The notes beneath the pieces are model-generated. The model searched no databases and was not told the origin of the DNA. It saw nothing but the letters and a program-made list of their open reading frames with translations. From Paludibacteraceae bacterium (GTDB taxonomy: Bacteria; Bacteroidota; Bacteroidia; Bacteroidales; Paludibacteraceae): a DNA stretch of 64,000 nucleotides. Below, in pieces: positions 1-64,000 of this stretch (the stretch's first letter is position 1; the number at the start of each line of letters is the position of its first letter). The stretch spans positions 662-64,661 of the forward strand of contig JAGBCD010000004.1 of NCBI GenBank assembly GCA_017938155.1. Reading direction: 5' to 3'. The position numbers and the translations under genes are program-made.

Positions 1-2
1 TA

Positions 3-1388
3 CGAACGATTGTTAGCAAGACACGTGTGCACGAGCAAGAGGCTCTCTTACTAACCTATCGTTTGTATTTCCATAATGTTGATGTTGCTCAATTTACGAA
101 CAACACCAAGTTGCCTGATTTTACTGGTTTCTTAAAACAAGACATTGAACAACAAGAAATTCAATCTGAGCTTGAACATTACAACGGACGTAATTATCAA
201 ACAGCCAATCTATATACTACACTACTATACCCGCAACATGCAGGAGATATACAGATAGCTCCTGCCACATTTGAGGCTGTATTACGAGTTGCGACACGAG
301 AACCTATTCGCAGTATATTTGATGGTTTCTTTGACACTTATCAAAACGTTGTCAAAGAAATAAAATCGCCAGGAGTGACTATTCATGTAGAAAGTTTACC
401 TGCTAATAAACCAACCTCCTATTCTGGAGGTGTGGGACAATTCAATTTGAGTAGTAATATCAGTACCCAAAAACTAAACGTCAACGAAGCGGTTACTTTG
501 CATTTGGATATTAAGGGTAATGGCAATATGAAATTATTAAAAGCCCCATCTATTAATTGGCCAGATGGATTTGAAGCATACGATCCCAAAATAACCAACC
601 AATACAAACCAACTTCATCTGGGGTGATTGGAACCAAGAGCATTGAATACCTCGCAATACCCCGTGCGAGCGGAACTTATACCATTCCTCCAATCAAGTT
701 TGCATATTTCGACATCAATGAAAATACCTATAAAGTATTAACCACTCCAGAATATACATTGCAAGTAAATAAAAGCGCCCAAGATGTAGATTCCGATCCA
801 ACAATAGTTAGTAACTATACCGCCATTGCCAAAGAAGAAATTAAACAGCTCGGCAATGATATTCGATACATTTACACTAACGACCTTGAACACGCAAATG
901 GCAAAACAAAAGCTAAAGAACACACGTGGATAAGTTATGGCAGTACTATATTCTGGTTGTGCTATTTGTTACCATTATTTATCGCGATTGTGCTTTTCAT
1001 CATTTTCCACAAACAAATCAAAGAGAATGCAGACATTAGTCGTGTTCGTTATAAACATGCAAACAAAGTAGCACAGAAACGATTGAAAAAAGCTAAAGAA
1101 TTGATGAATGCCAACAACCCTAATGCTTTTTATGAAGAGATTGAGCGTGCAGCATGGTCCTACCTAAGTGACCGATTAACCATACCTACTGCAGATCTGA
1201 CAAAAGACAATATTGCTGACATTTTGAATCAAAAGAATGTTCCTCAACCCCTTATTACACGTGTCAGAAACTTGTTATCTGAAGCAGAATTTGCACGATA
1301 TACACCGGCAGCTATTCAACATACAATGAAAGATTTGTATCAAGAAACTACAGAACTAATCAACGAATTGGAAAATCAAAAACTATAA
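3..1388 (+). CDS. batD: BatD-family aerotolerance-operon membrane protein; 5' end cut by the window edge
   Basis: The frame of ORF 27..1388 stays open back to base 3. A late TM helix (FWLCYLLPLFIAIVLFIIF) is followed by a K/R-rich cytoplasmic tail, as in BatD. A TPR/SH3 BatE-like gene follows directly. Confidence 0.75.
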   Translation, partial: RTIVSKTRVHEQEALLLTYRLYFHNVDVAQFTNNTKLPDFTGFLKQDIEQQEIQSELEHYNGRNYQTANLYTTLLYPQHAGDIQIAPATFEAVLRVATREPIRSIFDGFFDTYQNVVKEIKSPGVTIHVESLPANKPTSYSGGVGQFNLSSNISTQKLNVNEAVTLHLDIKGNGNMKLLKAPSINWPDGFEAYDPKITNQYKPTSSGVIGTKSIEYLAIPRASGTYTIPPIKFAYFDINENTYKVLTTPEYTLQVNKSAQDVDSDPTIVSNYTAIAKEEIKQLGNDIRYIYTNDLEHANGKTKAKEHTWISYGSTIFWLCYLLPLFIAIVLFIIFHKQIKENADISRVRYKHANKVAQKRLKKAKELMNANNPNAFYEEIERAAWSYLSDRLTIPTADLTKDNIADILNQKNVPQPLITRVRNLLSEAEFARYTPAAIQHTMKDLYQETTELINELENQKL

Positions 1389-1395
1389 GCCCATC

Positions 1396-2184
1396 ATGAA
1401 ACGTCTATCTATCATATTATTTTTACTGTGCAGCGTTGGTATTCATTTTGTAAGCATCGCACAGACGCCTTCTGCAAGTGAGCTATTCCAGCAAGCAAAC
1501 ACATTATATTCAGAAGGAGAATATGTACAGGCAGAACAAATCTACCAAAACCTATTGGCAGATCATAGTGAGAATGGACTTTCGAAACATGATCGCTCGC
1601 TAGTTTATTACAACTTAGGTAATGCCTTCTTCAAACAAGGAGAAATAGGACAATCTATATTGGCATACGAACGATGCTTACGCCTCAATCCACAAATGAA
1701 GGACGCAAAGCATAATCTCAGTTTTGCACAAACGCGTATCATTGATAATATTCAGGATAACCATACATTCTTTTTGAGCACATGGTTAAAGAACTTACGT
1801 AATCTGCTGAGTCAATCAACTTGGATTATGTTATCCATCATCTGCTTTGTTATTATGTTAGCAAGCATTATTACGTTTGCATTGGGCAGAACAGTCTGGA
1901 TACGACGGACCTCTTTCTATATCGGATTAGTTTTGTTATTTGTCTCTATATTAACTATTATTAACGCAAATAGTCTTCATCGCCGTGATACTGTTCGTAG
2001 TGAAGCAATCATAACGCAAGGCATAGTCAATGCCAAATCATCTCCAGACCGTAGCGGTACTGACTTATTCACGCTGCATGAAGGTACCAAAATTTCCATC
2101 ATTGAAACATTGGGAGAATGGTGCAACATTCAAGTAGGAAACAACGAAGGGTGGATTATGAACAATACATTGGAGCAAATCTAA
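1396..2184 (+). CDS. batE: BatE-like protein (signal peptide, TPR repeats, TM helices, C-terminal SH3b-like domain)
   Basis: TPR-like segment YNLGNAFFKQGEIGQSILAYERCLRLNP; C-terminal GEWCNIQVGNNEGWI resembles an SH3b domain; sits directly after batD. Confidence 0.7.
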   Translation: MKRLSIILFLLCSVGIHFVSIAQTPSASELFQQANTLYSEGEYVQAEQIYQNLLADHSENGLSKHDRSLVYYNLGNAFFKQGEIGQSILAYERCLRLNPQMKDAKHNLSFAQTRIIDNIQDNHTFFLSTWLKNLRNLLSQSTWIMLSIICFVIMLASIITFALGRTVWIRRTSFYIGLVLLFVSILTIINANSLHRRDTVRSEAIITQGIVNAKSSPDRSGTDLFTLHEGTKISIIETLGEWCNIQVGNNEGWIMNNTLEQI

Positions 2185-2211
2185 CAATTTGCATGTTTGC
2201 AAAAAAAAGAG

Positions 2212-2219
2212 TAACTTTG
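2212..2219 (+). promoter_or_regulatory. Bacteroidota -7 promoter box TAACTTTG upstream of nadK
   Basis: Matches the TAnnTTTG consensus, about 50 nt upstream of the nadK ATG. Confidence 0.55.
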
Positions 2220-2267
2220 TCGCCGTTAACGTTATAATCGAGAATACTTCTCGAGAAAGGAATAGGA

Positions 2268-3122
2268 ATGACAGTTGCTATTTTTGGAAATACATTGAAG
2301 CCCTCTACTCTTCACGAGGTGTCTCGTATCATTGAGTTTATGCATCTGAATAACGTTCAGATTGTTTTGTCTCAAGAACTCCGTCAAGAGCTTAATTTAC
2401 GTGAGTTTCCTGAATATAATAATACTCTTTTTGAACAAATACCCCACATTGATTTTGCTATCTCTGTTGGAGGCGATGGTACTTTCTTAACTACCGCATC
2501 ACATATTGGTTCACGTGGCATACCTATCATCGGTATCAATTGTGGACATTTAGGATTTCTGGCTGATGTTCAGACACAAGAGGTTGATGTTATTTTAGAA
2601 AAGTTGTTAAAGGGTGACTACAAGATTGACGAACGCAATCTATTGAGTGTTTTTTCTTCAGAAGATCGTCATATAGTATCACCATATGCTCTTAATGAGA
2701 TTGCTGTCATGAAACAAGGTCTGAGCAGTATGATTAGCATTGAGACATATGTTAATGGAGAATACCTCAATACCTATGAAGCGGATGGACTAATCGTCGC
2801 TACACCTACGGGAAGTACTGCATACAACCTCAGTGTCGGTGGTCCTTTAATGATGCCTCAAACAAGTGGAATACTATTATCTCCTATTGCTACTCATAGT
2901 CTATATGCAAGACCTTTGGTTATACCAGACAATTGGAAAATAGATTTGAGTATAAAAAGCAGGAATAGTAACTATCTAATCAGTGTTGATGGCAGAAGTC
3001 AAGTAATGGCAGATTCAAACACATTACATATTGAGAAATCCCCTTATACAATTAAATTGATTCAAATAGGTGATAGTTCTTTTATACAATCACTTAAAAA
3101 CAAACTAAACTGGGGTAAATGA
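2268..3122 (+). CDS. nadK: NAD+ kinase
   Basis: GGDGTFL motif and ADGLIVATPTGSTAYNLSVGGP motif; length 284 aa. Confidence 0.9.
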   Translation: MTVAIFGNTLKPSTLHEVSRIIEFMHLNNVQIVLSQELRQELNLREFPEYNNTLFEQIPHIDFAISVGGDGTFLTTASHIGSRGIPIIGINCGHLGFLADVQTQEVDVILEKLLKGDYKIDERNLLSVFSSEDRHIVSPYALNEIAVMKQGLSSMISIETYVNGEYLNTYEADGLIVATPTGSTAYNLSVGGPLMMPQTSGILLSPIATHSLYARPLVIPDNWKIDLSIKSRNSNYLISVDGRSQVMADSNTLHIEKSPYTIKLIQIGDSSFIQSLKNKLNWGK

Positions 3123-4078
3123 GCAACATGACAAAAGAGAATATACGTATTATTTTTATGGGCACACCTGACTTTGCTGTAGCAAGTTTGTGCCAATTGG
3201 TGGAAACTGGATATAATGTAGTAGCAGTCGTTACTATGCCCGATAAACCAGCAGGAAGAGGGCACAAATTACAATCTTCTCCTGTCAAACAATATGCTCA
3301 GAGCATGGGTATACCGGTTTTGCAACCTACTAATCTAAAAGATGAAACATTCATTAAAGAATTAGCTTCATACAATGCAGATTTACAAATTGTAGTGGCA
3401 TTTCGTATGCTACCACAAGTTGTATGGAGTATGCCTTCATTGGGTACCTTTAATCTACATGGAAGCCTCTTGCCACAATATAGAGGAGCCGCCCCTATAC
3501 AATGGGCTGTAATTAATGGAGAAAAAATAACGGGTGTTACCACTTTTATGTTGCAACATGAGATAGACACAGGAGATATATTGTTGCAAGAAGCAATTGA
3601 CATAGGACCTGATGAAAATTGTGGAAGTGTGCATGATAGATTGATGGAAATAGGCAAACTTTTGGTTACGAAGACTGTAGACCTTATTATTGATTGCTAC
3701 AACAATAATAAGGTGCTTCCTAAACAGAAACAAACCGATGATCGTGCATTAAAACCAGCTCCTAAACTTTTCAAAGACAATTGTGCCATTGATTTTAATA
3801 AACCTGCTATTGAAATCAAAAACATGGTTCGTGGTTTATCCCCCTATCCTGCAGCTTGGATAGCACAACAGCCAATTATAAAAGGCTCATTAGCAAGCAT
3901 TGCTCCTCATTTGGTCGGAGCTAAAATATACAAAGCAGAAATCAGCATAGTTGCCGAACAAAAAGGACATATTATCGTTTCATGCGCAGATGGTTACATT
4001 GATTTGCTTGAGATACAATTGCCTGGTAAAAAACGTATGGCAGCAAATGCTTTGCTGAATGGACTCACAAACACCTAA
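3119..4078 (+). CDS. fmt: methionyl-tRNA formyltransferase
   Basis: FMGTPDFAV and HGSLLPQYRGAAPIQWAVINGEKITGVTTF motifs; ATGA overlap with the nadK stop. Confidence 0.92.
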   Translation: MSNMTKENIRIIFMGTPDFAVASLCQLVETGYNVVAVVTMPDKPAGRGHKLQSSPVKQYAQSMGIPVLQPTNLKDETFIKELASYNADLQIVVAFRMLPQVVWSMPSLGTFNLHGSLLPQYRGAAPIQWAVINGEKITGVTTFMLQHEIDTGDILLQEAIDIGPDENCGSVHDRLMEIGKLLVTKTVDLIIDCYNNNKVLPKQKQTDDRALKPAPKLFKDNCAIDFNKPAIEIKNMVRGLSPYPAAWIAQQPIIKGSLASIAPHLVGAKIYKAEISIVAEQKGHIIVSCADGYIDLLEIQLPGKKRMAANALLNGLTNT

Positions 4079-4081
4079 AAT

Positions 4082-4546
4082 ATGCGAGTAGTTATCATCA
4101 ATGGCCCCAATCTCAATGCTCTTGGTAGGCGAGAAATAGACATTTATGGTCGAGATAGTATGGAACAAATCATACTTTCTATTCAACGTGAGCATATGGA
4201 TTTACACCTTGAATACCACCAATCTAACCATGAAGGTGTTTTGATAGATTGGATTCAGGCTCTCAATCACATTATCGAGCATCCTGCCATAGATAACCAT
4301 TTAGAAGATCCTATAGGTATAGTACTCAATGCAGGAGGATATACACATACCAGTGTTAGTTTGCGTGATGCTATTGCTATGAGTAAAATCCCTGTAGTAG
4401 AAGTACATATTAGCAACATCCTAACTCGAGAGTCTTTTAGACAAAATAGTTTGTTAACCGATGTGTGTCAACATACCATCATGGGTATTGGAAACCAATG
4501 CTATCAAGAAGCAGTCAATTATCTCATTTGTCGTAACAAGGAATGA
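4082..4546 (+). CDS. aroQ: type II 3-dehydroquinate dehydratase
   Basis: N-terminus MRVVIINGPNLNALGRRE.DIYG; HQSNHEG and NAGGYTHTSV motifs. Confidence 0.92.
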   Translation: MRVVIINGPNLNALGRREIDIYGRDSMEQIILSIQREHMDLHLEYHQSNHEGVLIDWIQALNHIIEHPAIDNHLEDPIGIVLNAGGYTHTSVSLRDAIAMSKIPVVEVHISNILTRESFRQNSLLTDVCQHTIMGIGNQCYQEAVNYLICRNKE

Positions 4547-5853
4547 TTAAACATCTTCAATATTATTGGATATTATTTCTCTTTCTAACTCCAACAATTG
4601 CCACCGCTACAGATACAATTATTGTAGATAGCATCCATATTGATACCATTTATAGATGGCATATTCATGAGGACACGTTATACTTGGATTCGCTACCTCA
4701 AACCATTTCTTCTGACCAGTTTTTACTGGACATGTTGGCACAGCAAAGTAAAGAGTTATATTTGCGAGACTCTTTGTTGCGTGATAGTTTACTCGCATCA
4801 TTAAAGTATCGTGATAGTATTCTACGCATTGAATTAGCATACATACAAGATTCTATAAAGCTATTAAGTTCAACACTTTATGACTCTCCAATTGAAAACG
4901 ATTCTACAATTCAGGTAAAAGCAACGATAGACTCCGTTACTCAAGAGATCAATCGACTACGCAATAGCAATCCTGAGATTCACATCCAATCGGCCATTGT
5001 ACCCGACATGAATGAAGACTTAGCTGAAATTGCTTATCAACTTAAGAATCGTAACAATCCTTGGTCTAAAGAAGCGAATACATTGATACAATTTTCGCAA
5101 AACTACATCTCTCCTAATTGGTACAAAGGTGGCTCCTCAAACTTTGCTATCTTAGCACAAGCAAAAGGCTTTATTAACTACAAGAAAGACAATTTCTTAT
5201 GGGAAAACAGTGGAGAGTGGCGAACGGGTGTCGCTACAGCCAATGGAGATACACTGCGCAAACATAACATTACGGACGATTTGTTTAGGCTGTACTCCAA
5301 AATAGGTTATCAAGTTGTAAAAAAACTATATATTTCTGCCTCCATGGAGTTTCAAACAAACTTATGGAATTCATGGAACACGAATAGCACTACTGTTAAA
5401 ACGGCCTTTTTGACCCCAATCCGTTACAACATCAATGTCGGTGTTGATTATCAACCTATCAAGAACATGAGTATCATGTTCGCACCTGCAACATACAAAA
5501 TGGTTTATTCCCTTTACCATGACGGTAACTCAGAGCAAGTAAATGTAACCAACTATGGTATTGAAGAGGGCAAACAAATATTAAATGAAATAGGTAGTAG
5601 TATTCGCGTTAAATGGGGATGGAAACCATTTCGAGAAATTGCTTTAGATACCGAATTTTACCTTTACACCAACTATAGACGCGTAGAGATTGATTGGCAA
5701 ATCAATTTTGATTTCTTTATAACACGTTTTCTATCCGCACGCTTGATTTTGCATCCACGATTCGATAACACTGTTATCTACACAGGAGATGAACGCGCCA
5801 AATTACAGTTCAAAGAGTTATTATCCGTTGGTTTTTCTCACAAGTTTAGATAA
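4543..5853 (+). CDS. DUF3078-like outer-membrane beta-barrel protein
   Basis: Signal peptide; NWYKGGSSNF motif typical of DUF3078; alternating beta-strand pattern ending in FSHKFR. Confidence 0.55.
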   Translation: MIKHLQYYWILFLFLTPTIATATDTIIVDSIHIDTIYRWHIHEDTLYLDSLPQTISSDQFLLDMLAQQSKELYLRDSLLRDSLLASLKYRDSILRIELAYIQDSIKLLSSTLYDSPIENDSTIQVKATIDSVTQEINRLRNSNPEIHIQSAIVPDMNEDLAEIAYQLKNRNNPWSKEANTLIQFSQNYISPNWYKGGSSNFAILAQAKGFINYKKDNFLWENSGEWRTGVATANGDTLRKHNITDDLFRLYSKIGYQVVKKLYISASMEFQTNLWNSWNTNSTTVKTAFLTPIRYNINVGVDYQPIKNMSIMFAPATYKMVYSLYHDGNSEQVNVTNYGIEEGKQILNEIGSSIRVKWGWKPFREIALDTEFYLYTNYRRVEIDWQINFDFFITRFLSARLILHPRFDNTVIYTGDERAKLQFKELLSVGFSHKFR

Positions 5854-5856
5854 GGT

Positions 5857-6426
5857 ATGGATACCTCATTAGCCCTTAATTTAATAGACAAATACTATTC
5901 CGAATACCCATTACTGAGATCGATTCTACTGACCCATAGTCAACAAGTCTGTTCTATGGCCCTACAAGTTGTAGATGCACATCCCGAATGGGCAAGAGAT
6001 AAGTTGATTGATCGTAATTTTATAGTTCAAGCATCTTTATTACATGACATTGGTATCCTATTTTGCGATGCTTCTACAATACATTGCATAGGTCATCATC
6101 CTTATATTGAACATGGATTTTTAGGTGCACAATTGCTTCGGAAAGAAGGATTAGAAAGACACGCCTTAGTTGCGGAAAGGCATACGGGTAGTGGGCTCAC
6201 CAAAGAAGATATTGTCATGCAGCAAATCAATATCCCTATACAAGACTATCTTCCTATTAGTCTTGAGGAAAAAGTTATTTGTTTTGCTGATAAGTTTTTT
6301 TCTAAGAGCAAACCCACACAACAACTTACATTGGAACAAATTCATCGAAACATGTCACGTTTTGGTGACGCATCATTCAACAGATGGTTAGCTTTAGAAA
6401 AGTTATGCATTGGCAATAAGATGTAA
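5857..6426 (+). CDS. HD-domain phosphohydrolase
   Basis: LLHDIG and ERHTGSG motifs; 189 aa. Confidence 0.7.
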   Translation: MDTSLALNLIDKYYSEYPLLRSILLTHSQQVCSMALQVVDAHPEWARDKLIDRNFIVQASLLHDIGILFCDASTIHCIGHHPYIEHGFLGAQLLRKEGLERHALVAERHTGSGLTKEDIVMQQINIPIQDYLPISLEEKVICFADKFFSKSKPTQQLTLEQIHRNMSRFGDASFNRWLALEKLCIGNKM

Positions 6427-6438
6427 TAGTATACACAT

Positions 6439-6466
6439 AAAAAAAAACGCATGCGCGTTTTTTTTA
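6439..6466. terminator. bidirectional intrinsic terminator between convergent genes
   Basis: A9-CGC-ATGC-GCG-T8 hairpin. It gives a U-run after the stem on both strands. Confidence 0.6.
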
Positions 6467-7303
6467 TTTTGTATTGACATCTCTTACCAAACGGACACTT
6501 CGTCCTGGATGCTTTCCATAGAGTTCGGTCGATAGACTTGCGTAACCAGGATACACACCCATGAAATAAGCAGAACCCATTGAAGCAGCCGTAGAAGACC
6601 AATAACTACCTTGATTTCCCGCATCCACAACTTTCAAATGAAATCGCATACCTCCACCTGGCAAGAAAATAGCCCCTTGTTTCTCTAATTGTTTGAAAGA
6701 CATTTGCGACACATCACCTTGAAAGTTATCTGGCAATAACAACAAACCATGCACACCATTCACGTCGTACATACGTTGTAGTTGTTTTGCGTTCGCACGA
6801 CCAGTAAGTAAATATTGCCACTCATCACGTGTTAATGTTCGCCACATATCTTTGCGATTGCCTCCATTCTTGATTGGATTGTGCACACCCCAATCATACT
6901 CTCTGGATGTTCCGACAAGCGATGCTTCTTCCATCGTTTTGGAAGGACCATAACCAAAGGGATTAAGCGGATTGGCAGAGTGTTCCAATCGACAACGCCA
7001 TGACCATGGGTACACGTACAAAACATTGGGATCATTCGCCCTATTATCATATCCTGAACTAGCCCAAGCAAACAAATCAATCCATCCCTCGTAGTCTGGA
7101 CCTATATTTTCATTCGCATCACCAATAATGTCATATTGGTGTTTTGCAAACCTAAAGGTATTGGTGGTTGCTTGATATTGTAGATTTCCTTTAGAAAATT
7201 CTACTTGTCTGTTAGGTGCTACGGAAAATACCATGGAGGTATTCTTCTTAGCGCTCAATCCTAAGGAGGTTAAAATACAAAATGTTAAAATAATCTTTTT
7301 CAT
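6464..7303 (-). CDS. secreted hypothetical protein, resembling the Fibrobacter succinogenes major paralogous (TIGR02145-like) domain
   Basis: Signal peptide MKKIILTFCILTSLGLSA; motifs GNLQY, IDLFAWASSG, FLPGGG, YWSST and a terminal VRLVRD. Start moved to the second ATG so that it follows the rho stop. Confidence 0.45.
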   Translation of the reverse strand: MKKIILTFCILTSLGLSAKKNTSMVFSVAPNRQVEFSKGNLQYQATTNTFRFAKHQYDIIGDANENIGPDYEGWIDLFAWASSGYDNRANDPNVLYVYPWSWRCRLEHSANPLNPFGYGPSKTMEEASLVGTSREYDWGVHNPIKNGGNRKDMWRTLTRDEWQYLLTGRANAKQLQRMYDVNGVHGLLLLPDNFQGDVSQMSFKQLEKQGAIFLPGGGMRFHLKVVDAGNQGSYWSSTAASMGSAYFMGVYPGYASLSTELYGKHPGRSVRLVRDVNTK

Positions 7304-7307
7304 ATGC

Positions 7308-9194
7308 TTATCGTTCACCATTTACAGCCAATAAAAATTCATCATTATCTTCTGTTCGTTCCATAAAACTCTTCAATTTCTCCATTGCCTCAATACCATT
7401 CATGTCACTTAATAATTTTCGCAGTGACCACATACGTGAAGACACGTCTGGTGGTAAGAGTAAGTCATCTCTACGAGTGCTAGAAGCAGGTATATCTACG
7501 GCCGGGAAAATACGTTTGTTGCTCAACTTTCGATCCAACTGCAACTCCATATTACCTGTACCTTTAAACTCTTCAAAAATCAAATCATCCATCTTGCTAC
7601 CAGTATCCGTCAAAGCCGTTGCAATGATAGTCAGCGATCCCCCATTCTCTATGTTTCTGGCTGCTCCAAAAAATCTTTTAGGTTTATGCAAAGCTTGCGC
7701 TTCTACGCCACCACTCAATACTTTTCCGCTGGCTGGAGCAACTGTATTATATGCTCTTGCAAGACGTGTGATACTATCCAACAATATGACCACATCATGT
7801 CCACTCTCTACCAAACGCTTAGCCTTTTCATGTACAATATTTGCTACCTTCACATGGTTCTCTGCAGGTTCATCAAAAGTAGAAGCAATCACCTCTGCGT
7901 TTACTGACCGTGCCATGTCTGTTACTTCTTCTGGACGTTCGTCTATAAGCAAAACAATCATATAAACTTCCGGATGATTAGCAGCAATAGCATTGGCTAT
8001 TTCTTTTAGCAAAACGGTCTTACCTGTTTTGGGTTGTGCCACAATCAAGCCACGTTGACCTTTTCCTATAGGAGCAAACAAATCAATGATACGTACACTT
8101 ATTGGATCAGAAGTATCTCCTTTACACAACTGAAACTTATGATCGGGGAATAAAGGAGTAAGATTCTCAAATGCAATGCGCTCTTTGGCTTTCTCCGGTG
8201 CCAATCCATTGATTCGTATCACCTTATCCATAGGAAAATATTTATCTGTCTCACGATTGCTGCGAACTGTACATTCCACTGTATCACCCGATTTCAACCC
8301 GTATTGTCTAATCTGCGATTGACTAACATACACATCGTCTGGAGAACTCAAATAGTTATAATCTGCAGAACGTAAGAATCCATAACCATCTGCTGCACAC
8401 TCCAAAGTTCCCATTGCTATAACTTTCTCACCAAAGTCCACTACAAACCGACGATTATCATTCGCAATAGCAGGTTTATTGTTTTTATTATTTTGAGTCC
8501 CCTCTACAATCTCTTCTACTATTGTAGAATTCTCAATAGAAGTTTGCTCAACTTGTTTTTCTTCCACCATTACAGCGGGTTCCACTTGAATTTCACTTGA
8601 TGCAGAAGAAAGAGATTCTTTTTTCTCTTTACTTTTCTCTTTCTTTTTGGATTTCCTTTCCTTCGGTTCGTCTTTAACTGCGGATGGCTGCTCTACGATT
8701 TGCTCCACAGGTGTAGATTTTTCCGTTTCTGTATCAATAGGTTTTATATCCAAAGAAGGCAAGGTTGCTTTGCGGGCCTCCAGGGCTTGAATTGTTTTAT
8801 TCTGCTTGTGGTTGTTTTGTTTGAGTTGTTCTTGCATCTCGCCCAATTGTTGTTGCTCATTACCAACAGTAGCAATGACAGAATTACTCTTCAATGAATC
8901 TGTACTTATTTTCTCTGGTTGCGCTTTTGTTTTTACGCGTACACGCTTGCGTTTCGGCTGCACTTCAGTTTCATTCTCGCTTCCTTGATTCAATGTTGCC
9001 TTACGAGCTATCCGCGCTTCTTCTTTGGCTTGAACATCTGCTGCTTTCTTATCTGCCTGAGCATCTAAGATACTATAAATAATCATTTTGTCAGTGTGCG
9101 ATTTCCTTGGTTTCAAGCCCAACGAACCCGCCACTTCTCTCAATTCCTCGGACGTCATACGCTCGAGTTTCTTAATATCATATTGCATATTCAA
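7308..9194 (-). CDS. rho: transcription termination factor Rho with a ~210-aa K/E/Q-rich N-terminal insertion
   Basis: RNA-binding CSD segment GYGFLRS, Walker A PKTGKT and a conserved C-terminal ATPase. A low-complexity insert spans roughly residues 47-255. Confidence 0.95.
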
Positions 9195-9336
9195 AAATAA
9201 TAAGATTTCACCACGAACTATTCTTAATCACACATTACTCAAGACGTACACTCTCGCACACTAAAGCCTAAGTATTTTGATAATTAACAATAGTAAAAAG
9301 TATGAGAAAATATAGAGAGAACTCTCTAAATCTCTG

Positions 9337-9344
9337 CAAAGATA
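9337..9344 (-). promoter_or_regulatory. -7 box TATCTTTG for rho
   Basis: The reverse complement of caaagata matches TAnnTTTG. It implies a ~135-nt rho leader. Confidence 0.5.
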
Positions 9345-9490
9345 CAATATTTTTATGTAACACACAAATAGTTGTACATCTTTTTTTATGTATGGGCTCA
9401 AAAAAATTCACATTGAGTATATAAAATCCGCTAATCCATTAGATGCTTCTGTTTTGAACTTATATGCTTGCATATACAAAAAAAAAGTTG

Positions 9491-9498
9491 TATCTTTG
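9491..9498 (+). promoter_or_regulatory. -7 box TATCTTTG for secA
   Basis: Matches TAnnTTTG, about 55 nt upstream of the ATG at 9552. Confidence 0.55.
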
Positions 9499-9551
9499 CA
9501 CCCAAATGGTTTCATGCCAAAAGAGTTGAATATTCTAAATTAAGTAATCAT

Positions 9552-12500
9552 ATGAATTTGATAGAAATTATCACAAAAATTTTTGGTAATAAGGCGCAAA
9601 AAGACATGCGCGAGATTCAACCTTACGTTGATCGAATCAAAGCTACTTATGAAAAAATTGATTTATTGAGTGACGATGAGCTACGCGCGCACTCCGCTTC
9701 CTTAATGAAACGTATCCAAGATGCAGTACAGGTTAAGAAAGACAAAATCAATGAACTTAAAAATAGCATTGAGGATTTAGAAATTGAAAAACGTGAGAAA
9801 GTATACGAAGAAATAGATAAACTTCAGAAAGAGATTAAAGATACATACGACCAAATCCTAACAGATATCTTACCTGATGCTTTTGCTATAGTCAAATCAA
9901 CTGCGCGTCGTTTTACTCAAAACGAAACCGTCGTTGTTACAGCCACACAAATGGATAAGGACTTAGCAGCAGATTCTCGCTACGATTTTGTCGAAATAGA
10001 TGGTGACAAAGCCATCTACAGCAATCATTGGACTGCAGGAGGTAATGAGATCCAATGGGATATGGTTCACTATGATGTACAACTTTTTGGTGGAGTCGTT
10101 TTGCATCAAGGAAAGATTGCAGAGATGGCAACAGGTGAAGGTAAAACCTTGGTTGCTACTCTACCAGTATTTCTCAACGCATTGACCCATGAGGGCGTAC
10201 ACGTAGTTACAGTAAATGATTATCTTGCCAAACGTGACTCGGAGTGGATGGGACCTATTTACATGTTCCATGGTCTGACTGTAGATTGTATTGATAAGCA
10301 CAAGCCTAATAGCGACGAGAGGCGCAAAGCATATGCATGCGATATTACATTCGGAACCAATAATGAATTTGGTTTTGACTACTTGCGAGACAATATGGCA
10401 ACGAGTCCGTTGGACTTGGTACAACGAGGTCATAACTATGCAATCGTTGATGAGGTTGACTCCGTGTTGATTGATGATGCACGTACTCCACTGATTATAT
10501 CTGGACCTATTCCTCGCGGAGAAGAACAAATGTTTGACGAATTCAAACACCGCGTTGAGTTATTGGTTAGAAGTCAAAACTCGCTTACTACCCAATTATT
10601 GATTGAAGCCAAACAAAAGATGGGCAGTACAGATGAGAAGGAACGCGAAGCTGGAGAATTGGCACTTTTCCGTTCGTACAAGGGTATGCCAAAAAACAAA
10701 GCTTTAATCAAATATCTCAGCGAACAAGGAATTAAAGTACGTCTTCAAAAAACAGAAGAGTTCTATATGCAGGAGAATGAGCGTAATATGCACATTGCTA
10801 CTGACGAACTTTATTTCATCATTGATGAAAAGAACAAATCCATTGAACTTACAGATAAGGGCATTGATGCACTTACTGGAAACATGGATGACCCACAATT
10901 CTTCGTATTGCCTGATGTAGGTAGTGAGATTGCTGAACTTGAGCAAAACACCTCCTTGAGCGATGCAGAAAAACAACAGCGCAAGGATGACATCATGACT
11001 AACTACTCTATCAAATCAGAGCGTGTTCATACCGTTAATCAATTACTCAAAGCATACACACTCTTTGAAAAAGACGTTGATTATATCATTGACAACAATG
11101 AAGTAAAGATTGTAGACGAACAAACTGGTCGTGTAATGGACGGACGTCGTTGGTCAGACGGATTACACCAAGCAGTAGAAGCAAAAGAAAATGTTAAAGT
11201 AGAAGGTGCTACGCAAACATTTGCAACCATTACTCTTCAAAACTATTTCCGCATGTACAACAAGTTATCTGGTATGACGGGTACTGCAGAAACAGAAGCT
11301 GGCGAGTTCTGGAACATTTACAAATTGGACGTAGTGGTTATTCCTACCAACAAGCCCATCGCACGCAATGACATGAACGATCGCATCTACCGCACCAAAC
11401 GAGAGAAATACAATGCAGTCATTGAAGAAATCACTTCTTTGGTACAACAAGGACGTCCTGTATTGGTAGGTACAACATCGGTAGAAATCAGTGAATTGCT
11501 AAGTCGTATGTTAAGCATGCGCAAAATCAAACATAATGTATTGAATGCAAAACTACACCAACAAGAGGCCAATGTTGTAGCCGAAGCTGGACGTGCAGGC
11601 ATCGTTACTATAGCAACCAATATGGCGGGTCGTGGTACCGATATCAAACTCACTCCTCAAGTCAAAGAAGCTGGTGGTTTGGCTATAATCGGTACAGAAC
11701 GTCACGAAAGTCGACGTGTAGATAGACAGTTGCGTGGACGTAGTGGACGTCAAGGTGATCCTGGTAGCAGCGTATTCTATATCAGTTTGGAAGACGACTT
11801 GATGCGTATGTTCGGAAGTGATCGTATCGCCGCAGTTATGGACCGCATGGGCTTTCAAGAAGGCGAAATGATTGAGCACAAAATGATTAGTAGCAATATT
11901 GAGAAAGCGCAAAAGAAAGTAGAAGAGAACAACTTTGGCATTCGTAAACGTCTGATTGAATATGATGATGTGATGAATCAACAACGTAACGTCATCTACG
12001 CCAAACGCCACCACGCTTTAATGGGCGAGCGTATTGGAGTAGATATTGCTAACATGATTTACGATACAGCAGAATCCATCGTTGCTGATGCTCGCGAAGC
12101 AATGGATTATGAGATGCTAAAAAATGACGTATTAAAAGTTTTTGCTATTGAAGTGCCATTCAACGAAGAGAAATTTAGAAGTTCCAAAGAGAATATCTTG
12201 TCAGAAGATTTAGCACAGGTAGCATTGGATACATTTAGACGTCGTATGGATACATTGGCTAATACCGCTAATCCTGTCATACAAAAAGTATTCTCTGAAA
12301 AAGGAAATATGTTTGAAAACATTTTGATTCCTATTTCTGATGGCAAACGCGTTTACAACATTGCTGTCAATTTGCGTCGCGCAGCTGAATCCAATTGCAA
12401 AGAGGTGATCAAAGAGTTTGAGAAACGAATGCTATTATTTGTTATTGATGATGAGTGGAAGGAACATCTCCGTCAATTGGATGATCTGAAACGCTCCGTC

Positions 12501-12896
12501 CAAAATGCAAGTTACGAGCAAAAAGACCCATTGCTTATTTACAAATTAGAGTCCTTCAACATCTTCCGTCAAATGTTAGACTCTTTGAACCGTCGCGCTA
12601 TAGCTATCCTATTGAGAGGACAAATACCGATGCAAGATAGCAATAATGTACAACAAGCATCTCAAGAACGCAGACAAGACTTCAGTAAATATCGCACACA
12701 AAAAGACAGTGTACAAAGTGCAGCACAAGCCAGCGGACAAGCTGCAGCTGCCAATCGTGATACACGAGAGGTACAAAAGACTGCCCCTATTCACGTAGAG
12801 AAAAAACCTCGTCCAAATGACCCATGCCCTTGTGGTTCAGGAAAGAAGTATAAACAATGTCACGGAAAGATTCAAACCACTACTACAGGAGTATAA
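9552..12896 (+). CDS. secA: preprotein translocase ATPase SecA
   Basis: N-terminus [14 protein letters not shown], motor motifs MATGEGKT and [19 protein letters not shown], and a C-terminal zinc finger [14 protein letters not shown]. The track ORF begins at an upstream TTG that lies inside the promoter. Confidence 0.95.
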
Positions 12897-12937
12897 AACG
12901 CTATTCATGACAACATTTTAATCAACATATCTATCCT

Positions 12938-13831
12938 ATGTACCTTCACTCTATCATTTGGGATGTTGATCCTATCCTACTACACATCGGAGAAGGTGGT
13001 ATCCGTTGGTATGGTCTGCTTTGGGCTTTGGGTATCATGATTTGTTACCTCATTCAAATCAAGTTATACAACCACGAGAATTGTCCAAAAGAGTGGACCG
13101 ACCATTTGTTCATATGGATGGTTACAGGAGTCATCGTAGGAGCACGTTTGGGACATTGCCTATTCTATGAATGGCATTACTACCAAGATGCTATACAAAT
13201 ATTTGCATTCAATATCCATTATCGCAATCCCTACATAGAGCACCCCTTCTGGTTGTTGCGCATATGGGAAGGAGGATTGAGTAGTCATGGAGGTGCCATA
13301 GGACTAATCGTGGCGGCATGGTTACTGAACAAGAAACACTTTAGCAAACGTCCTGAATACCACACCTCACTCATTTGGATCTTTGACCGATTGGTGATTG
13401 GTGTATGTATCACAGGAGCTCTTATTCGTTTAGGCAACCTTATGAACTCCGAAATCTATGGCAATCCCACTGATATGCCTTGGGGATTTATATTCGTTCG
13501 GGATGGAATGACAGTTCCATGCCACCCAACACAAATATATGAAATGCTATATTGTTTGGTAGCATTTGTTGTTACTTGGTTTATGTATTGGAAGGGGAAA
13601 TGTTATCAACGTCAAGGCTTGATATTTGGGACTTTTCTTGTGATTATTTTTGGAGTACGTTTTGTCCTGGAATTCATTAAACTCAACCAAGAAGCGTTTG
13701 AAGAAACCATGCTACTCAACATGGGACAAATCCTTAGTCTTCCATTCATCATTTGGGGCATATACCTCATTGTTCACGCATTACGCACCCCTGCTACTCT
13801 ACCCAATCTGTCCAAAGCAAAACGCAAGTGA
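12938..13831 (+). CDS. lgt: prolipoprotein diacylglyceryl transferase
   Basis: GIRWYGLLWALG, WEGGLSSHGG and HPTQIYE motifs; polytopic membrane protein. Confidence 0.9.
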   Translation: MYLHSIIWDVDPILLHIGEGGIRWYGLLWALGIMICYLIQIKLYNHENCPKEWTDHLFIWMVTGVIVGARLGHCLFYEWHYYQDAIQIFAFNIHYRNPYIEHPFWLLRIWEGGLSSHGGAIGLIVAAWLLNKKHFSKRPEYHTSLIWIFDRLVIGVCITGALIRLGNLMNSEIYGNPTDMPWGFIFVRDGMTVPCHPTQIYEMLYCLVAFVVTWFMYWKGKCYQRQGLIFGTFLVIIFGVRFVLEFIKLNQEAFEETMLLNMGQILSLPFIIWGIYLIVHALRTPATLPNLSKAKRK

Positions 13832-13832
13832 C

Positions 13833-14558
13833 ATGAGAATTGTTCATCACATACGTCTATGGCTGCTTCTTATTTGTATAATAGGTAGCATGTCAACGTA
13901 TGCCCAAATGAACAACCCTTATGTAGATGATAAAATTGTTCATTTTGGTTTCTCTTTAGGTCTCAATTTCATGGGATATAATGTCACAGATATGAACACC
14001 CCCATTGATGGTGAAATTTATCATGCACGAGTTAGTTCACTCACGCCTGGTTGTTCAGTAGGTTTCGTTACCGATTTACGACTCAGTCGTCACCTCAACC
14101 TACGTTTTACACCGACCTTGCACTTTGGAGAGAAAACCATCACATATAAGACAGAATCGGGAAAACCCGTAGAGGGCATATTGGGAAACAATGACAAAGT
14201 TTCTGTACTTGCTTTACCCATTGACATACCTCTTTACCTTAAATGGTCAGCAGAAAGAGAAAAAAACTACCGACCATACCTCATTGCAGGAGGAGGTGCC
14301 CACTACGATTTCGGGGGAGACAAAGAGAAACCCATCTACACCAAGAAATGGGACTTCTTTGTTGCCTTTGGCTTAGGATGCGACCTGTACATGTCTTGGT
14401 TCAAATTTTGCCCAGAAATCCGTTATCAAATAGGGTTTAATAACGTTCTTACACCAGTAACAGATCGTCCACAATTAGCCGTACAGAATGCATTCTATAC
14501 CAATGCTTTGCAACGTCTAACCAATCAAATGATTACCCTAACATTCAATTTTGAGTAA
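13833..14558 (+). CDS. PorT-like outer-membrane beta-barrel protein
   Basis: Signal peptide MRIVHHIRLWLLLICIIGSMSTYAQ; alternating beta-strands ending TLTFNFE. The ATG sits 2 nt after the lgt stop, so the upstream part of track ORF 13650 is an overlap artefact. Confidence 0.5.
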   Translation: MRIVHHIRLWLLLICIIGSMSTYAQMNNPYVDDKIVHFGFSLGLNFMGYNVTDMNTPIDGEIYHARVSSLTPGCSVGFVTDLRLSRHLNLRFTPTLHFGEKTITYKTESGKPVEGILGNNDKVSVLALPIDIPLYLKWSAEREKNYRPYLIAGGGAHYDFGGDKEKPIYTKKWDFFVAFGLGCDLYMSWFKFCPEIRYQIGFNNVLTPVTDRPQLAVQNAFYTNALQRLTNQMITLTFNFE

Positions 14559-14564
14559 CCCTAT

Positions 14565-16025
14565 ATGCATCTTAAGAAAATCAATATATTATTCGTTTGT
14601 GGTTTAGTTTTGCTCTCCATGACTGCATGTCACCAACAAGACGCTATCACTTCCACTGCCCAAATACGATTTTCACAAGACTCTGTGTATTTTGATACTG
14701 TCTTCACCTCAATAGGAAGTTCAACGCAACGTATCATGTTGTACAATGATAGCAAACATTCTGTATTCATAGAGTCCGTATCATCAAAGACTCCTTATTT
14801 TCAGGTCAATTTGGATGGTGAAAGTCAAATGGACCTCATCAAGAATTACGAATTACCCGGTAAGGATAGTATCTTTCTCTTCATTAGGGCATGCATTGAT
14901 CCTCTTAAACAAGACAATCCTGTCCTGATAGAAGATACACTCCTGTTCATGATTAATAGCCAAGCAATTGGACTACCAATACAAGCTTATGGACAAGATG
15001 TTATATTACTCAAAACTAAAGAAGGTCGTACAGAATTCCCCTATGGATATACTTTCAATGCCAAGAAACCTTACTTAATTTATGATACAGTGCTCGTTGC
15101 TGGCAAAATGCAAATAGTACCTGGGGCAACTCTTTATATGCACAACAACGCAAGCATCTATGCTTTGGGAAGCGTAGAAGCAATAGGTAACAAGAATGCC
15201 CCCATTACTATTCGAGGAGACCGCTTGGACCAACTATCTGAACAAGTGCCCTATAAGTATGCATCTGGGCAATGGGGAGGATTATATTTCCTACACTACA
15301 AGGGGGAGCCTGCCCCTACCTATTCACTCAACCATGTTTACTTGCTTAGTGGTAATATCGGATTATATTGTTCATCTGAAGACAAAGAACAACGAGGCAC
15401 ACTTACCATGACAAACTCCAAGGTCCACAATCATGCTATGTATGGTGTGGTGTTACAAAATACTGATGCAGCCATTAGCAACTGTGAAATAAGCAATTGT
15501 GCTGCCTATTGCGTTTACTTAGCAGGTGGTACACACACACTGACTCACAATACCATTGCGTCATTCTTTGGCTATCCCTATACTACAATTAACATACATC
15601 AAGTAATACGGGAAGATGTTGCTGCCCTCTACATCAACAACCTTAGCAAGCAATATGCTCCTACTATTGCCAATATACGCAACTGCATTATCACAGGAGC
15701 ACGAGATAACAACATTGCCTTAGCCACCCCACTACCCACATATTACACTGGGGAGATAATTGGTAACTATATCAAGTCCGACACCATCAAGGCTCCTAAT
15801 AGTAGAGATAATGTCTATGCGCAGGAAAATGATAGTGCCGTCTTTGTCAATACACACTATTTGCTCAAAGAATATATCTACTACGATTTTCATTTGGATA
15901 GCCTTTCTCCTGCACGAGGCATAGCTGATTCTATTATTTCAATAAGTTATCCTATGGATATAGATGACATACAACGCAAAACCCATCCTGACGCAGGATG
16001 TTACGAATATTATAACGTCAATTGA
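14565..16025 (+). CDS. lipoprotein with parallel beta-helix (PbH1-like) repeats
   Basis: Lipobox LLSMTAC; repeated segments of the type NxxIxNCxxYGVxL. Confidence 0.45.
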   Translation: MHLKKINILFVCGLVLLSMTACHQQDAITSTAQIRFSQDSVYFDTVFTSIGSSTQRIMLYNDSKHSVFIESVSSKTPYFQVNLDGESQMDLIKNYELPGKDSIFLFIRACIDPLKQDNPVLIEDTLLFMINSQAIGLPIQAYGQDVILLKTKEGRTEFPYGYTFNAKKPYLIYDTVLVAGKMQIVPGATLYMHNNASIYALGSVEAIGNKNAPITIRGDRLDQLSEQVPYKYASGQWGGLYFLHYKGEPAPTYSLNHVYLLSGNIGLYCSSEDKEQRGTLTMTNSKVHNHAMYGVVLQNTDAAISNCEISNCAAYCVYLAGGTHTLTHNTIASFFGYPYTTINIHQVIREDVAALYINNLSKQYAPTIANIRNCIITGARDNNIALATPLPTYYTGEIIGNYIKSDTIKAPNSRDNVYAQENDSAVFVNTHYLLKEYIYYDFHLDSLSPARGIADSIISISYPMDIDDIQRKTHPDAGCYEYYNVN

Positions 16026-16102
16026 TGCAATCAATGCGTTCATACACATATCTTTTTGGTATAATTTTTGTAGGTTTGCTTTAGTCTTTTGATTTCCAAA
16101 AT

Positions 16103-19009
16103 ATGAAAAAATTACTCATATTCTTACTCATCTTATTCACAAATTACTCTTTTGCCTCATCCGATATTTTGGGCAAAGTAGTACAACACAAAAATGGTCA
16201 AGCCATTGAAATGGCCACCATTCAATTGTTCTACAGCACAGCATCTGACACTACTTTTGTCAAAGGCGTTCAAACAGATACCGAAGGAGATTTTATATTT
16301 GACAACATACCTTCAGGCAAATATAAGCTTTTGATTTCTTGTATTGGTTATCAAGGAAACACTCTTTACATTACATTAGCAGACACCACCTTACTCCTTC
16401 CTACTATTCAGCTCAAAGAGGACATACAACTTTTATCCGAAGTCACTGTCCAAGGACATGCAGCAGAGATGACCGTCAAAGGAGACACTATTGAATACAA
16501 CACTGCCGCATATAAAATGCACGAAAATGCAATGGTAGAAGACCTACTCAAGAAAATGAATGGAGTAGAAATAGATCAAGATGGTAATGTCAAAGTAAAC
16601 GGAGAAGAAATCAAATCCATACAAATAGATGGGAAACACTTTTTTGGTAAAGATGTACAAGCAGCAACCAAGAACATACCCGCCGAAATGATAGAAAAAG
16701 TGCAAGTATTGGACGAGAAATCAGATATGGCAAAACTAACAGGGTTCGAAGATGATGAGACAGAGCGAATCATCAATCTTACTCTAAAAGAAAATCGTAA
16801 AAAAGGAGTTTTCGGGAGTTATAATCTGGGGTTAGGTATGGATATGTTTGGTCCAGATGGCAAATTCTTTTCCTATCCTTACTCCAACCTATTATCAGAA
16901 CAAACAAAACAATTCTTCACAAATGACTTTCGGTACAATGGAAGTTTGTTCACCAACATCTTGTTAGGAGAAAGCCAGACTACCATCATGGGTAACGTAA
17001 ATAACACTAATGAAATGCGTAGCGGTCGTGGATATCACCGTTTTGGTTCAGGCATGAATACGGGTATTACATGGGGAGAAAACTTCGGAGTAAATACAAA
17101 CATAGATTTCACTAAAAAAATTAAAAAGATAGACAATCAAACCTCACTACTTTTTGGAGCCAATGTAACCTTCAATCACTCTATCAACAATACCGATGCT
17201 ATTGCAATCAAAGAAAGTTACTCAAACGGATTGAGCTATCATAACAACGACACCTCGCATGTCAAAGGTATCAATTGGGATGTACAAGCACAATTTGAAT
17301 TAGAATACCAAATTGATACCCTAAATAGAATCATTATTAAACCGTCCATTGGCTATTCCAATAGAAACACAAACAATCTATCTCAATATGATTACTATCG
17401 AATGGATACGTTGATAAACGATGGTAGTCAGATACAAGGCACCTCTTCCAACGAAACGAAGGGTGATTTGCGCATTATCTACAACCATAAGTTTCTCAAA
17501 CCTGGAAGAAGTATTACACTCAACCTTTTTGGTTCGATCAATCAAAAGGAAGGGCATTCCAATACGGAAGCATTTGACCACATCAAAGATTCCACACTTA
17601 TCAATCAATACAACCTTACCAACAACCATACTTATTCATATAGTATCAAAGCATCATACGTTGAACCCATCTATGGAAAGAATCATTTGTTAGAAACAGC
17701 GTTAACTCTATCTGGGAACAACCGACATTCGTTTAAAAATCAGTATGACTTTGATACCAAGGACTCCACGTACCTCTTTAATCCATATTTCTCTAATGAA
17801 CTTAAAAATACTTTCATATCAGAAATATTAGAATTGAACTATAGATGGATAGAGCAAAATTTTGACTTGGTATTAGGAGCACGTGTCAACCCAAGCCAGA
17901 CCTTTAGTCAATCATACTATGGTGGCACCTTGCTTCGCGACACGACCATCAACGTATGGAACTTCGCACCAAATGCTTCCTTCAAATACAAGTTTGGAAG
18001 AAAAGAGTTTGCTCGGGTTATCTATAGGGGGTCATCTACACAACCCTCTATCCAACAAATGGAACCAGTACGAAACAATTCAGATGCCATGAACGAATCC
18101 GTAGGCAACATGGGATTAAACCCTTCTTTTAGACATTTTGTACGGGTCATGTACTCAAGGTTTAATGAACAACGTTTCTCAAGCATTATGACAGGATTAC
18201 GTGCCAACGTAACAAAAGATGCTTTCGTTAACAATACGGTTTACGACGAAACTGGTAAACGATATACCCAAACCGTTAATGCACAAGGGACACCTTGGGA
18301 TGTAGGAGCGGACTTCATGTACAATACACCCTTTGCTAACAAACTCTTACAATTCAACACACGTACCGCAGTAAACTATAACGAACGGTTGGCATATATC
18401 AATCGTGAAGGGCAATCACATCAAATTATCGAAGCTATAGAGAAAGAACAATTAGCATTAGGCGCCATGAGCAAAACAGGTAACTTGATGATTAATGAGG
18501 ATTTGGGTATCCGTCTAACACACGCAATAGTAGATTTTGGATTACGTGGACGTATATCATACTCACGCACGTTCAATAACATCTCTACAGCACAACCGAC
18601 CAACAATCTCAACTGGACTATCACAGGAGATCTTCAATTGCACATGCCGAAAAATTGGGAATTTGCAGCAGATTGCAGCTATACGGCACGTTACGGATAT
18701 CGCTTGGATGATGTGAATGAAATCATACTAAATGCTTCACTAAACAAGACATGGAAAAATGCCACTTTGACACTCAAAGTGTACGATATTTTACAAAGCA
18801 AAAAGAATATCGTGCAAATTGTTGGAGAAGATTATATCCAGTACAAGAAAACCAATACCCTACCCACCTATTTCACCTTATCCTTCTCATACAAGTTCAA
18901 CAAAATGGGTAGCAATAAAGCAAGCGGAATGGCTGGACATATGCAAAATATGATTGAATCAGGTGTACGCCCAGGTGGACCTATGGGCCCTCCACCTATG
19001 CCAAGATGA
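16103..19009 (+). CDS. outer-membrane beta-barrel family protein with an N-terminal carboxypeptidase-regulatory-like domain (TonB-dependent-receptor-like)
   Basis: Signal peptide; N-terminal GKVV....G..IE.ATIQL fold motif plus a plug-like segment; long beta-barrel ending FSYKF; Gly/Pro/Met tail. Confidence 0.7.
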   Translation: MKKLLIFLLILFTNYSFASSDILGKVVQHKNGQAIEMATIQLFYSTASDTTFVKGVQTDTEGDFIFDNIPSGKYKLLISCIGYQGNTLYITLADTTLLLPTIQLKEDIQLLSEVTVQGHAAEMTVKGDTIEYNTAAYKMHENAMVEDLLKKMNGVEIDQDGNVKVNGEEIKSIQIDGKHFFGKDVQAATKNIPAEMIEKVQVLDEKSDMAKLTGFEDDETERIINLTLKENRKKGVFGSYNLGLGMDMFGPDGKFFSYPYSNLLSEQTKQFFTNDFRYNGSLFTNILLGESQTTIMGNVNNTNEMRSGRGYHRFGSGMNTGITWGENFGVNTNIDFTKKIKKIDNQTSLLFGANVTFNHSINNTDAIAIKESYSNGLSYHNNDTSHVKGINWDVQAQFELEYQIDTLNRIIIKPSIGYSNRNTNNLSQYDYYRMDTLINDGSQIQGTSSNETKGDLRIIYNHKFLKPGRSITLNLFGSINQKEGHSNTEAFDHIKDSTLINQYNLTNNHTYSYSIKASYVEPIYGKNHLLETALTLSGNNRHSFKNQYDFDTKDSTYLFNPYFSNELKNTFISEILELNYRWIEQNFDLVLGARVNPSQTFSQSYYGGTLLRDTTINVWNFAPNASFKYKFGRKEFARVIYRGSSTQPSIQQMEPVRNNSDAMNESVGNMGLNPSFRHFVRVMYSRFNEQRFSSIMTGLRANVTKDAFVNNTVYDETGKRYTQTVNAQGTPWDVGADFMYNTPFANKLLQFNTRTAVNYNERLAYINREGQSHQIIEAIEKEQLALGAMSKTGNLMINEDLGIRLTHAIVDFGLRGRISYSRTFNNISTAQPTNNLNWTITGDLQLHMPKNWEFAADCSYTARYGYRLDDVNEIILNASLNKTWKNATLTLKVYDILQSKKNIVQIVGEDYIQYKKTNTLPTYFTLSFSYKFNKMGSNKASGMAGHMQNMIESGVRPGGPMGPPPMPR

Positions 19010-19670
19010 CATTTCAAATCTTACGAACTCACGTATAGCAAGATGTATCCATACTATTTCCCTTAATATATTACTATCCGGAGAAGTTGTAATTTTGCAC
19101 GTGATTGTCTCTTTTGCTTTACAAAACAAAGTACAACATGGGGCTTATAGGTCACCAATTAGTCCTATTTGTAATATGCAAAAGGTACTCTAATTACACC
19201 AAACACCGATAGTATAAAATGCAGAATGTGGAAAAATGTCACAAGAAGCATAAAAGCAAAGTATTATCTTTGCTGGTAAGAAAATAATAACAATGCTCAA
19301 AAGGTACGGTCACCCTACGGAATCGTCCACGATGCGAACGAGATGCGTATGACATGGGCTGCAAAATGTCTCGAAAATGTCTTGATAATGTCTTGATAAT
19401 GACAACGATTGGAATCACTGAAGAACCAGTAAGTATGCTTAAAAAAAGTTGATGACAAGCAAAACTGAATCGTTTGTTAAAGTTGATAGTTTGAGAATGT
19501 TTATCAAGAAAATATTCTGAAAAGGAGCCTTGTATTAGAAATCTTTGGAATGAGGAGTTGTACGAAAAAATTCTACTCAAAACATAGTATTTACTGGTAT
19601 TTTGAGTTGATTTTATATTGCATACAACTTTTAACGGGCAAGGATAATATTCTATTTGATAAAAGTATAA

Positions 19671-19702
19671 AAGAACTGACCAAGATATCTTGGTCAGTTC
19701 TT
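19671..19702. terminator. intrinsic terminator (15-bp perfect stem) downstream of the DUF5009 gene
   Basis: aagaactgaccaaga / tcttggtcagttctt hairpin with T-rich flanks on both strands. Confidence 0.7.
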
Positions 19703-19709
19703 TTCGTTA

Positions 19710-20894
19710 TTATATTTTGATATAAATGCGTTTTTTATACAAAGGATGCGCTATGAGCCAAAGTACAAATACGAGACTTAACGCACATGCCAAACTGCCT
19801 AAATTATCTCCCAATAATGGCTGCATACAAAGTTTGTACCATGCACTCCATACATTATATGTTTTGCCTGCTACGTCAAACTTAATAACACCCATAATAT
19901 ACACAAAGATGGCTGACAAACAGAAAATGAAAAGCGGATTAACACCAAAACTTTCAAAGAAAACACACCATTTCTTGTGTCCTTTGATATCAATAATCCA
20001 AACGAGCAACGCCAGCAATAGTCCTGCCAAACCACATGTTACCAACACATAACTTGCAGACCACATTGCTTTATTTATCGGATATGCATAGTCTAACAAG
20101 AAACCTGCCATCAAGCTTATTGAACTAAAGATAAACACTCTATTTACTCTAACCCAATTGTCTGGTTCTTCTCCCTTTATATATTTGCCACATATACCAT
20201 CCTTATTGTACAAAAGCATTCCCACACAAGCCCCTACCAAACAGTGCGCAATACAAGGTATGGTACTTAATAAACCTTCTGGATCAAATGGGATGCCACC
20301 CATATGGTACATATGCCCATCTCCTAATACCGCAAGGTCAACGATTGATAGAATATTGTCTTCATTCAACTCAAAACTATTGGTTACGGAGATTAATATA
20401 CAATACCCTACCAATAGAGTCAAAATCACCCATGGTGTATTTTTAGGTTTGAATGCCATAAGTAATAAGGCTGCTACTGCGCTCACAATACCTAATCGTG
20501 GAAAAACGCCTAAATATCGCAGATGTTCTATTGGATATTGCACTACGCTATACAAGAACCCATCACCCGCGCAAAGATGTCTAAGCGCCATACCGAACCA
20601 ACTCAGTCCCCAACCTATCAAAATAATCAAGGCACCCCTATATATGGCATGCCAAGCAGTCTTTGCAGTCAATTGGAAATCATACTTACGATAACTAATA
20701 TACATAGCCACCCCCATACAAAAAACAAAAAATGGGAAGACCAAATCTGTAGGTGTACATCCATTCCATGCGGCATGTCTAAGTGGAGCAAAGATATGTC
20801 CCCATGAGCCAGGGTTGTTAACAGTAATCATACCTGCTATAGTGATACCTCTAAGGACATCCAGTGCAAGCAAACGTTGTTTCTTTTCTGCCAT
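19710..20894 (-). CDS. DUF5009/DUF1624 acyltransferase-family membrane protein (heparan-alpha-glucosaminide N-acetyltransferase-like)
   Basis: N-terminus RLLALDVLRGITIAGMITVNNPGSW; polytopic. Confidence 0.8.
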   Translation of the reverse strand: MAEKKQRLLALDVLRGITIAGMITVNNPGSWGHIFAPLRHAAWNGCTPTDLVFPFFVFCMGVAMYISYRKYDFQLTAKTAWHAIYRGALIILIGWGLSWFGMALRHLCAGDGFLYSVVQYPIEHLRYLGVFPRLGIVSAVAALLLMAFKPKNTPWVILTLLVGYCILISVTNSFELNEDNILSIVDLAVLGDGHMYHMGGIPFDPEGLLSTIPCIAHCLVGACVGMLLYNKDGICGKYIKGEEPDNWVRVNRVFIFSSISLMAGFLLDYAYPINKAMWSASYVLVTCGLAGLLLALLVWIIDIKGHKKWCVFFESFGVNPLFIFCLSAIFVYIMGVIKFDVAGKTYNVWSAWYKLCMQPLLGDNLGSLACALSLVFVLWLIAHPLYKKRIYIKI

Positions 20895-20943
20895 AATGAA
20901 TTTTATTTTTAGTTAAAAAATCTCACACATATATTTAGGTTTG

Positions 20944-20951
20944 CAAAGGTA
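20944..20951 (-). promoter_or_regulatory. -7 box TACCTTTG for the DUF5009 gene
   Basis: The reverse complement of caaaggta matches TAnnTTTG, 50 nt upstream of the ATG. Confidence 0.55.
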
Positions 20952-20952
20952 C

Positions 20953-20988
20953 AAATAAAAAATGACCCTCGCAAACGCGAAGGTCATT
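20953..20988 (-). terminator. intrinsic terminator after tsf
   Basis: Minus-strand hairpin aatgaccttcgc-gttt-gcgagggtcatt followed by a T-run. Confidence 0.6.
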
Positions 20989-21007
20989 TTACCTATCTCA
21001 TCAGCAA

Positions 21008-21997
21008 TTACTCTTGGTTGAGTGTAACGCGCTTGAAATCAACAATAGTTACATTGTTTTTCTTTAGCACATCCTTCACAAGTTCTTTGCTTTCGCTCAT
21101 GATATATTGTTGCTCAACGAGAGTAGATTCTTTCAAGAACTTACCAAGACGTCCTTGTGCAATCATTTCTACTTTTTTCTCATTGATTTGAGCTTGAGCT
21201 TCAGCAGGAACATTAGCTCTAATATCACGAGCCAATTGAGCTTGCTCTTCTGTCAACCAACCTTTAGCAGTGTTGCTCGCAATATGATCTTCGCTATCAG
21301 CGTGTGCAGGATTGATACCAGCCTTACGCAATGCGTTCTCAACAGCTTTGTTTACCTCATCTTGTTTGGTTTTCTCGATTGCAACGGCGAGTTCTTTATC
21401 TTTTACCTCTTGTGCTACGTGATCAGCATCAAGTGCGATAGGACTCATAGAAGCGACTTGCATAGAGATACCATGTAGAGTTTCTTGATTAGCGTCAGCT
21501 GAATCAGCAGCAACCAATGAACTGAGTTTGTTACCAAGGTGGTTGTAAGCATCTACTTTAGGAGCAGAAATGAAAACATAATCACTCAATTCCATTTTCT
21601 CACCTGTAACACCAGAACGTTCGGTTACCAAATCTGCGATTGTCAAATCACCTACTTTAATAGCTTTCAAAGCCTCTAAATCAGCAGGCTTCTCTGTCAT
21701 TGCAACATCAAGAATAGTCTTAACTAATGCAACAAAATCAGCGTTCTTAGCCACAAAGTCTGTCTCACATTTAACAGCTACTATTGCACCAAAACCATTT
21801 TCAGCTTTTGCCAATACACATCCTTCAGATGCTTCACGATCGCTACGCTTTGCAGCAATCGCTTGTCCTCTTTTACGCAATAGGTCTTTTGCTACATCAA
21901 AATCACCATTTGCTTCTTCAAGGGCTTTTTTAACATCCATCATACCTGCGCCAGTGATATCGCGCAATTTTTTAATATCAGCTAATGTAACAGCCAT
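21008..21997 (-). CDS. tsf: translation elongation factor Ts
   Basis: N-terminal UBA-like segment LRDITGAGMMDVKKAL; adjacent to rpsB. Confidence 0.95.
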   Translation of the reverse strand: MAVTLADIKKLRDITGAGMMDVKKALEEANGDFDVAKDLLRKRGQAIAAKRSDREASEGCVLAKAENGFGAIVAVKCETDFVAKNADFVALVKTILDVAMTEKPADLEALKAIKVGDLTIADLVTERSGVTGEKMELSDYVFISAPKVDAYNHLGNKLSSLVAADSADANQETLHGISMQVASMSPIALDADHVAQEVKDKELAVAIEKTKQDEVNKAVENALRKAGINPAHADSEDHIASNTAKGWLTEEQAQLARDIRANVPAEAQAQINEKKVEMIAQGRLGKFLKESTLVEQQYIMSESKELVKDVLKKNNVTIVDFKRVTLNQE

Positions 21998-22032
21998 AGT
22001 ATTTTATTCTAAAAAAGTTCGTATTATGTAAA

Positions 22033-22860
22033 TTATTCAGCAGCTTGTTCTGGAGCAACTTCAGCTACTTTCTCAGCCTCAGCTTTAGGAGCAGCTTTTC
22101 TTACTCTTTGACGACGTGGTTGATGCTCTTCAGCAGCATTTTGAGCAGCAGCAGCTTCCTCGTCAGCTTTCTCTATTTTTCTCTCTTCCAAACCTTCCTT
22201 GATTGCCTCGCAAACTGCAGTAAGGATAACCTCAATACTCTTCGTTGCATCGTCGTTTGCTGGAATAACGTAATCAATATTGTTAGGATTAGAGTTTGTA
22301 TCAACGATACCAAATACAGGGATACCTAAGCGGTTAGCCTCAGCCACTGCGATGTGCTCTTTCATTACGTCAACTACAAAGAGTGCACTTGGAAGTCTAG
22401 TCAAATCTTTGATACTACCCAAGTTCTTCTCCAATTTCTCACGTTGACGAGTGATTTGAAGTTTCTCTCTTTTTGATACGTTGTCAAATGTACCATCTGA
22501 CATCATTTTGTCAATGGTAGTCATTTTTTTAACAGCCTTACGAATGGTAGGGAAGTTAGTCAACATACCACCAGCCCAACGCTCGGTGATGTATGGCATT
22601 TCAATTTCTTGTGCTTTAGCAGCTACAACTTCTTGACCTTGTTTTTTAGTAGAAACGAAAAGCACTTTTCTTCCTGACTTAGCAATGTTTTTCAATGCTT
22701 CAGCTGCCTCATCAATTTTGATAGCAGTCTTGTTCAAGTCAATGATGTGAATACCATTACGCTCCATAAAAATGTAAGGAGCCATTGCTGGATTCCATTT
22801 ACGTTTGAGGTGACCAAAGTGGCAACCAGCCTCAAGTAATTGTTCAAAATTTGTTCTCAT
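22033..22860 (-). CDS. rpsB: 30S ribosomal protein S2
   Basis: LLEAGCHFGH and ERWAGGMLTNF motifs; A/E-rich C-terminal tail. Confidence 0.95.
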   Translation of the reverse strand: MRTNFEQLLEAGCHFGHLKRKWNPAMAPYIFMERNGIHIIDLNKTAIKIDEAAEALKNIAKSGRKVLFVSTKKQGQEVVAAKAQEIEMPYITERWAGGMLTNFPTIRKAVKKMTTIDKMMSDGTFDNVSKREKLQITRQREKLEKNLGSIKDLTRLPSALFVVDVMKEHIAVAEANRLGIPVFGIVDTNSNPNNIDYVIPANDDATKSIEVILTAVCEAIKEGLEERKIEKADEEAAAAQNAAEEHQPRRQRVRKAAPKAEAEKVAEVAPEQAAE

Positions 22861-22986
22861 TTTGAAAAAAAATAAATTTAATTGGTTTATACTATTCCTT
22901 CTCTTTTGTTTGAATTTTCAGTTTGCTATTTCCTTATCAAACCGCAAGACTTTTACTCATTAATAGTCTTTTATTCAAACAAAAGA

Positions 22987-23018
22987 TTCCTGCAGTAGGC
23001 GTAAAGCATCTGCAGGAA
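22987..23018 (-). terminator. intrinsic terminator after rpsI
   Basis: ttcctgcag...ctgcaggaa hairpin followed by tcttttgttt on the minus strand. Confidence 0.55.
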
Positions 23019-23025
23019 TTGGAGA

Positions 23026-23412
23026 TTAACGTTTGCTGAATTGGAAATGTTTGCGAGCTTTTGGTTGACCTGGTTTCTTACGTTCAACAACTCTCGCGTC
23101 ACGTGTCATAAAGCCTTCAGCTCTCAAGGCAGCTTTATCTTCTGGATTAATCTTAACGAGAGCTCGTGCGATAGCCAAACGTAAAGCTTCAGCTTGACCT
23201 TTGAAACCGCCACCATCCAAGTTAACACGGATATCATATTTCTCTGCAACGCCTAACTTGTTGAGAGGTTGCTTAACAACATATTGAAGGATGGAGCTTG
23301 GGAAATAAACTTCAAGATCACGTCCATTGATTGTAATCTTGCCAGCACCTTCACTAACGTAAACACGTGCAATTGCAGCTTTACGACGACCTAATGCATT
23401 AATAACTTCCAT
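23026..23412 (-). CDS. rpsI: 30S ribosomal protein S9
   Basis: GGGFKGQAEALRLAIARAL motif; ends PQFSKR-like. Confidence 0.95.
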   Translation of the reverse strand: MEVINALGRRKAAIARVYVSEGAGKITINGRDLEVYFPSSILQYVVKQPLNKLGVAEKYDIRVNLDGGGFKGQAEALRLAIARALVKINPEDKAALRAEGFMTRDARVVERKKPGQPKARKHFQFSKR

Positions 23413-23419
23413 CTTTCAA

Positions 23420-23875
23420 TTATTTAAGAGTGTTAATATCTATTTGTTTTGGTTGTTGAGCTTGCATGTTGTGTTCTGCGCCACCGAATACATACAAGTT
23501 GTTGATAAGTTTACTTCCGAGACGATTCTTTGGCAACATACCTTTGATGACTTTACGCATAAGTCTATCAGCGCCTTTCTCAAGAAGTTGTGCAGGTGTC
23601 AATTCTCTTTGTCCACCTGGGAAACCTGTGTAGCGAACGTAGATACGATCGTTCCATTTGTTACCAGTCATTTTCACCTTGTCAGCATTGATAATGATCA
23701 CATTGTCACCACAATCCACGTTAGGTGTAAAGTTTGGTTTGTACTTTCCACGAAGTAGTTTAGCTACTTTGGAGCACATACGGCCTAAGATTTGGCCTTC
23801 AGCGTCAACAACAACCCACCCTTTTTGAGCAGTTGCTTTGTTCGCTGACACTGTTTTGTAACTTAAAGTGTTCAT
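23420..23875 (-). CDS. rplM: 50S ribosomal protein L13
   Basis: GRMCSKVAKLLRGK and YTGFPGG motifs; precedes rpsI. Confidence 0.95.
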   Translation of the reverse strand: MNTLSYKTVSANKATAQKGWVVVDAEGQILGRMCSKVAKLLRGKYKPNFTPNVDCGDNVIIINADKVKMTGNKWNDRIYVRYTGFPGGQRELTPAQLLEKGADRLMRKVIKGMLPKNRLGSKLINNLYVFGGAEHNMQAQQPKQIDINTLK

Positions 23876-23984
23876 GTAATAAATAAATTTAGACCAAGTC
23901 GACAGACTTCATTTACGGGCTATGCCCCACTGCCCAACTTGGCGGTTCATAATATATTATCGGCTCTCGCGCCGAAAAAGCGTG

Positions 23985-23992
23985 CAAAGGTA
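23985..23992 (-). promoter_or_regulatory. -7 box TACCTTTG for rplM-rpsI
   Basis: The reverse complement of caaaggta matches TAnnTTTG. It implies a ~100-nt leader. Confidence 0.55.
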
Positions 23993-24044
23993 ATAATAAT
24001 TTTCAAAACGTACAAACTTTTTTACACTTTTTGTACTATATCTA

Positions 24045-24737
24045 TCATTTTTTCCTTAAAAGGACAGCATCATCCGGTTTTATCTTCTTGCTTTTTACCG
24101 TATTGAAACTTGCCCAATCCACATCTTTCTTCTCTTTTTTTTCTTCCTTTACCTCTATCAACGAATCTGCCACCACTTGTATCGTATCATTCTTCATCAG
24201 CAAATCACCACTTTCTTGCTCAACTTCTACAGTATCTTGCAAAGGTATCAAATAAGCAATCGGTTCTATTGGTTGGTACCATACCAATGGCAATCCATGA
24301 TGCATCTGTTTCAACACGTCTTCTATTGGAGGCAATACCTTGATTGGCTTCGTTTGAGATGTCAATTGTTCTTTCGTTGCAAGCAATAGAGCAGTATATT
24401 CCGCTTTCTTATCCTCCAAACGTTTCATAACCTTTGGGTATATTTTATTGAACGTTTGTGGATGATGCGTGTACCACACGATGGACGAATCAAATTCTTC
24501 TTGAGTAATCCCCAACTTTTGCATTGTCACCGCATAATACGCACGTTGCTCCTCGTCGTGTCCATAAACCATTCCTGCTTGGTCTATCACCCCGTCGGTC
24601 ATGTGCAATTCATACAACAAGTCCTCCATCTCTTGATTGGACAACACGCCTTTTGGACGGCATCCTACCAAGGAAACAAGTACTGCACTTAGTACTAAGC
24701 AACAGATAACAAATGATTTATAATAATTATTGTTCAT
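24045..24737 (-). CDS. DUF4296-like lipoprotein
   Basis: Lipobox LVGC; MEDLLYELHMTDG motif; conserved position downstream of lspA. Confidence 0.6.
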   Translation of the reverse strand: MNNNYYKSFVICCLVLSAVLVSLVGCRPKGVLSNQEMEDLLYELHMTDGVIDQAGMVYGHDEEQRAYYAVTMQKLGITQEEFDSSIVWYTHHPQTFNKIYPKVMKRLEDKKAEYTALLLATKEQLTSQTKPIKVLPPIEDVLKQMHHGLPLVWYQPIEPIAYLIPLQDTVEVEQESGDLLMKNDTIQVVADSLIEVKEEKKEKKDVDWASFNTVKSKKIKPDDAVLLRKK

Positions 24738-25302
24738 TTTTCTTATTTGACAAACTATTATCCAAGTCCTTTCTATAGAAAAATAGGATTAGAAAAACAG
24801 CCACAGTGATGCAACTATCAGCCAAATTAAAAACTGGTCTAAAAAACAAACATTCTCCAGCGCTATTCGTTATCAAAGGGAAATAAAGCATATCCACTAC
24901 TTTTCCATAGAACCAATCTTCATACCCAAAGAGTTTGCCATAAAAAACACAATCAATGATATTCCCTAAAGCACCAGCGGTAATCAACGCAATTGAAGCC
25001 AGATAGCCTTTTTTTACTATTGGTTGATTAACCAAGCTATGCATATAATATCCCAACAAGCCAACTGCCCCTATACGAAAAAGTGTTAGAAAAAGTTTAT
25101 CAAACCATTCGATACCAAAGGCCATTCCATTATTTTCCACAAAACACAAGTAAAAGAATGGGAGTATTTCATGCGACTCACCCAAATAAAAATGTGTGCG
25201 GATATACAACTTAAGGGCTTGATCCAATAGCAAGGCTACCAAAACGATTCCTGTTACCAAAATAATGCGCTGACTCTTAGGTTTCATATATTCAAAGTTC
25301 AA
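24727..25302 (-). CDS. lspA: lipoprotein signal peptidase II
   Basis: NNGMAFG and GALGNIIDC motifs; four TM helices. Confidence 0.9.
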
Positions 25303-26548
25303 ATGCTTGTTTTATTTGTTCCACCTTATCCAATTTCTCCCATGTAAACAATTCTACCTGTTTATGTATCATCTTACCATTTTCTCCAACGAATTGCTTA
25401 TTTACCCAATGTGGTTTTCTTCCCATATGTCCATACGATGCTGTCTCAGTGTAAATAGGTTGACGCAATTTCAAATCTCTTTCAATTGCTCCTGGTCTTA
25501 AATCAAACAGTCTAAGCACTTTCTTTGCGATGGCTGCATCTTTGATACATTTACCATTTTTGTCTTTCAGTTTACATGTGCCATAGGTATCCACACACAA
25601 ACTCACAGGTTGTGCCACTCCGATTGCATAACTTATCTGAACCAGTATTTGATCAGCCACTCCCGCAGCCACCAAATTTTTCGCTATCCATCGAGCCGCA
25701 TATGCTGCCGAGCGATCCACTTTAGATGGGTCTTTGCCAGAGAAAGCACCTCCACCATGAGCACCCCTTCCTCCGTAAGTATCAACGATTATTTTCCTAC
25801 CCGTCAAACCAGTATCTCCATGAGGTCCTCCGATCACGAAATTACCTGTTGGGTTTACCAATAATTTGAAATCACCATGCAACAGGTCTTCATATCGTTT
25901 ATCACGAGTTGCCACACGCGGCAGTAGAATATTAACAACATCCTCACGTATCTGCTCTTGCGTCACATTAGGATCATGTTGCGTAGATAAGACTATTGTA
26001 TCAATGCGTAATGGAATACCCGATTCACTATATTCAATCGTCACTTGACTCTTAGAATCTGGTCTCAAATAAAGCATCTGTTTGCCTTCCTTACGTATTT
26101 GCGCAAGTGTATATACCAATGTATGAGCCATATCCAATGTGAGTGGCATGTAATTTTCAGTTTCATTCGTTGCATACCCAAACATCATGCCTTGATCTCC
26201 TGCACCTTGATTGAGTTTGCCCTTGCGACTCACTCCTTGGTTGATATCTTCTGATTGTTCATGAATAGCGGTCAATATACCACAACTGGCAGCATCAAAC
26301 TTATATTCGGCTTTGTTATAACCAATATGCTCAATTTGTTCACGAACTACATGTTGAACATCCACGTACGCTTTGCTTCTTACTTCTCCCGCTACGACCA
26401 CTTGTCCTGTGGTTACTAATGTTTCGCATGCAACATGGCTATTTGGATCCACCGCCAAGAGGTTATCCAAGATTGCGTCAGATATTTGATCAGCCACTTT
26501 ATCAGGATGTCCTTCACTAACACTTTCTGATGTAAATAAATAATTCAT
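25292..26548 (-). CDS. metK: S-adenosylmethionine synthetase
   Basis: [30 protein letters not shown] and [19 protein letters not shown] motifs. Confidence 0.96.
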
Positions 26549-26586
26549 ATTAATATTATATAAATGTGTTCCTTAAAAATCAAGAT

Positions 26587-26623
26587 AAAAAAAACCACAA
26601 ACGACTGTTTTTAAGTCTTGTGG
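26587..26623 (-). terminator. leader (attenuator) terminator inside the metK 5' UTR
   Basis: Minus-strand ccacaagac-ttaaaaaca-gtcgtttgtgg followed by T8. It lies between the promoter box and the metK ATG. Confidence 0.65.
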
Positions 26624-26686
26624 CACAAGTTTTTAGCATTCTTTTATAGAGGTCGCAAGCAGTCAAATTTATCCTCTTTTTGAAAT
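26624..26686 (-). promoter_or_regulatory. candidate SAM-responsive riboswitch aptamer (SAM-II-like sequence features)
   Basis: Leader RNA reads CCGAUUUCAAAAAGAGGAUAAAUUUGACUGCUUGCGACCUCUAUAAAAGAAUGCUAAAAAC. It has an AGAGG/CCUCU stem, a GCUUG in the loop and a GCUAAAAA tail. From memory these resemble SAM-II conserved positions; no covariance-model search was run. Confidence 0.35.
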
Positions 26687-26693
26687 CGGTGTG

Positions 26694-26701
26694 CAAAAGT
26701 A
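26694..26701 (-). promoter_or_regulatory. -7 box TACTTTTG for metK
   Basis: The reverse complement of caaaagta matches TAnnTTTG. Confidence 0.5.
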
Positions 26702-26745
26702 ATACAATTTTTGCACATATCCAAATTTAGTTCATCAATATATAA

Positions 26746-27792
26746 CTAATTCAGTATTTTGAACAGTAACTCTTTCCACAAGTCTGCATCTTTGGCACTT
26801 GGGTTATTTATTCCTTTTAGTTTGGCATCTGTCTCTCTAAAGTATCGAATGATGAACAACGTTTTACTCGCATTAAATCTTCTTGCAGCTAACTCGTAGT
26901 TTTTTATTGCATTATCCCTTTCACCTAATTTGGTTGCCACCTCGTGTATATTGGACTTATTCGGCAAGTAATGGTATAGCATAAGGTTGGCAAAGAAATT
27001 GAATAGTATAATCATCTCTTTAACCATTGGATGATCTTTGGAACTAGCAAAATATTTAGCGATGCGATACGCCTTGAGGGCATCCCCTTGAATGAGGGCA
27101 TCCCGCAACTCAAAGACATTATAATCTTTGCTAATGCCCACATTACGTTCTACAAGTGTTGCATCAATAGTAGTCACATTCTCTGGACAACCTTCCAAAA
27201 GTTTATGGACAGCACTTGTTATTTGTGCAAGGTCATTGCCTATATTATCTACAAGCATATCAGGCACATTGGGTGCTATACCCTTGTTTAAATTGAGTTT
27301 TTTGAGATAGTTCTGCATATAGTTTTTCACCCATGCAGACACTTCCCACGCAGGAAGATGTTCACACACACAAAAGGCCACTTGAGGATACTTGGCATCT
27401 TTGCATTTTTTGAACACAGATAGACGTGCATCTGGTTTGCTATACTTATAGCACAGCACCAAGATGGTAGAGGGCATCATGTTGTCCAAATAGGCAGTTA
27501 GAGCGTCCCATTTTTTAATATTTTGAGCTTCTCGCACAATAATCACTTTGTGCGTTCCCATCATAGGAAAGCCTCGAGCATCGCTGATTACGGGTGAGAT
27601 ATCTGCTCCAGGTAAATCTTTTCCATAGACTATTGTTTGGTCAAACACTTTGGCAGTTTCATCCAAAACATTTTCCTCTATTCGTTTCGCTATCAAGTCT
27701 ATAAAATAGGTCTCAATTCCCGACAAGAGATACACGCCCACATATTGTTGGGCTGACAAATCTTGCAATATCTCTTTGTAAGTACGCTGCAT
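26746..27792 (-). CDS. holA: DNA polymerase III delta subunit
   Basis: Length 348 aa; N-terminal YLLSGIETYFID pattern and a C-terminal helical domain typical of HolA. Confidence 0.8.
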   Translation of the reverse strand: MQRTYKEILQDLSAQQYVGVYLLSGIETYFIDLIAKRIEENVLDETAKVFDQTIVYGKDLPGADISPVISDARGFPMMGTHKVIIVREAQNIKKWDALTAYLDNMMPSTILVLCYKYSKPDARLSVFKKCKDAKYPQVAFCVCEHLPAWEVSAWVKNYMQNYLKKLNLNKGIAPNVPDMLVDNIGNDLAQITSAVHKLLEGCPENVTTIDATLVERNVGISKDYNVFELRDALIQGDALKAYRIAKYFASSKDHPMVKEMIILFNFFANLMLYHYLPNKSNIHEVATKLGERDNAIKNYELAARRFNASKTLFIIRYFRETDAKLKGINNPSAKDADLWKELLFKILN

Positions 27793-27841
27793 ATATAGAT
27801 ATTCACATCGTTATTGATTATGTCCTTATGACCTGAAGGTG

Positions 27842-27849
27842 CAAAGTTA
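27842..27849 (-). promoter_or_regulatory. -7 box TAACTTTG for holA
   Basis: The reverse complement of caaagtta matches TAnnTTTG, 50 nt upstream of the ATG. Confidence 0.5.
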
Positions 27850-27880
27850 CACAAAATTTGCGAATATACAAAAAAATCAG

Positions 27881-27888
27881 TACCTTTG
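27881..27888 (+). promoter_or_regulatory. -7 box TACCTTTG for prfB
   Basis: Matches TAnnTTTG, 27 nt upstream of the ATG at 27915. Confidence 0.55.
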
Positions 27889-27914
27889 CGACGTTTTTTA
27901 GTTGCTATTATATT

Positions 27915-29021
27915 ATGATTACATTGGAACAGCTCAAAGAGCTTCAGTTGCGTGCTGATAAGCTTCGACAATATTTGGCTATAGATGAGAAACGAATACA
28001 ATTGGAGGAAGAAGAACTTCGCACGCAGTCACCCGAGTTTTGGAACGATGCCAAATCTGCGGAAGCGCAGATGCGCAAGGTCAAAGGGTTGAAACGTTGG
28101 ATTGATGGTTACGAAGGGGTTCGCTCGTCTGTGGATGAGTTGCAATTGGCTTTTGACTATTTCAAAGAAGAATTGGTAAGCGAAGAGGAGGTTGACCAAG
28201 CATACAATCATGCATTGTCTGAGGTAGAATCTTTGGAAATGAAAAACATGTTGTCTCACGAAGAGGACCAAATGCCTGCGGTATTGAAGATTGTATCAGG
28301 TGCGGGAGGCACCGAAGCGCAAGACTGGGCAGAGCAACTGATGCGTATGTATCTGCGTTATTGCGAAAAACACGATTACAAAACAACGATAGCCAACCTA
28401 CAAGAGGGAGACGAAGCGGGCATTAAGACTGTTACCTTCAACATTGAAGGAGATATGGCTTATGGTTATTTAAAGAGCGAAAACGGAGTACATCGTTTGG
28501 TACGCGTTAGTCCATATAACGCGCAAGGCAAACGTATGACATCGTTCGCATCGGTATTTGTTGTTCCATTGATTGATGACAGTATTGATATTCACGTTGA
28601 CCCTTCTGCTATTTCATGGGACACTTTCCGTTCATCTGGCGCAGGTGGACAAAATGTCAACAAAGTAGAATCTGGTGTTCGTTTGCATTATAAGTTCATC
28701 AATCCATTGACCAACCAACCCGACGAGATTGTCATTGAGAACACGGAGACACGCGACCAACCTAAAAACCGCGAGAATGCACTTCGCCACCTGCGCAGTC
28801 AGCTCTATGAATTGGAATTAGAAAAACGCCGTCAAGCCGCAGCCAAAGTAGAGGCTGGCAAGAAGAAAATCGAATGGGGAAGCCAAATTCGTTCATACGT
28901 GTTTGACGACCGACGCGTCAAAGATCACCGAACTAATTATCAAACCAGCAATGTCAACGCTGTTATGGACGGAGACATTGACGAGTTTATCAAAGCATAC
29001 TTGATGGAGTTTCCAGATTGA
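27915..29021 (+). CDS. prfB: peptide chain release factor 2, encoded in a single frame (no +1 frameshift site)
   Basis: GGQ motif SGAGGQNVNKVES; RF2-type LVRVSPY tripeptide region; 368 aa from MITLEQLKEL. Confidence 0.93.
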   Translation: MITLEQLKELQLRADKLRQYLAIDEKRIQLEEEELRTQSPEFWNDAKSAEAQMRKVKGLKRWIDGYEGVRSSVDELQLAFDYFKEELVSEEEVDQAYNHALSEVESLEMKNMLSHEEDQMPAVLKIVSGAGGTEAQDWAEQLMRMYLRYCEKHDYKTTIANLQEGDEAGIKTVTFNIEGDMAYGYLKSENGVHRLVRVSPYNAQGKRMTSFASVFVVPLIDDSIDIHVDPSAISWDTFRSSGAGGQNVNKVESGVRLHYKFINPLTNQPDEIVIENTETRDQPKNRENALRHLRSQLYELELEKRRQAAAKVEAGKKKIEWGSQIRSYVFDDRRVKDHRTNYQTSNVNAVMDGDIDEFIKAYLMEFPD

Positions 29022-29157
29022 TAAAATCCACTTCTTGGGTTTGATATGCTCCATATCGTGCTTGGTTCCATACAGGATACAAAGACTACTCAAGATAAAA
29101 TGAACAGGACGTATATTTTAACAAAACGCCTTAGTCTTATCACTTACATATCACGTT

Positions 29158-29194
29158 GAGGTTGTGCCGCCGCACAACCTCATTTGTTTTTTTT
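29158..29194 (+). terminator. intrinsic terminator downstream of prfB
   Basis: gaggttgtgc-cgcc-gcacaacctc hairpin followed by atttgtttttttt. Confidence 0.75.
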
Positions 29195-29406
29195 GCGAAT
29201 TTCCACAGGCACATAGCACCATTTTCCAGACAATTGCGCAGCTTCCTTATTCCCAAATCTTGACCTAAGCGTTTGCATATTTCAAAAAAACATTGTACCT
29301 TTACAACCGAAAACATAATGAACTTTAAAACATTTTTATGCAACATTAGAATTATTTGTATTTTAGTGTAATCTTCTATTTTATATAAATGTATAACTAT
29401 CTAATC

Positions 29407-30579
29407 ATGAAAATCAATCGTTTATTTTTGGGCATAGTAGCCTGTGCGCTATTATTAACCAGCTGCACTTCTCCACTTGAGAAACGCACCAATGAAGCAA
29501 TCATGCAAGTAATGAACGACTTTCAAGTTGTAGGTATATCCGCTGCTGTAGTCAAAGATGGACAAATTGTTTACAATCAATCATTTGGTTACAAAGACCT
29601 TGAAAGCAAGACTCCCCTTGCCAACAATCACATGATGCGCATCGCTTCTATCTCGAAATCTTTCACAGCCACCTCGCTAATGCAATTTGTGGACAGAGGC
29701 ATCCTCTCGTTGGATGATGATATTAGCGACCTCATTGGGTTTACTATTCGCAATCCCCATCACCCTGACACTCCCATTACACTTCGCATGGTGCTCTCAC
29801 ACACTGCCAGTTTCCGTGACCCAGAGAACTATTCTACCATCGACCATCTCAACCCTGCTATATCAGGCGATTGCATGGCTACCTACTATGAGTATGCTCC
29901 AGGAGAAGGATACAACTATTCCAATTTAGGACTTAATCTTGCAGGAGCTATACTTGAAAAGATTTCAGGTGTACGATTTGATAACTATGTTAGAGATAGT
30001 ATCATTCTTCGACTTGGACTAAACGGAGGACACAACATTGATTCATTGGACAACGACCTCTTTGCGCAAATATATCGTCCAAGAGAGGGAGAATACAAAA
30101 AATCCAATGCTTATAGTAGCGTATCTCACCGCATGGAGGACTATGTAATGGGCTACTCTGCGCCTATTTTCTCACCTACAGGAGGTGTCAAAATATCTGC
30201 ACACGACTTGGCACAATACATGATTATGCATATGAATTATGGAGAAAGCAATGGTGTACGCATCATTTCCGAGCAAAGTGCCAAAACGATGCAAACACCC
30301 GTTTGGTATATTCAAAACATTCACGAATGGGAAGATCAATACGGATTGTGTCTCAAAGAATTTGTTGACTACATCAATGATGACAAATACAATGCATCTG
30401 GACAATACCCTATCGGTCACACAGGAAGTGCATACGGATTAAGAAGCATCATGATATGGAGTCCACAAGACCAATGGGGCATAGTAGCTATGACCAATGG
30501 ATATACAGAGGTAGAAGGACAAGACTTCCTCAAAACTTTAACCAATCAGATTTATAAAGCAAGCATAGCTGTTCAATGA
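29407..30579 (+). CDS. serine hydrolase of the beta-lactamase / PBP4*-like family, lipoprotein
   Basis: Lipobox LLTSC; SxxK motif SISKSF; YSN motif; HTGSAYG near the C-terminus. Confidence 0.8.
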   Translation: MKINRLFLGIVACALLLTSCTSPLEKRTNEAIMQVMNDFQVVGISAAVVKDGQIVYNQSFGYKDLESKTPLANNHMMRIASISKSFTATSLMQFVDRGILSLDDDISDLIGFTIRNPHHPDTPITLRMVLSHTASFRDPENYSTIDHLNPAISGDCMATYYEYAPGEGYNYSNLGLNLAGAILEKISGVRFDNYVRDSIILRLGLNGGHNIDSLDNDLFAQIYRPREGEYKKSNAYSSVSHRMEDYVMGYSAPIFSPTGGVKISAHDLAQYMIMHMNYGESNGVRIISEQSAKTMQTPVWYIQNIHEWEDQYGLCLKEFVDYINDDKYNASGQYPIGHTGSAYGLRSIMIWSPQDQWGIVAMTNGYTEVEGQDFLKTLTNQIYKASIAVQ

Positions 30580-30667
30580 TCAATCCTCAATGATAGCATA
30601 CAATACTCCGTTATTCACTTTTCACACATGCTATCTAACAATCGGAAACAAACTAAATAATAAATAT

Positions 30668-31882
30668 ATGAAAAAAGTATTACTTTCAATTGCTCTCTGT
30701 GCCTTCACTCTCACTATATTGGCACAGAACGACACCCAAACAGCAAGCGACTCCACCGAAGGATTTCGCTTCACCACCATTGATAGTGTTGGTATCACAC
30801 CTGTCAAAGACCAAAACCGTAGCGGCACATGTTGGAGTTACTCCGCCATTGGTTTTTTGGAGAGCGAACTCCTACGTATGGGCAAAGGCACGTATGACCT
30901 CAGCGAGATGTTTGTAGTTCACCACACGATGGTAGATAGAGCACAATACGTAGTCCGCATGTATGGCAATGCGCAATTTGCTCCTGGTGGTTCAACTTAT
31001 GATGTTATTTACTGCCTCAAGAACTATGGTCTCGTTCCACAATCGGTTATGCCTGGTATCAAATATGGTAGTACTCCTGCTGATACACTACCCGTTCACA
31101 CCGAATTGGATGCAGTTGCAGGAGGTATAGTAGATGCCCTCACCAACAATAGCAAAATCAAAAAACTCACACCTGTATGGAAACAAGCTATCAGCGCAGT
31201 ATATGACACATACCTTGGTGAATGCCCCGAAATATTCACATACAATGGTAAGGAATACACTCCTCTGTCCTTTGCACAGATGTTAGGACTCAATGCTGAC
31301 GACTACGTAAGCATTACCAGTTACACTCATCACCCATTCTACAAGCAATTTGCATTGGAAGTACCTGATAATTGGCGTATGGACCAAATGTACAACGTAC
31401 CTATGGAAGAAATGATGGCGATCATTGACCATGCTATTGCCAAAGGATATACCTTAGGATGGGCTGCAGATGTCAGCGAGATAGGTTTTACACGCAAAGG
31501 TATTGGAGTCGTTCCTGACGCAGACAAAGGAGCAGACCTTACAGGAAGTGATGCCGCACGTTGGTTGGGACTTAGCGAAACCGACAAACGTGATGAATTG
31601 ACAAAAAAACCACTGCCTGAAAAAAACATCACACAAGCCATGAGGCAAGAAGCATACGACAATTGGGAGACTACAGATGATCATGGTATGCAAATATTTG
31701 GTACAGCAAAAGATCAAAATGGCAAACGATACTATATGATCAAAAATTCTTGGGGTACACAAAAAAGCAACTACAAAGGTATATGGTACGTTTCGGAAGC
31801 ATTTATGCAATACAAGACCAACAACGTACTCGTGCACAAGAATGCAATACCTAAAGAAATAAGAAAGAAATTAGGAATCTAA
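30668..31882 (+). CDS. pepC: aminopeptidase C / bleomycin-hydrolase-like C1 cysteine peptidase
   Basis: Catalytic QNRSGTCWSYSA; HGMQIFG and NSWG motifs. Signal peptide from the internal ATG at 30668. Confidence 0.85.
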   Translation: MKKVLLSIALCAFTLTILAQNDTQTASDSTEGFRFTTIDSVGITPVKDQNRSGTCWSYSAIGFLESELLRMGKGTYDLSEMFVVHHTMVDRAQYVVRMYGNAQFAPGGSTYDVIYCLKNYGLVPQSVMPGIKYGSTPADTLPVHTELDAVAGGIVDALTNNSKIKKLTPVWKQAISAVYDTYLGECPEIFTYNGKEYTPLSFAQMLGLNADDYVSITSYTHHPFYKQFALEVPDNWRMDQMYNVPMEEMMAIIDHAIAKGYTLGWAADVSEIGFTRKGIGVVPDADKGADLTGSDAARWLGLSETDKRDELTKKPLPEKNITQAMRQEAYDNWETTDDHGMQIFGTAKDQNGKRYYMIKNSWGTQKSNYKGIWYVSEAFMQYKTNNVLVHKNAIPKEIRKKLGI

Positions 31883-31884
31883 TC

Positions 31885-31919
31885 AACGAACAAGCGAGGC
31901 TAAGCCTCGCTTGTTCGTT
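31885..31919. terminator. 15-bp perfect hairpin between convergent genes
   Basis: aacgaacaagcgagg-cttag-cctcgcttgttcgtt. The flanks are only moderately T-rich. Confidence 0.5.
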
Positions 31920-31974
31920 ATATAAAGTGCTCTATTAGCAACCGTTTCTATCTACTCCAATGGTTCCAATTATT

Positions 31975-32559
31975 TTAGAACCTAAATGTCAATAAGAATC
32001 TTGGTTTGGCCACATTACCTCCATATTCAAAGTAACGGCGTGAGAATTCACACTCAAACGTGATACCCAATGCCAAATACTCTGCACATCTTAAATCTAT
32101 ACCCACTTGTGGAGCTGCAAACACCTGTCCCTCTAATTCACGATTGTTTTGTTCTGCGACTGTCTCTCCAATGCGTACATCTTGTATAAAGTTCCAACCA
32201 GCCTTGATACCTACATAAGGTGACCAGTTGTGCTTGTCAGCCATGTTCTTGTTCCACCCAAACGCGCGCCATTGGTACAACAAATAGATTGGAAAATTAG
32301 TACGACCTGTGCGTTTATCTGATTCAGTTGTCTCTCGATTCATACGATTGAAGGCAAAACCTAAATACATAGCATGTCCTGTACGGAAATGCGCACCAAA
32401 GTTAACTTCAATGTTGGCCTCAGGTCTCCATATATCATCCAAACACGAAGCACCTGCACCCACACCTACCAACAAAGAGGGTTCCACTTTCTCCAGCTTC
32501 TCTGCCATCAATGCCAATGGAGAAATAATAAGCAGTAGTAAAAATAAATGTTTTTTCAT
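31975..32559 (-). CDS. small outer-membrane beta-barrel protein (hypothetical)
   Basis: Signal peptide MKKHLFLLLLIISPLALMA; alternating strands; terminal LLTFRF. Confidence 0.5.
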   Translation of the reverse strand: MKKHLFLLLLIISPLALMAEKLEKVEPSLLVGVGAGASCLDDIWRPEANIEVNFGAHFRTGHAMYLGFAFNRMNRETTESDKRTGRTNFPIYLLYQWRAFGWNKNMADKHNWSPYVGIKAGWNFIQDVRIGETVAEQNNRELEGQVFAAPQVGIDLRCAEYLALGITFECEFSRRYFEYGGNVAKPRFLLTFRF

Positions 32560-32581
32560 TAATGTAAAATTATATTGTCAA

Positions 32582-33652
32582 TTAATTTTCTTTGAAAGCT
32601 TGCCAACCTTGTGCTTGAAGTGACAATTCCTCGCCGTTACGCCCTATCAACATTGTTCCATACTCTGGTTTGGTAATATGTCCTACCAAATACAAATCAT
32701 CAATAGGGATAAGTTTTTCATAATCGTCCAAGCTGCAGGTAAACAACAACTCATAATCTTCTCCTCCATTCAAGGCACATGTCACAATGCTCATGTTCAT
32801 CTCCTCAGCCAAGACTGCCGATTGATAATCTATTGGCAACTTGTCTTCGTAGATAGCACAACCCACACCTGATTGCTTGCATATATGCATCAACTCACTG
32901 CTCAACCCATCAGAGATATCCATCATGGCAGTAGGTTTGATTCCGGCTTGTTTTAATTGTTGGATGATATCCACACGTGCTTGTGGCTTCAATTGTCTTT
33001 CCAGCAAATACTCCTTGCCCTCAAAAGCAGGAGTAGCCTTTGCATTGGCTTGCATCACAATCCGTTCACGCTCCAACAACTGCAGACCCAAATAAGCTGC
33101 TCCTAAGTTTCCTGTGACACAGATCAGGTCGTTCACCTTTGCCCCATTACGATAAACCACCTCATCCTTACCTGCAACACCCATACAAGTGATACTAATC
33201 GTCAAGCCTGTCAAAGAGGACGTTGTGTCCCCACCGACGATATCCACATGATAATGTTCGCAAGCTAATCTGATGCCATCATATAATGCTTGCACATCCT
33301 CCACAGAAAAACGCTTGGATATACCCAACGAAACGATGATCTGCGTAGGCGTACCATTCATTGCGTAGATATCTGAAAAATTGACGACAGCAGCCTTGTA
33401 TCCCAAGTGCTTCAATGGGACATACTCCAAATTAAAATGAATACCCTCGAGCAACAAATCAGAAGTTACTAACGTCTGCATTTCTTGACCATGTTTGGTA
33501 AAATCTAAAACTGCAGCATCATCCCCTACACCTTTGATGGAAGAAGGTTGTTGCAATTTGATGTCTTGTGTCAAACGTTTGATCAATCCAAACTCACCAA
33601 GTTCGGCTATAGGAGTTTTGGAAGCAGATAAAGATGTATCGTTTGTGGACAT
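32582..33652 (-). CDS. thiL: thiamine-monophosphate kinase
   Basis: LGEFGLIKRL and GVGDDAAVL motifs; AIR-synthase-like fold. The start was set at the ATG at 33652, downstream of the promoter box; the track ORF extends upstream through the promoter. Confidence 0.85.
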   Translation of the reverse strand: MSTNDTSLSASKTPIAELGEFGLIKRLTQDIKLQQPSSIKGVGDDAAVLDFTKHGQEMQTLVTSDLLLEGIHFNLEYVPLKHLGYKAAVVNFSDIYAMNGTPTQIIVSLGISKRFSVEDVQALYDGIRLACEHYHVDIVGGDTTSSLTGLTISITCMGVAGKDEVVYRNGAKVNDLICVTGNLGAAYLGLQLLERERIVMQANAKATPAFEGKEYLLERQLKPQARVDIIQQLKQAGIKPTAMMDISDGLSSELMHICKQSGVGCAIYEDKLPIDYQSAVLAEEMNMSIVTCALNGGEDYELLFTCSLDDYEKLIPIDDLYLVGHITKPEYGTMLIGRNGEELSLQAQGWQAFKEN

Positions 33653-33681
33653 ATTATGACAAATTAAATCAAATTTGAGTG

Positions 33682-33689
33682 CAAAGTTA
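33682..33689 (-). promoter_or_regulatory. -7 box TAACTTTG for thiL
   Basis: The reverse complement of caaagtta matches TAnnTTTG, 30 nt upstream of the ATG at 33652. Confidence 0.5.
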
Positions 33690-33854
33690 TAAAAAAAAAA
33701 GCAAACTCCAAACATGTTTTGTTTTTTTAACATTTCAATATTTTTTACTACCACTATTTCTCTCCTCTTAATTACCCTATTCTCACAAAAAACAATCAAA
33801 ACTTTTGACCTTTTTCCTCTTGAAGGGGGGGTTGTATATTTGACATAAAAGTTA

Positions 33855-33862
33855 TATCTTTG
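33855..33862 (+). promoter_or_regulatory. -7 box TATCTTTG for dnaE
   Basis: Matches TAnnTTTG, 40 nt upstream of the ATG at 33902. Confidence 0.55.
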
Positions 33863-33901
33863 CACTCCATTTTGTATAACATCAAACACCCATACCTTAC
33901 A

Positions 33902-36900
33902 ATGTCTTTCATACACTTACATGTCCATTCCGAATACTCCCTTTTGGACGGTATGTCCAAGATTAACCAGTTAGTTGATAAATGTATCAAACATCAGATG
34001 CCAGCTATGGCACTTACGGACCATGGCAATATGTATGGCATCAAAATCTTTCTTGACTACTGTAAAAAAGTCAACGGAGACAACAAAAAAAAGTGGGACG
34101 AAGCACAGCAAGAGTTACCAGAAGACCAACGCAAAGCATTCGTTCCTTTCAAGCCTATTGTGGGAGTGGAAGCCTATTGTGCCCGCCGTCATCGTAACCT
34201 CAGAGACAAAGATGTCAAAGACACTAGTGGAGAAGGAAGAACCTATACTGTGGATATGTCAGGATGGCACCTTATCTTATTGGCAAAGAACGAGCAAGGC
34301 TATCGCAACTTATGCAAAATGGTGAGCGAAAGTTTCATGGACGAGTGTTTCTACCGCACAGCACGTATAGACAAAGAACTACTCACCCAATACCATGAAG
34401 GTATTATTTGTTCCTCAGCCTGCTTAGGTGGCGAATTATCCCAAAAGATATTAGCCAACCGTATTAACGAAGCTGAAGAGGCTATCCTATGGTTCAAAAA
34501 CCTCTTCGGCGAAGACTACTACATTGAGATTCAACGCCACCAAACAGACAAACCCCATGCAGACCAACATACCTACCAAGTGCAAAAACGTGTCAACCCT
34601 ATTCTAATTGAGTTGGCGCACAAACATAATGTCAAAGTCATTGCGACCAACGACGTTCACTTCGTTGACGAAGAGCACTCCGAAGCACATGATAGGCTCA
34701 TATGTTTGAGCACCGACCAATATGTGGACAACGAAGACCGCATGCACTATACTAAGCAAGAATGGTTAAAAAGTCCTCAAGAGATGCAAGCCCTCTTTGC
34801 GGACATACCTGAGGCTATCACCAATACATTACAGATTGCAGACAAGATAGAAGTGTATGACATTGATTCGGGACCACTCATGCCTAAATTCCCTATACCG
34901 GAATCGTTCGGTACAGAAGAAACGTATCGTCAACGCATCACTGAGCAAGACCTATTCAACGAGTTTACTCAAGACGAAAACGGTAATACCATTCTATCCG
35001 AAGAAAACGCTCTAAAGAAAATCAAACAATTAGGTGGTTACGACAAACTCTACCGCATCAAGTTAGAAGCCGATTATCTTGCTTACCTCACATGGGAGGG
35101 TGCTAAAAAACGTTATCCTGAATTGGCCAAGCAGTTGGAACAAATAGGTGAAAATGGTTTGTACCAAATAGGATGGGACATGCAGGGTTTGGCACCTAAT
35201 GAATGTGAATTGGTCGAACGCATTAAGTTTGAGTTACACACCATGAAAACAATGGGTTTTCCTGGTTACTTCCTCATAGTCATGGACTTCATTCGTGCAG
35301 CACGCGAAGAATTGGATGTGAGTGTAGGCCCTGGACGTGGTAGTGCTGCGGGTAGTGTAGTAGCATACTGTCTGCGAATTACCGACCTTGACCCTTTGGA
35401 GTATGACCTGCTATTTGAACGTTTCCTCAACCCTGACCGTATTTCTCTCCCCGATATTGATACCGACTTTGACGATGCTGGACGGGGCAAGGTATTGGAC
35501 TGGGTAACGGAGAAATATGGACATACACAAGTGGCACATATCATTACTTACGGTGTTATGGCATCCAAATCAGCCATTGCGGACGTAGGACGAGTACAAC
35601 GCGTTCCGCTGCCAGAAGTGAACCATATCAAGAGTCTCATCCCAAGTAGAGGATTCCCTGATAATATCAAAGACGAAAAAGGCAAATCGCCTAAAGTCAA
35701 TCTAAAGAACTGCTATACCTATGTTGACGAGTTGAAAGACATGCTCAAGCATGGCAATGAGAATATACAATCCATGCTACACTATGCACAACAATTGGAG
35801 GACACAGTCAGACAAGTGGGCATACATGCTTGTGGTGTAATCATCGGAGCAGATGACTTAACCAATTTCGTGCCACTAAGCACCATTGAAGATCGCAAAA
35901 CAAACAAACGTATTTTGGTGACCGAATATGATGGACATGTGGTAGAATCGGTCGGACTCATCAAGATGGACTTCTTGGGTCTCAAGACACTCACCATCAT
36001 CAAAGAGACTCTGGCAAACATCAAAAAATCTGTGGGTATTGACGTAGATGTGGACCATCTCCCGAAGGACGATGCCGATACATATAAACTTTTTCAAGAG
36101 GGTAAAACCATCGCCGTCTTCCAATTTGAATCGCCAGGTATGCAAAAATACCTCAAAGAACTCAAACCGACCGTGATGGGCGACTTGATTGCGATGAATG
36201 CCTTGTATCGACCTGGTCCTATGGCATACATTCCTCAGTTTATCCGTCGTAAACAAGGACTCGAACCAGTCACCTACGACATACCCGTCATGGAAAAATA
36301 CCTCAAAGACACCTATGGCATCACCGTTTATCAAGAGCAAGTCATGCTTCTCTCACGTCTATTAGCCAACTTCACGCGAGGAGAGAGTGACAAGTTACGT
36401 AAGGCGATGGGTAAGAAGCAGATCAAGGTACTTGAGGAACTCAAGGGCAAGTTTATGGATGGGGGCAAACAAAATGGTCATGATGCCACCATATTAGAAA
36501 AGATTTGGAAAGACTGGGAAGCATTCGCATCCTATGCTTTCAACAAATCACACGCAGCATGCTATTCATGGGTAGCCTATCAAACAGCTTATCTCAAGGC
36601 ACACTATCCTGCTGCATTCCTTGCTGCCAACCTAACGGTATCAAAAGACGATATCACTACCGTTACCAAACTCATGCAAGAGTGCCGATCGATGCATATC
36701 AACGTATTGGAACCTGATGTAAACGAATCGGAATTGAACTTCACCGTAAACCATGCAGGAGATATTCGCTTTGGTTTGGGAGGCATATTAGGTGTGGGCG
36801 AAGGAGCCGTAGAGGCTATCATACAAGAACGCGAGAAAAATGGTAAATACACAGATATCTACGATTTCATTGAACGTGTCAACTTACAAGCATGCAACCG

Positions 36901-37921
36901 CAAAACCATTGAGGCATTAGCTATGTCTGGAGCTTTTGATAGTTTTAGTAACTTCTATCGCGAGCAATTGGTCAACTCTGGTGAAGATGGCAGCAAGGGG
37001 TTGGATATCTTGATGCAATATGGTTCTCGTTACCAACAAGACAAATTACAGCGTGGACAAACCATCTTTGACATGTTTGGTGATGCTGACCTACACATTC
37101 AAAAACCAGCCTTACCACTTCCTGAGCGAAGTTCAATTATTGAACGCTTGAACATAGAAAAGGATCTCATTGGTATCTACCTATCCGAACACCCATTGGA
37201 TGAATATGCTTTTGAGATACAAAAACTCTGCAACATTGATTCCGAATTGCTCAACCTCTTTGCAGGTTGGAGCAAACCGGAGGCTCGAGCCGCTGCAGAA
37301 GAACCATCAGACGAAGAGGAGCAACAAAGTGGAACTAAAAAGATAACGCCACAAGAGTTCATCAAACGTTACACCAATATTCCTCTACGTTTTGGAGGCA
37401 TTATCACGTCTTCTGAGGAATTAGTGTCCAAGAGCAACAACCCTTATGGTCGCTATACTATTGAAGATTATAGTGGGCATTATACTTTCGTTGTCTTTGG
37501 CAATGCCTATCGTCAGTTTGCACCACTGCTCAAAAAAGACCTATACATTCAAGTGTCTGGTAGCATTCAACAGCGAGGTCACGACTTCCGTGGTTTTGTT
37601 GCTAAACCTGCCAACGAGGCTGTATATGAACTCAACATCAAGAATGTTGAGATGCTCAAAGACGTGCAGGACAAACAAATGACTTCGTTGAACATATTAT
37701 TGCCTTTGTATTCTATTACATCGGAGTTCATGGCAGAACTCAACGAGATTTGTAATGAAAACCCTGGCAATCATCAACTCAAGATCAAACTTATCAACCC
37801 TTTGCACAGCAATAGTGTACAAATGTTCAGTCGCAAATACCATATTCATATTGGACGTCATTTCTACAATTGGCTGCAAGAAAAACAAGAAAACAACATC
37901 TTGTTCTACCGCATAGAATAA
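33902..37921 (+). CDS. dnaE: DNA polymerase III alpha subunit
   Basis: PHP domain start MSFIHLHVHSEYSLLDG; polymerase core GPGRGSAAGS and LPDIDTDF; OB-fold C-terminus. Confidence 0.96.
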   Translation: MSFIHLHVHSEYSLLDGMSKINQLVDKCIKHQMPAMALTDHGNMYGIKIFLDYCKKVNGDNKKKWDEAQQELPEDQRKAFVPFKPIVGVEAYCARRHRNLRDKDVKDTSGEGRTYTVDMSGWHLILLAKNEQGYRNLCKMVSESFMDECFYRTARIDKELLTQYHEGIICSSACLGGELSQKILANRINEAEEAILWFKNLFGEDYYIEIQRHQTDKPHADQHTYQVQKRVNPILIELAHKHNVKVIATNDVHFVDEEHSEAHDRLICLSTDQYVDNEDRMHYTKQEWLKSPQEMQALFADIPEAITNTLQIADKIEVYDIDSGPLMPKFPIPESFGTEETYRQRITEQDLFNEFTQDENGNTILSEENALKKIKQLGGYDKLYRIKLEADYLAYLTWEGAKKRYPELAKQLEQIGENGLYQIGWDMQGLAPNECELVERIKFELHTMKTMGFPGYFLIVMDFIRAAREELDVSVGPGRGSAAGSVVAYCLRITDLDPLEYDLLFERFLNPDRISLPDIDTDFDDAGRGKVLDWVTEKYGHTQVAHIITYGVMASKSAIADVGRVQRVPLPEVNHIKSLIPSRGFPDNIKDEKGKSPKVNLKNCYTYVDELKDMLKHGNENIQSMLHYAQQLEDTVRQVGIHACGVIIGADDLTNFVPLSTIEDRKTNKRILVTEYDGHVVESVGLIKMDFLGLKTLTIIKETLANIKKSVGIDVDVDHLPKDDADTYKLFQEGKTIAVFQFESPGMQKYLKELKPTVMGDLIAMNALYRPGPMAYIPQFIRRKQGLEPVTYDIPVMEKYLKDTYGITVYQEQVMLLSRLLANFTRGESDKLRKAMGKKQIKVLEELKGKFMDGGKQNGHDATILEKIWKDWEAFASYAFNKSHAACYSWVAYQTAYLKAHYPAAFLAANLTVSKDDITTVTKLMQECRSMHINVLEPDVNESELNFTVNHAGDIRFGLGGILGVGEGAVEAIIQEREKNGKYTDIYDFIERVNLQACNRKTIEALAMSGAFDSFSNFYREQLVNSGEDGSKGLDILMQYGSRYQQDKLQRGQTIFDMFGDADLHIQKPALPLPERSSIIERLNIEKDLIGIYLSEHPLDEYAFEIQKLCNIDSELLNLFAGWSKPEARAAAEEPSDEEEQQSGTKKITPQEFIKRYTNIPLRFGGIITSSEELVSKSNNPYGRYTIEDYSGHYTFVVFGNAYRQFAPLLKKDLYIQVSGSIQQRGHDFRGFVAKPANEAVYELNIKNVEMLKDVQDKQMTSLNILLPLYSITSEFMAELNEICNENPGNHQLKIKLINPLHSNSVQMFSRKYHIHIGRHFYNWLQEKQENNILFYRIE

Positions 37922-39051
37922 TGAAACACATCCTACCTACGTTAGTCATCCTTCTTCTACTCTGCTGTGCTTGTCACCCCACATCCAATGATACGATAAG
38001 CCCTGCAGCGAACCAAAATGCTTATGCACAAGGGTTTGTAATAGAAGACTGCGAAAGTTATATTCGCATGGATTTGTATAGTCCGTGGAACCTCTCACAA
38101 CGCATGGGACGTTATTACCTATTGCGATCTGGAAAGGCCTTGCCAGACTCTTTGATTGGAGAACTACAGACTGCCAATACCTGGTGTATTCCTATCCCCA
38201 TAACGCGTTTGGTAACAACATCCTGCACGCAAGTAGGTTTTTTAGCAGCATTAGAGCAAACGCATACTATTGTAGGGGCATGTAATGCAGAAATGGTTTT
38301 CACCCCTCTTCCCGATTCGTGCATTTCGTTAGGCGAGGCTCTCAACCCCTCCTATGAACGCATCATACGAAGTCAGCCCGATGCCATTATGCTTTCCACC
38401 TATGCTGAAGGTGATCCTGTACAACAACAGTTGTTAAAATTCAGCCAAACCATCGTCTATAATAACGAGTGGATGGAGTCTCACCCATTGGGACGTGCCG
38501 AATGGATACGAGTAGTAGGAGCGTTGTACGACTTACTTCCCACTGCAGATTCTATTTTCGCTCAGGCCAAAGAGGCATACGAGTTACGCAAAGCGCAAGT
38601 GACGCAATACTTGACTACCCACCCACAACGAAGCATCATGTCGGGACAAGATTTTAGGGGAACGTGGTATGTACCCAGCGGCAATACTTACATGGGTACT
38701 TTCTTTGCAGACGCAGGAGCTCATTACTACTATGCGGATGATAATCGTGGCAAAAGCATTCCTCTAAGCACCGAACAGGTCATTCGGGAGTTTGGTCAGG
38801 CAGATGTTTGGGTAGGATGCAATGCCGATAGCAGAGAAGCATTGCAGCTTCTGGACAATAAACATCAGTGGTTCAATGCATGGAAAAACGATGAGGTGTA
38901 CAACTTTAATCGTCAACGTACCACACAAGGTGGCAACAATTTTTGGGAGCAAGGAGTGGTATATCCACATAAGATATTGGAAGACCTAATTGAAATTCTT
39001 TATCCTGAAGTGTTGGAACATGAACTATGCTATGGCTGTAAATTAAAATAA
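37921..39051 (+). CDS. periplasmic binding protein, class 8 ABC substrate-binding (BtuF/iron-siderophore-like) lipoprotein
   Basis: Lipobox LLCCAC. The ATG overlaps the dnaE TAA (TAATG). Fold pattern RLVTTSCTQVGFL...PDAIMLS. Confidence 0.65.
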   Translation: MKHILPTLVILLLLCCACHPTSNDTISPAANQNAYAQGFVIEDCESYIRMDLYSPWNLSQRMGRYYLLRSGKALPDSLIGELQTANTWCIPIPITRLVTTSCTQVGFLAALEQTHTIVGACNAEMVFTPLPDSCISLGEALNPSYERIIRSQPDAIMLSTYAEGDPVQQQLLKFSQTIVYNNEWMESHPLGRAEWIRVVGALYDLLPTADSIFAQAKEAYELRKAQVTQYLTTHPQRSIMSGQDFRGTWYVPSGNTYMGTFFADAGAHYYYADDNRGKSIPLSTEQVIREFGQADVWVGCNADSREALQLLDNKHQWFNAWKNDEVYNFNRQRTTQGGNNFWEQGVVYPHKILEDLIEILYPEVLEHELCYGCKLK

Positions 39052-39193
39052 ATATACATTTTTTCATAATATATTACTTTATTTTAATATTTCTTGTGTT
39101 TCTAAAATAATATTTATACATTTGCAATTCATATTTAAGTGTCATTTTGGCTTATTAAATATATTACGTATTAACAAATAAACATCTATTTTT

Positions 39194-39682
39194 ATGAAAA
39201 AGATCTTACTTCTTGCAATTGTAGCAATGTCAAGTATTGCTTTTGCTGCAGCTCAACCACGTGCTATTGGTGTTAACTTAGGTTATGGTATTGACCTATC
39301 TTACCAACACGCTATTGGTGATGCAAATATGATTGACTTGTCAGTTAACGTTCCTATGTTTGATGGTATTGGTGCTTCTGCTACTTTTGATTGGATTAAC
39401 CCATTTGGTACAGCTATTCCTTGGAACAATCAAGGTGAATGGAATTGGAGTCTTGGTGCAGGTCTTGGTGCAGGTATCTATGGTTTCAAATATCCAACCA
39501 TCTATGCTGGTGTTGTAGGTCATGTTGGCGTTGAGTACAATTTCTGGTTCCCATTGCAACTCTCATTAGATTACCGTCCAAACATTGGTATTTACTACGC
39601 TACCGCAACTGATAATAAACCTCTTGGTTTCAATACTCAAGGTTTTTACGGTATCACCCTTGGTGTTCGTTACTTGTTCTAA
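39194..39682 (+). CDS. small outer-membrane beta-barrel protein (hypothetical)
   Basis: Signal peptide ending AFAAAQ; Gly/aromatic-rich strands; terminal GVRYLF. Confidence 0.55.
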   Translation: MKKILLLAIVAMSSIAFAAAQPRAIGVNLGYGIDLSYQHAIGDANMIDLSVNVPMFDGIGASATFDWINPFGTAIPWNNQGEWNWSLGAGLGAGIYGFKYPTIYAGVVGHVGVEYNFWFPLQLSLDYRPNIGIYYATATDNKPLGFNTQGFYGITLGVRYLF

Positions 39683-39706
39683 TCAACAATACTTAACATA
39701 AATAAG

Positions 39707-39734
39707 GTCCCTTCAATTGTGAAGGGACTTTTTT
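39707..39734 (+). terminator. intrinsic terminator
   Basis: gtcccttc-aattgt-gaagggac hairpin followed by T6. Confidence 0.8.
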
Positions 39735-39757
39735 GTATAATAGTTTTACCGATTCAC

Positions 39758-39837
39758 GGTTTCAAGGTTTGAGAGTTTCATTGCCTTACGGCTGTTTCAC
39801 GCACTTCGTGTTTGTTTCACCGTATCGCTTTTTCAAG
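39758..39837 (+). repeat. repeat locus R1, module A (tandem hairpin+TGTTTCA units)
   Basis: ggtttcaaggtttgagagtttcatt-GCC-ttac-GGC-tgtttca-c-GCAC-ttc-GTGT-ttgtttca...; the same unit type recurs at five other loci. Confidence 0.85.
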
Positions 39838-39922
39838 ATTTCATAACTCACAACTCCACCCCCATCACTCATAACTTTCCCTCCATCACTCATAACTCCT
39901 CCCACATCACTCATACCCCAAA
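39838..39922 (+). repeat. repeat locus R1, module B (G-free ~21-nt tandem repeats, CATCACTCATAACTyyCCCNC)
   Basis: 85 consecutive nt without a single G on the + strand; about 3.5 tandem units. Confidence 0.9.
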
Positions 39923-40319
39923 GCAAGCCAAGACTATGTCTGTTTGCTATGGGGAAAAGCGGAGGTACGAGTTGCCCCAACGATGACAAAGTCATCGGTC
40001 AATGCAATCTCGTTACCGAACGCGACAAACCAAGATTTATCTGTTTGCTATGGGGAAAAGCGGAGGTACATGTCGCCCAATGATGCAAGGCATCAGTCTT
40101 TGCGACCATGTTACCAACGCGACAAACCAAGACTTTATCTGTTTGCTATGGGGAGAAGCGGAGGTACGAGTTGCTTCCAACTTCCCCCTCTGGGTACCCA
40201 AAAGTAAACCAAGACTGCGTCTGTTTGCTTTTGGGAGAGCGGAGACATAAGTCGTCTCAACGATGACGGCGTCATCGGTCTTTACGACCTTATTGTCGAA
40301 CGCGACGTTACCGAACGCG
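39920..40319 (+). repeat. repeat locus R1, module C array (four tandem 80-115-nt units)
   Basis: The units begin with AAACCAAGAnnnnTCTGTTTGCTATGGGGArAAGCGGAGGTA. They start at about 39920, 40027, 40124 and 40206. The array ends in GTTACCGAACGCG, overlapping the dgt stop codon. Confidence 0.9.
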
Positions 40320-41663
40320 TTCAGCGAGTTGCAGTGTATATCCATCTGTCATTCCAGAGATATAGTCTGTGATGAGCATAAACTTCTTGTATGCGTCACT
40401 TGGAGTAGAGTTTCCCTCTTCGCATGCTTTGTTCCAGTAGTTTTCTGAAAATCCATCTTCCATGAATGTCTCGGGAGATAGGTGATTGTCGGTAAAGAGT
40501 TTTACCATATAGTATTGCAGTAGGTATCCAATGGCTTGCTTGCCCATTTCCTCTTTATCCACTGCAGCATGTGACTTGAAGTTGTATATATCCAATTCTT
40601 TGAAGATTGGTTTATATGCTTTCATTGGGGATGCACCTATTAGGTCTTGCATGAATGTCCCGTTTACTATTTGCTCTACATGGTTCACAAATGTTTCCAC
40701 GCAGGCATTGAGCATTTGTCCTTGCATCTTGATGCGTAATTGGTGTAAGAATTGCTCATCATTTATTTGCGACGGAATATTATCTACCAACCATTGTTGG
40801 CATCCATATTTGTCGAAAGTTTGTTTTATATCTTCTATTCCAAATGCTCCCACTTTGGCTCCATCTTCGATGTCACAAACCAGATATGCTATATCGTCGG
40901 CGGCCTCTAACACGAAAGTAAGTGGATGGCGTTGATTGGGTTGTAGGCCTAATGTTTGGTATATTGTGTTGTATTCAGCTTCGTTGCAGTCGAAGTAACC
41001 GAACTTCTCTTGCATATGATTTTCTGCTTCGTTTTTGGGTTTATTGCCTGTTAGGGAATCGTATGGGTATTTGATAAAGGCACTTAACGTAGGCATGGTT
41101 AGATTAAAATTCACCACACCCAGATTGAGTAGTATTCTTAGTCCTTGTGCGTTGCCATCAAAATGTTCAAAGTCGCTTCGTTGACGAGGAGTTAGGGATT
41201 GGTATGCTTTTTTGATGGGTTCTGGAATATCGGCGTTGGGTATGTTTTTGAAGAACGATTGTATATATTTCTCTGTAGTATGTCCAAAGGGAGGATTGCC
41301 TATATCGTGAACCAGTCCTACTACCTCCAGAATAGAAGATATCCATCTTGCTTGATGTATATCGGCGTCTAATAATCCTTTTTTATATAATAGTTCTTCT
41401 ATTCCTCTACCCATATCTTTGGCAAATCGAGACACCTCGATGGAGTGTGTGAGGCGTGTTCTCACAAAATCGTTTTCTGCCAGCGGGTACACTTGTGCTT
41501 TGTCTTGCAGTCGGCGTAAGGGAGCAGATAGCAACACTCGCGAATAGTCGCTTTCAAAGGGTGTACGAGGATCTGTTTCGGGGCGTGATGCAATTGAGCT
41601 ATGTTGCAATCGTATGGGTTGCAACATTTGTCTAAGCTTTGTGGATATATTTCTATTGGTCAT
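40308..41663 (-). CDS. dgt: dGTPase-family deoxynucleoside triphosphate triphosphohydrolase (HD domain)
   Basis: RTPFESDYSRVLLSAPLRRLQDKAQV, RLTHSIEVS and HDIGNPPFGH motifs; 451 aa. Confidence 0.85.
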   Translation of the reverse strand: MTNRNISTKLRQMLQPIRLQHSSIASRPETDPRTPFESDYSRVLLSAPLRRLQDKAQVYPLAENDFVRTRLTHSIEVSRFAKDMGRGIEELLYKKGLLDADIHQARWISSILEVVGLVHDIGNPPFGHTTEKYIQSFFKNIPNADIPEPIKKAYQSLTPRQRSDFEHFDGNAQGLRILLNLGVVNFNLTMPTLSAFIKYPYDSLTGNKPKNEAENHMQEKFGYFDCNEAEYNTIYQTLGLQPNQRHPLTFVLEAADDIAYLVCDIEDGAKVGAFGIEDIKQTFDKYGCQQWLVDNIPSQINDEQFLHQLRIKMQGQMLNACVETFVNHVEQIVNGTFMQDLIGASPMKAYKPIFKELDIYNFKSHAAVDKEEMGKQAIGYLLQYYMVKLFTDNHLSPETFMEDGFSENYWNKACEEGNSTPSDAYKKFMLITDYISGMTDGYTLQLAERVR

Positions 41664-41680
41664 ATATGTAAATTATTCAA

Positions 41681-41873
41681 TTTCAAAGTTTATCGCAACT
41701 TCGTTGCTGTTTCAGGGTTTCAAAGTTTCACCGCTTCGCTGTTTCAGAGATTCATCGCACCTACGGTGCTGTTTCAAAGTTCCAGGTTTCACCGCTTCGC
41801 TGTTTCAATGTTTCATAACTCATAACTCCTCCCCCATCGGGTACCCAAAAGTAAACGACCTGTTTATTTTGGG
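41681..41873 (+). repeat. repeat locus R2 (module A x5 units, short module B, module-C-type start hairpin)
   Basis: Hairpins GCAAC-ttc-GTTGC (41695-41707) and GCACC-tac-GGTGC (41757-41769), each followed by tgtttca. A G-free tract spans 41811-41838. The cccaaaagtaaac/gtttattttggg hairpin spans 41844-41873. Confidence 0.88.
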
Positions 41874-41878
41874 ATTTT

Positions 41879-43228
41879 TTATTTTCCGATACAGAACTTA
41901 CTAAATATATTATTCAGTACTTCTTGTGATGTTATATGTCCAGTCACTTCTCCCATTGCTTGTAGGCAGTCGTGCAAGTCCATTGATAAGAACTCGCCAC
42001 TGATTCCCTCATCCAGTCCTTGTTGTACGCGTTGAATAGCCTCATACCCACGTTGCAATGCTTCATAATGGCGAGCATTCGATAGCATCACGGTACTGGG
42101 TTGGTATTGTTCACGATAGAAGGCCACCATAGCTTCTTTCAGTGCAGACACATCGCCCTCTTTGGCCGAGAGAATGATGCCGTCACTTAGGGAAGAGGTA
42201 TCGGTGATCAAGTCTGACTTGTTGTATAGTTTTAGTACATGTTTGTTTTGCAGTACGTCTAACATCTCTTCTTGCATAAAGTCTTTCAAACTCAGTGCTG
42301 CATCTTGTTGTGCATCAATGACCCAGAGTATGATGTGTGCTTTGCTGGTGGCTTGTTTGCTTCGTTCTATGCCCAGGTTCTCTATCATATCATCGGTACT
42401 TCGTATACCAGCCGTATCTATGAGGCGAAACATCATGCCATCGATTATTAGCGTATCTTCGACCGTGTCTCTTGTCGTTCCTCCTATGGAGCTGACGATG
42501 GCACGTTCTTCGCCCAGCAAGGCATTAAGAAGCGTTGATTTGCCAGCATTCGGTTGTCCGATAATGGCTACAGGGATGCCATTTTTGATAGCGTTGCCAG
42601 TACGGAATGTATTGAGTAGAGATGATAATTGCTCTGCTATTGTATCCGCCAACTGATGTAGTTGCGAACGATCGGCAAACTCCAAGTCTTCGTGGTCTGC
42701 AAAGTCCAGTTCGAGTTCGATAAGTGAAGTGAATTTCAATAACTCTTCGCGCAATGCTTGCAATGCTTTGGATATACCGCCACGCAGTTGACTCAATGCC
42801 AAGTCTTTCTCGGCTTTGGATTGGGATGCAATCAAGTCGGCCACAGCCTCGGCACGAGTAAGGTCCAACTTACCATTTAGGAAAGCTCGTTGTGTAAACT
42901 CTCCTGCTCGTGCCATTTGACAACCAGCGTTGATTAACCATTGCAATAAGGTTTGTTGGATATACATACTACCATGGCAGGCTATTTCCACCACGTCCTC
43001 ACCAGTATAACTATGTGGATTGCGGAATACGCTTACCATCACTTCGTCTAATATCTCCTCACCTTGTTGAATGAGTCCATAACGAATACTATTGGCAGGG
43101 ACGTCGCACAAGGCTTGACGTCCTTTGAATATTCTGTCCGTTATGCTGATAGCCTCACTACCGCTCACACGGATGACGGCGATACCTCCATTACCATATG
43201 GGGTAGATATTGCACAAATCGTTTTCAT
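41879..43228 (-). CDS. mnmE: tRNA modification GTPase MnmE
   Basis: N-terminal TICAISTP, G-domain GQPNAGKST and DTAG motifs, terminal FCIGK. Confidence 0.94.
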   Translation of the reverse strand: MKTICAISTPYGNGGIAVIRVSGSEAISITDRIFKGRQALCDVPANSIRYGLIQQGEEILDEVMVSVFRNPHSYTGEDVVEIACHGSMYIQQTLLQWLINAGCQMARAGEFTQRAFLNGKLDLTRAEAVADLIASQSKAEKDLALSQLRGGISKALQALREELLKFTSLIELELDFADHEDLEFADRSQLHQLADTIAEQLSSLLNTFRTGNAIKNGIPVAIIGQPNAGKSTLLNALLGEERAIVSSIGGTTRDTVEDTLIIDGMMFRLIDTAGIRSTDDMIENLGIERSKQATSKAHIILWVIDAQQDAALSLKDFMQEEMLDVLQNKHVLKLYNKSDLITDTSSLSDGIILSAKEGDVSALKEAMVAFYREQYQPSTVMLSNARHYEALQRGYEAIQRVQQGLDEGISGEFLSMDLHDCLQAMGEVTGHITSQEVLNNIFSKFCIGK

Positions 43229-43243
43229 TATATATCGTTCTTA

Positions 43244-44017
43244 TTATAGTTTAACAAAGCGCAACATACACCACTCATTTTTGTTGTAGGTCGCAGTATG
43301 AGACAGCCCTACTTCTTGGGCACGCGCGACAAGGTTAGGTACGTCTGATGCATAGAAGCCGCTCAGCCACACTTCTCCTTGTGGTAATAGATAGGCTGCA
43401 TAGGAAGGAAGTTGGTCTATTAGTACGTTTCGATGGATATTGGCCATAATGAGATCATATTGTCCTGCTGGAGGCACTGAACCCACTTGTACTGTGATCT
43501 CCTCACCATTATGTGTGGCATTGTCTCGTGCATTATCTACACTCTTGTCATCTATATCTACGGCTAGCACCTCTCCTGCTCCACAACGTTTGGCCATGAT
43601 AGCCAAGACACCGGTACCGCATCCCATATCCAACACGGACGAAGTATCCTTGAGCAAATGACTACCACGAGCAGCCAACAACGCATCTATCATCATGCTG
43701 GTTGTCTCATGGTGTCCTGCACCAAAGGCGCAACATGGTGTGATATGCACCCCTAATGCCAACTCTTGGTCTGCATGTTCAGCATCCCATACGGCATTCC
43801 AGTTTGCGTCCTCACAGGCACGCACATCTATCATGGTGACACCAGGAGTGGAGTCCACCAATGTTTGTAAGGATAGTAAATCAAACTGGGCTGTTTGGAT
43901 ATAAGCTTCGCTTTCATTAAAAGCCTCAAAACCTATATCTGCCAACTGTTGTTCAAATAGGTCTTTCTCCCACTCATGGGCAAAGGAATAATCAAAACAA
44001 GCTACTGTGTATTGCAT
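43244..44017 (-). CDS. prmA: ribosomal protein L11 methyltransferase
   Basis: SAM-binding LDMGCGTGVLAI and AVDID motifs; PrmA-type N-terminal domain. Confidence 0.85.
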   Translation of the reverse strand: MQYTVACFDYSFAHEWEKDLFEQQLADIGFEAFNESEAYIQTAQFDLLSLQTLVDSTPGVTMIDVRACEDANWNAVWDAEHADQELALGVHITPCCAFGAGHHETTSMMIDALLAARGSHLLKDTSSVLDMGCGTGVLAIMAKRCGAGEVLAVDIDDKSVDNARDNATHNGEEITVQVGSVPPAGQYDLIMANIHRNVLIDQLPSYAAYLLPQGEVWLSGFYASDVPNLVARAQEVGLSHTATYNKNEWCMLRFVKL

Positions 44018-44020
44018 GAT

Positions 44021-44629
44021 TTACCATTGGTTATAGTGAACATTATCTTCATTCCATTTGTCTTTCACCTCAGGCGATTCAGCGGGTACACCTATAGGAA
44101 CGATGCATAGCGGAATGATATGTTCGGGCAGGTCTAATAGTTCTTGCACCAATGCCACATACGACATATTAGGATGAATACCAGTCCATACGGCACCCAA
44201 ACCCATTGCATGTGCTGCTAATAGTATGTTTTGCGTAGCTGCCGACACATCGTTAATCCAAAAGTCGGGGCTCTGTTTCAGCGCCTTGGTCATGTCACCA
44301 CAAGGAATGATAGCGCATGCAGGATGATTGCCACAGCGTGAGTATGGCAATGCCTCTCCTATGGTAGCCAGCAACTCGGGATCATCCACCACAACGAATG
44401 CCCAGGGTTGACTATTCATAGCACTCGGAGCTGCCATTGCGCAACGCAGCAATGTATCCAACTGGTTGGAAGAGATACTATCGCCTGTAAACTGACGAAC
44501 ACTAACGCGAGTCATGATAGACTCAATAGGGGTAATCGTTTTCATGTTATCATCGTTTGTAGAAGGACTATTGCAACCCATCAGCAAAAGCATTGAGAGT
44601 GCAAAAATCAAATGTTTATTTATGTTCAT
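44021..44629 (-). CDS. nitroreductase-family protein with a lipoprotein-type signal peptide
   Basis: Lipobox LLLMGC; nitroreductase motifs RVSVRQF and APSAMNSQPW. Confidence 0.8.
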   Translation of the reverse strand: MNINKHLIFALSMLLLMGCNSPSTNDDNMKTITPIESIMTRVSVRQFTGDSISSNQLDTLLRCAMAAPSAMNSQPWAFVVVDDPELLATIGEALPYSRCGNHPACAIIPCGDMTKALKQSPDFWINDVSAATQNILLAAHAMGLGAVWTGIHPNMSYVALVQELLDLPEHIIPLCIVPIGVPAESPEVKDKWNEDNVHYNQW

Positions 44630-44712
44630 ACGTTAGATTTTGTTAGCATTATTAAATTGTATAACCTAAAACGCAAAAGTACGATTTATTTTGCACATAC
44701 ACAAAAAAAACG

Positions 44713-44720
44713 TAATTTTG
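44713..44720 (+). promoter_or_regulatory. -7 box TAATTTTG for folC
   Basis: Matches TAnnTTTG, 21 nt upstream of the ATG at 44741. Confidence 0.5.
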
Positions 44721-44740
44721 CAAACAAATTAACTTCATCT

Positions 44741-46090
44741 ATGGACTACTCACAGACTCTCGCATACCTTTATGCTTCGCAACCTGCTTTTCATCTCATA
44801 GGAGCCGCAGCCTACAAGCCTGGTTTTGATAATATTCTTCAGCTCATGTCGCATCTGGGCAATCCGCACCAGAAGCTGCGTTGTATTCACGTAGCTGGCA
44901 CCAATGGCAAAGGTAGCACATCGCATCTGCTGGCTGCCACCTTATTGCGTGCAGGGTTGAAGGTAGGTTTATATACGAGTCCGCATTTAATAGACTTCAG
45001 GGAAAGGATACGCGTGTTTACTCCTTTCAAGGATGCACCTTCAGACGTTATTACTCAATCGACAATGATACCGGAAGAGCAAGTGGTCCAATTTGTACGA
45101 GACCACCAAGCGGTATTGGAATTGATACAGCCATCGTTCTTTGAGACCACGTTTGCCATGGCTGCCAACTATTTTGTAGAGCAGCAGGTGGATATCGCGG
45201 TGATAGAAGTAGGGTTAGGTGGAGCGCTGGATGCTACAAATATCATCACACCTATTCTGTCAGTCATTACTAATATCGGCATCGACCATACGGAGTTTCT
45301 CGGCAGTACCTTAGCCAGTATTGCTCAGCAGAAAGCGGGTATCATCAAACCGCACGTACCTTGTGTAATAGGCGAAGCCAATGATGAGACATGGGACGTT
45401 TTTGTGCGTCAAGCTCAAGCTTGTGATATATGGGGCGAAGGGTTAGAGACCAGCACATGTAGGATATGGCGGGCTGACTGGTGCAATTTCTTGAAGAAGA
45501 GACGTCGTCTTCGTGTACCTACTTGTCAACTCACGGGGGCTTATCAAGAGCATAATATGCAGACGGCATATGTTGCATTGCAGGCCTTACGTTATGCCGA
45601 CCCTACACTTCCTCTCATGCGTGACCAGTACATCGCTGATGCCTATGCGCACGTAATAGACTGGACGGGACTAATGGGTAGATGGCAAGTTATTGAGCAA
45701 GAGCCAATGGTGATTTGCGACACGGGTCATAATAGTCATGGACTGAAGTATGTCATGCAACAGTTGCGTGATTTGCAAACCTCTACCAACACATTGAGGA
45801 TTGTATTGGGCATGGTGCAGGACAAGGATATAGACCAAGTGCTACCTTTATTGCCTAAAGATGCTGTATATTATTTCACACAAGCCAACACGTCTCGCGC
45901 TATACCTGCGGAGCAGTTGCTTAAAAAGTATCAGAAACACATAGGAGAAGAAGTTGCAATACATGCATCTGCCTATGCTACGGTGCCACTGGCACTCCAA
46001 CAAGCCAAACGTGATGCACAACCTCAAGATATAATCTTCATCGGTGGTAGCAACTATATTGTTGGCGAAGCCTTACATCATATTCGTTAG
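44741..46090 (+). CDS. folC: bifunctional folylpolyglutamate synthase / dihydrofolate synthase
   Basis: VAGTNGKGST P-loop; Mur-ligase-like middle domain. The start was set at MDYSQTLAYLY, downstream of the promoter box. Confidence 0.88.
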   Translation: MDYSQTLAYLYASQPAFHLIGAAAYKPGFDNILQLMSHLGNPHQKLRCIHVAGTNGKGSTSHLLAATLLRAGLKVGLYTSPHLIDFRERIRVFTPFKDAPSDVITQSTMIPEEQVVQFVRDHQAVLELIQPSFFETTFAMAANYFVEQQVDIAVIEVGLGGALDATNIITPILSVITNIGIDHTEFLGSTLASIAQQKAGIIKPHVPCVIGEANDETWDVFVRQAQACDIWGEGLETSTCRIWRADWCNFLKKRRRLRVPTCQLTGAYQEHNMQTAYVALQALRYADPTLPLMRDQYIADAYAHVIDWTGLMGRWQVIEQEPMVICDTGHNSHGLKYVMQQLRDLQTSTNTLRIVLGMVQDKDIDQVLPLLPKDAVYYFTQANTSRAIPAEQLLKKYQKHIGEEVAIHASAYATVPLALQQAKRDAQPQDIIFIGGSNYIVGEALHHIR

Positions 46091-46098
46091 CGAGGATT

Positions 46099-46307
46099 GT
46101 TTCAACGCACCTGCGGTGCTGTTTCAGGGTTTCAAAGTTTCTCCGCTTCGCTGTTTCAGCATTTCATCGCACCTGCCCAATTCCCTATCTCTCTGTAGGC
46201 ACTATGTGCCGTCCTCTAAACAGTAGGGCTCTGCCCGTCCTCTAAACTGAGCGCTTGCGCTCACCAATTACCAATTACCTATTACCTATTACCAATCCCC
46301 AATCACC
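46099..46307 (+). repeat. repeat locus R3 (module A x3, module D, G-free 7-9-nt tandem repeats CAATTACC/TATTACC)
   Basis: Hairpin GCACC-tgc-GGTGC-tgtttca at 46107-46119. Module D at 46189-46221. A G-free run spans 46261-46312 and contains the M23 stop codon. Confidence 0.88.
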
Positions 46308-47535
46308 TTCTCGCTCCCATCTCATACCCTTGGCATATGCTATCAAATGCAGGGCGTAGATTGTCGGGAATAGGTTCTACTGGAGGAGAAACCATTTTGA
46401 GAGGGTCGATAGGTGTACCACCTTTCCATACACGAAAATCGAGGTGAGGACCTGTGCTATTACCTGTTGAACCAACATAACCGATCACTTGTCCTTGTGA
46501 CACGTGTTTGCCTACAGCTATATCTTTGCCATACTTGCTTAGGTGTAGATAGGCGGTGGTATAGGTAGAGTTATGTCGAATCTTTACGGTATGTCCACCA
46601 CCCCCTTTGTATCCTTTTTGTATCACGACTCCGTCACCGATACTTACGACTGGTGTACCAGCTGGAGCGGCATAGTCAACGCCTGTATGTGGGCGAACAG
46701 TCTTGAAGATAGGGTGACGACGTGCATAGGTAAAACGTGAAGAAATACGTTTGTAGTTCAATGGTGCTTTGAGGAAGGCTTTGCGGAGACTATTTCCTTT
46801 CTCGTCAAAGTACCCACGGATAGGTTTCTCGGGAGGTGTTGGTAGGTCGGAACTATCAAACCAATAGGCTTTTTGCCATTTGTTGGCATGATAGAAATCG
46901 CATGCAAAGATTTTCCCTATACCGATGCGTGCATCATCCACAAATTGTTCTTCATAATAAACGCGGATGGAGTCACCTTTTTGCAGTCCAAAGAAGTCAA
47001 TGGTCCATGCATAAATATCACTTAGTTCCAATGCCAATTCCACGGGTAGGTCGTTATTGGTCATGGCTGCCCATAAACTGGAATTGATTACCACTTCTGC
47101 ACGGCGTTCTTGTGTACAAACAGGTTTCTCGCAGCGTTCAACGTGTAGTGAGTCGTGCAAGTGAATAACATGTGCTACTCGTACATTCTCTTTGTAAACG
47201 AAATAGTGTAGCACATCGGTTCCCAAACTATCTTTTTGATAGAGGCAATAATATTCTTTACCTGGACGAATGCTCCGAACATCAAACACCGAGCGATCGA
47301 GGGTTGTTATTTGTGCTATTTGTTTGGCAGTTGCTCCGTGCCGGTTCAATATCCCGCCTAATGTCTCTCCTGAACGAATGCTGCTTGTATCTACTCTAAA
47401 AGAGTCGATGGGTAACCCAAATTCATAGCGAACACTTGGTTGAGAATCTTCACTATAAAACACAGAGGAATCCCCTCCCGATTTATTACAACTCACCATT
47501 GCAATCAACAATAGGGGAAGAATTAACTTTTTCAT
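46303..47535 (-). CDS. M23-family peptidoglycan metalloendopeptidase, lipoprotein
   Basis: Lipobox MVSC; HTGVDYAAPAGTPV and GSTGNSTGPHLDF motifs. Confidence 0.88.
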   Translation of the reverse strand: MKKLILPLLLIAMVSCNKSGGDSSVFYSEDSQPSVRYEFGLPIDSFRVDTSSIRSGETLGGILNRHGATAKQIAQITTLDRSVFDVRSIRPGKEYYCLYQKDSLGTDVLHYFVYKENVRVAHVIHLHDSLHVERCEKPVCTQERRAEVVINSSLWAAMTNNDLPVELALELSDIYAWTIDFFGLQKGDSIRVYYEEQFVDDARIGIGKIFACDFYHANKWQKAYWFDSSDLPTPPEKPIRGYFDEKGNSLRKAFLKAPLNYKRISSRFTYARRHPIFKTVRPHTGVDYAAPAGTPVVSIGDGVVIQKGYKGGGGHTVKIRHNSTYTTAYLHLSKYGKDIAVGKHVSQGQVIGYVGSTGNSTGPHLDFRVWKGGTPIDPLKMVSPPVEPIPDNLRPAFDSICQGYEMGARR

Positions 47536-47563
47536 ACCAGCAATGCTATTTGTAGAATATGAC

Positions 47564-48307
47564 TTAAGCTTTTTTAGGATATTTACGGAACCAAGAGTTC
47601 ACTTTTAGACGAATAACACCCAATAGTGCTTCGGAGAATATGCCTCCTGACATTTTGCTGCTACCCAATACACGATTGACGAAGATGATAGGTACCTCTT
47701 GGATGCGGAAACCACATTGATGAGCCGTAAACTTCATTTCTATTTGGAAAGCATATCCTTTGAAACGTATCTTGTCCAGTTCGATAGTCTCGAGAACTTG
47801 TCTGCGGTAGCACAAGAAGCCTGCTGTAGTATCATGGATATCAACGCCCAATACCATGCGGACATACTTGCTGGCGAAATAACTCATCAACACGCGTCCC
47901 ATAGGCCAGTTGACCACGTTCACTCCTGTTACGTAACGGCTACCGATAGCAACGTCAGCACCTTGATTGGCACATGCGTCGTATAGTTTGAGCAGGTCTT
48001 GTGGGTTGTGAGAGAAGTCGGCATCCATCTCAAAGATATAGTCATATCCATGTTCGATAGCCCATTTGAAACCGCATATATAGGCAGTACCCAATCCTAA
48101 CTTGCCTGAACGTTCGACGATAAACAAACGGTCAGCATAGGTAGTTGCCATCAAGTCCTTTACTATGTTGGCGGTCCCATCAGGAGAACCGTCATCAATG
48201 ATGAGGACATGAAAATCAATAGGCAAACTCATAACTGCCTCGATGATAGCTGCTACGTTTTCTTTCTCGTTGTATGTAGGAATGATTACTAAACGGCTCA
48301 TACTCAA
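47564..48307 (-). CDS. GT2 polyprenol-phosphate mannosyltransferase (Dpm1-like)
   Basis: IIPTYNEKEN, IIDDGSPDGT and EMDADFSH motifs. Confidence 0.85.
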   Translation of the reverse strand: MSMSRLVIIPTYNEKENVAAIIEAVMSLPIDFHVLIIDDGSPDGTANIVKDLMATTYADRLFIVERSGKLGLGTAYICGFKWAIEHGYDYIFEMDADFSHNPQDLLKLYDACANQGADVAIGSRYVTGVNVVNWPMGRVLMSYFASKYVRMVLGVDIHDTTAGFLCYRRQVLETIELDKIRFKGYAFQIEMKFTAHQCGFRIQEVPIIFVNRVLGSSKMSGGIFSEALLGVIRLKVNSWFRKYPKKA

Positions 48308-48326
48308 AAATTGGGTTGGGTTGTGA

Positions 48327-49160
48327 TTAATAATTTAGGTTAACGTCACTCAAGCAATATACTGGGCTGGGGGTGATACGGTCCAGGGTACGAATAAAAT
48401 AGTCGGCACCTGCCATCACACCTTGTTTGTCCAGCAGTTGTTCTACCACAGTATTGTAAGCCAAACTGGGGTCATTATTTTCTTTGCTCAAGTGGCATAG
48501 GAAAATATTTCGTAATCCGTCATGGAAATTGTTGCACAATAGTTCTGCGCACGTCACGTTGCTTTGGTGTCCACGAGGAGATAATATGCGTTGTTTCAAG
48601 TAGGTAGGATAGGGTCCATTGAGTAATAGTTCTTCATCGTGGTTAGCTTCTATCACGATATGATTGGCTGTGCGTATGTATGCTGCCAAATCGTCGTTCG
48701 TTTCGCCGCAGTCGGTAGCTATCATAAAGCGTTGTCCACAGAAGTCAATTACGTAGCCCACACATTCGGTTGAATCGTGGTTGATACCAAAGGTATTGAT
48801 GCGCATGCCACACAGTTCCCATTCTTGTCCTTTGTCGAAGTAGCGTCGTGAGGTGCGCAGTTTCTCTTGCACGCCATAGTTACGATCAATACCTTCGTGA
48901 ATAAGGTGAGTAGAATAGATAGGCAGGTGTACACGTTCGCCCAAGGTGCCTACTGCACGGATATGGTCTGCATGGTCGTGTGTTACCAGTACACCCATGA
49001 TGTTGCAAAAATCCAAGTTCATCTCACGCAGATATTTCTGAATGCTACGCGCCGATATCCCCGCATCTATCAATATACCTTGATGAGGGGTACCGAGGTA
49101 GTAACAATTGCCACTGCTACCGCTGGCGAAACAACGAAATATGAACTTATTTTGCTCCAT
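48327..49160 (-). CDS. MBL-fold metallo-hydrolase
   Basis: THDHADH motif. The start was set at MEQNKFIFRCFASGSSGNCYY; the upstream part of the track ORF runs through the promoter and into repeat R4. Confidence 0.8.
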   Translation of the reverse strand: MEQNKFIFRCFASGSSGNCYYLGTPHQGILIDAGISARSIQKYLREMNLDFCNIMGVLVTHDHADHIRAVGTLGERVHLPIYSTHLIHEGIDRNYGVQEKLRTSRRYFDKGQEWELCGMRINTFGINHDSTECVGYVIDFCGQRFMIATDCGETNDDLAAYIRTANHIVIEANHDEELLLNGPYPTYLKQRILSPRGHQSNVTCAELLCNNFHDGLRNIFLCHLSKENNDPSLAYNTVVEQLLDKQGVMAGADYFIRTLDRITPSPVYCLSDVNLNY

Positions 49161-49175
49161 AAACTTAACAACCTG

Positions 49176-49183
49176 CAAAGATA
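49176..49183 (-). promoter_or_regulatory. -7 box TATCTTTG for the MBL-GT2-M23 gene string
   Basis: The reverse complement of caaagata matches TAnnTTTG, 16 nt upstream of the ATG. Confidence 0.5.
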
Positions 49184-49239
49184 ACACTTTTTTTTGAAAT
49201 AAACAAATCTTACCCTTGGAAAGCAGTTTATTGTTTATA

Positions 49240-49345
49240 GAACGCGCCGCGTTCGGTAACGAGATTGCATGAATGATATCGCTCTGCTCTATCATTGAAA
49301 GCAACTCCTACCTCCGCTCTCCCAAAATAAAGCAAACGTTTATTT
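49240..49345 (-). repeat. repeat locus R4, inverted module-C unit (left arm of a long inverted repeat)
   Basis: The reverse complement of 49248-49297 matches 49666-49715 and 49818-49867 with only a few mismatches. The palindrome gaacgcg-c-cgcgttc at 49240-49254 marks the junction. Confidence 0.85.
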
Positions 49346-49367
49346 TGGGTACCCAAGGATTGCTATT

Positions 49368-49400
49368 GTTTAGAGGACGGCACATAGTGCCTACAAAGAG
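49368..49400 (-). repeat. repeat locus R4, module D in inverted orientation
   Basis: The reverse complement ctctttgtaggcactatgtgccgtcctctaaac differs at one position from 46189-46221. Confidence 0.9.
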
Positions 49401-49433
49401 AATTGTTGATTGGTGCCCGAGGGCTATTTTAGA

Positions 49434-49565
49434 GTTTCAAAGTTTCACACCTTATGGTTGTTTCACTGCTTTGCTGTTTCAAGGTTTCATAACTCCCCAC
49501 ATCACTCATAACTCCTCCCACATCACTCATAACTTTCCCCACATCACTCATAACTCCTCCCCTAA
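49434..49565 (+). repeat. repeat locus R4, module A (3 units) plus module B (G-free 21-nt tandem repeats)
   Basis: gtttcaaagtttcac-ACC-ttat-GGT-tgtttca...; a G-free run spans 49485-49565, followed by the hairpin cctcccc-taagtta-ggggagg (49556-49576). Confidence 0.9.
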
Positions 49566-49610
49566 GTTAGGGGAGGTGCCCACAGGGCGGAGGGGTCTGT
49601 CACCCCCAGA

Positions 49611-49918
49611 GCAAACCAAGATTTATCTGTTTGCTATGGGGAGAAGCGGAGGTACGAGTTGCCCAAACGATAGAGCAGAGCGATATCGGTCAATGCAATC
49701 TCGTTACCGAACGCGACAAACCAAGACTATGTCTGTTTGCTTTTATATCGGGGTCCCCAGAGCAAACCAAGATTTTATCTGTTTGCTATGGGGAGAAGCG
49801 GAGGTACGAGTTGCCCAAACGATAGAGCAGAGCGATATCGGTCAATGCAATCTCGTTACCGAACGCGACGTCATCGGTCTTTACGACCTTATTGTCGAAC
49901 GCTCCGTTACCTACCGCG
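49611..49918 (+). repeat. repeat locus R4, module C array (two full units, one partial, terminal module)
   Basis: Two near-identical units cover roughly 49611-49716 and 49760-49867. The terminal gtcatcggtctttacgaccttattgtcgaacgc..gttacc..ccgcg is the same as the end of R1. It overlaps the stop codon of the 1646-aa gene. Confidence 0.9.
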
Positions 49919-52900
49919 AAATACTGCATAATACGTAACATCTGCTGTTACGGTCTTATCTTCTGGGCTATCAAACAAGTCAGTTGGTGGGCAGAATGGG
50001 TTTTGATAGTTCTTAATAGCAGTCCAGCCAACAAACTCTTTACCGTTAGTAGTTCCTACTTCGGTGCTTGGCATACGGAGTGCTTCACCTGAAGTATAGC
50101 GATAAGTTGCCTCTGCGTCGGTTAGTGCCACACCATCAACCATCCATGTCACACCCAATTTGCCATCACTCACGACCTCATCACTTACATATACCATATA
50201 CGATGCTGTAACTGTTTCATAAGTAGCTGTTTGTGCGATAGTAGCTGTGATTGTAGCCAAGCCTGCAGATACGCCCAACACTTGTCCTGTGATTGCATCC
50301 ACCGTCGCAATAGTTTCATCTGCACTGGTATATGCTACTACACCATCATGCTCACCTTTGTCCACCTCTACTATTCTTGATTCACCCATTTTTAAGTTCA
50401 CTTGTGCTTCAGCAAAACTTGGAGTAATCTTCTTGCGTACAACGGTAACATTGTAAGATGCGGTGGCTGCACTGTACGTTCCTGCTACTGCAGCTACAGC
50501 TACAGTGATAGTGGTATTGCCTGCTGCCAAGGCAGTCACTTGACCATTGGTTTCATTTACTGTAGCTACATTCACGTCGCTACTGGTGAAGGTCTTTGCA
50601 CCAGTAGAGTTGCATTCCAATTCGTTGGTATAGGTGTCTCCTATGGTCAACACCTTGTTGGCATCAGCAAACTCAAGGGTAGGATTTTGGGTTAAATCAA
50701 TTTCACCCGAGCAGTCGGTAGAGTAGTACATATAGGTGGTAGCAGTACCTGCGGTGTATGTAACCTCCAAATTGTTGAGGTAGAGGCGCGAATTCTTGTC
50801 GGTTCCTACACAAGTGAAGAGTACGCTGTTAGCATTGAGCCCCGACTTGGTATATTTGCCATTAGCACTAATGGATTGTGCAGCACTGGTGCTACCTGCA
50901 TCCGCCTTGTAGGTAACAGAGGTAGCCATACTCGAACCGATAGTAATGGCGGTAATCGTGGCACCTGTTTTGGCAGTGACAGTCAGTGTACCACCATTTT
51001 GATAGATACGCAGTACGCCATTGCTGATAAACGGATCATTTTGTGCACCGCCTTTAGCTGCGGCATAGGAGATATAGCTATCCATGTTTGCAGACGTGGC
51101 AGTGAAGTTGGTCATAGTGGTGGTAACTACATTGGCGCTGCCTGTTTTCTCCAAAGCATATACGGCATAGTAGGTGGCATCGGCTGTCACTTCCTCGCCC
51201 GCAGAGATAAACTCTGGTGCTTGGGTGTCGTTGTGATAGTCGTTGGTAGCAATCCATCCAACAAACTTTTTGGTATTGGCACAAGCCGTTGGCGTAGTTG
51301 CTGGCAACGCCAATTTATCGCCTTCAGTGTAGGTGACTTCGTCACCAAACTGTTCGCCATTAGCCTTCCATGTGACGGTGTATTTCGCCAAATCTGTAAT
51401 AGTCAGTTGGTATTTCGCGCTGGCAGCATTATTGTACGTGCCTTCTGCCACAGATGCGGTGATGTCGACTGTACCTGCCTTCTTAGGGGTGACTACACCA
51501 CTGCTATTGACGGTAGCGGTCGTTTCATCCGAAGATGAGTAAGTGATAGTACCATAGGTGGTAGTGGCAGGGTTAGAGAATGGCTGGTTGACCTTAGTAG
51601 TTTGGTTGCCATCGTATTTGAATGTAATATCAGGGGTTTGCTTTACGATCTCACCTGTTTGGCTCACGTAGAGGTACAGTCCCTTTTGCGCCGAAGTATA
51701 GGTGCGGAAGCGTGGACTGCTACTGTTGTAGTAGAGTTGCGTACCGCCTACGGTCATTATCGTTTTCCCATCATCGCCCACGTTGATAGTCCATGTGCTA
51801 TTAGCACCATCCCATCCCAATTTGTCAGTAGTACCTGATAGTTTCTTACTTTCGCTGTTGGTGAGTGTCCATGCACCAGTGCTACCGCCGAGGGTGAAGA
51901 TAGAAATATCGGTATTGGTCTTTTGGGTGGTAATCTCTGTGCCGTTGACGGTGAAGCCCGTGGTAACACTCTCCAAGTAGGTGTTGCTCACCAGTTGTCC
52001 CGCTACGGCAGGAGTTTCGGCATATACCAGAATACACTTTGCATCTGCTTGCAGCATGGAGGTATTGGTCAATCGAGTAAAGGTAATTGCATTCTCAGGA
52101 TCAATCTCTGGCATGATATAAATGCCGAGGTCGCCTTCCACATTGCTGATAGTAAGGGTCGTACCGCTATAGCTAAACTCGCGTGCCTCGCCATTTTGCT
52201 CTACTTCTATCATTGTATTGTCGAGCACATATCCCAACGCTGGTGTCACAGTCAGGGTGAGTGTGCCACCTTTGGCTACAGAGCCTACTTCGCTACTAAT
52301 GGTGGCGTTTTCGTATAGCACCTCGTATGTCCATCGCGCTTTGGTGGCGGTGGCAGTGATGGTGATAGTTTGGATTGCATCGCCAGTGATGGCAGAGCCA
52401 TTGATAGTTAGATACTGATTGTTGTTGGATAGGGTATAGTGAGTATCTTTGGTCAAAGTGGTAGAGCCTAATTTCACGCTAACGGATGTAATATCGTAGC
52501 TGGCGTCAGCAGGAATGATATTGGCGGTAAGCGCTGCGCCATTCGCCACACAGTCGCTGCTTGGGGTGATGGTACAATCGGAACCATCGGTGAGGACACT
52601 ATGACATTCGGCATTGTCAATATAGGTGAGTGTGATGACTCCCCCGCTCTCGGTGATGTCCAATAACGGTTTACCGCTCACGCCTTCCCAACGGGTTTTC
52701 TTCTTAGTTCCAGGAAATGGGTCTGCAGCAGTACCTATACCTGTGGTAGCACCAGAGGCTGAGACTATAGCATAGCGTATAGTGCCGTCGGTATCGTTTG
52801 GACCATTATCCTCCCATTCCGATTGGCTGTACATGATTTTCCATATCACCAAACCATGTCCAGGCAGATAGGCATCCCATCCACTCTTTTGGCGGTTTTC

Positions 52901-54847
52901 TATATAATACACCGTATTGGTAGCGGTAGCGGCGAGTAATGAGTTGCTCGAGGCTATCTGATAGCCTTGGAAACCGTCTGTACCTGCTGCTTTGAGTGTC
53001 AATGTTTGTGCGGTATTGCTTGGGTTGGTAGGTGTTTTCCAACCGAGGAAATACTTGTCGTAGACGGTATAGTTAGGTGGAGTCTTACCACTATTGTTGT
53101 ACGAACCATTGTCCATGATATGCCAACTACCTGGAGTCATTTCGTCCTCGTAGTTTTGTCCGTAATCAATATCGTAGAGGTCTGGCAGACCGATTACGTG
53201 TCCAAACTCATGAGCGATAGTACCAATGCCGGCACGTTTACCAGACTTGCCATTCAACTCGCCTGAACAAGCATAATTATTGATATACTTACCATCGAAG
53301 CGACGTTTATTCTTAGCATAGCTACAATTACCCCAATATGCAGCAGCATCCAAACTCCAGTTATGTGGCCAAATGGTATTGTCTGCACCACCATCAGCTT
53401 CGCCTTTGCCTGCATAAAGGATATATACGAAGTCCACTTCACCATCACCATCATTGTCGTACTTTGTAAAGTCCACGCCATAACTGGTATTGGCTATTTT
53501 ACATGCTTCTACCACCATATCACCTGGCAGGACATCGTTGTCATTCTGATCATTGGCACCATAATATTCTACATTTTGGGTCAGCGTGACAGGGCCTACT
53601 ACATCAAAGTCTGGAGTGTATTGTCCGTCGGATTGGTCTGAGAAATATTTACGCACCGACCCCAGAGCACCATCATAGGTATAATCATCAGCATTCATCA
53701 AGTCATTCATTGCCGATTGGTTGTTGGCAGCACTAAACTTACTATCCGCAAAGTTCACCAAAATAACCAACCCTCGCGGTGCGAGGTTGGGTTTTCCGAC
53801 AGCACGATGAGGGCGTGACTGCAACATAGGTGATGCTTGTCGGCGTGCCTTGATGGTGGCAGGAGTAGGTTGGCTCTCCACCACGCGCCAGTAGCCCAGC
53901 GAGTCGCATTTGACCACGTTGCCTGCTTGGTCTTGCCAGTAGTGGTGGAACTCGTCACCCACGAGACGCACCTGTATCGTTGTGCCATCGGGTTGTGTTT
54001 TGGTTTGCCATCCGCGATAGGCAGGCACAGCGAAAGTTGCTGTTGCTACCATCGTAAGAATAATTACTGATGCTACGCGTTTTACACGTTTGCACAACGG
54101 ATAGGCCAAGCATAGCAACAACATGAATATCCAAGGAGTATCTCCTACAGGCACACCTGGTTCTACAGGATTGATTGGTAGGTTCTGGTCTCCGAATGGA
54201 TTATCTGAATTACGACGATTGTTTATTTGTCGGATACCACCGATGCTATATCCTTCATCATAGGTAGTGGTGGCTATAGAAGCTACATTTACGCTTCCAA
54301 TGACACTGGTATTGATAGTTGATGCCATAGTGAAAGGCTTTACTTTGTAATTTGTATTTTGTGCTATCATTTGTTGAGTAGATGCGGGTTGAGTATTATC
54401 TTCATTCTCTTTATAGGTTGTAGGCATATGAGCCATGAGAACAGGCATTACAGTCATCGCAACATATGACTGTTCTTGAACAGGTGCAGAAGATGCATTG
54501 CTCATTGATGCCCCCCCTGATACATTGGCAGATGCCCCAAACGAATGCATCATGGGAGTATGGAACGTTTGTTCTGAGAATACACGTCCACTACTTGTTC
54601 CCATAGCAATACGAGCGGGTTGAGTGAAATGGGTATCAAAGGCATATGAGCGATGCTGATTAACTGACTTAAATTGATAACCTGCAGGAGCACCACCATA
54701 GTAAAAATTACGATAGGAGCTACCTAAAGAAGACTTGGTAGAAGGAATGGTATTGTTTACTGGTTTAGAGCTATCACTGAATAAATACAAGACAGCTACC
54801 AAAAGGAGTGATAAGACTGAGAAAAGTATATATTGTTTTGTTTTCAT
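49907..54847 (-). CDS. giant secreted M6/InhA-like zinc metalloprotease with Ig-like and Listeria-Bacteroides repeat domains (1646 aa)
   Basis: HEFGHVIGLPDLYD zinc site (HEFGH codons at 53198-53212); M6-type LAPRGLVILVNFADS segment; Big_2-like segments (TITYSSSDETTATVNSSGVVTPKKAGTVDITA); repeats of the KKFVGW....YYAVYA type. Confidence 0.8.
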   Translation of the reverse strand: MKTKQYILFSVLSLLLVAVLYLFSDSSKPVNNTIPSTKSSLGSSYRNFYYGGAPAGYQFKSVNQHRSYAFDTHFTQPARIAMGTSSGRVFSEQTFHTPMMHSFGASANVSGGASMSNASSAPVQEQSYVAMTVMPVLMAHMPTTYKENEDNTQPASTQQMIAQNTNYKVKPFTMASTINTSVIGSVNVASIATTTYDEGYSIGGIRQINNRRNSDNPFGDQNLPINPVEPGVPVGDTPWIFMLLLCLAYPLCKRVKRVASVIILTMVATATFAVPAYRGWQTKTQPDGTTIQVRLVGDEFHHYWQDQAGNVVKCDSLGYWRVVESQPTPATIKARRQASPMLQSRPHRAVGKPNLAPRGLVILVNFADSKFSAANNQSAMNDLMNADDYTYDGALGSVRKYFSDQSDGQYTPDFDVVGPVTLTQNVEYYGANDQNDNDVLPGDMVVEACKIANTSYGVDFTKYDNDGDGEVDFVYILYAGKGEADGGADNTIWPHNWSLDAAAYWGNCSYAKNKRRFDGKYINNYACSGELNGKSGKRAGIGTIAHEFGHVIGLPDLYDIDYGQNYEDEMTPGSWHIMDNGSYNNSGKTPPNYTVYDKYFLGWKTPTNPSNTAQTLTLKAAGTDGFQGYQIASSNSLLAATATNTVYYIENRQKSGWDAYLPGHGLVIWKIMYSQSEWEDNGPNDTDGTIRYAIVSASGATTGIGTAADPFPGTKKKTRWEGVSGKPLLDITESGGVITLTYIDNAECHSVLTDGSDCTITPSSDCVANGAALTANIIPADASYDITSVSVKLGSTTLTKDTHYTLSNNNQYLTINGSAITGDAIQTITITATATKARWTYEVLYENATISSEVGSVAKGGTLTLTVTPALGYVLDNTMIEVEQNGEAREFSYSGTTLTISNVEGDLGIYIMPEIDPENAITFTRLTNTSMLQADAKCILVYAETPAVAGQLVSNTYLESVTTGFTVNGTEITTQKTNTDISIFTLGGSTGAWTLTNSESKKLSGTTDKLGWDGANSTWTINVGDDGKTIMTVGGTQLYYNSSSPRFRTYTSAQKGLYLYVSQTGEIVKQTPDITFKYDGNQTTKVNQPFSNPATTTYGTITYSSSDETTATVNSSGVVTPKKAGTVDITASVAEGTYNNAASAKYQLTITDLAKYTVTWKANGEQFGDEVTYTEGDKLALPATTPTACANTKKFVGWIATNDYHNDTQAPEFISAGEEVTADATYYAVYALEKTGSANVVTTTMTNFTATSANMDSYISYAAAKGGAQNDPFISNGVLRIYQNGGTLTVTAKTGATITAITIGSSMATSVTYKADAGSTSAAQSISANGKYTKSGLNANSVLFTCVGTDKNSRLYLNNLEVTYTAGTATTYMYYSTDCSGEIDLTQNPTLEFADANKVLTIGDTYTNELECNSTGAKTFTSSDVNVATVNETNGQVTALAAGNTTITVAVAAVAGTYSAATASYNVTVVRKKITPSFAEAQVNLKMGESRIVEVDKGEHDGVVAYTSADETIATVDAITGQVLGVSAGLATITATIAQTATYETVTASYMVYVSDEVVSDGKLGVTWMVDGVALTDAEATYRYTSGEALRMPSTEVGTTNGKEFVGWTAIKNYQNPFCPPTDLFDSPEDKTVTADVTYYAVFRGR

Positions 54848-54899
54848 GATTTTATTTATTTTAATCTATTTCCATTTATCAAATTGTAATTTCCATTCA

Positions 54900-57800
54900 T
54901 TATTTGTTTTTAATGGTCTTACCCACTCCATCATATATATACCCATTATGTATGATATATAGGTGGTTGTTGAAAATTACCTTTTTGGTTTCAGTCTTAT
55001 CAACCATGTCCATTAGGTTGGTTGTTGTATTTTGTTTCGGAACTATATAGATAACAAACCGCTCATCATCTTGTACTTGCTCGGTGTAGAAGGTATAATC
55101 TGAGATTAGCAAGTTGGTTGTAACATTATTGTAATTATCTTTTATTACAATGCTTTCTACACCTACTATCTCGTTAGGATTGGTAAGTTGTATGGTGTAC
55201 TCCCCTGCTTTCTCTGCACGATACCCAAGAGGTATAGGCTGAGTAGCATCCTCCATAGCAAGTGCATTGTATGCCAATCGGATATTGTTGTTCAGAGTAT
55301 ATAGTGCTGTTCTATTGGCACTACCGAACATTTTCTCCAAGTCGCCCCCTATTTCGTAAGCGGTGGAATAGCGGTCATTGATTACCAATCCTGTATGGTC
55401 AGCCTCGTTTGCGTTTTCATTGATGATAACAATGTTTGCATCAAAACTTGGTTTCGCATTGGCGCTATTGGCTCTTATCGTAGCAGGTGCATGTTGACGA
55501 CCTTCTGTTGTGAAGTTCATCGTACCGCTGGTTCCTACTTGAACGAAGAAACTCCATTCTGGACTCAGTTTTACATCGCTCAGTTTGTACTGCTCATAGT
55601 AGGAGAAGTCGTAGGCTGGTACCGTGACATAAGGAACGTCTTCACCGCCATAGGTATATCCTCCCTCTATATCTATCGCACCATTGATGTAGTTCAAACC
55701 ACCATCGTTCACAACATTGTTTCCTGCAAAGTTCGTGAGATATGGGTTAGCCACAAAGTTCCAGCCTGCGTGGCGTTGGTGCTCAGTAGCCGCAGCGCCC
55801 GTGTGAGCGGTTACAGCAATAGTATTGCGCACGGTGGTGCCCACAATGGTTTGTTCTCCATTTTGGAACCACGTATTAGGCACTGTCATTGGGATACGGA
55901 TAGTAGCTGTGTCTTTGTCAGGATAGGTCATCGCTGTTATCAGATAGCCTACACCTGGTTGCAATTTAACAGGTGCATCTACGGTATGACGGTTGAGGTG
56001 TACCCAGTTGTTTGTTCTATCTTCGCCTACATCAGCACGACGAGCACCATCATAGGTTTTGATATCGAAATGTGTACCATAAGTAGAAGCTGCATTCAAC
56101 ACTGGGTCAAGGTAATCTATGCTGCTATTGTTTGTAGTAGCAAATGGTACTGCAAATGGATACCAGTTCTTTGCATTGATCGCCAAATCAAGATAAATCT
56201 TATTGTTGTTTCTGACCAAGGTTGCACCTTCAGGCACCCATATAGAAGGCATCTTGTAGCTACCATCACTTTGAATACCACCTCTGAGAACGAGCGTATT
56301 GATAGTGGTAGTACCAGGTTGAATATTGAGGGTTGTACCACCATAGACATAGATATCAGTACCTGCTAAGTCCTCAACATCTGTTGGCAACGTAATCACA
56401 TCACCTGTCGTCTCCAATTTCCATTGTGCGTAGAGAGTAGTATCTTGAGTAAGTACGAACGTATCACCAGGTTTGAAACTATGTCCACCATGTGGCTTTG
56501 TCATCCATACATCCAAGAACTCACGACCAAGGGTAGTAGGGTCTTTCACTACATCGCCACAATCAGGTATGGTAATGTATGAATTGACTGGCAATACAAT
56601 AGTACCATCGCTGGTACTGGAGGTGGAGTAACCACCAGTAAAGCCATAGTAGGTAATAGTGTATTCCGCACAACCAGTAGTATAATCGGTGATGTCGGCA
56701 TCACCATACGCATTGGCTGTAACAAAGAATTGCATATCAAAGGCGCCGTTGTTATTCACTTCATCATGGATAGTGAATTTTCCGTTGTACCATTCTACAT
56801 ACTCAGTACTAGCATTGGTACTCTTCATGTTGTAGGTCATGGTCATGCCAGATGCTGCCTCAGTGAGTGTCCAGGAATCTATGGTTTCAAGATATTTGAG
56901 GTTACTATACTTTCCCTCAATCACACCATTGAGATATTTACCATTTTGCGAGAATCTATACTTTCCATCCACTTTTTCTACAGTCCATATACATGTGCTA
57001 TGTGGCGTGTTGATATGTTCATCCACTATTGTTACATCATCACCTTGTAGATTATGTGTATCATCAGTAGCACGTGAAGAAATGGCTTTTCCCGCTGTAC
57101 CATTTGCATCCATAGAAGACACTGCCACTATAACCACATTAGTCCCTGAAGTTATTTGGTCTATTGGCTTCTGTATAGAGAAATTGTTTATGGTAGCAAA
57201 TACGGCATAATAGGTTGTATTGTCGGTTGGTTTGGTTGCAGATGTTATATATTCAATACCTATTCCGTCAGAAGGTACAATATTACTGGTAGTCCAACCC
57301 ATGAAGGTCTTACCTTCACATGCATCCGGCACCTCTGGCGTAGGCAGTGTGCCGATAGCATTGCCTTTCGTTACAGAACGAGGACCTAAGCCCGTATTGG
57401 TCTTTCCGCTGACATTCCATGTGAGTACCCATGCGTTATCAAGAGCTTTGACGTTGATGTTATAGGTAGCAGTTGCACCCATATAGGTAACAGTCACAGT
57501 TTGGGTGCCTGTTGCTTCCATATTGTAACCAGAGAAGTGGGCAAGGGCAGTTACATCAGTTGTTCCTCCTCCAGAGAGAGTAGCAATAACTTTACCACTT
57601 CCAATTGTGAAGTCATCAGTAAGATAGAACTCAGTTTGAGGACTTTGCACCTCAATACTCTCGACCTGTTGGCAAGTAGTGGTATAATCCGAATATCCGC
57701 TGCTACCGCTACCAAATTCGATGTCAAAATATTCGGTATCGCCTGCTTCCACATTTTTCATTGAATATGCTTTAAAAATGTTATACGTAGAAGCACGATA

Positions 57801-60800
57801 TGCTAAAGCGCGACTTTCGTTAACAGGTGAAGTAATGCGCCATGAACCATTTGTTCCCGTAGAAATGGTCCAAATCGTTTCGCCAGTACTCAAATTAGTG
57901 CTTGAAGAAGCAGTATGTCCAATATTGGAACTACCTAATTGGATGGTATATTTGTTGTCTCCTTTGTGGGTCAGTGTATAGTCTGAAGCAGATAGTACAT
58001 TGGTGGTGCTTCCTAATTTGCTATCACTTACGCCACCTTGTGCATAGTAGTTTGTACCATTTACATTAGCGTACATCTTGAATGTACCGCTTTCGCCGAG
58101 CACAAACTCTGTACCGCCTGCACCTTTTGTAGCGAAGACAGCGTAGTAAGTCTTATCGGCTGTGACGGTGGCAGTAGTAGTTTTGAAGAGGTCAGTTGGT
58201 GCTGTAGTAGCATGATAGTAACCGCTTTGTTCAGTCCAACCAACGAACTCTTTCACACCATCACAAGATGCTGGGGCGGCAGGAAGTTCAAGTGTTTCTC
58301 CATGATTATATTCTATAGGAGTTGTCACACCATTGTTGTTCCATGTTACTATGTAAGTGTTCACTAGCCATTGAGCAGTGAGCGTAATATCACTTGTTGG
58401 GGTGAAACTGTTGTTGGGTTGATATGTATTTATGCCATCCGACCAACCTTGGAAAGTATATCCCTCTTTGGTAGGTGCTTCGTCGCAAATGGTGTAGGTA
58501 TCACCTTGTGGTACACTTGTATTAGAACAGTGACTACCTGTACCGCCCGCGAAATCGTAGGTGATAGACCAACTTGCTACGCAAACAGGATTGCTGTTGT
58601 AGGTGGTAGTGGAGCCACCAGAAGATTTTACGTAGAACCCAAGGGTTTGATTGGCGGTATTTCCTGTAGTGTTATCATAACAACGCCAATCAGGATTAGT
58701 TCTGTAAACACCGACGTAGCGATTGGTATTTGTGTTTTTAAGATATCCACTTGAAGCATCAATAGTAAATGCTTTATTAGTATTTGTACCAATACGTACA
58801 CCGTCATTTGAATTCGTACAATAGAGCCACTTTTCAGTCGTACCATTTGGGTATATCGTCAATGTTCCACTGCTATTGGAGATGTTCCACTTGAGAGCAT
58901 CCGCAGGTTCAGCAGATAGTTTGTTATCGCTTACGGTTACGGTAGGTGCAGGAGGAGTGTCGCTAGACTCATTGCTACTACTAAGTGCATAAACGGTTCC
59001 ATCTGTATATGTCATAGTAATAACAACAATGTCGTCATCAGCAATATCTTCGATGTTGGTCAGTACATAATCGCTACTTCCTCCGCCTCCTGCTTCGGTA
59101 TAACTATATACAGCGTAGAGAGTGCAGTCGCTTGTTGGTTTGTAATTCGAACCAGCAGTGAAGAGAGTCGGTGCTATGGTTGTTTCCGTTACAGTTGCTT
59201 CTGCCCAACCTGCAAAAGTCCAACCTTCAGATTGGCAGGCAGTAGATGGAGTAGCGGATGGCAATATTGTTCCTGTTTCGTTAGTTATACCTGTTGCAGA
59301 TTCAGGAGCTGTACCCAAACCGGCATTGTAAGTAATTGTGTATAACTTAGCAGACCATTGGGCTGTATATGTAAGATTTTCTGTTCCCATTTCTGTAACA
59401 GGAGTTGGGGACCACCCTTCAAAGTTGTAGTGTTCACGCGTTGGATCTAAAGGAGGAGTAATTGTTTCTCCCTCTTCGTAAGATTGCACCTTATTGTTAG
59501 TATTACCATCCCAATTACCACCATTAGGATTCCATGTAACGGTATGTTGAAGCAGATTACACGAGGTCGTATAATTACTATAGGTTATGGAAGATGTGTA
59601 AAAAAACAACTTACCTAAACCAATATTAGAACCTTTGGTGTAAAGTAACTTAACGTACTTTGGAGATGCATTTATTTCTACTGTAAAATTCTTTTGACTA
59701 CCTCCTGAGTTACTACTTATACTACACGACCCTTTTGAAACATATTCTTCTCCATTATCAGAGGTTTGAATAGTCATAGTCGAAGTATTTTCTCCTCCTA
59801 TCATTTGGACACTAAAATAAACTTTAGTTATTTTTTTATTATTTACATTTTCATACAATATGTAATCTCCCGTATTATCCATTTTTACTCGATAAGCGCC
59901 ATACGATTCTGCATAATTATCTCCTAATCCACTACCGGTAATATTTGCTATTGCAACTAATGTTTCCTTTGTTCCCCCTTCAAATGCGGTCAACAATACA
60001 TCTTCATTACCTTCAATTGCCGTAGCAAACACAGCATAATAGTCTTTTCCATTTTCAGGCATTGTCATACCTGTTGTGTTGGTTATCAAATCATCGGGTG
60101 CTTCAGTAGCATGTTCATAGGAGGTTTTGGTAGTCCATCCTACAAATACTTTGCCACCACATTCGTAGTCATTTAGATTAGGAATATCAGTCAGAGTGCT
60201 CCCTGCATAATCTTCTTGGGTGTGTTCCTTATTGCCATTAACATACCAATTAACCGTGTACATTGATTGTTGCTCCCACTTGGCGTAGAGAGTAATGTCT
60301 GCATCAATAGTTGCACCTGCTGTAGCATTAGTATTGAATTCGCTATCGGTGTACCAACCTAAGAAGGTATAGCCAGTCCTAGTAGGTGTAGGCAGTGGGT
60401 CTGGCAATGTAGTTCCAGAGGTTGCTGCGATTGCATCACCACCGTTGGTGTTATAGGTAATGGTGTAGCCTATTGGATCTGGGGTGCTACTATAACAAAT
60501 GGTAATGCTATTGATATTGCAATAAGTTCCAGTTGTTTTTAATGCCAAATTAAAATAAGGGTTGTTGCCAGAAAATGTGTATGTAACAGAACCTGTACCT
60601 GTTTTAGATGGTGACACGACTGTAGAACTTGGTTTAGAAGTACTACCTTCATACATATTAAAATAACCACTACCACCAGAATTGTAATCAACAACTATTG
60701 ATTCTATGTTTCCACTAAAAGGCGTTGTGTTTGCAATATACGCCCCCGATAGCGATTTATTGAAAGACAGATATGAATTGTATTTGTACCCCCCTTTGTT

Positions 60801-61487
60801 TTCAAAAGTAATGCCATCTATTGAAGCAGAATATACACTCGTATTACTTGATGAAGTAGAGTTAAATGGATAATTACTAGTTGCTGATAATGTTAGGCAG
60901 TTTGTATCTCCAGAATCACCTCCACCACTAGCAGAAGGAGTGTAAGTGAGAGTAAATGATTGACAATATAGTGAGTTAACTGTTGCTACAATTGTAATGA
61001 CAATTTCCTCTCCATTACCAACTGTGGTTGCAGTTACAGATGGATTTACATCTACATATGATGTTGACCAACTACCATGCCAATTGCTATTGTTGAAATT
61101 AGTTGTTGCTATGGACGATATAGTGGTATTCCCTATTATCATTGACATGTTACCAGCACCTTTACTTGAGTTAGATTTCATGCTTAAAGTTAAGCCAGTA
61201 ATTTTACATCCATCGTAACCAGATAAAGTAAGAGTCATGTTATTGCTAGCGATCAATTGGCATTTAGTCGAATAAGTGCTCTTATAGGTAGCGCTACTTC
61301 CATCTGGTGCAGTTCCTGATTTAGTAACTTCAGAGGTTGAGAATACTGTATAAGTGACAGTTTCCGCCCACGCAGTACTTGCAGTTAGGGTTAGGAACAT
61401 GACGAGCAAGAATCGTATACCCTTAGTATACCCTTGCAATACCTTTAGTACATTTTTCACTTGATTGAAATAAGTAGATTGTGTCAT
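54900..61487 (-). CDS. giant secreted repeat protein (2195 aa) with at least 8 Listeria-Bacteroides (Flg_new/InlB-B-like) repeats
   Basis: Signal peptide ...FLTLTASTAWA. Canonical repeat YTITYNTNGGDAIAATSGTTLPDPLPTPTRTGYTFLGWYTDSEFNTNATAGATIDADITLYAKW, plus variants ending YYAVFAT. Sits 52 nt upstream of the M6 protease gene on the same strand. Confidence 0.8.
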   Translation of the reverse strand: MTQSTYFNQVKNVLKVLQGYTKGIRFLLVMFLTLTASTAWAETVTYTVFSTSEVTKSGTAPDGSSATYKSTYSTKCQLIASNNMTLTLSGYDGCKITGLTLSMKSNSSKGAGNMSMIIGNTTISSIATTNFNNSNWHGSWSTSYVDVNPSVTATTVGNGEEIVITIVATVNSLYCQSFTLTYTPSASGGGDSGDTNCLTLSATSNYPFNSTSSSNTSVYSASIDGITFENKGGYKYNSYLSFNKSLSGAYIANTTPFSGNIESIVVDYNSGGSGYFNMYEGSTSKPSSTVVSPSKTGTGSVTYTFSGNNPYFNLALKTTGTYCNINSITICYSSTPDPIGYTITYNTNGGDAIAATSGTTLPDPLPTPTRTGYTFLGWYTDSEFNTNATAGATIDADITLYAKWEQQSMYTVNWYVNGNKEHTQEDYAGSTLTDIPNLNDYECGGKVFVGWTTKTSYEHATEAPDDLITNTTGMTMPENGKDYYAVFATAIEGNEDVLLTAFEGGTKETLVAIANITGSGLGDNYAESYGAYRVKMDNTGDYILYENVNNKKITKVYFSVQMIGGENTSTMTIQTSDNGEEYVSKGSCSISSNSGGSQKNFTVEINASPKYVKLLYTKGSNIGLGKLFFYTSSITYSNYTTSCNLLQHTVTWNPNGGNWDGNTNNKVQSYEEGETITPPLDPTREHYNFEGWSPTPVTEMGTENLTYTAQWSAKLYTITYNAGLGTAPESATGITNETGTILPSATPSTACQSEGWTFAGWAEATVTETTIAPTLFTAGSNYKPTSDCTLYAVYSYTEAGGGGSSDYVLTNIEDIADDDIVVITMTYTDGTVYALSSSNESSDTPPAPTVTVSDNKLSAEPADALKWNISNSSGTLTIYPNGTTEKWLYCTNSNDGVRIGTNTNKAFTIDASSGYLKNTNTNRYVGVYRTNPDWRCYDNTTGNTANQTLGFYVKSSGGSTTTYNSNPVCVASWSITYDFAGGTGSHCSNTSVPQGDTYTICDEAPTKEGYTFQGWSDGINTYQPNNSFTPTSDITLTAQWLVNTYIVTWNNNGVTTPIEYNHGETLELPAAPASCDGVKEFVGWTEQSGYYHATTAPTDLFKTTTATVTADKTYYAVFATKGAGGTEFVLGESGTFKMYANVNGTNYYAQGGVSDSKLGSTTNVLSASDYTLTHKGDNKYTIQLGSSNIGHTASSSTNLSTGETIWTISTGTNGSWRITSPVNESRALAYRASTYNIFKAYSMKNVEAGDTEYFDIEFGSGSSGYSDYTTTCQQVESIEVQSPQTEFYLTDDFTIGSGKVIATLSGGGTTDVTALAHFSGYNMEATGTQTVTVTYMGATATYNINVKALDNAWVLTWNVSGKTNTGLGPRSVTKGNAIGTLPTPEVPDACEGKTFMGWTTSNIVPSDGIGIEYITSATKPTDNTTYYAVFATINNFSIQKPIDQITSGTNVVIVAVSSMDANGTAGKAISSRATDDTHNLQGDDVTIVDEHINTPHSTCIWTVEKVDGKYRFSQNGKYLNGVIEGKYSNLKYLETIDSWTLTEAASGMTMTYNMKSTNASTEYVEWYNGKFTIHDEVNNNGAFDMQFFVTANAYGDADITDYTTGCAEYTITYYGFTGGYSTSSTSDGTIVLPVNSYITIPDCGDVVKDPTTLGREFLDVWMTKPHGGHSFKPGDTFVLTQDTTLYAQWKLETTGDVITLPTDVEDLAGTDIYVYGGTTLNIQPGTTTINTLVLRGGIQSDGSYKMPSIWVPEGATLVRNNNKIYLDLAINAKNWYPFAVPFATTNNSSIDYLDPVLNAASTYGTHFDIKTYDGARRADVGEDRTNNWVHLNRHTVDAPVKLQPGVGYLITAMTYPDKDTATIRIPMTVPNTWFQNGEQTIVGTTVRNTIAVTAHTGAAATEHQRHAGWNFVANPYLTNFAGNNVVNDGGLNYINGAIDIEGGYTYGGEDVPYVTVPAYDFSYYEQYKLSDVKLSPEWSFFVQVGTSGTMNFTTEGRQHAPATIRANSANAKPSFDANIVIINENANEADHTGLVINDRYSTAYEIGGDLEKMFGSANRTALYTLNNNIRLAYNALAMEDATQPIPLGYRAEKAGEYTIQLTNPNEIVGVESIVIKDNYNNVTTNLLISDYTFYTEQVQDDERFVIYIVPKQNTTTNLMDMVDKTETKKVIFNNHLYIIHNGYIYDGVGKTIKNK

Positions 61488-61510
61488 ATCTTTTTGTATA
61501 TTTAATTTAC

Positions 61511-61788
61511 AAGTTTCATGCGCTGTGCGCTTGTTTCAAAGTTTCAAGGTTTCAGGCACCAGAGGTGCGGTTTCATGCCTTGCAGCTGGTTCAAGCGGCA
61601 GAGCCGCAGTTTCAAAGTTTCAAGGTTTCAAAGTTTCAATATAAGTGTAAGCATCTTGTGATGCTTGTTTCATGCGCTGTGCGCTTGTTTCAAAGTTTCA
61701 TCGCTTCGCTGTTTCACGAGACGGTGTTATGTTATGTACGCCTACGGCGCAGTGTTGCTCTGAAATGTTGACATTATTTGGATATTAG
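61511..61788 (+). repeat. repeat locus R5 (module A x6-7 units plus a 72-nt tail)
   Basis: Five hairpins, each followed by (t)gtttca: GCGC-tgt-GCGC (61520-61530), GCACC-aga-GGTGC (61556-61568), GCGGC-aga-GCCGC (61595-61607), AAGCATC-ttgt-GATGCTT (61649-61666) and a second GCGC-tgt-GCGC (61673-61683). Confidence 0.9.
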
Positions 61789-61830
61789 AGTTTTTAAGCG
61801 GGCTTTTTTGTTTGTTTCAAAAAAAAAATG

Positions 61831-61838
61831 TACCTTTG
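61831..61838 (+). promoter_or_regulatory. -7 box TACCTTTG for hipBA
   Basis: Matches TAnnTTTG, 72 nt upstream of the hipB ATG. Confidence 0.55.
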
Positions 61839-61909
61839 CAGCGAATTAAACTATCATATAATATAGCTTACCTATTGTTTACTTAATTATATGATACATT
61901 ATTATAATT

Positions 61910-62227
61910 ATGAGCAAGTCCACACAAAGCACTCTTCTGCCACGAAGAGCCCAAAAAAACTTAGCAATTGCAGGCGAACAAATTCGTTTGGCTCGTTTGC
62001 GCCGTGATATCAGTATTGCACAGATGGCTGACTGGGCTGGTTGTTCGGAGCTGACAGTCATGCGTGTCGAAAAAGGGACTCCATCTGTAGCGATAGGAAC
62101 CTATCTGCGTATTCTGTTTGCTTTGAACTTAGACGAAGATATCTTGTTAATCGCACAGCAAGACACCATCGGTCGTGAACTACAAGACCTTTCACTCAAG
62201 CAACGCCAACGTGCATCATCAAAATAA
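61910..62227 (+). CDS. hipB: XRE-family HTH antitoxin (HipB-like)
   Basis: HTH segment IRLARLRRDISIAQMADWAGCSELTVMRVEKG; sits 6 nt upstream of the hipA-like gene. Confidence 0.8.
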   Translation: MSKSTQSTLLPRRAQKNLAIAGEQIRLARLRRDISIAQMADWAGCSELTVMRVEKGTPSVAIGTYLRILFALNLDEDILLIAQQDTIGRELQDLSLKQRQRASSK

Positions 62228-62233
62228 TATACT

Positions 62234-63469
62234 ATGCAACAGATTGAAGTATATCTTAATCACAACGCCCAATTAGAAAAGGTCGGCACGCTTACTTACG
62301 AACAGTTGCGAGGCAATGCTACGTATCACTTTTCGTATAATGCCAAGTGGCTTAGTAATCATCTGCACCTATCCCTTAGTGGTGATTTACAATCGCATAC
62401 GGGCTGGCAACATACCACGAAGCGCTTATTCGGTTGCTTCACTGATGCGTTACCTGATCGCTGGGGACGACGATTGATTGATAAGCGTGAGCAGATTTTA
62501 GCTCAGGCAGATGGTCGTATTCCTCGTACATTCAACGATTTTGATTATCTGCTTCAGCTGGATGATTTCTCTCGTATGGGAGCGTTTAGATTTCGCATTG
62601 AGGGAGAGAAGGAATTCATGGGCATCTTTGATGAAGCAATGTCTGTTCCTCCACTCACTTCTCTACGCGAATTTACCAACATTGCACAAGCTTACGAGGC
62701 GAAGCCAGATAATATACAATGGGTTACGAATCTGCTACGCCAGGGCTCTTCCTTAGGTGGTGCACGTCCAAAAGCGAATATGATGGATGAAAATGGCGAC
62801 TTGTATATTGCCAAAGTGCCTTCTATCCACGATGATTATGACGTGGCGCTTTGGGAGCATTTTGCTCACCTGTTAGCTAAAAAAGCTGGAATACAAGTTG
62901 CAGACACCCGCTTGATGGTTATCCCAGGTTTTTCTCATCATGCATTGCTATCCAAACGCTTTGACCGAATAGGTCAAGATCGTGTGCACACGGTATCGGC
63001 GATGACGCTGACTAACCTTCAAGACGGTGCGGATGCATCTTCTGGAAATGGTTATTTGGATATTGTGGACACCATCGTCAGCGGCATTGGTATCGCTGAT
63101 GCAGACATGAATCTCAGAGAATTATATCGCCGCATCGCGTTCTCTATTTGTATCGGCAATCACGATGACCATTTCCGCAACCATGCTTTTGTTTTAACAC
63201 AAAATGGCTGGACACTTTCGCCTGCTTATGATATTAACCCTACCAACATGCTCACTCAGAGTTTGCTGATTTCGGATTCTTCTTGTAATTCTTCACTTGT
63301 AGAGTTGCTACACGCTTCAGGTCAGTACTTATTGCCAGCGGAAGTAGCAGCGCAGATTATCAACGAGGTGAAAGACGCAGTCCGCGATTGGCGCAAAGTG
63401 GCAACACTTTGCCACATCTCTCCAAGCGAACAGCAACGCTTTGCAAAACGTTTGGAATACTGCTTTTAA
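62234..63469 (+). CDS. hipA: type II toxin HipA-family serine/threonine kinase
   Basis: GGARPK motif (SSLGGARPKAN), catalytic loop NHDDHFRNHAF, and a HipA N-terminal coupling domain (VGTLTYEQ...YHFSYNAKW). Confidence 0.9.
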   Translation: MQQIEVYLNHNAQLEKVGTLTYEQLRGNATYHFSYNAKWLSNHLHLSLSGDLQSHTGWQHTTKRLFGCFTDALPDRWGRRLIDKREQILAQADGRIPRTFNDFDYLLQLDDFSRMGAFRFRIEGEKEFMGIFDEAMSVPPLTSLREFTNIAQAYEAKPDNIQWVTNLLRQGSSLGGARPKANMMDENGDLYIAKVPSIHDDYDVALWEHFAHLLAKKAGIQVADTRLMVIPGFSHHALLSKRFDRIGQDRVHTVSAMTLTNLQDGADASSGNGYLDIVDTIVSGIGIADADMNLRELYRRIAFSICIGNHDDHFRNHAFVLTQNGWTLSPAYDINPTNMLTQSLLISDSSCNSSLVELLHASGQYLLPAEVAAQIINEVKDAVRDWRKVATLCHISPSEQQRFAKRLEYCF

Positions 63470-63487
63470 TTGAATTACACAAGAAAT

Positions 63488-63537
63488 TCCGCCTAAAAAG
63501 TGTAATATTTTACAGAAAGTCCGCCTAAAAAGTGTAA
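63488..63537 (+). repeat. two direct copies of TCCGCCTAAAAAGTGTAA spaced 32 nt apart, just after the hipA stop
   Basis: Copies at 63488-63505 and 63520-63537. Each can form a stem-loop (ttacac...gtgtaa and ttttaca...tgtaaaa). Confidence 0.8.
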
Positions 63538-63615
63538 AATCCAAATATGTCAATACGTCAAAGAGCACTTTTACGACAGAGTCGCTATAGTATATCTCGG
63601 CTTACGCCTTGATGT

Positions 63616-63780
63616 CTCAAAGTTTCAATATAAGTGTAGCATCTTGTGATGCTTGTTTCATGCGCTGTGCGCTTGTTTCAAAGTTTCACCGCACCTACGG
63701 TGCTGTTTCACGCGACGGTATTATGTTATGTACGCCTGCGGCGCAGTGTTGTTTTGAAATGTTGACATAATTTGGATTAG
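63616..63780 (+). repeat. repeat locus R6 (module A x4 units plus tail); direct repeat of 61628-61788
   Basis: Collinear with the right part of R5 over about 160 nt. The differences are one swapped hairpin unit (GCACC-tac-GGTGC instead of CGCTTCGCTG) and a handful of substitutions. Confidence 0.9.
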
Positions 63781-63796
63781 CCAAATTGCAAAAAAT

Positions 63797-63910
63797 AGTG
63801 GGAAACCACCGAAATTTACATAAAATAAACTTTTCTCTCTGATTTTCTTGCATATATGAATATTTTTCAGCACCTTTGTAGCGAAAAACAGTGGGAAACC
63901 ACCGAAATTT
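63797..63910 (+). repeat. two direct copies of AGTGGGAAACCACCGAAATTT flanking a promoter-like CACCTTTG box
   Basis: Copies at 63797-63817 and 63890-63910. Each contains a GTGG-GAAA-CCAC hairpin. The box lies at 63871-63878. Confidence 0.8.
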
Positions 63911-63918
63911 GCAAAGTT

Positions 63919-64000
63919 ATGAAAGAGTTTAAACGACAACATTATGTAAATCAGTTGATTCTGCGCAAGCACAATGATATGATAAAAATCATAACAGGTT
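63919..64000 (+). CDS. N-terminus of a probable AAA+ ATPase (DUF4143-type), cut by the window end
   Basis: MKEFKRQHYVNQLILRKHNDMIKIITG resembles the start of Bacteroidales ATPases in which ..IKVITG.RR.GKS follows. Only 27 codons are visible. Confidence 0.4.
   Translation, partial: MKEFKRQHYVNQLILRKHNDMIKIITG

Follow-up and report, generated by a model that had tools for sequence, protein, structure and literature searches.

Mosaic intergenic repeat arrays in an uncultured gut Paludibacteraceae bacterium probably form a new family of a known bacterial repeat kind

The DNA examined here comes from an uncultured gut Bacteroidales bacterium (Paludibacteraceae) in which many intergenic gaps are filled by fast-changing arrays made up of a small number of short modules that form hairpins. 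In the window, that is, the whole stretch of 64,000 nucleotides that was analyzed, six gaps between 39.75 and 63.78 kb are assembled from common modules and were linked to one another by repeat finding. The GTTTCANNGTTTCA pattern, allowing at most one mismatch, gave 21 matches against 0.62 expected, all on the + strand and all at or beyond position 39,751, and TRF detected arrays with periods of 21, 7, 8, 61 and 98 nt. The original prediction of a non-coding, mosaic and modular repeat family in these six gaps was thus borne out, with the repeats present far above chance. Its claim that bases 1 to 39,700 hold no copy also stands, as a pattern search and a module C covariance model agree, and the family is likewise missing from a further 8.6 kb upstream of the window (L150) and from the equivalent region of a sister species. 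Two further arrays lie directly beyond the window end, giving a block of eight consecutive array-filled gaps on the scaffold (39.7-71.2 kb), with no arrays in the 48 kb to its left. The proposed local clustering therefore holds for this contiguous block but not beyond it: module C recurs on at least seven further contigs of a related genome from a metagenome, and the distribution is dispersed but patchy rather than even across most gaps genome-wide.

The arrays follow a shared layout, in which an octamer or minisatellite (module A) is followed by a G-free satellite (B), small hairpins and then C units, and this A-B-C order lies on one strand in every contig of the lineage. The repeats of the proposed modules A to D are real, and all four definitions needed revision. 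Unless stated otherwise, the following features lie on the + strand. In gap 1, module A (39751-39841; GTTTCA hexamers with mini-hairpin spacers) begins just after the intrinsic terminator of a 162-aa gene (39704-39735) and leads into module B (39838-39922), an 85-nt G-free run of 21-nt units CATCACTCATAACTCCTCCCA, and a module C array (39911-40319) with units at 39911-40025, 40026-40122, 40123-40175 (truncated) and 40192-40305. Gap 2 holds a module A minisatellite directly upstream of the dgt start codon (41681-41815), then a module B fragment with hairpin T (CCCAAAAGTAAAC..GTTTATTTTGGG) and a T-run (41810-41881), which together have a terminator-like form on the + strand, as read from the sequence. 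Gap 3 has module A beginning 9 nt past the folC stop codon (46099-46175), two module D units (GTAG, a small hairpin and GTCCTCTAAAC) with the palindrome TGAGCGCTTGCGCTCA (46188-46263), and a G-free heptamer array of CCAATTA/CCTATTA (46260-46312).

Gap 4 is mixed in orientation: an inverted C unit (49247-49354) and an inverted D unit (49363-49401), the only - strand module copies in the window (49247-49401), precede module A (49423-49489), an 81-nt G-free module B run (49485-49565), two GC hairpins, F and G, that join B to C (CCCCTAAGTTAGGGG; GGGG..CCCC; 49556-49600), and a module C array with a tail to 49918 (49599-49918), whose units at 49599-49716 and 49750-49868 are separated by a fragment with hairpin 1 only. 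Gap 5 consists of module A with GC mini-hairpins (61511-61716), starting 24 nt upstream of the point where a 2195-aa surface-protein gene on the - strand has its start codon, and a tail module X (61708-61783) upstream of the hipB promoter region. Gap 6, downstream of hipA, repeats this arrangement with module A (63614-63710) and a second tail module X (63702-63777), 92% identical to the first.

Arrays occupy whole gaps and end flush with genes. Repeat termini furnish stop codons for dgt, for both peptidase genes (M23 and M6) and for a giant surface-protein gene: dgt takes its final codons and its TAA (40308-40310) from a stretch shared with the terminal motif GTTACCGAACGCG, the gap 3 heptamer array runs across the M23 peptidase stop codon (46303-46305), the TAA of the M6-peptidase gene (49907-49909) lies within the gap 4 C-array tail, and in a relative (L145) the stop codon of a giant gene is likewise inside a repeat terminus. 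The gap 2 array end adjoins the mnmE stop codon, which is intact, the protein ending in CIGK. Open reading frames within the gaps (49273-49938 and 40037-40345) have no Pfam match, in agreement with the expectation that the gaps contain no credible coding sequence.

All eight scaffold arrays are co-oriented, as are the arrays on any one contig, amounting to about 13 independent agreements; one relative carries D and the heptamer array inverted. Module A had been described as having the same orientation at all six loci, which is correct for A, although gap 4 also holds the inverted C and D copies. Flanking genes do not set the orientation, the arrays being antisense to both neighbors in gaps 2 and 4 and co-directional elsewhere.

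Module A consists of GTTTC[A/T] hexamers whose spacer is 2 nt in 111 of 194 cases, placing GTTTCA hexamers 8 nt apart where there is no mini-hairpin; the remaining spacers are mini-hairpins of 10, 13, 14 or 16 nt. It had been characterized by short GC hairpins, but these are weak: gaps made of A only are not unusually structured (z of -1 to -3), and the strong structure sits in module C. Between mnmE and dgt, module A is organized as a higher-order unit of 32 nt, GTTTCARR GTTTCAAA GTTTC(A/T)C(C/T)GCTTCGCT, whose copy number in this gap varies among close relatives (2, 3, 5, 7, 8 or at least 9); the module behaves as a variable minisatellite. Module B comprises 21-nt and 7-nt G-free satellites, in runs of 85, 81 and 53 nt. 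Module D is a small palindrome or hairpin followed by GTCCTCTAAAC; a GTAG tag adjoins the palindrome in some units and reads TACAG in the relative L125.

Module C is a unit of ~115 nt with two stem-loop domains and three co-varying arm types, and the 98- and 152-nt periods correspond to this unit with or without extra pieces. Across 25 units, 98.2% of pair cells are paired, a share that drops to ~35% if the partners are slid against each other; the pair cells comprise 808 Watson-Crick, 19 G·T and 3 A·C. Pair cells altered on both sides number 81, against 28 in shuffles, with 0 of 500 shuffles reaching the observed value, and compensatory changes are seen at 12 of the 34 pairs. Given that pairing is kept through so many compensatory changes, C must fold as a single strand. 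The G·T wobbles favor the + (top) strand, an asymmetry based on about nine columns only.

The family borders dgt and the mnmE-folC block with such regularity that this is where most assemblies break: of 23 contigs with a dgt variant, 19 fall short of 2 kb, and many of those with mnmE measure about 4.3 kb, the size of the block between two arrays. The same gaps hold differing module sets in close relatives, and otherwise 100% identical assemblies differ by one 152-nt C unit (one gap 4 unit is missing in L002 and L003), though some of the copy-number differences could be due to repeat collapse in short-read assemblies. From species to species the arrays keep to the same gaps but change rapidly in content, through gain and loss of whole units and through exchange of modules between loci. 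Synteny breaks between relatives fall at arrays, as with a 7.5-kb NfeD-priA block between two arrays (L131/L140) and cassette boundaries in L147 and L148, and arrays lie at the boundaries of strain-variable gene cassettes. Relatives at 60 to 68% dgt or MnmE identity lack the family.

In one rival explanation, the composites would be read from the + strand and act as functional RNA or as units controlling transcription, insulating neighboring genes from read-through or antisense transcription, with B as a rut-like Rho-loading segment and C and T as structured RNA, pause sites or terminators; in a variant, C is a small RNA family. The covariation of module C and its wobble bias agree with this, as do the three G-free runs and the terminator-like hairpin T on that same strand, and the persistence of arrays in the same gaps. 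However, Rfam has no match for the arrays even at E ≤ 1, in keeping with the earlier failure to place them in any known RNA family, no conserved promoter lies upstream of them, near-identical strains differ in copy number and module content, orientation is independent of the flanking genes, and the wobble signal is confined to those few columns. We consider this explanation unlikely.

Very improbable is a classical MITE origin, in which the arrays would be IS deletion derivatives with terminal inverted repeats moved by the transposase of that IS, a model put forward for BrickBuilt. In its favor, inverted C copies bound gap 4 (arms 49245-49270 and 49845-49870, 96% complementary), the succession of leader, minisatellite and tail resembles BrickBuilt, and relatives have a module E nested within the C hairpin 1 loop. 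Yet none of the other seven arrays has the inverted left arm, nor does this gap in L125; module E takes the place of the hairpin loop and is not inserted with a duplication; no consistent terminal inverted repeats, including the BrickBuilt/IS5 repeat GAGACCTTTGCA, were found; and no target-site duplication is visible at any array boundary. Nothing identifies the arrays as pieces of an annotated IS or MITE that has such duplications. The window had been predicted to lack a transposase or RAYT gene, and no transposase was found there, in 82 kb of scaffold or in related loci. The MITE reading is already weakened.

Hardly credible either is slippage or duplication in situ, each gap holding ordinary micro- or minisatellites without dispersal and with mutational bias as the only common origin. 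Module A does act as a variable-number tandem repeat, and unrelated 7-8-nt tandem repeats are abundant in related genomes, but complex, non-repetitive modules (the 115-nt C unit, D units, tail X and nested E) recur with >85% identity in many gaps and contigs that are not linked, a pattern that independent slippage cannot produce, so that this reading is already contradicted. Least plausible of all are chromosome-organization or replication sites (arrays of parS half-sites, origin-proximal or replication-polarized motifs), which would account for the uniform orientation of all eight scaffold arrays and the 39.7 kb boundary. The + strand GC3 skew flips exactly at gap 1 (from -0.23/-0.19 to +0.04/+0.24) and TGTTTCAC resembles a parS half-site, but there is no parS within two mismatches and no DnaA-box cluster, the relation of skew to orientation is inconsistent between contigs (others have the array top strand on the opposite-skew strand, and a + oriented array in L140 sits on the negative-skew side), the positive skew fades past 62 kb, and modules B, C and D are left unexplained.

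We favor, with a probability of roughly 0.6, the interpretation that the arrays are lineage-specific, non-autonomous mosaic intergenic repeats of uncultured Paludibacteraceae, a functional counterpart of REPIN/BIME, NIME, BOX and BrickBuilt. On this reading, they are a new family of an already known "junk-or-regulatory" kind of bacterial repeat, not a new kind of system. Units may multiply locally by slipped-strand events or unequal recombination and also through template switching or gene conversion where arrays share junction motifs (GTTTCA and CGAACGCG), and new gaps may be seeded through recombination or by an enzyme encoded elsewhere in the genome. Transposition is only a possible route, as no mobilizing enzyme came to light and the lineage shows no clean pair of filled and empty sites. 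Effects on the host would be by-products, candidates being hairpins or terminators at 3' ends, the promoter-proximal boxes (AAACTTTG) that module A carries on its bottom strand, the C-rich, G-free tract of module B resembling a Rho-loading site, and arrays serving as portable homology for rearrangement. The co-orientation of arrays on each contig is not predicted by simple selfish spread, and persistence in the same gap with turnover of content could reflect function rather than parasitism.

Among known systems, the cyanobacterial STRR heptamer arrays that Mazel et al. reportedly described in 1990 are intergenic tandem 7-8-nt units of strand-asymmetric composition, which the module A octamers and CCAATTA heptamers fit; they are simple arrays, however, not known as parts of ordered composites with structured units, and differ in phylum and sequence. 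The pneumococcal BOX element, reportedly described by Martin et al. in 1992 as boxA-boxB(n)-boxC, is about 100-300 bp long and has three modules only. Like the arrays, it is intergenic, modular and directional, varies in how many middle units it has and forms stable hairpins, but it has no sequence relation to them and is not known to contain octamer or G-free satellites. NIMEs were reportedly described by Parkhill et al. in 2000 as Neisseria RS units flanked by dRS3 repeats, dRS3 being a 20-bp inverted repeat targeted by phage or IS110-type integrases. Their likenesses to the arrays are variable units separated by a constant short motif, clustering near variable surface-protein genes and a supposed role as portable homology for recombination and cassette exchange; there is no sequence relation, and GTTTCA is a direct repeat without a known partner enzyme.

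BIMEs are built of REP units in alternating orientation, and the label BIME-like given earlier to the co-oriented arrays, with their fixed A-B-C order, is apt as an analogy only. To our knowledge, RAYT-linked REPs have not been described in Bacteroidales, the order of the present host, and no RAYT gene was seen here. The arrays resemble the REPIN/REP/BIME elements of Pseudomonas and E. coli (PMC3116915, PMC3733652) as intergenic GC-rich stem-loops in an AT-rich genome, strain-variable, in tandem clusters of several hundred bp and often at gene 3' ends. Compensatory changes in hairpins and clustering in tandem are documented for REPINs (PMC3116915), and like them the module C 3' domain is an inverted doublet, of about 70 nt, with co-varying arms; the GTAG tag next to the palindrome in some D units is a further likeness to REPs, though it is not conserved, and the unstructured octamer and G-free satellites set the arrays apart from REPs and BIMEs. 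BrickBuilt, a MITE of Porphyromonas gingivalis with an internal, strain-variable minisatellite, lies only in intergenic DNA and lacks an Rfam match; it has IS5-type 12-nt terminal inverted repeats, some target duplications and a distance of 49-591 nt from coding sequences (PMC4596501). The arrays differ in lacking such termini and duplications, in overlapping stop codons and in their richer module set, including the strongly co-varying 115-nt unit. Like BrickBuilt, they occur in a host of the same bacterial order, have a leader, tandem repeat and tail (leaders and tails being partly deleted), expand and contract in repeat number between strains, are always intergenic, species- or genus-restricted and without an Rfam match, and frequently lie beside genes for surface or secreted proteins.

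The six gaps hold a real and well-delimited repeat family, itself new but of a type already known. At up to one mismatch, GTTTCANNGTTTCA matched the window at 21 sites, all of them on the + strand and none before position 39,751, compared with 0.62 matches in shuffled sequence. Repeat finding joined the gaps (39758-40319, 41681-41873, 46099-46307, 49240-49918, 61511-61788 and 63616-63780; gaps 1 to 6) into common families and TRF reported arrays with periods of 7, 8, 21, 61 and 98 nt, both in agreement with the GTTTCANNGTTTCA counts and with the original prediction of repeats in all six. Bases 1-39,700, said there to be free of copies, yielded no comparable repeat either to a pattern search or to a covariance model derived from 25 units of module C. 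The window, whose SecA is 100% identical to that of a Paludibacteraceae MAG at NCBI, corresponds to positions 30,800-94,799 of a 371-kb metagenome scaffold; two further + oriented arrays lie in the 10 kb to its right, giving eight consecutive occupied gaps (39.7-71.2 kb), and the 8.6 kb to its left contain none. This array-free left region is core housekeeping DNA (secA, rho, tsf, rpsB, rpsI, rplM, metK, holA, prfB and dnaE), and the same region in the sister species likewise lacks arrays. Local clustering thus describes this scaffold but not the family, since a scan of JGI metagenomes for the core of module C recovered seven contigs of one related genome, each with 1-4 arrays, frequently at the ends of contigs.

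The arrays are modular composites with fixed polarity, restricted to one lineage. Module A consists of GTTTC[A/T] hexamers. Across the lineage, 111 of 194 adjacent hexamer pairs are 2 nt apart, forming tandem GTTTCARR octamers, and the remaining pairs are separated by spacers of 10, 13, 14 or 16 nt that form GC mini-hairpins of 2-5 bp (such as GCACC-nnn-GGTGC, GCGC-tgt-GCGC and GCC-ttac-GGC). The best stem in these spacers averages 2.76 bp, against 1.79 bp in shuffles, and where module A alone fills a gap, the degree of structure is unexceptional (z about -1 to -3). Module B is G-free over 85, 81 and 53 nt and is built of units of 21 nt (CATCACTCATAACTCCTCCCA) or 7 nt (CCAATTA). Module D joins a small, variable hairpin to GTCCTCTAAAC on its 3′ side, and its window copies also have GTAG in front of the hairpin. 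Read along one strand, every array runs from A through B (or D with heptamers) and small hairpins to C. Within a contig all arrays share one orientation, whichever way the flanking genes point, as had been claimed for module A, with the qualification that the left end of gap 4 carries an additional inverted C and inverted D.

Module C was analyzed from 25 full units (∼115 nt) from the window and related contigs. RNAalifold gave a 5′ hairpin and a long 3′ stem (columns 50-66 against 100-119) around a small hairpin, and the stem arms fall into three co-varying types: GGTACGAGTTGC/GCAAyCTCGTTACC, GACATAAGTCGTC/GACGACCTTATTGTC and GGTACATGTCGC/GCGACCATGTTACC. Standard pairs fill 98.2% of pair cells, compared with 30-37% when the partners are slid, and 81 cells are changed on both sides, against 28.4 in shuffles (none of 500 shuffles reached this value). 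Compensatory change affects 12 of 34 pairs; in helix 5, 7 of 12 pairs are changed on both sides and 99% of cells are paired. At the level of sequence covariation, these data demonstrate that module C is under pairing constraint. Non-Watson-Crick cells comprise 19 G·T and 3 A·C, an imbalance that modestly favors folding from the + strand, as RNA or as single-stranded DNA. The gaps that contain module C are strongly structured (z of -4.4 and -12.2). This covariation, together with the fixed polarity, is the most distinctive trait of the family.

A known RNA family or tRNA was rejected as an identity for the arrays: the Rfam check suggested with the original prediction returned no match in the gaps at the gathering score or at E ≤ 1, nor any in 18 related loci, and no tRNA or tmRNA genes were found. 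The only Rfam match in the window is a SAM-II (long-loop) riboswitch on the - strand at 26,623-26,682 (57.4 bits, E 2e-8), upstream of metK (25,292-26,548). Protein-coding arrays were likewise rejected, in line with the claim that the gaps lack a credible ORF: the ORFs called inside arrays have no Pfam match, and C units differ from one another by indels whose lengths are not multiples of three. An apparent "AFGN" peptide motif is simply the translation of the module C terminal motif.

The arrays fill their gaps completely, and their termini overlap the ends of genes. On the opposite strand, coding sequences extend at their ends into the terminal motif of module C (GTTACCGAACGCG or CTTATTGTCGAACGCGAC). 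The 3′ end of dgt is repeat-encoded, including its last residues and stop (ERVR* in the window, RRVRQ* in relatives), and dgt homologs from more distant organisms have different C-terminal ends. The TAA codons of the M6-peptidase gene and of a giant surface-protein gene just past the window are part of the same motif, and the TGA of the M23 gene sits within a heptamer array. mnmE keeps its native ...CIGK* end, with the array beginning at the next base. For dgt and two giant - strand genes, module A begins 18-24 nt ahead of the start codon. In more distant genomes (L142 and L143), dgt homologs with 64% identity stand beside AbiEii, RelA_SpoT, RES and phage-like genes in what looks like a defense island; from this context, the window dgt may be a defense-type rather than a housekeeping dGTPase. 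Beside gap 6 (63,482-63,540 and 63,788-63,913) are two short direct repeats absent from the other gaps, a 27-nt pair (AGAAAKTCCGCCTAAAAAGTGTAAWAT) and a 33-nt pair (GCRAAAAAYAGTGGGAAACCACCGAAATTTRCA). The latter precedes the DUF4143 ATPase gene and is possibly the "33-nt element" of the original prediction.

Close relatives (91-93% identity in dgt, 97% in SecA) have arrays in the same gaps but with different module content; whole units are rapidly gained and lost and modules are swapped between loci. The 32-nt A unit in the mnmE-dgt gap is present in 2, 3, 5, 7, 8 or at least 9 copies, and in one relative this gap reads A-D-(AATTCAAA)n-C. In relatives, a further module, E, takes the place of the loop of C hairpin 1, and in one gap D and the heptamer array are inverted. 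One 152-nt C unit is missing from two assemblies that are otherwise 99.97-100% identical, a difference that could reflect short-read collapse. Relatives with 60-68% identity in dgt or MnmE have no modules and show compact operons or different neighborhoods. Modules A and C are also absent from IMG/VR, and a phage origin was rejected on this basis.

Arrays coincide with rearrangement points. Synteny breaks fall at arrays, one lineage (L131/L140) carries a 7.5-kb NfeD-priA block between two arrays beside dgt, and strains differ in their giant surface-protein genes and in an extra DUF4143 ATPase, with homology stopping at arrays. In two related contigs (L147 and L148), compared with 52-73 kb in window coordinates, the giant genes left of hipBA are replaced by Fn3_assoc/CHB_HEX_C_1 and other Flg_new proteins and there is a second copy of the DUF4143 ATPase. 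Among contigs with a variant dgt, 19 of 23 are under 2 kb, and many mnmE contigs are ∼4.3 kb, a length that exactly matches the block separating gap 2 from gap 3, which indicates that arrays break assemblies in many samples. An assembly chimera at gap 1 was rejected, the join being spanned by three independent assemblies.

Gap 1 is also a compositional boundary. Across it (39,682-40,308), GC content rises from ∼0.39 to ∼0.45, and the + strand GC3 skew flips exactly there, from -0.23 (+ genes) and -0.19 (- genes) on the left to +0.04 and +0.24, respectively, on the right as far as ∼61.5 kb, after which it is ∼0. A replication origin was rejected: no DnaA-box cluster was found in the window or at gap 1, and the relation between skew and array orientation is inconsistent among contigs. 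Other contigs have the top strand of their arrays on the strand with the opposite skew, and L140 has a + oriented array on the negative-skew side. With the positive skew also fading past 62 kb, skew and orientation do not amount to a replication rule. The simplest guess is that a past rearrangement ending at gap 1 lies behind both the compositional step and the co-orientation; gap 1 is also a synteny breakpoint between lineages. The parS palindrome (16 bp, TGTTNCACGTGAAACA) has a single match, at 26420 with three mismatches, which is chance level, and the related half-site idea was dropped as no parS was found.

A separate element lies in the array-free region. At 19,009-19,710 (core ∼19,220-19,400), ∼560 nt are missing from the sister species, where the gap is 122 nt (L153). 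This element combines a promoter of Bacteroidetes type (GTATTATCTTTGC) with a conserved ORF of 18-19 codons, or RNA (..RYGHPT.SS.MRTRC), and 3.5 copies of the 11-mer AAAATGTCTYG. In a close relative (L125) and in L126, it lies downstream of dgt within gap 1 and is joined to module C, so a related mobile piece does occur in the first 39 kb.

The GTTTCARR octamer of module A is not confined to this lineage. A contig search for three such octamers found widespread arrays (loci L005-L124), mostly in Acidobacteriota among the matches listed. About 45% of the 93 high-GC loci listed (mostly Acidobacteriota, Terriglobales) have the inverted arrangement (GTTTCARR)n-spacer-(YYTGAAAC)n between genes; the inverted arrays in Acidobacteriota form long hairpins, one of them between rplN and rplX in a ribosomal-protein operon. 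The 27 low-GC loci listed, mostly Bacteroidota, have a direct array; in 18 of 22 of the low-GC loci listed, the gene lying 5′ of the array, as read on the GTTTCA strand, is encoded by the other strand and starts 10-60 nt away, often with a TAnnTTTG promoter between array and gene start. None of the octamer loci listed has an Rfam match. In two Paludibacteraceae-like contigs (L157 and L158, MnmE 68%), 21 kb contain a dozen near-perfect heptamer or octamer arrays of 4-6 copies, several of them inside intact genes (folC, prmA, yicC and an S9 peptidase), where they replace poorly conserved protein segments without change of length and are identical in two independent samples.

How the arrays arise can be outlined conditionally. 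Array size would change by slipped-strand events or unequal recombination, pieces may be exchanged where recurrent junction motifs (GTTTCA and CGAACGCG) allow template switching or gene conversion, and either recombination or an enzyme from elsewhere in the genome could seed new gaps. A bolder reading is that the arrays are the footprint of an unrecognized strand-specific process acting on single-stranded nucleic acid, which would copy hairpin modules in one orientation across tens of kilobases, and that module A belongs to an undescribed cross-phylum GTTTCARR class. An HUH-type or other enzyme encoded elsewhere, or template switching at replication forks, could be the agent. We consider this combined reading improbable; if it were true, the cross-phylum octamer pattern would point to a conserved regulatory or structural DNA or RNA element rather than junk.

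Consequences for the host are probably side effects. Candidates include hairpins after stop codons, a terminator-like hairpin on the + strand in gap 2 and a Rho-site-like G-free tract. The Bacteroidetes -7 consensus is TAnnTTTG, and three genes have near-consensus boxes (AAACTTTG) immediately upstream, on the module A bottom strand, as candidate promoters. A promoter and terminator scan gave counts at shuffle level with sigma-70 rules, which are ill suited to Bacteroidetes. For genomics, the arrays break metagenome assemblies at predictable sites, rewrite the final and stop codons of adjacent genes and mark rearrangement points and the borders of strain-variable surface-protein cassettes, with consequences for strain typing, gene calling and MAG quality. 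The A minisatellite offers a ready-made variable marker.

To our knowledge, intergenic mosaic repeats have barely been described in Bacteroidales, BrickBuilt being the main example. REP sequences and REPINs are short imperfect palindromes with a GTAG (or CGTC) tag at one end. In the window this tag stands on module D units, L125 copies read TACAG, and modules A and C are untagged; module C resembles REPINs in its inverted-doublet hairpin with compensatory arm changes. No RAYT (Y1/HUH transposase) gene was found in 82 kb of scaffold or in related loci carrying Pfam calls, and, as originally predicted for the window, neither it nor the annotated related loci contain a transposase. With its clean compensatory variation and no RAYT seen, module C is a candidate test case for how REPIN-like elements persist or spread without a known transposase. 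BIMEs consist of REP units in alternating orientation with defined linker motifs; the earlier term "BIME-like" holds for a mosaic repeat family but not for alternating REP units, as units here are co-oriented in every array and inverted copies occur only at 49247-49401.

The internal minisatellite that varies between strains (the 32-nt A unit, 2 to at least 9 copies in one gap) recalls MITEs and BrickBuilt. Membership of BrickBuilt was rejected because the BrickBuilt/IS5 terminal inverted repeat is absent from the arrays, and a MITE because the arrays have neither consistent terminal inverted repeats nor target duplications. Of the six gaps, only gap 4 has inverted ends, and these are whole C units rather than repeats matching an IS family, and no target-site duplication is visible at any array boundary; as to filled and empty sites, every close relative is occupied in each gap and distant relatives have lost synteny. 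An inverton at gap 4 was rejected: L001-L004 and L139 all show one orientation, the left inverted repeat is absent in L125, and there is no recombinase gene nearby. Integron attC sites have R″/R′ core sites (RYYYAAC ... GTTRRRY) around an imperfect hairpin, with gene cassettes between sites; attC or CALIN arrays were dismissed as GTTACCG and GTTTCAA, read against it, misfit GTTRRRY, no integrase was found and core genes (mnmE, prmA and folC) stand between the arrays. A literature search by sequence gave no relevant match. By analogy of structure and behavior, the closest analogs are REPINs, BrickBuilt, NIMEs and BOX elements: REPINs have documented compensatory hairpin changes and tandem clusters (PMC3116915), and BrickBuilt has a strain-variable minisatellite in an intergenic element from the same bacterial order (PMC4596501).

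Follow-up and report, generated by a model that had tools for sequence, protein, structure and literature searches.

The 64 kb stretch of DNA analysed here, referred to as the window, contains two arrays of a hairpin-forming unit. Array 1 lies between a 162-aa gene, whose strong terminator (39704-39731) precedes the array, and the 3′ end of a convergent gene encoding a dGTPase-like HD-domain protein (40308-41663, minus strand), beyond which is mnmE. A hairpin that resembles hairpin 1 of the unit (see below) and is followed by a T-run is found after mnmE (41838-41880). Array 2 lies between the 3′ end of the gene for a 1646-aa M6-type protease (49907-54847, minus strand) and the promoter side of a gene for a metallo-beta-lactamase-fold protein, and is antisense to both. 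Housekeeping genes, e.g. tsf, rpsB, rplM, metK, rho and lgt, make up the rest of the ORFs that were scanned in the window.

Both arrays had been recognized in a preliminary description of the window. They are real, but their boundaries needed correction to those in Table 1, and an inverted copy of the unit, located 250 nt from array 2 and upstream of the promoter of the metallo-beta-lactamase-fold gene, had been overlooked. A 30 nt core (TCTGTTTGCTATGGGGARAAGCGGAGGTAC) occurs five times in the window, on the plus strand only, where none is expected by chance, and Tandem Repeats Finder detected a period of 98 (2.5 copies, 84% identity) over 39924-40171. The units, designated module C, adjoin one another directly with no ORF between them. 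As had been noticed previously, the two arrays share a common ending, GTCATCGGTCTTTACGACCTTATTGTCGAACGC, which is present at 40270-40302 and 49870-49902.

The units are accompanied by further short modules. The order A, B (21 nt, 2 to 3.7 copies), D where it is present, and C is seen at both loci in the window and in the alleles L095 and L089. The pattern that defines module A matches the window 19 times, exclusively on the plus strand, versus 1.1 expected, and the module is found not only at array 1 but also to the left of array 2 and in four further intergenic regions. Module F has a second site at 46195-46247, where it is inverted and doubled. Module D and bricks of the V2 kind sit before units at many loci, and truncated bricks of the U3 kind are also seen elsewhere, with an identical junction in L028, L032 and L046. 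Read on the minus strand, the terminal 13-mer of array 1 encodes the final E R V R of the dGTPase-like protein and supplies the stop codon (*) of its gene, and the stop codon of the protease gene lies inside the diverged 13-mer that ends array 2.

Table 1. Arrays, units and accompanying modules in the window
Feature	Coordinates	Strand	Description
Module A	39742-39841	+	GTTTCA(A/G)(A/G)GTTTCA-type short repeats with tiny triloop hairpins between them; left part of the composite
Module B	39842-39915	+	21 nt minisatellite CATCACTCATAACTCCnCCCn, 3.5 copies; 2 copies in a short allele
Array 1	39916-40319	+	two full units, one unit with a short 5′ end, one cut unit and a terminal 13-mer
Unit U1	39916-40026	+	full; alpha-type hairpin 2, tip GATGAC-AAA-GTCATC; covariance model 126.4 bits; fold -49.6 kcal/mol (z = -7.3)
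Unit U2	40027-40123	+	beta-type hairpin 2 (GGTACATGTCGC/GCGACCATGTTACC), tip GATGC-AAG-GCATC; 9 nt missing from the start of the hairpin 1 5′ arm
Unit U3	40124-40196	+	truncated; hairpin 1, linker, 5′ arm of hairpin 2, then ...CTCTGGGTA
Unit U4	40197-40306	+	full; hairpin 1 CCCAAAAGTAAAC/GTTTGCTTTTGGG; gamma-type hairpin 2 (GACATAAGTCG/CGACCTTATTGTC); covariance model 117.7 bits
Terminal 13-mer	40307-40319	+	GTTACCGAACGCG; 3′ end of a unit, closes array 1
Inverted diverged unit copy	49246-49349	-	tip of hairpin 1 deleted; covariance model 59.4 bits
Module F	49365-49400	+	GGCAC-ATAG-TGCC hairpin and GTTTAGAGGA
Modules A and B	49425-49561	+	left of array 2; 21 nt minisatellite, 3.7 copies
Palindrome and module D	49559-49603	+	palindrome CCCCTAAGTTAGGGG, module D GGTGCCCACAGGGCGGAGGGGTCTGTCA; also in the short allele of array 1
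Array 2	49604-49918	+	two full units, a piece with hairpin 1 only, a 36 nt 3′-arm piece and a terminal 13-mer
Unit V1	49604-49717	+	full; alpha stem, tip CGATA-GAGCAGAGCGA-TATCG; covariance model 111.7 bits
Piece V2	49718-49754	+	hairpin 1 alone (AAACCAAGACTATGTCTGTTTGCTTTTATATCGGGGT)
Unit V3	49755-49869	+	full; 99% identical to V1; covariance model 115.4 bits
3′-arm piece and 13-mer	49870-49918	+	36 nt gamma-type piece and diverged terminal 13-mer GTTACCTACCGCG

Structure and covariation of the unit

A full unit is approximately 110 nt (observed lengths 106-120 nt) and consists of hairpin 1 (CCCCAGAGCAAAC-CA-AGAC-nnn-GTCT-GTTTGCTATGGGG), a linker that ends in AGCGGAG, and a 65 nt hairpin 2 that extends from GCGGAGGTACGAGTTGC to GCAAyCTCGTTACCGAACGC. 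The 3′ end of the unit is GAACGCG followed by two variable bases. Both hairpins had been described earlier, and the AGAC/GTCT to AGAT/ATCT swap reported for hairpin 1 is present in the sequence. The extent given for that hairpin was too short, as a 13 bp stem (CCCCAGAGCAAAC/GTTTGCTATGGGG) carries the 4 bp AGAC/GTCT tip. For hairpin 2, the four variants at 39982-39996, 40082-40094, 40262-40276 and 49668-49688 are real and lie exactly where reported, yet they represent merely the tip of the bulged 65 nt hairpin.

In hairpin 1, the lower stem covaries and the upper part (AAC-CAAGA...TCTGTTT) is invariant. Hairpin 2 has an invariant GCG/CGC foot, a GA/GAA internal loop and a variable tip, and its middle part is made up of three covarying 4 bp stems, between which a pyrimidine and a T of the 3′ arm are bulged out. 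Three types of this middle stem were distinguished, namely alpha (5′ arm GGTACGAGTTGC, 3′ arm GCAAyCTCGTTACC), beta (as in U2) and gamma (GACATAAGTCGC and GCGACCTTATTGTC), and all three keep identical pairing and both bulges (4 bp/bulge/4 bp/bulged T/4 bp). The bulged T never changes, whereas the paired bases beside it do, and the foot, the AGCGGAG of the linker and the upper part of hairpin 1 are also constant.

The compensatory changes go beyond those noted originally. Across 32 distinct units, 96.0% of the cells in paired columns hold standard pairs, compared with 89.6% in shuffled alignments, and none of 500 shuffles reached the observed value. When the partner columns were slid by 1-3 positions, paired cells fell to 32-39%. 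Changes on both sides were found for 15 of the 39 pairs, and in the main stem of hairpin 2 for 8 of 12. The thermodynamic fold is the same as the covariation structure, and DNA parameters give the same fold. Tips and stems have been shuffled among units, and a few chimeric units (L032_164, L054_179) have mismatched arms and broken pairing.

Because lengths vary between 106 and 120 nt and the indels in the linker and tip are not multiples of three, the units are non-coding. A coding remnant, considered on account of a peptide-like minus-strand reading of two units, was rejected, since the linker and tip vary by 1-7 nt out of triplet register and stop codons fall inside units.

For 31 of the 32 units, the more stable predicted fold is that of the sense strand, which is the plus strand of the window (mean -45.3 versus -39.9 kcal/mol). 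The stems contain 33 G.T cells and 9 A.C cells, and re-pairing with the bulged T would remove four of the nine A.C cells. Together, the stability difference and these counts indicate that it is the folding of one strand that counts, whether as RNA or as single-stranded DNA, rather than a double-stranded palindrome bound by a protein. Single contigs of 45 kb carry units in both orientations, so no simple replication-strand rule applies, and the GC skew of the window is weak and ambiguous as to replication-strand bias.

Distribution and turnover of the units

Metagenome contigs yielded 57 loci in a pattern scan; approximately 35 of these are real, nearly all from four samples of one study. A covariance model of the unit, an approach suggested in the preliminary description, yielded 59 hits in 450 kb of related contigs; with BLAST included, 34 full-length copies and many fragments were found in about 35 contigs, with single copies predominating. 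All copies are intergenic, and they occur in both orientations and in unrelated intergenic regions. An assembly in the NCBI database, GCA_045589935.1, also carries the element and is the source of L089. Two of the unit-bearing contigs show synteny with the window, with 85-88% identity, and thus represent a sister species. In contigs from sheep and cattle gut DNA runs, depth over the arrays is 12-29 times that of the flanking genes, and up to 41 times for one variant, which indicates dozens of copies of the unit per genome.

When 185,579 species, each represented by one genome, were searched in two pattern scans, there were 0 matches and 11 chance-level singletons, and no real copy. BLAST searches of plasmid and phage collections found no match to the unit, and of 15 loci returned by two scans of viral contigs none was confirmed by the covariance model. 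Rfam 15 contains no match at the gathering score, and the best matches in E-value mode over 39916-40319 have E > 4. The closest homologues of the dGTPase-like protein are 92% identical and the next just 64%, hence the lineage is poorly sampled. The host is an uncultured rumen Bacteroidales lineage, to which the unit family appears to be specific.

Most units follow closely on the 3′ end of a gene. In approximately 16 of 23 contexts the gene downstream is convergent, and it often lies within 2-50 nt. Orientation relative to local genes is not fixed (about 13 copies co-oriented, 6 opposed), and some copies are on the promoter side of genes or antisense to them.

Conspecific assemblies, with flanks that are 96.5-99.4% identical, were recovered through exact-protein look-ups. 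At the array 1 locus, a long allele (four units, as in the window) and a short allele (one unit) have flanks that are 98.8-99.4% identical. The short allele consists of module A, two B repeats, the CCCCTAAGTTAGGGG palindrome, module D and one complete unit, and the unit's own 3′ end (GTTACCGAACGCG) continues straight into the dGTPase reading frame. Thus, the codons E-R-V-R-stop of the dGTPase-like gene are element sequence. Homologues at 64% identity or below have different C-terminal ends.

The array 2 locus is more varied. In addition to the form in the window, we found an allele of other composition (L089) and four alleles with no unit (L087, L090, L091 and L094), in which the spacer is 111 nt. 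The inverted copy at 49246-49349 is missing from L087, L089 and L094, and has an orthologue in the sister species (L054, 7904-8007; L021, 676-779). L087 and L089 share the same protease allele (97.7% identity) and therefore differ cleanly by the presence of a 735 nt composite, which in L089 lies between ...GTTTAGAG(G/A)A and CGC(G/A)AAATAC.... The sequence GAACG is found at both junctions in L089, and a single GGACG is found in the empty allele. The window allele of this locus is bounded by inverted unit 3′ ends. As a target site duplication, the GAACG direct repeat is only suggestive: the empty allele retains the tail of module F and the inverted copy is common to the sister species, so that the empty state may be a deletion and the repeat is ambiguous.

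Differences are also seen between the species. After mnmE, the sister species has two C units where the window has modules A and B, and it has five 61 nt A repeats compared with one and a half in the window. Synteny between them stops at the array that follows the 162-aa gene, and orthologous spacers in the 85-88% identical relative contain different modules. Within the time over which strains have diverged, copies have appeared and disappeared, been exchanged and been duplicated in tandem.

The truncated copies form a nested set with a common 3′ end, GAACGCGnn, and sizes of 110, 100, 36-48 and 15 nt. They start at the beginning of hairpin 1, 9 nt into it, in the 3′ half of the hairpin 2 tip (36-48 nt) or at GTTACC (15 nt), and identical truncated bricks recur at different loci. 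A 10 nt palindrome, GAACGCGTTC, is present at the dGTPase junction. Such nested fragments would fit joining at the unit's own end motif combined with slippage or recombination at the hairpins.

Nature and possible mobilization of the repeat

Both arrays are local pile-ups of a dispersed two-hairpin repeat of approximately 110 bases, in which units and fragments have been joined like bricks with the hairpin modules A, B, D and F, mostly past the 3′ ends of genes. The preliminary description envisaged a tandem array of structured RNA or DNA elements of ~100 nt. The units are indeed structured, but a special array of RNA genes does not agree with copies that are dispersed, mostly single, truncated or recombined, and that differ between strains. 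It also considered the arrangement unusual for bacterial intergenic DNA, but modular multi-copy hairpin repeats are known, including REP/BIME, BOX and MITEs such as BrickBuilt. Module C probably belongs to the REP/BIME/BOX/MITE class, as a non-coding interspersed repeat specific to its lineage, rather than being an array of RNA genes. It belongs to no catalogued family, and is best read as a new group of lineage-specific mosaic hairpin repeats.

The resemblance to REP/BIME elements lies in high-copy intergenic imperfect palindromes with bulges, arranged in mosaics and concentrated at gene 3′ ends, in compensatory changes that preserve the hairpin, and in vertical inheritance within a narrow lineage with strain polymorphism. 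The many copies typical of REPs are also seen here (59 hits in 450 kb, and DNA depth 12-41 times that of the flanks). However, the unit is ~110 nt with two hairpins, whereas REPs are 20-40 nt, and units are arranged head-to-tail and not as the inverted or alternating pairs of BIMEs and REPINs, the lone inverted copy in the window being that near array 2. The GT[AG]G foot of REPs is absent from the units, which have CCCC.../...GGGG (hairpin 1) and AGCGGAG.../...GAACGC (hairpin 2) instead. Hairpins associated with the Bacteroidetes RAYT subclass 2.6 likewise lack GT[AG]G (PMC6006769).

Among modular repeats, the BOX elements of Streptococcus pneumoniae (boxA, repeated boxB, boxC) share a fixed module order with a variable number of a short internal module, strong folding, an intergenic location and the lack of an encoded protein. 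They are from an unrelated phylum and the likeness is one of architecture, with similarity in sequence not expected; in the family described here, it is the large C module that has multiplied, and it also occurs alone. The BrickBuilt MITE of Porphyromonas gingivalis, which is made up of a leader, a 23 nt minisatellite and a tail, is always intergenic and species-restricted, and has 19 copies in ATCC 33277, with ends that are full, partial or missing (PMC4596501). It is from the same order of bacteria, and the 21 nt minisatellite B in the window is similarly placed between modules A and C. Compared by description, the two differ in that BrickBuilt is defined by its minisatellite and small terminal inverted repeats, while the family reported here is defined by the covarying two-hairpin unit, which is also found without A or B. 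The units also resemble PATEs, which are derived from IS200/IS605 elements, in having hairpins with an extrahelical T of the sort recognized by HUH enzymes specific for single-stranded DNA, and in joining beside a short specific sequence, here GAACG/CGCG, which recurs at junctions. The geometry of hairpin 2 recalls the extrahelical T of IS608 ends. Unlike in PATEs, no TnpA or TnpB is encoded nearby, a pair of left and right ends cannot be defined, and tandem head-to-tail arrays are atypical.

The covariation, the one-strand asymmetry and the G.U-compatible changes would also be expected if the units were structured ncRNAs expressed from the plus strand, either as sRNAs or as processed array transcripts, and acting in trans or on flanking genes. 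About two-thirds of copies are co-oriented with the upstream gene, and units are found in metatranscriptome contigs. These contigs are unstranded and do not show a discrete RNA from the units, though one may exist, and the folded form may act as RNA or as single-stranded DNA. The RNA samples barely contain the window's species, with flanks close to zero (in X40 and X41, two of the runs compared with array 2, the window's own genes are uncovered), and in RNA contigs the arrays are at approximately 5-20 times the level of flanking genes. This excess is no sign of an abundant discrete RNA, because it is no greater than the 12-29-fold copy excess in DNA contigs of other samples. The Bacteroidetes promoter consensus TTTG...TAnnTTTG was not found in or upstream of the arrays, though it does locate the real promoter of the downstream HipA operon; scanning for sigma-70 promoters gives no information in this phylum. 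Array 1 lies behind a strong terminator, array 2 runs antisense to the genes on either side, many of the copies are truncated or chimeric with broken pairing, conspecific alleles without any unit exist and Rfam offers no match, all of which make an ncRNA role quite unlikely. An array of the type III toxin-antitoxin (ToxI-like) kind was rejected, as the downstream genes are the convergent dGTPase-like and M6 protease genes and the copies are dispersed. Retention of the hairpins as host 3′-end structures, i.e. terminators or insulators between convergent genes or stabilizers of mRNA 3′ ends, as for REPs, would account for units that directly follow stop codons with a convergent gene downstream, for stable folds on both strands and for the hairpin and T-run after mnmE. 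It leaves unexplained the invariant bulged T, foot and linker, the three covarying stem types, the better-folding strand and the promoter-side and antisense copies, and some strains do without units at the array 2 locus; as the principal explanation it is unlikely.

Two further explanations were considered. If the units were a cluster of attC-like sites without an integrase, single strands would be folded for an integron-type tyrosine recombinase. The layout of hairpin 2 is indeed similar, with a conserved foot, an unpaired spacer, covarying stems, a variable tip and, on one of the arms, a pair of extrahelical bases spaced five positions from each other, and one strand folds better. However, the R″/R′ cores are missing (the foot is GCG...CGC, and the closest strings to RYYYAAC...GTTRRRY are CGGTAAC and GTTACCG), there are no gene cassettes between the sites and no integron integrase in the window, and copies are dispersed singly over the chromosome rather than held on one platform. 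These differences largely refute an attC-like identity, which is very improbable. Copying via an RNA intermediate is suggested by the constant 3′ end with variable 5′ truncation of the nested pieces and by the favoured folding of the sense strand. It is extremely improbable, given that the window ORFs include no reverse transcriptase and no promoter was found, and recombination or slippage better fits truncation points that coincide with hairpin tips or module joints and bricks that recur.

An interspersed repeat of the REP/BIME/BOX/MITE class may have been mobilized as single-stranded DNA. The hairpins would then be retained because one strand is recognized in a folded, single-stranded form, most likely by a trans-acting hairpin-binding enzyme. 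Transcription of the units would be passive read-through, and the hairpins might secondarily provide 3′-end or terminator structures for flanking genes. Arrays could grow as new material joins at GAACG/CGCG, a motif present at the 3′ end of every unit, and also via slippage and recombination between units at the hairpins. The leading candidate for the enzyme would be a REP-associated HUH tyrosine transposase (RAYT), of which subclasses 2.4 and 2.6 are considered typical of Bacteroidetes and linked to atypical hairpins. Subclass 2.6 is found mostly in Bacteroidetes (Quentin et al., PMC6006769), which makes a partner of the RAYT type plausible. A single-copy tnpA_REP (HUH Y1) gene flanked by the repeats, as in REP-RAYT systems, was not found in the 64 kb window, and the RAYT-like HUH and YIH[QN]NP motif was not found in the 751 kb scanned, a small sample of the genome; Pfam searches of 29 ORFs revealed no transposase, integrase or reverse transcriptase in the window, and none was beside any copy.

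We tentatively propose that hairpin 2, with its invariant foot and extrahelical T, could be the site of a strand-specific single-stranded DNA enzyme that joins copies at GAACG/CGCG. Such an enzyme might, equally tentatively, be a Bacteroidetes-type RAYT or an undescribed HUH enzyme or recombinase. As every unit ends in the joining motif, the element would then target itself. If so, self-targeting would build head-to-tail arrays and nested fragments with a common 3′ end, and would rewrite the 3′ ends of genes. Repeat and enzyme would then form the first system of this kind to be defined in Bacteroidales, and the geometry of the substrate would be like that of attC.

Bacteroidales are a dominant gut order and, to our knowledge, interspersed hairpin repeats have been well studied in Proteobacteria and pneumococci but hardly in Bacteroidales. 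The repeats described here are abundant enough to break metagenome assemblies, and an orthologue of the dGTPase-like gene sits on a 1.4 kb contig. They generate structural variation at the strain level, mark a break in synteny between sister species, provide at least one housekeeping gene with its final codons and stop, and cause spurious ORF calls. The arrays are potential markers for strain typing in rumen Bacteroidales, and the covarying stems with their fixed bulges provide a definition of the substrate with which the enzyme that handles them, possibly from uncharacterized Bacteroidetes RAYT subclasses, may be found.

Module A and other short repeats

Module A, one of the small repeat modules joined with the two-hairpin C units in intergenic DNA, is made up of 8 nt repeats of the GTTTCAAAGTTTCA type that alternate with tiny hairpins with loops of 3-4 nt (GCACC-TAC-GGTGC, GCGC-TGT-GCGC and GCATC-TTGT-GATGC). 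All 19 matches to the repeat are on the + strand. The sister species additionally uses the variant AATTCAAAATTC, and contains five 61 nt module A repeats where the window counterpart has about 1.5.

Other short repeats were also seen. An 11 nt repeat, AAAATGTCTTG, is present in 3.5 copies at 19363-19401, and in the sister species (contig L058, 6060-6100) the spacer orthologous to array 1 includes three copies of GGAAATGTCTC. Directly past the mnmE stop, at 41838-41880, a hairpin like the first hairpin of the C unit, CCCAAAAGTAAAC-GACCT-GTTTATTTTGGG, is followed by ATTTTTTATTTT on the + strand. The arrangement resembles an intrinsic terminator, though for the strand opposite to mnmE.

Positions of modules and other features in the window, or in the contig named
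Feature	Position	Strand	Detail
Module A	41681-41816, 46100-46180, 49425-49490, 61520-61720, 63610-63710; 4520-4860 in L054 (sister species)
Module F	46195-46247 and 49365-49400	mutually inverted	26 nt repeat, GTAGGCACTATGTGCC-GTCCTCTAAAC
Module D and palindrome	49555-49600		CTAAGTTAGGGGAGGTGCCCACAGGGCGGAGGGGTCTGTCACCC
Long spurious ORFs across arrays	49273-49938	+	87-221 aa (all four)
	39944-40207	+
	40037-40345	-
	4457-4906 in L003 (another contig)
SAM-II (long-loop) riboswitch	26623-26682	-	57.4 bits
Small helix-turn-helix gene, then HipA-family kinase gene (411 aa)	61900-63469	+

Module F and genes in the window

A small hairpin, GAGCGC-TT-GCGCTC (46236-46262), follows module F, which is adjoined by 6.4 copies of the 7 nt repeat ACCAATT (46263-46307); loose DNA-contig ends joined to units at other places also contain the ACCAATT string. 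In alleles of the array 2 spacer that lack any unit, the module F tail forms the 3' end of the M6-type protease gene (codons R-V-L-stop). Within the species, this gene (49907-54847, - strand) occurs as two strongly divergent alleles, of 1646 aa in the window and about 1161 aa in the conspecific contigs L087 and L089, which are alignable over only the last 238 nt (83-84% identity).

The helix-turn-helix and HipA-family genes, probably a HipBA-type toxin-antitoxin pair, have module A repeats on either side, and a Bacteroidetes promoter of textbook form (61807-61838) precedes the gene pair. The SAM-II riboswitch lies immediately 5' of the gene for S-adenosylmethionine synthetase (25292-26548, - strand).

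Reading frames and transcripts

The array ORFs have been annotated as proteins (149, 146 and 221 aa) in public gene calls on several assemblies, and returned no Pfam hits. In three cattle metatranscriptome runs, word depth was 120-500 over module D and its palindrome and 0-15 over the adjoining C units, whereas in DNA runs the order was reversed, with module D at approximately 7 times and the C units at 11-18 times the flanks. Abundant transcripts, from other loci or other species, may contain module D.
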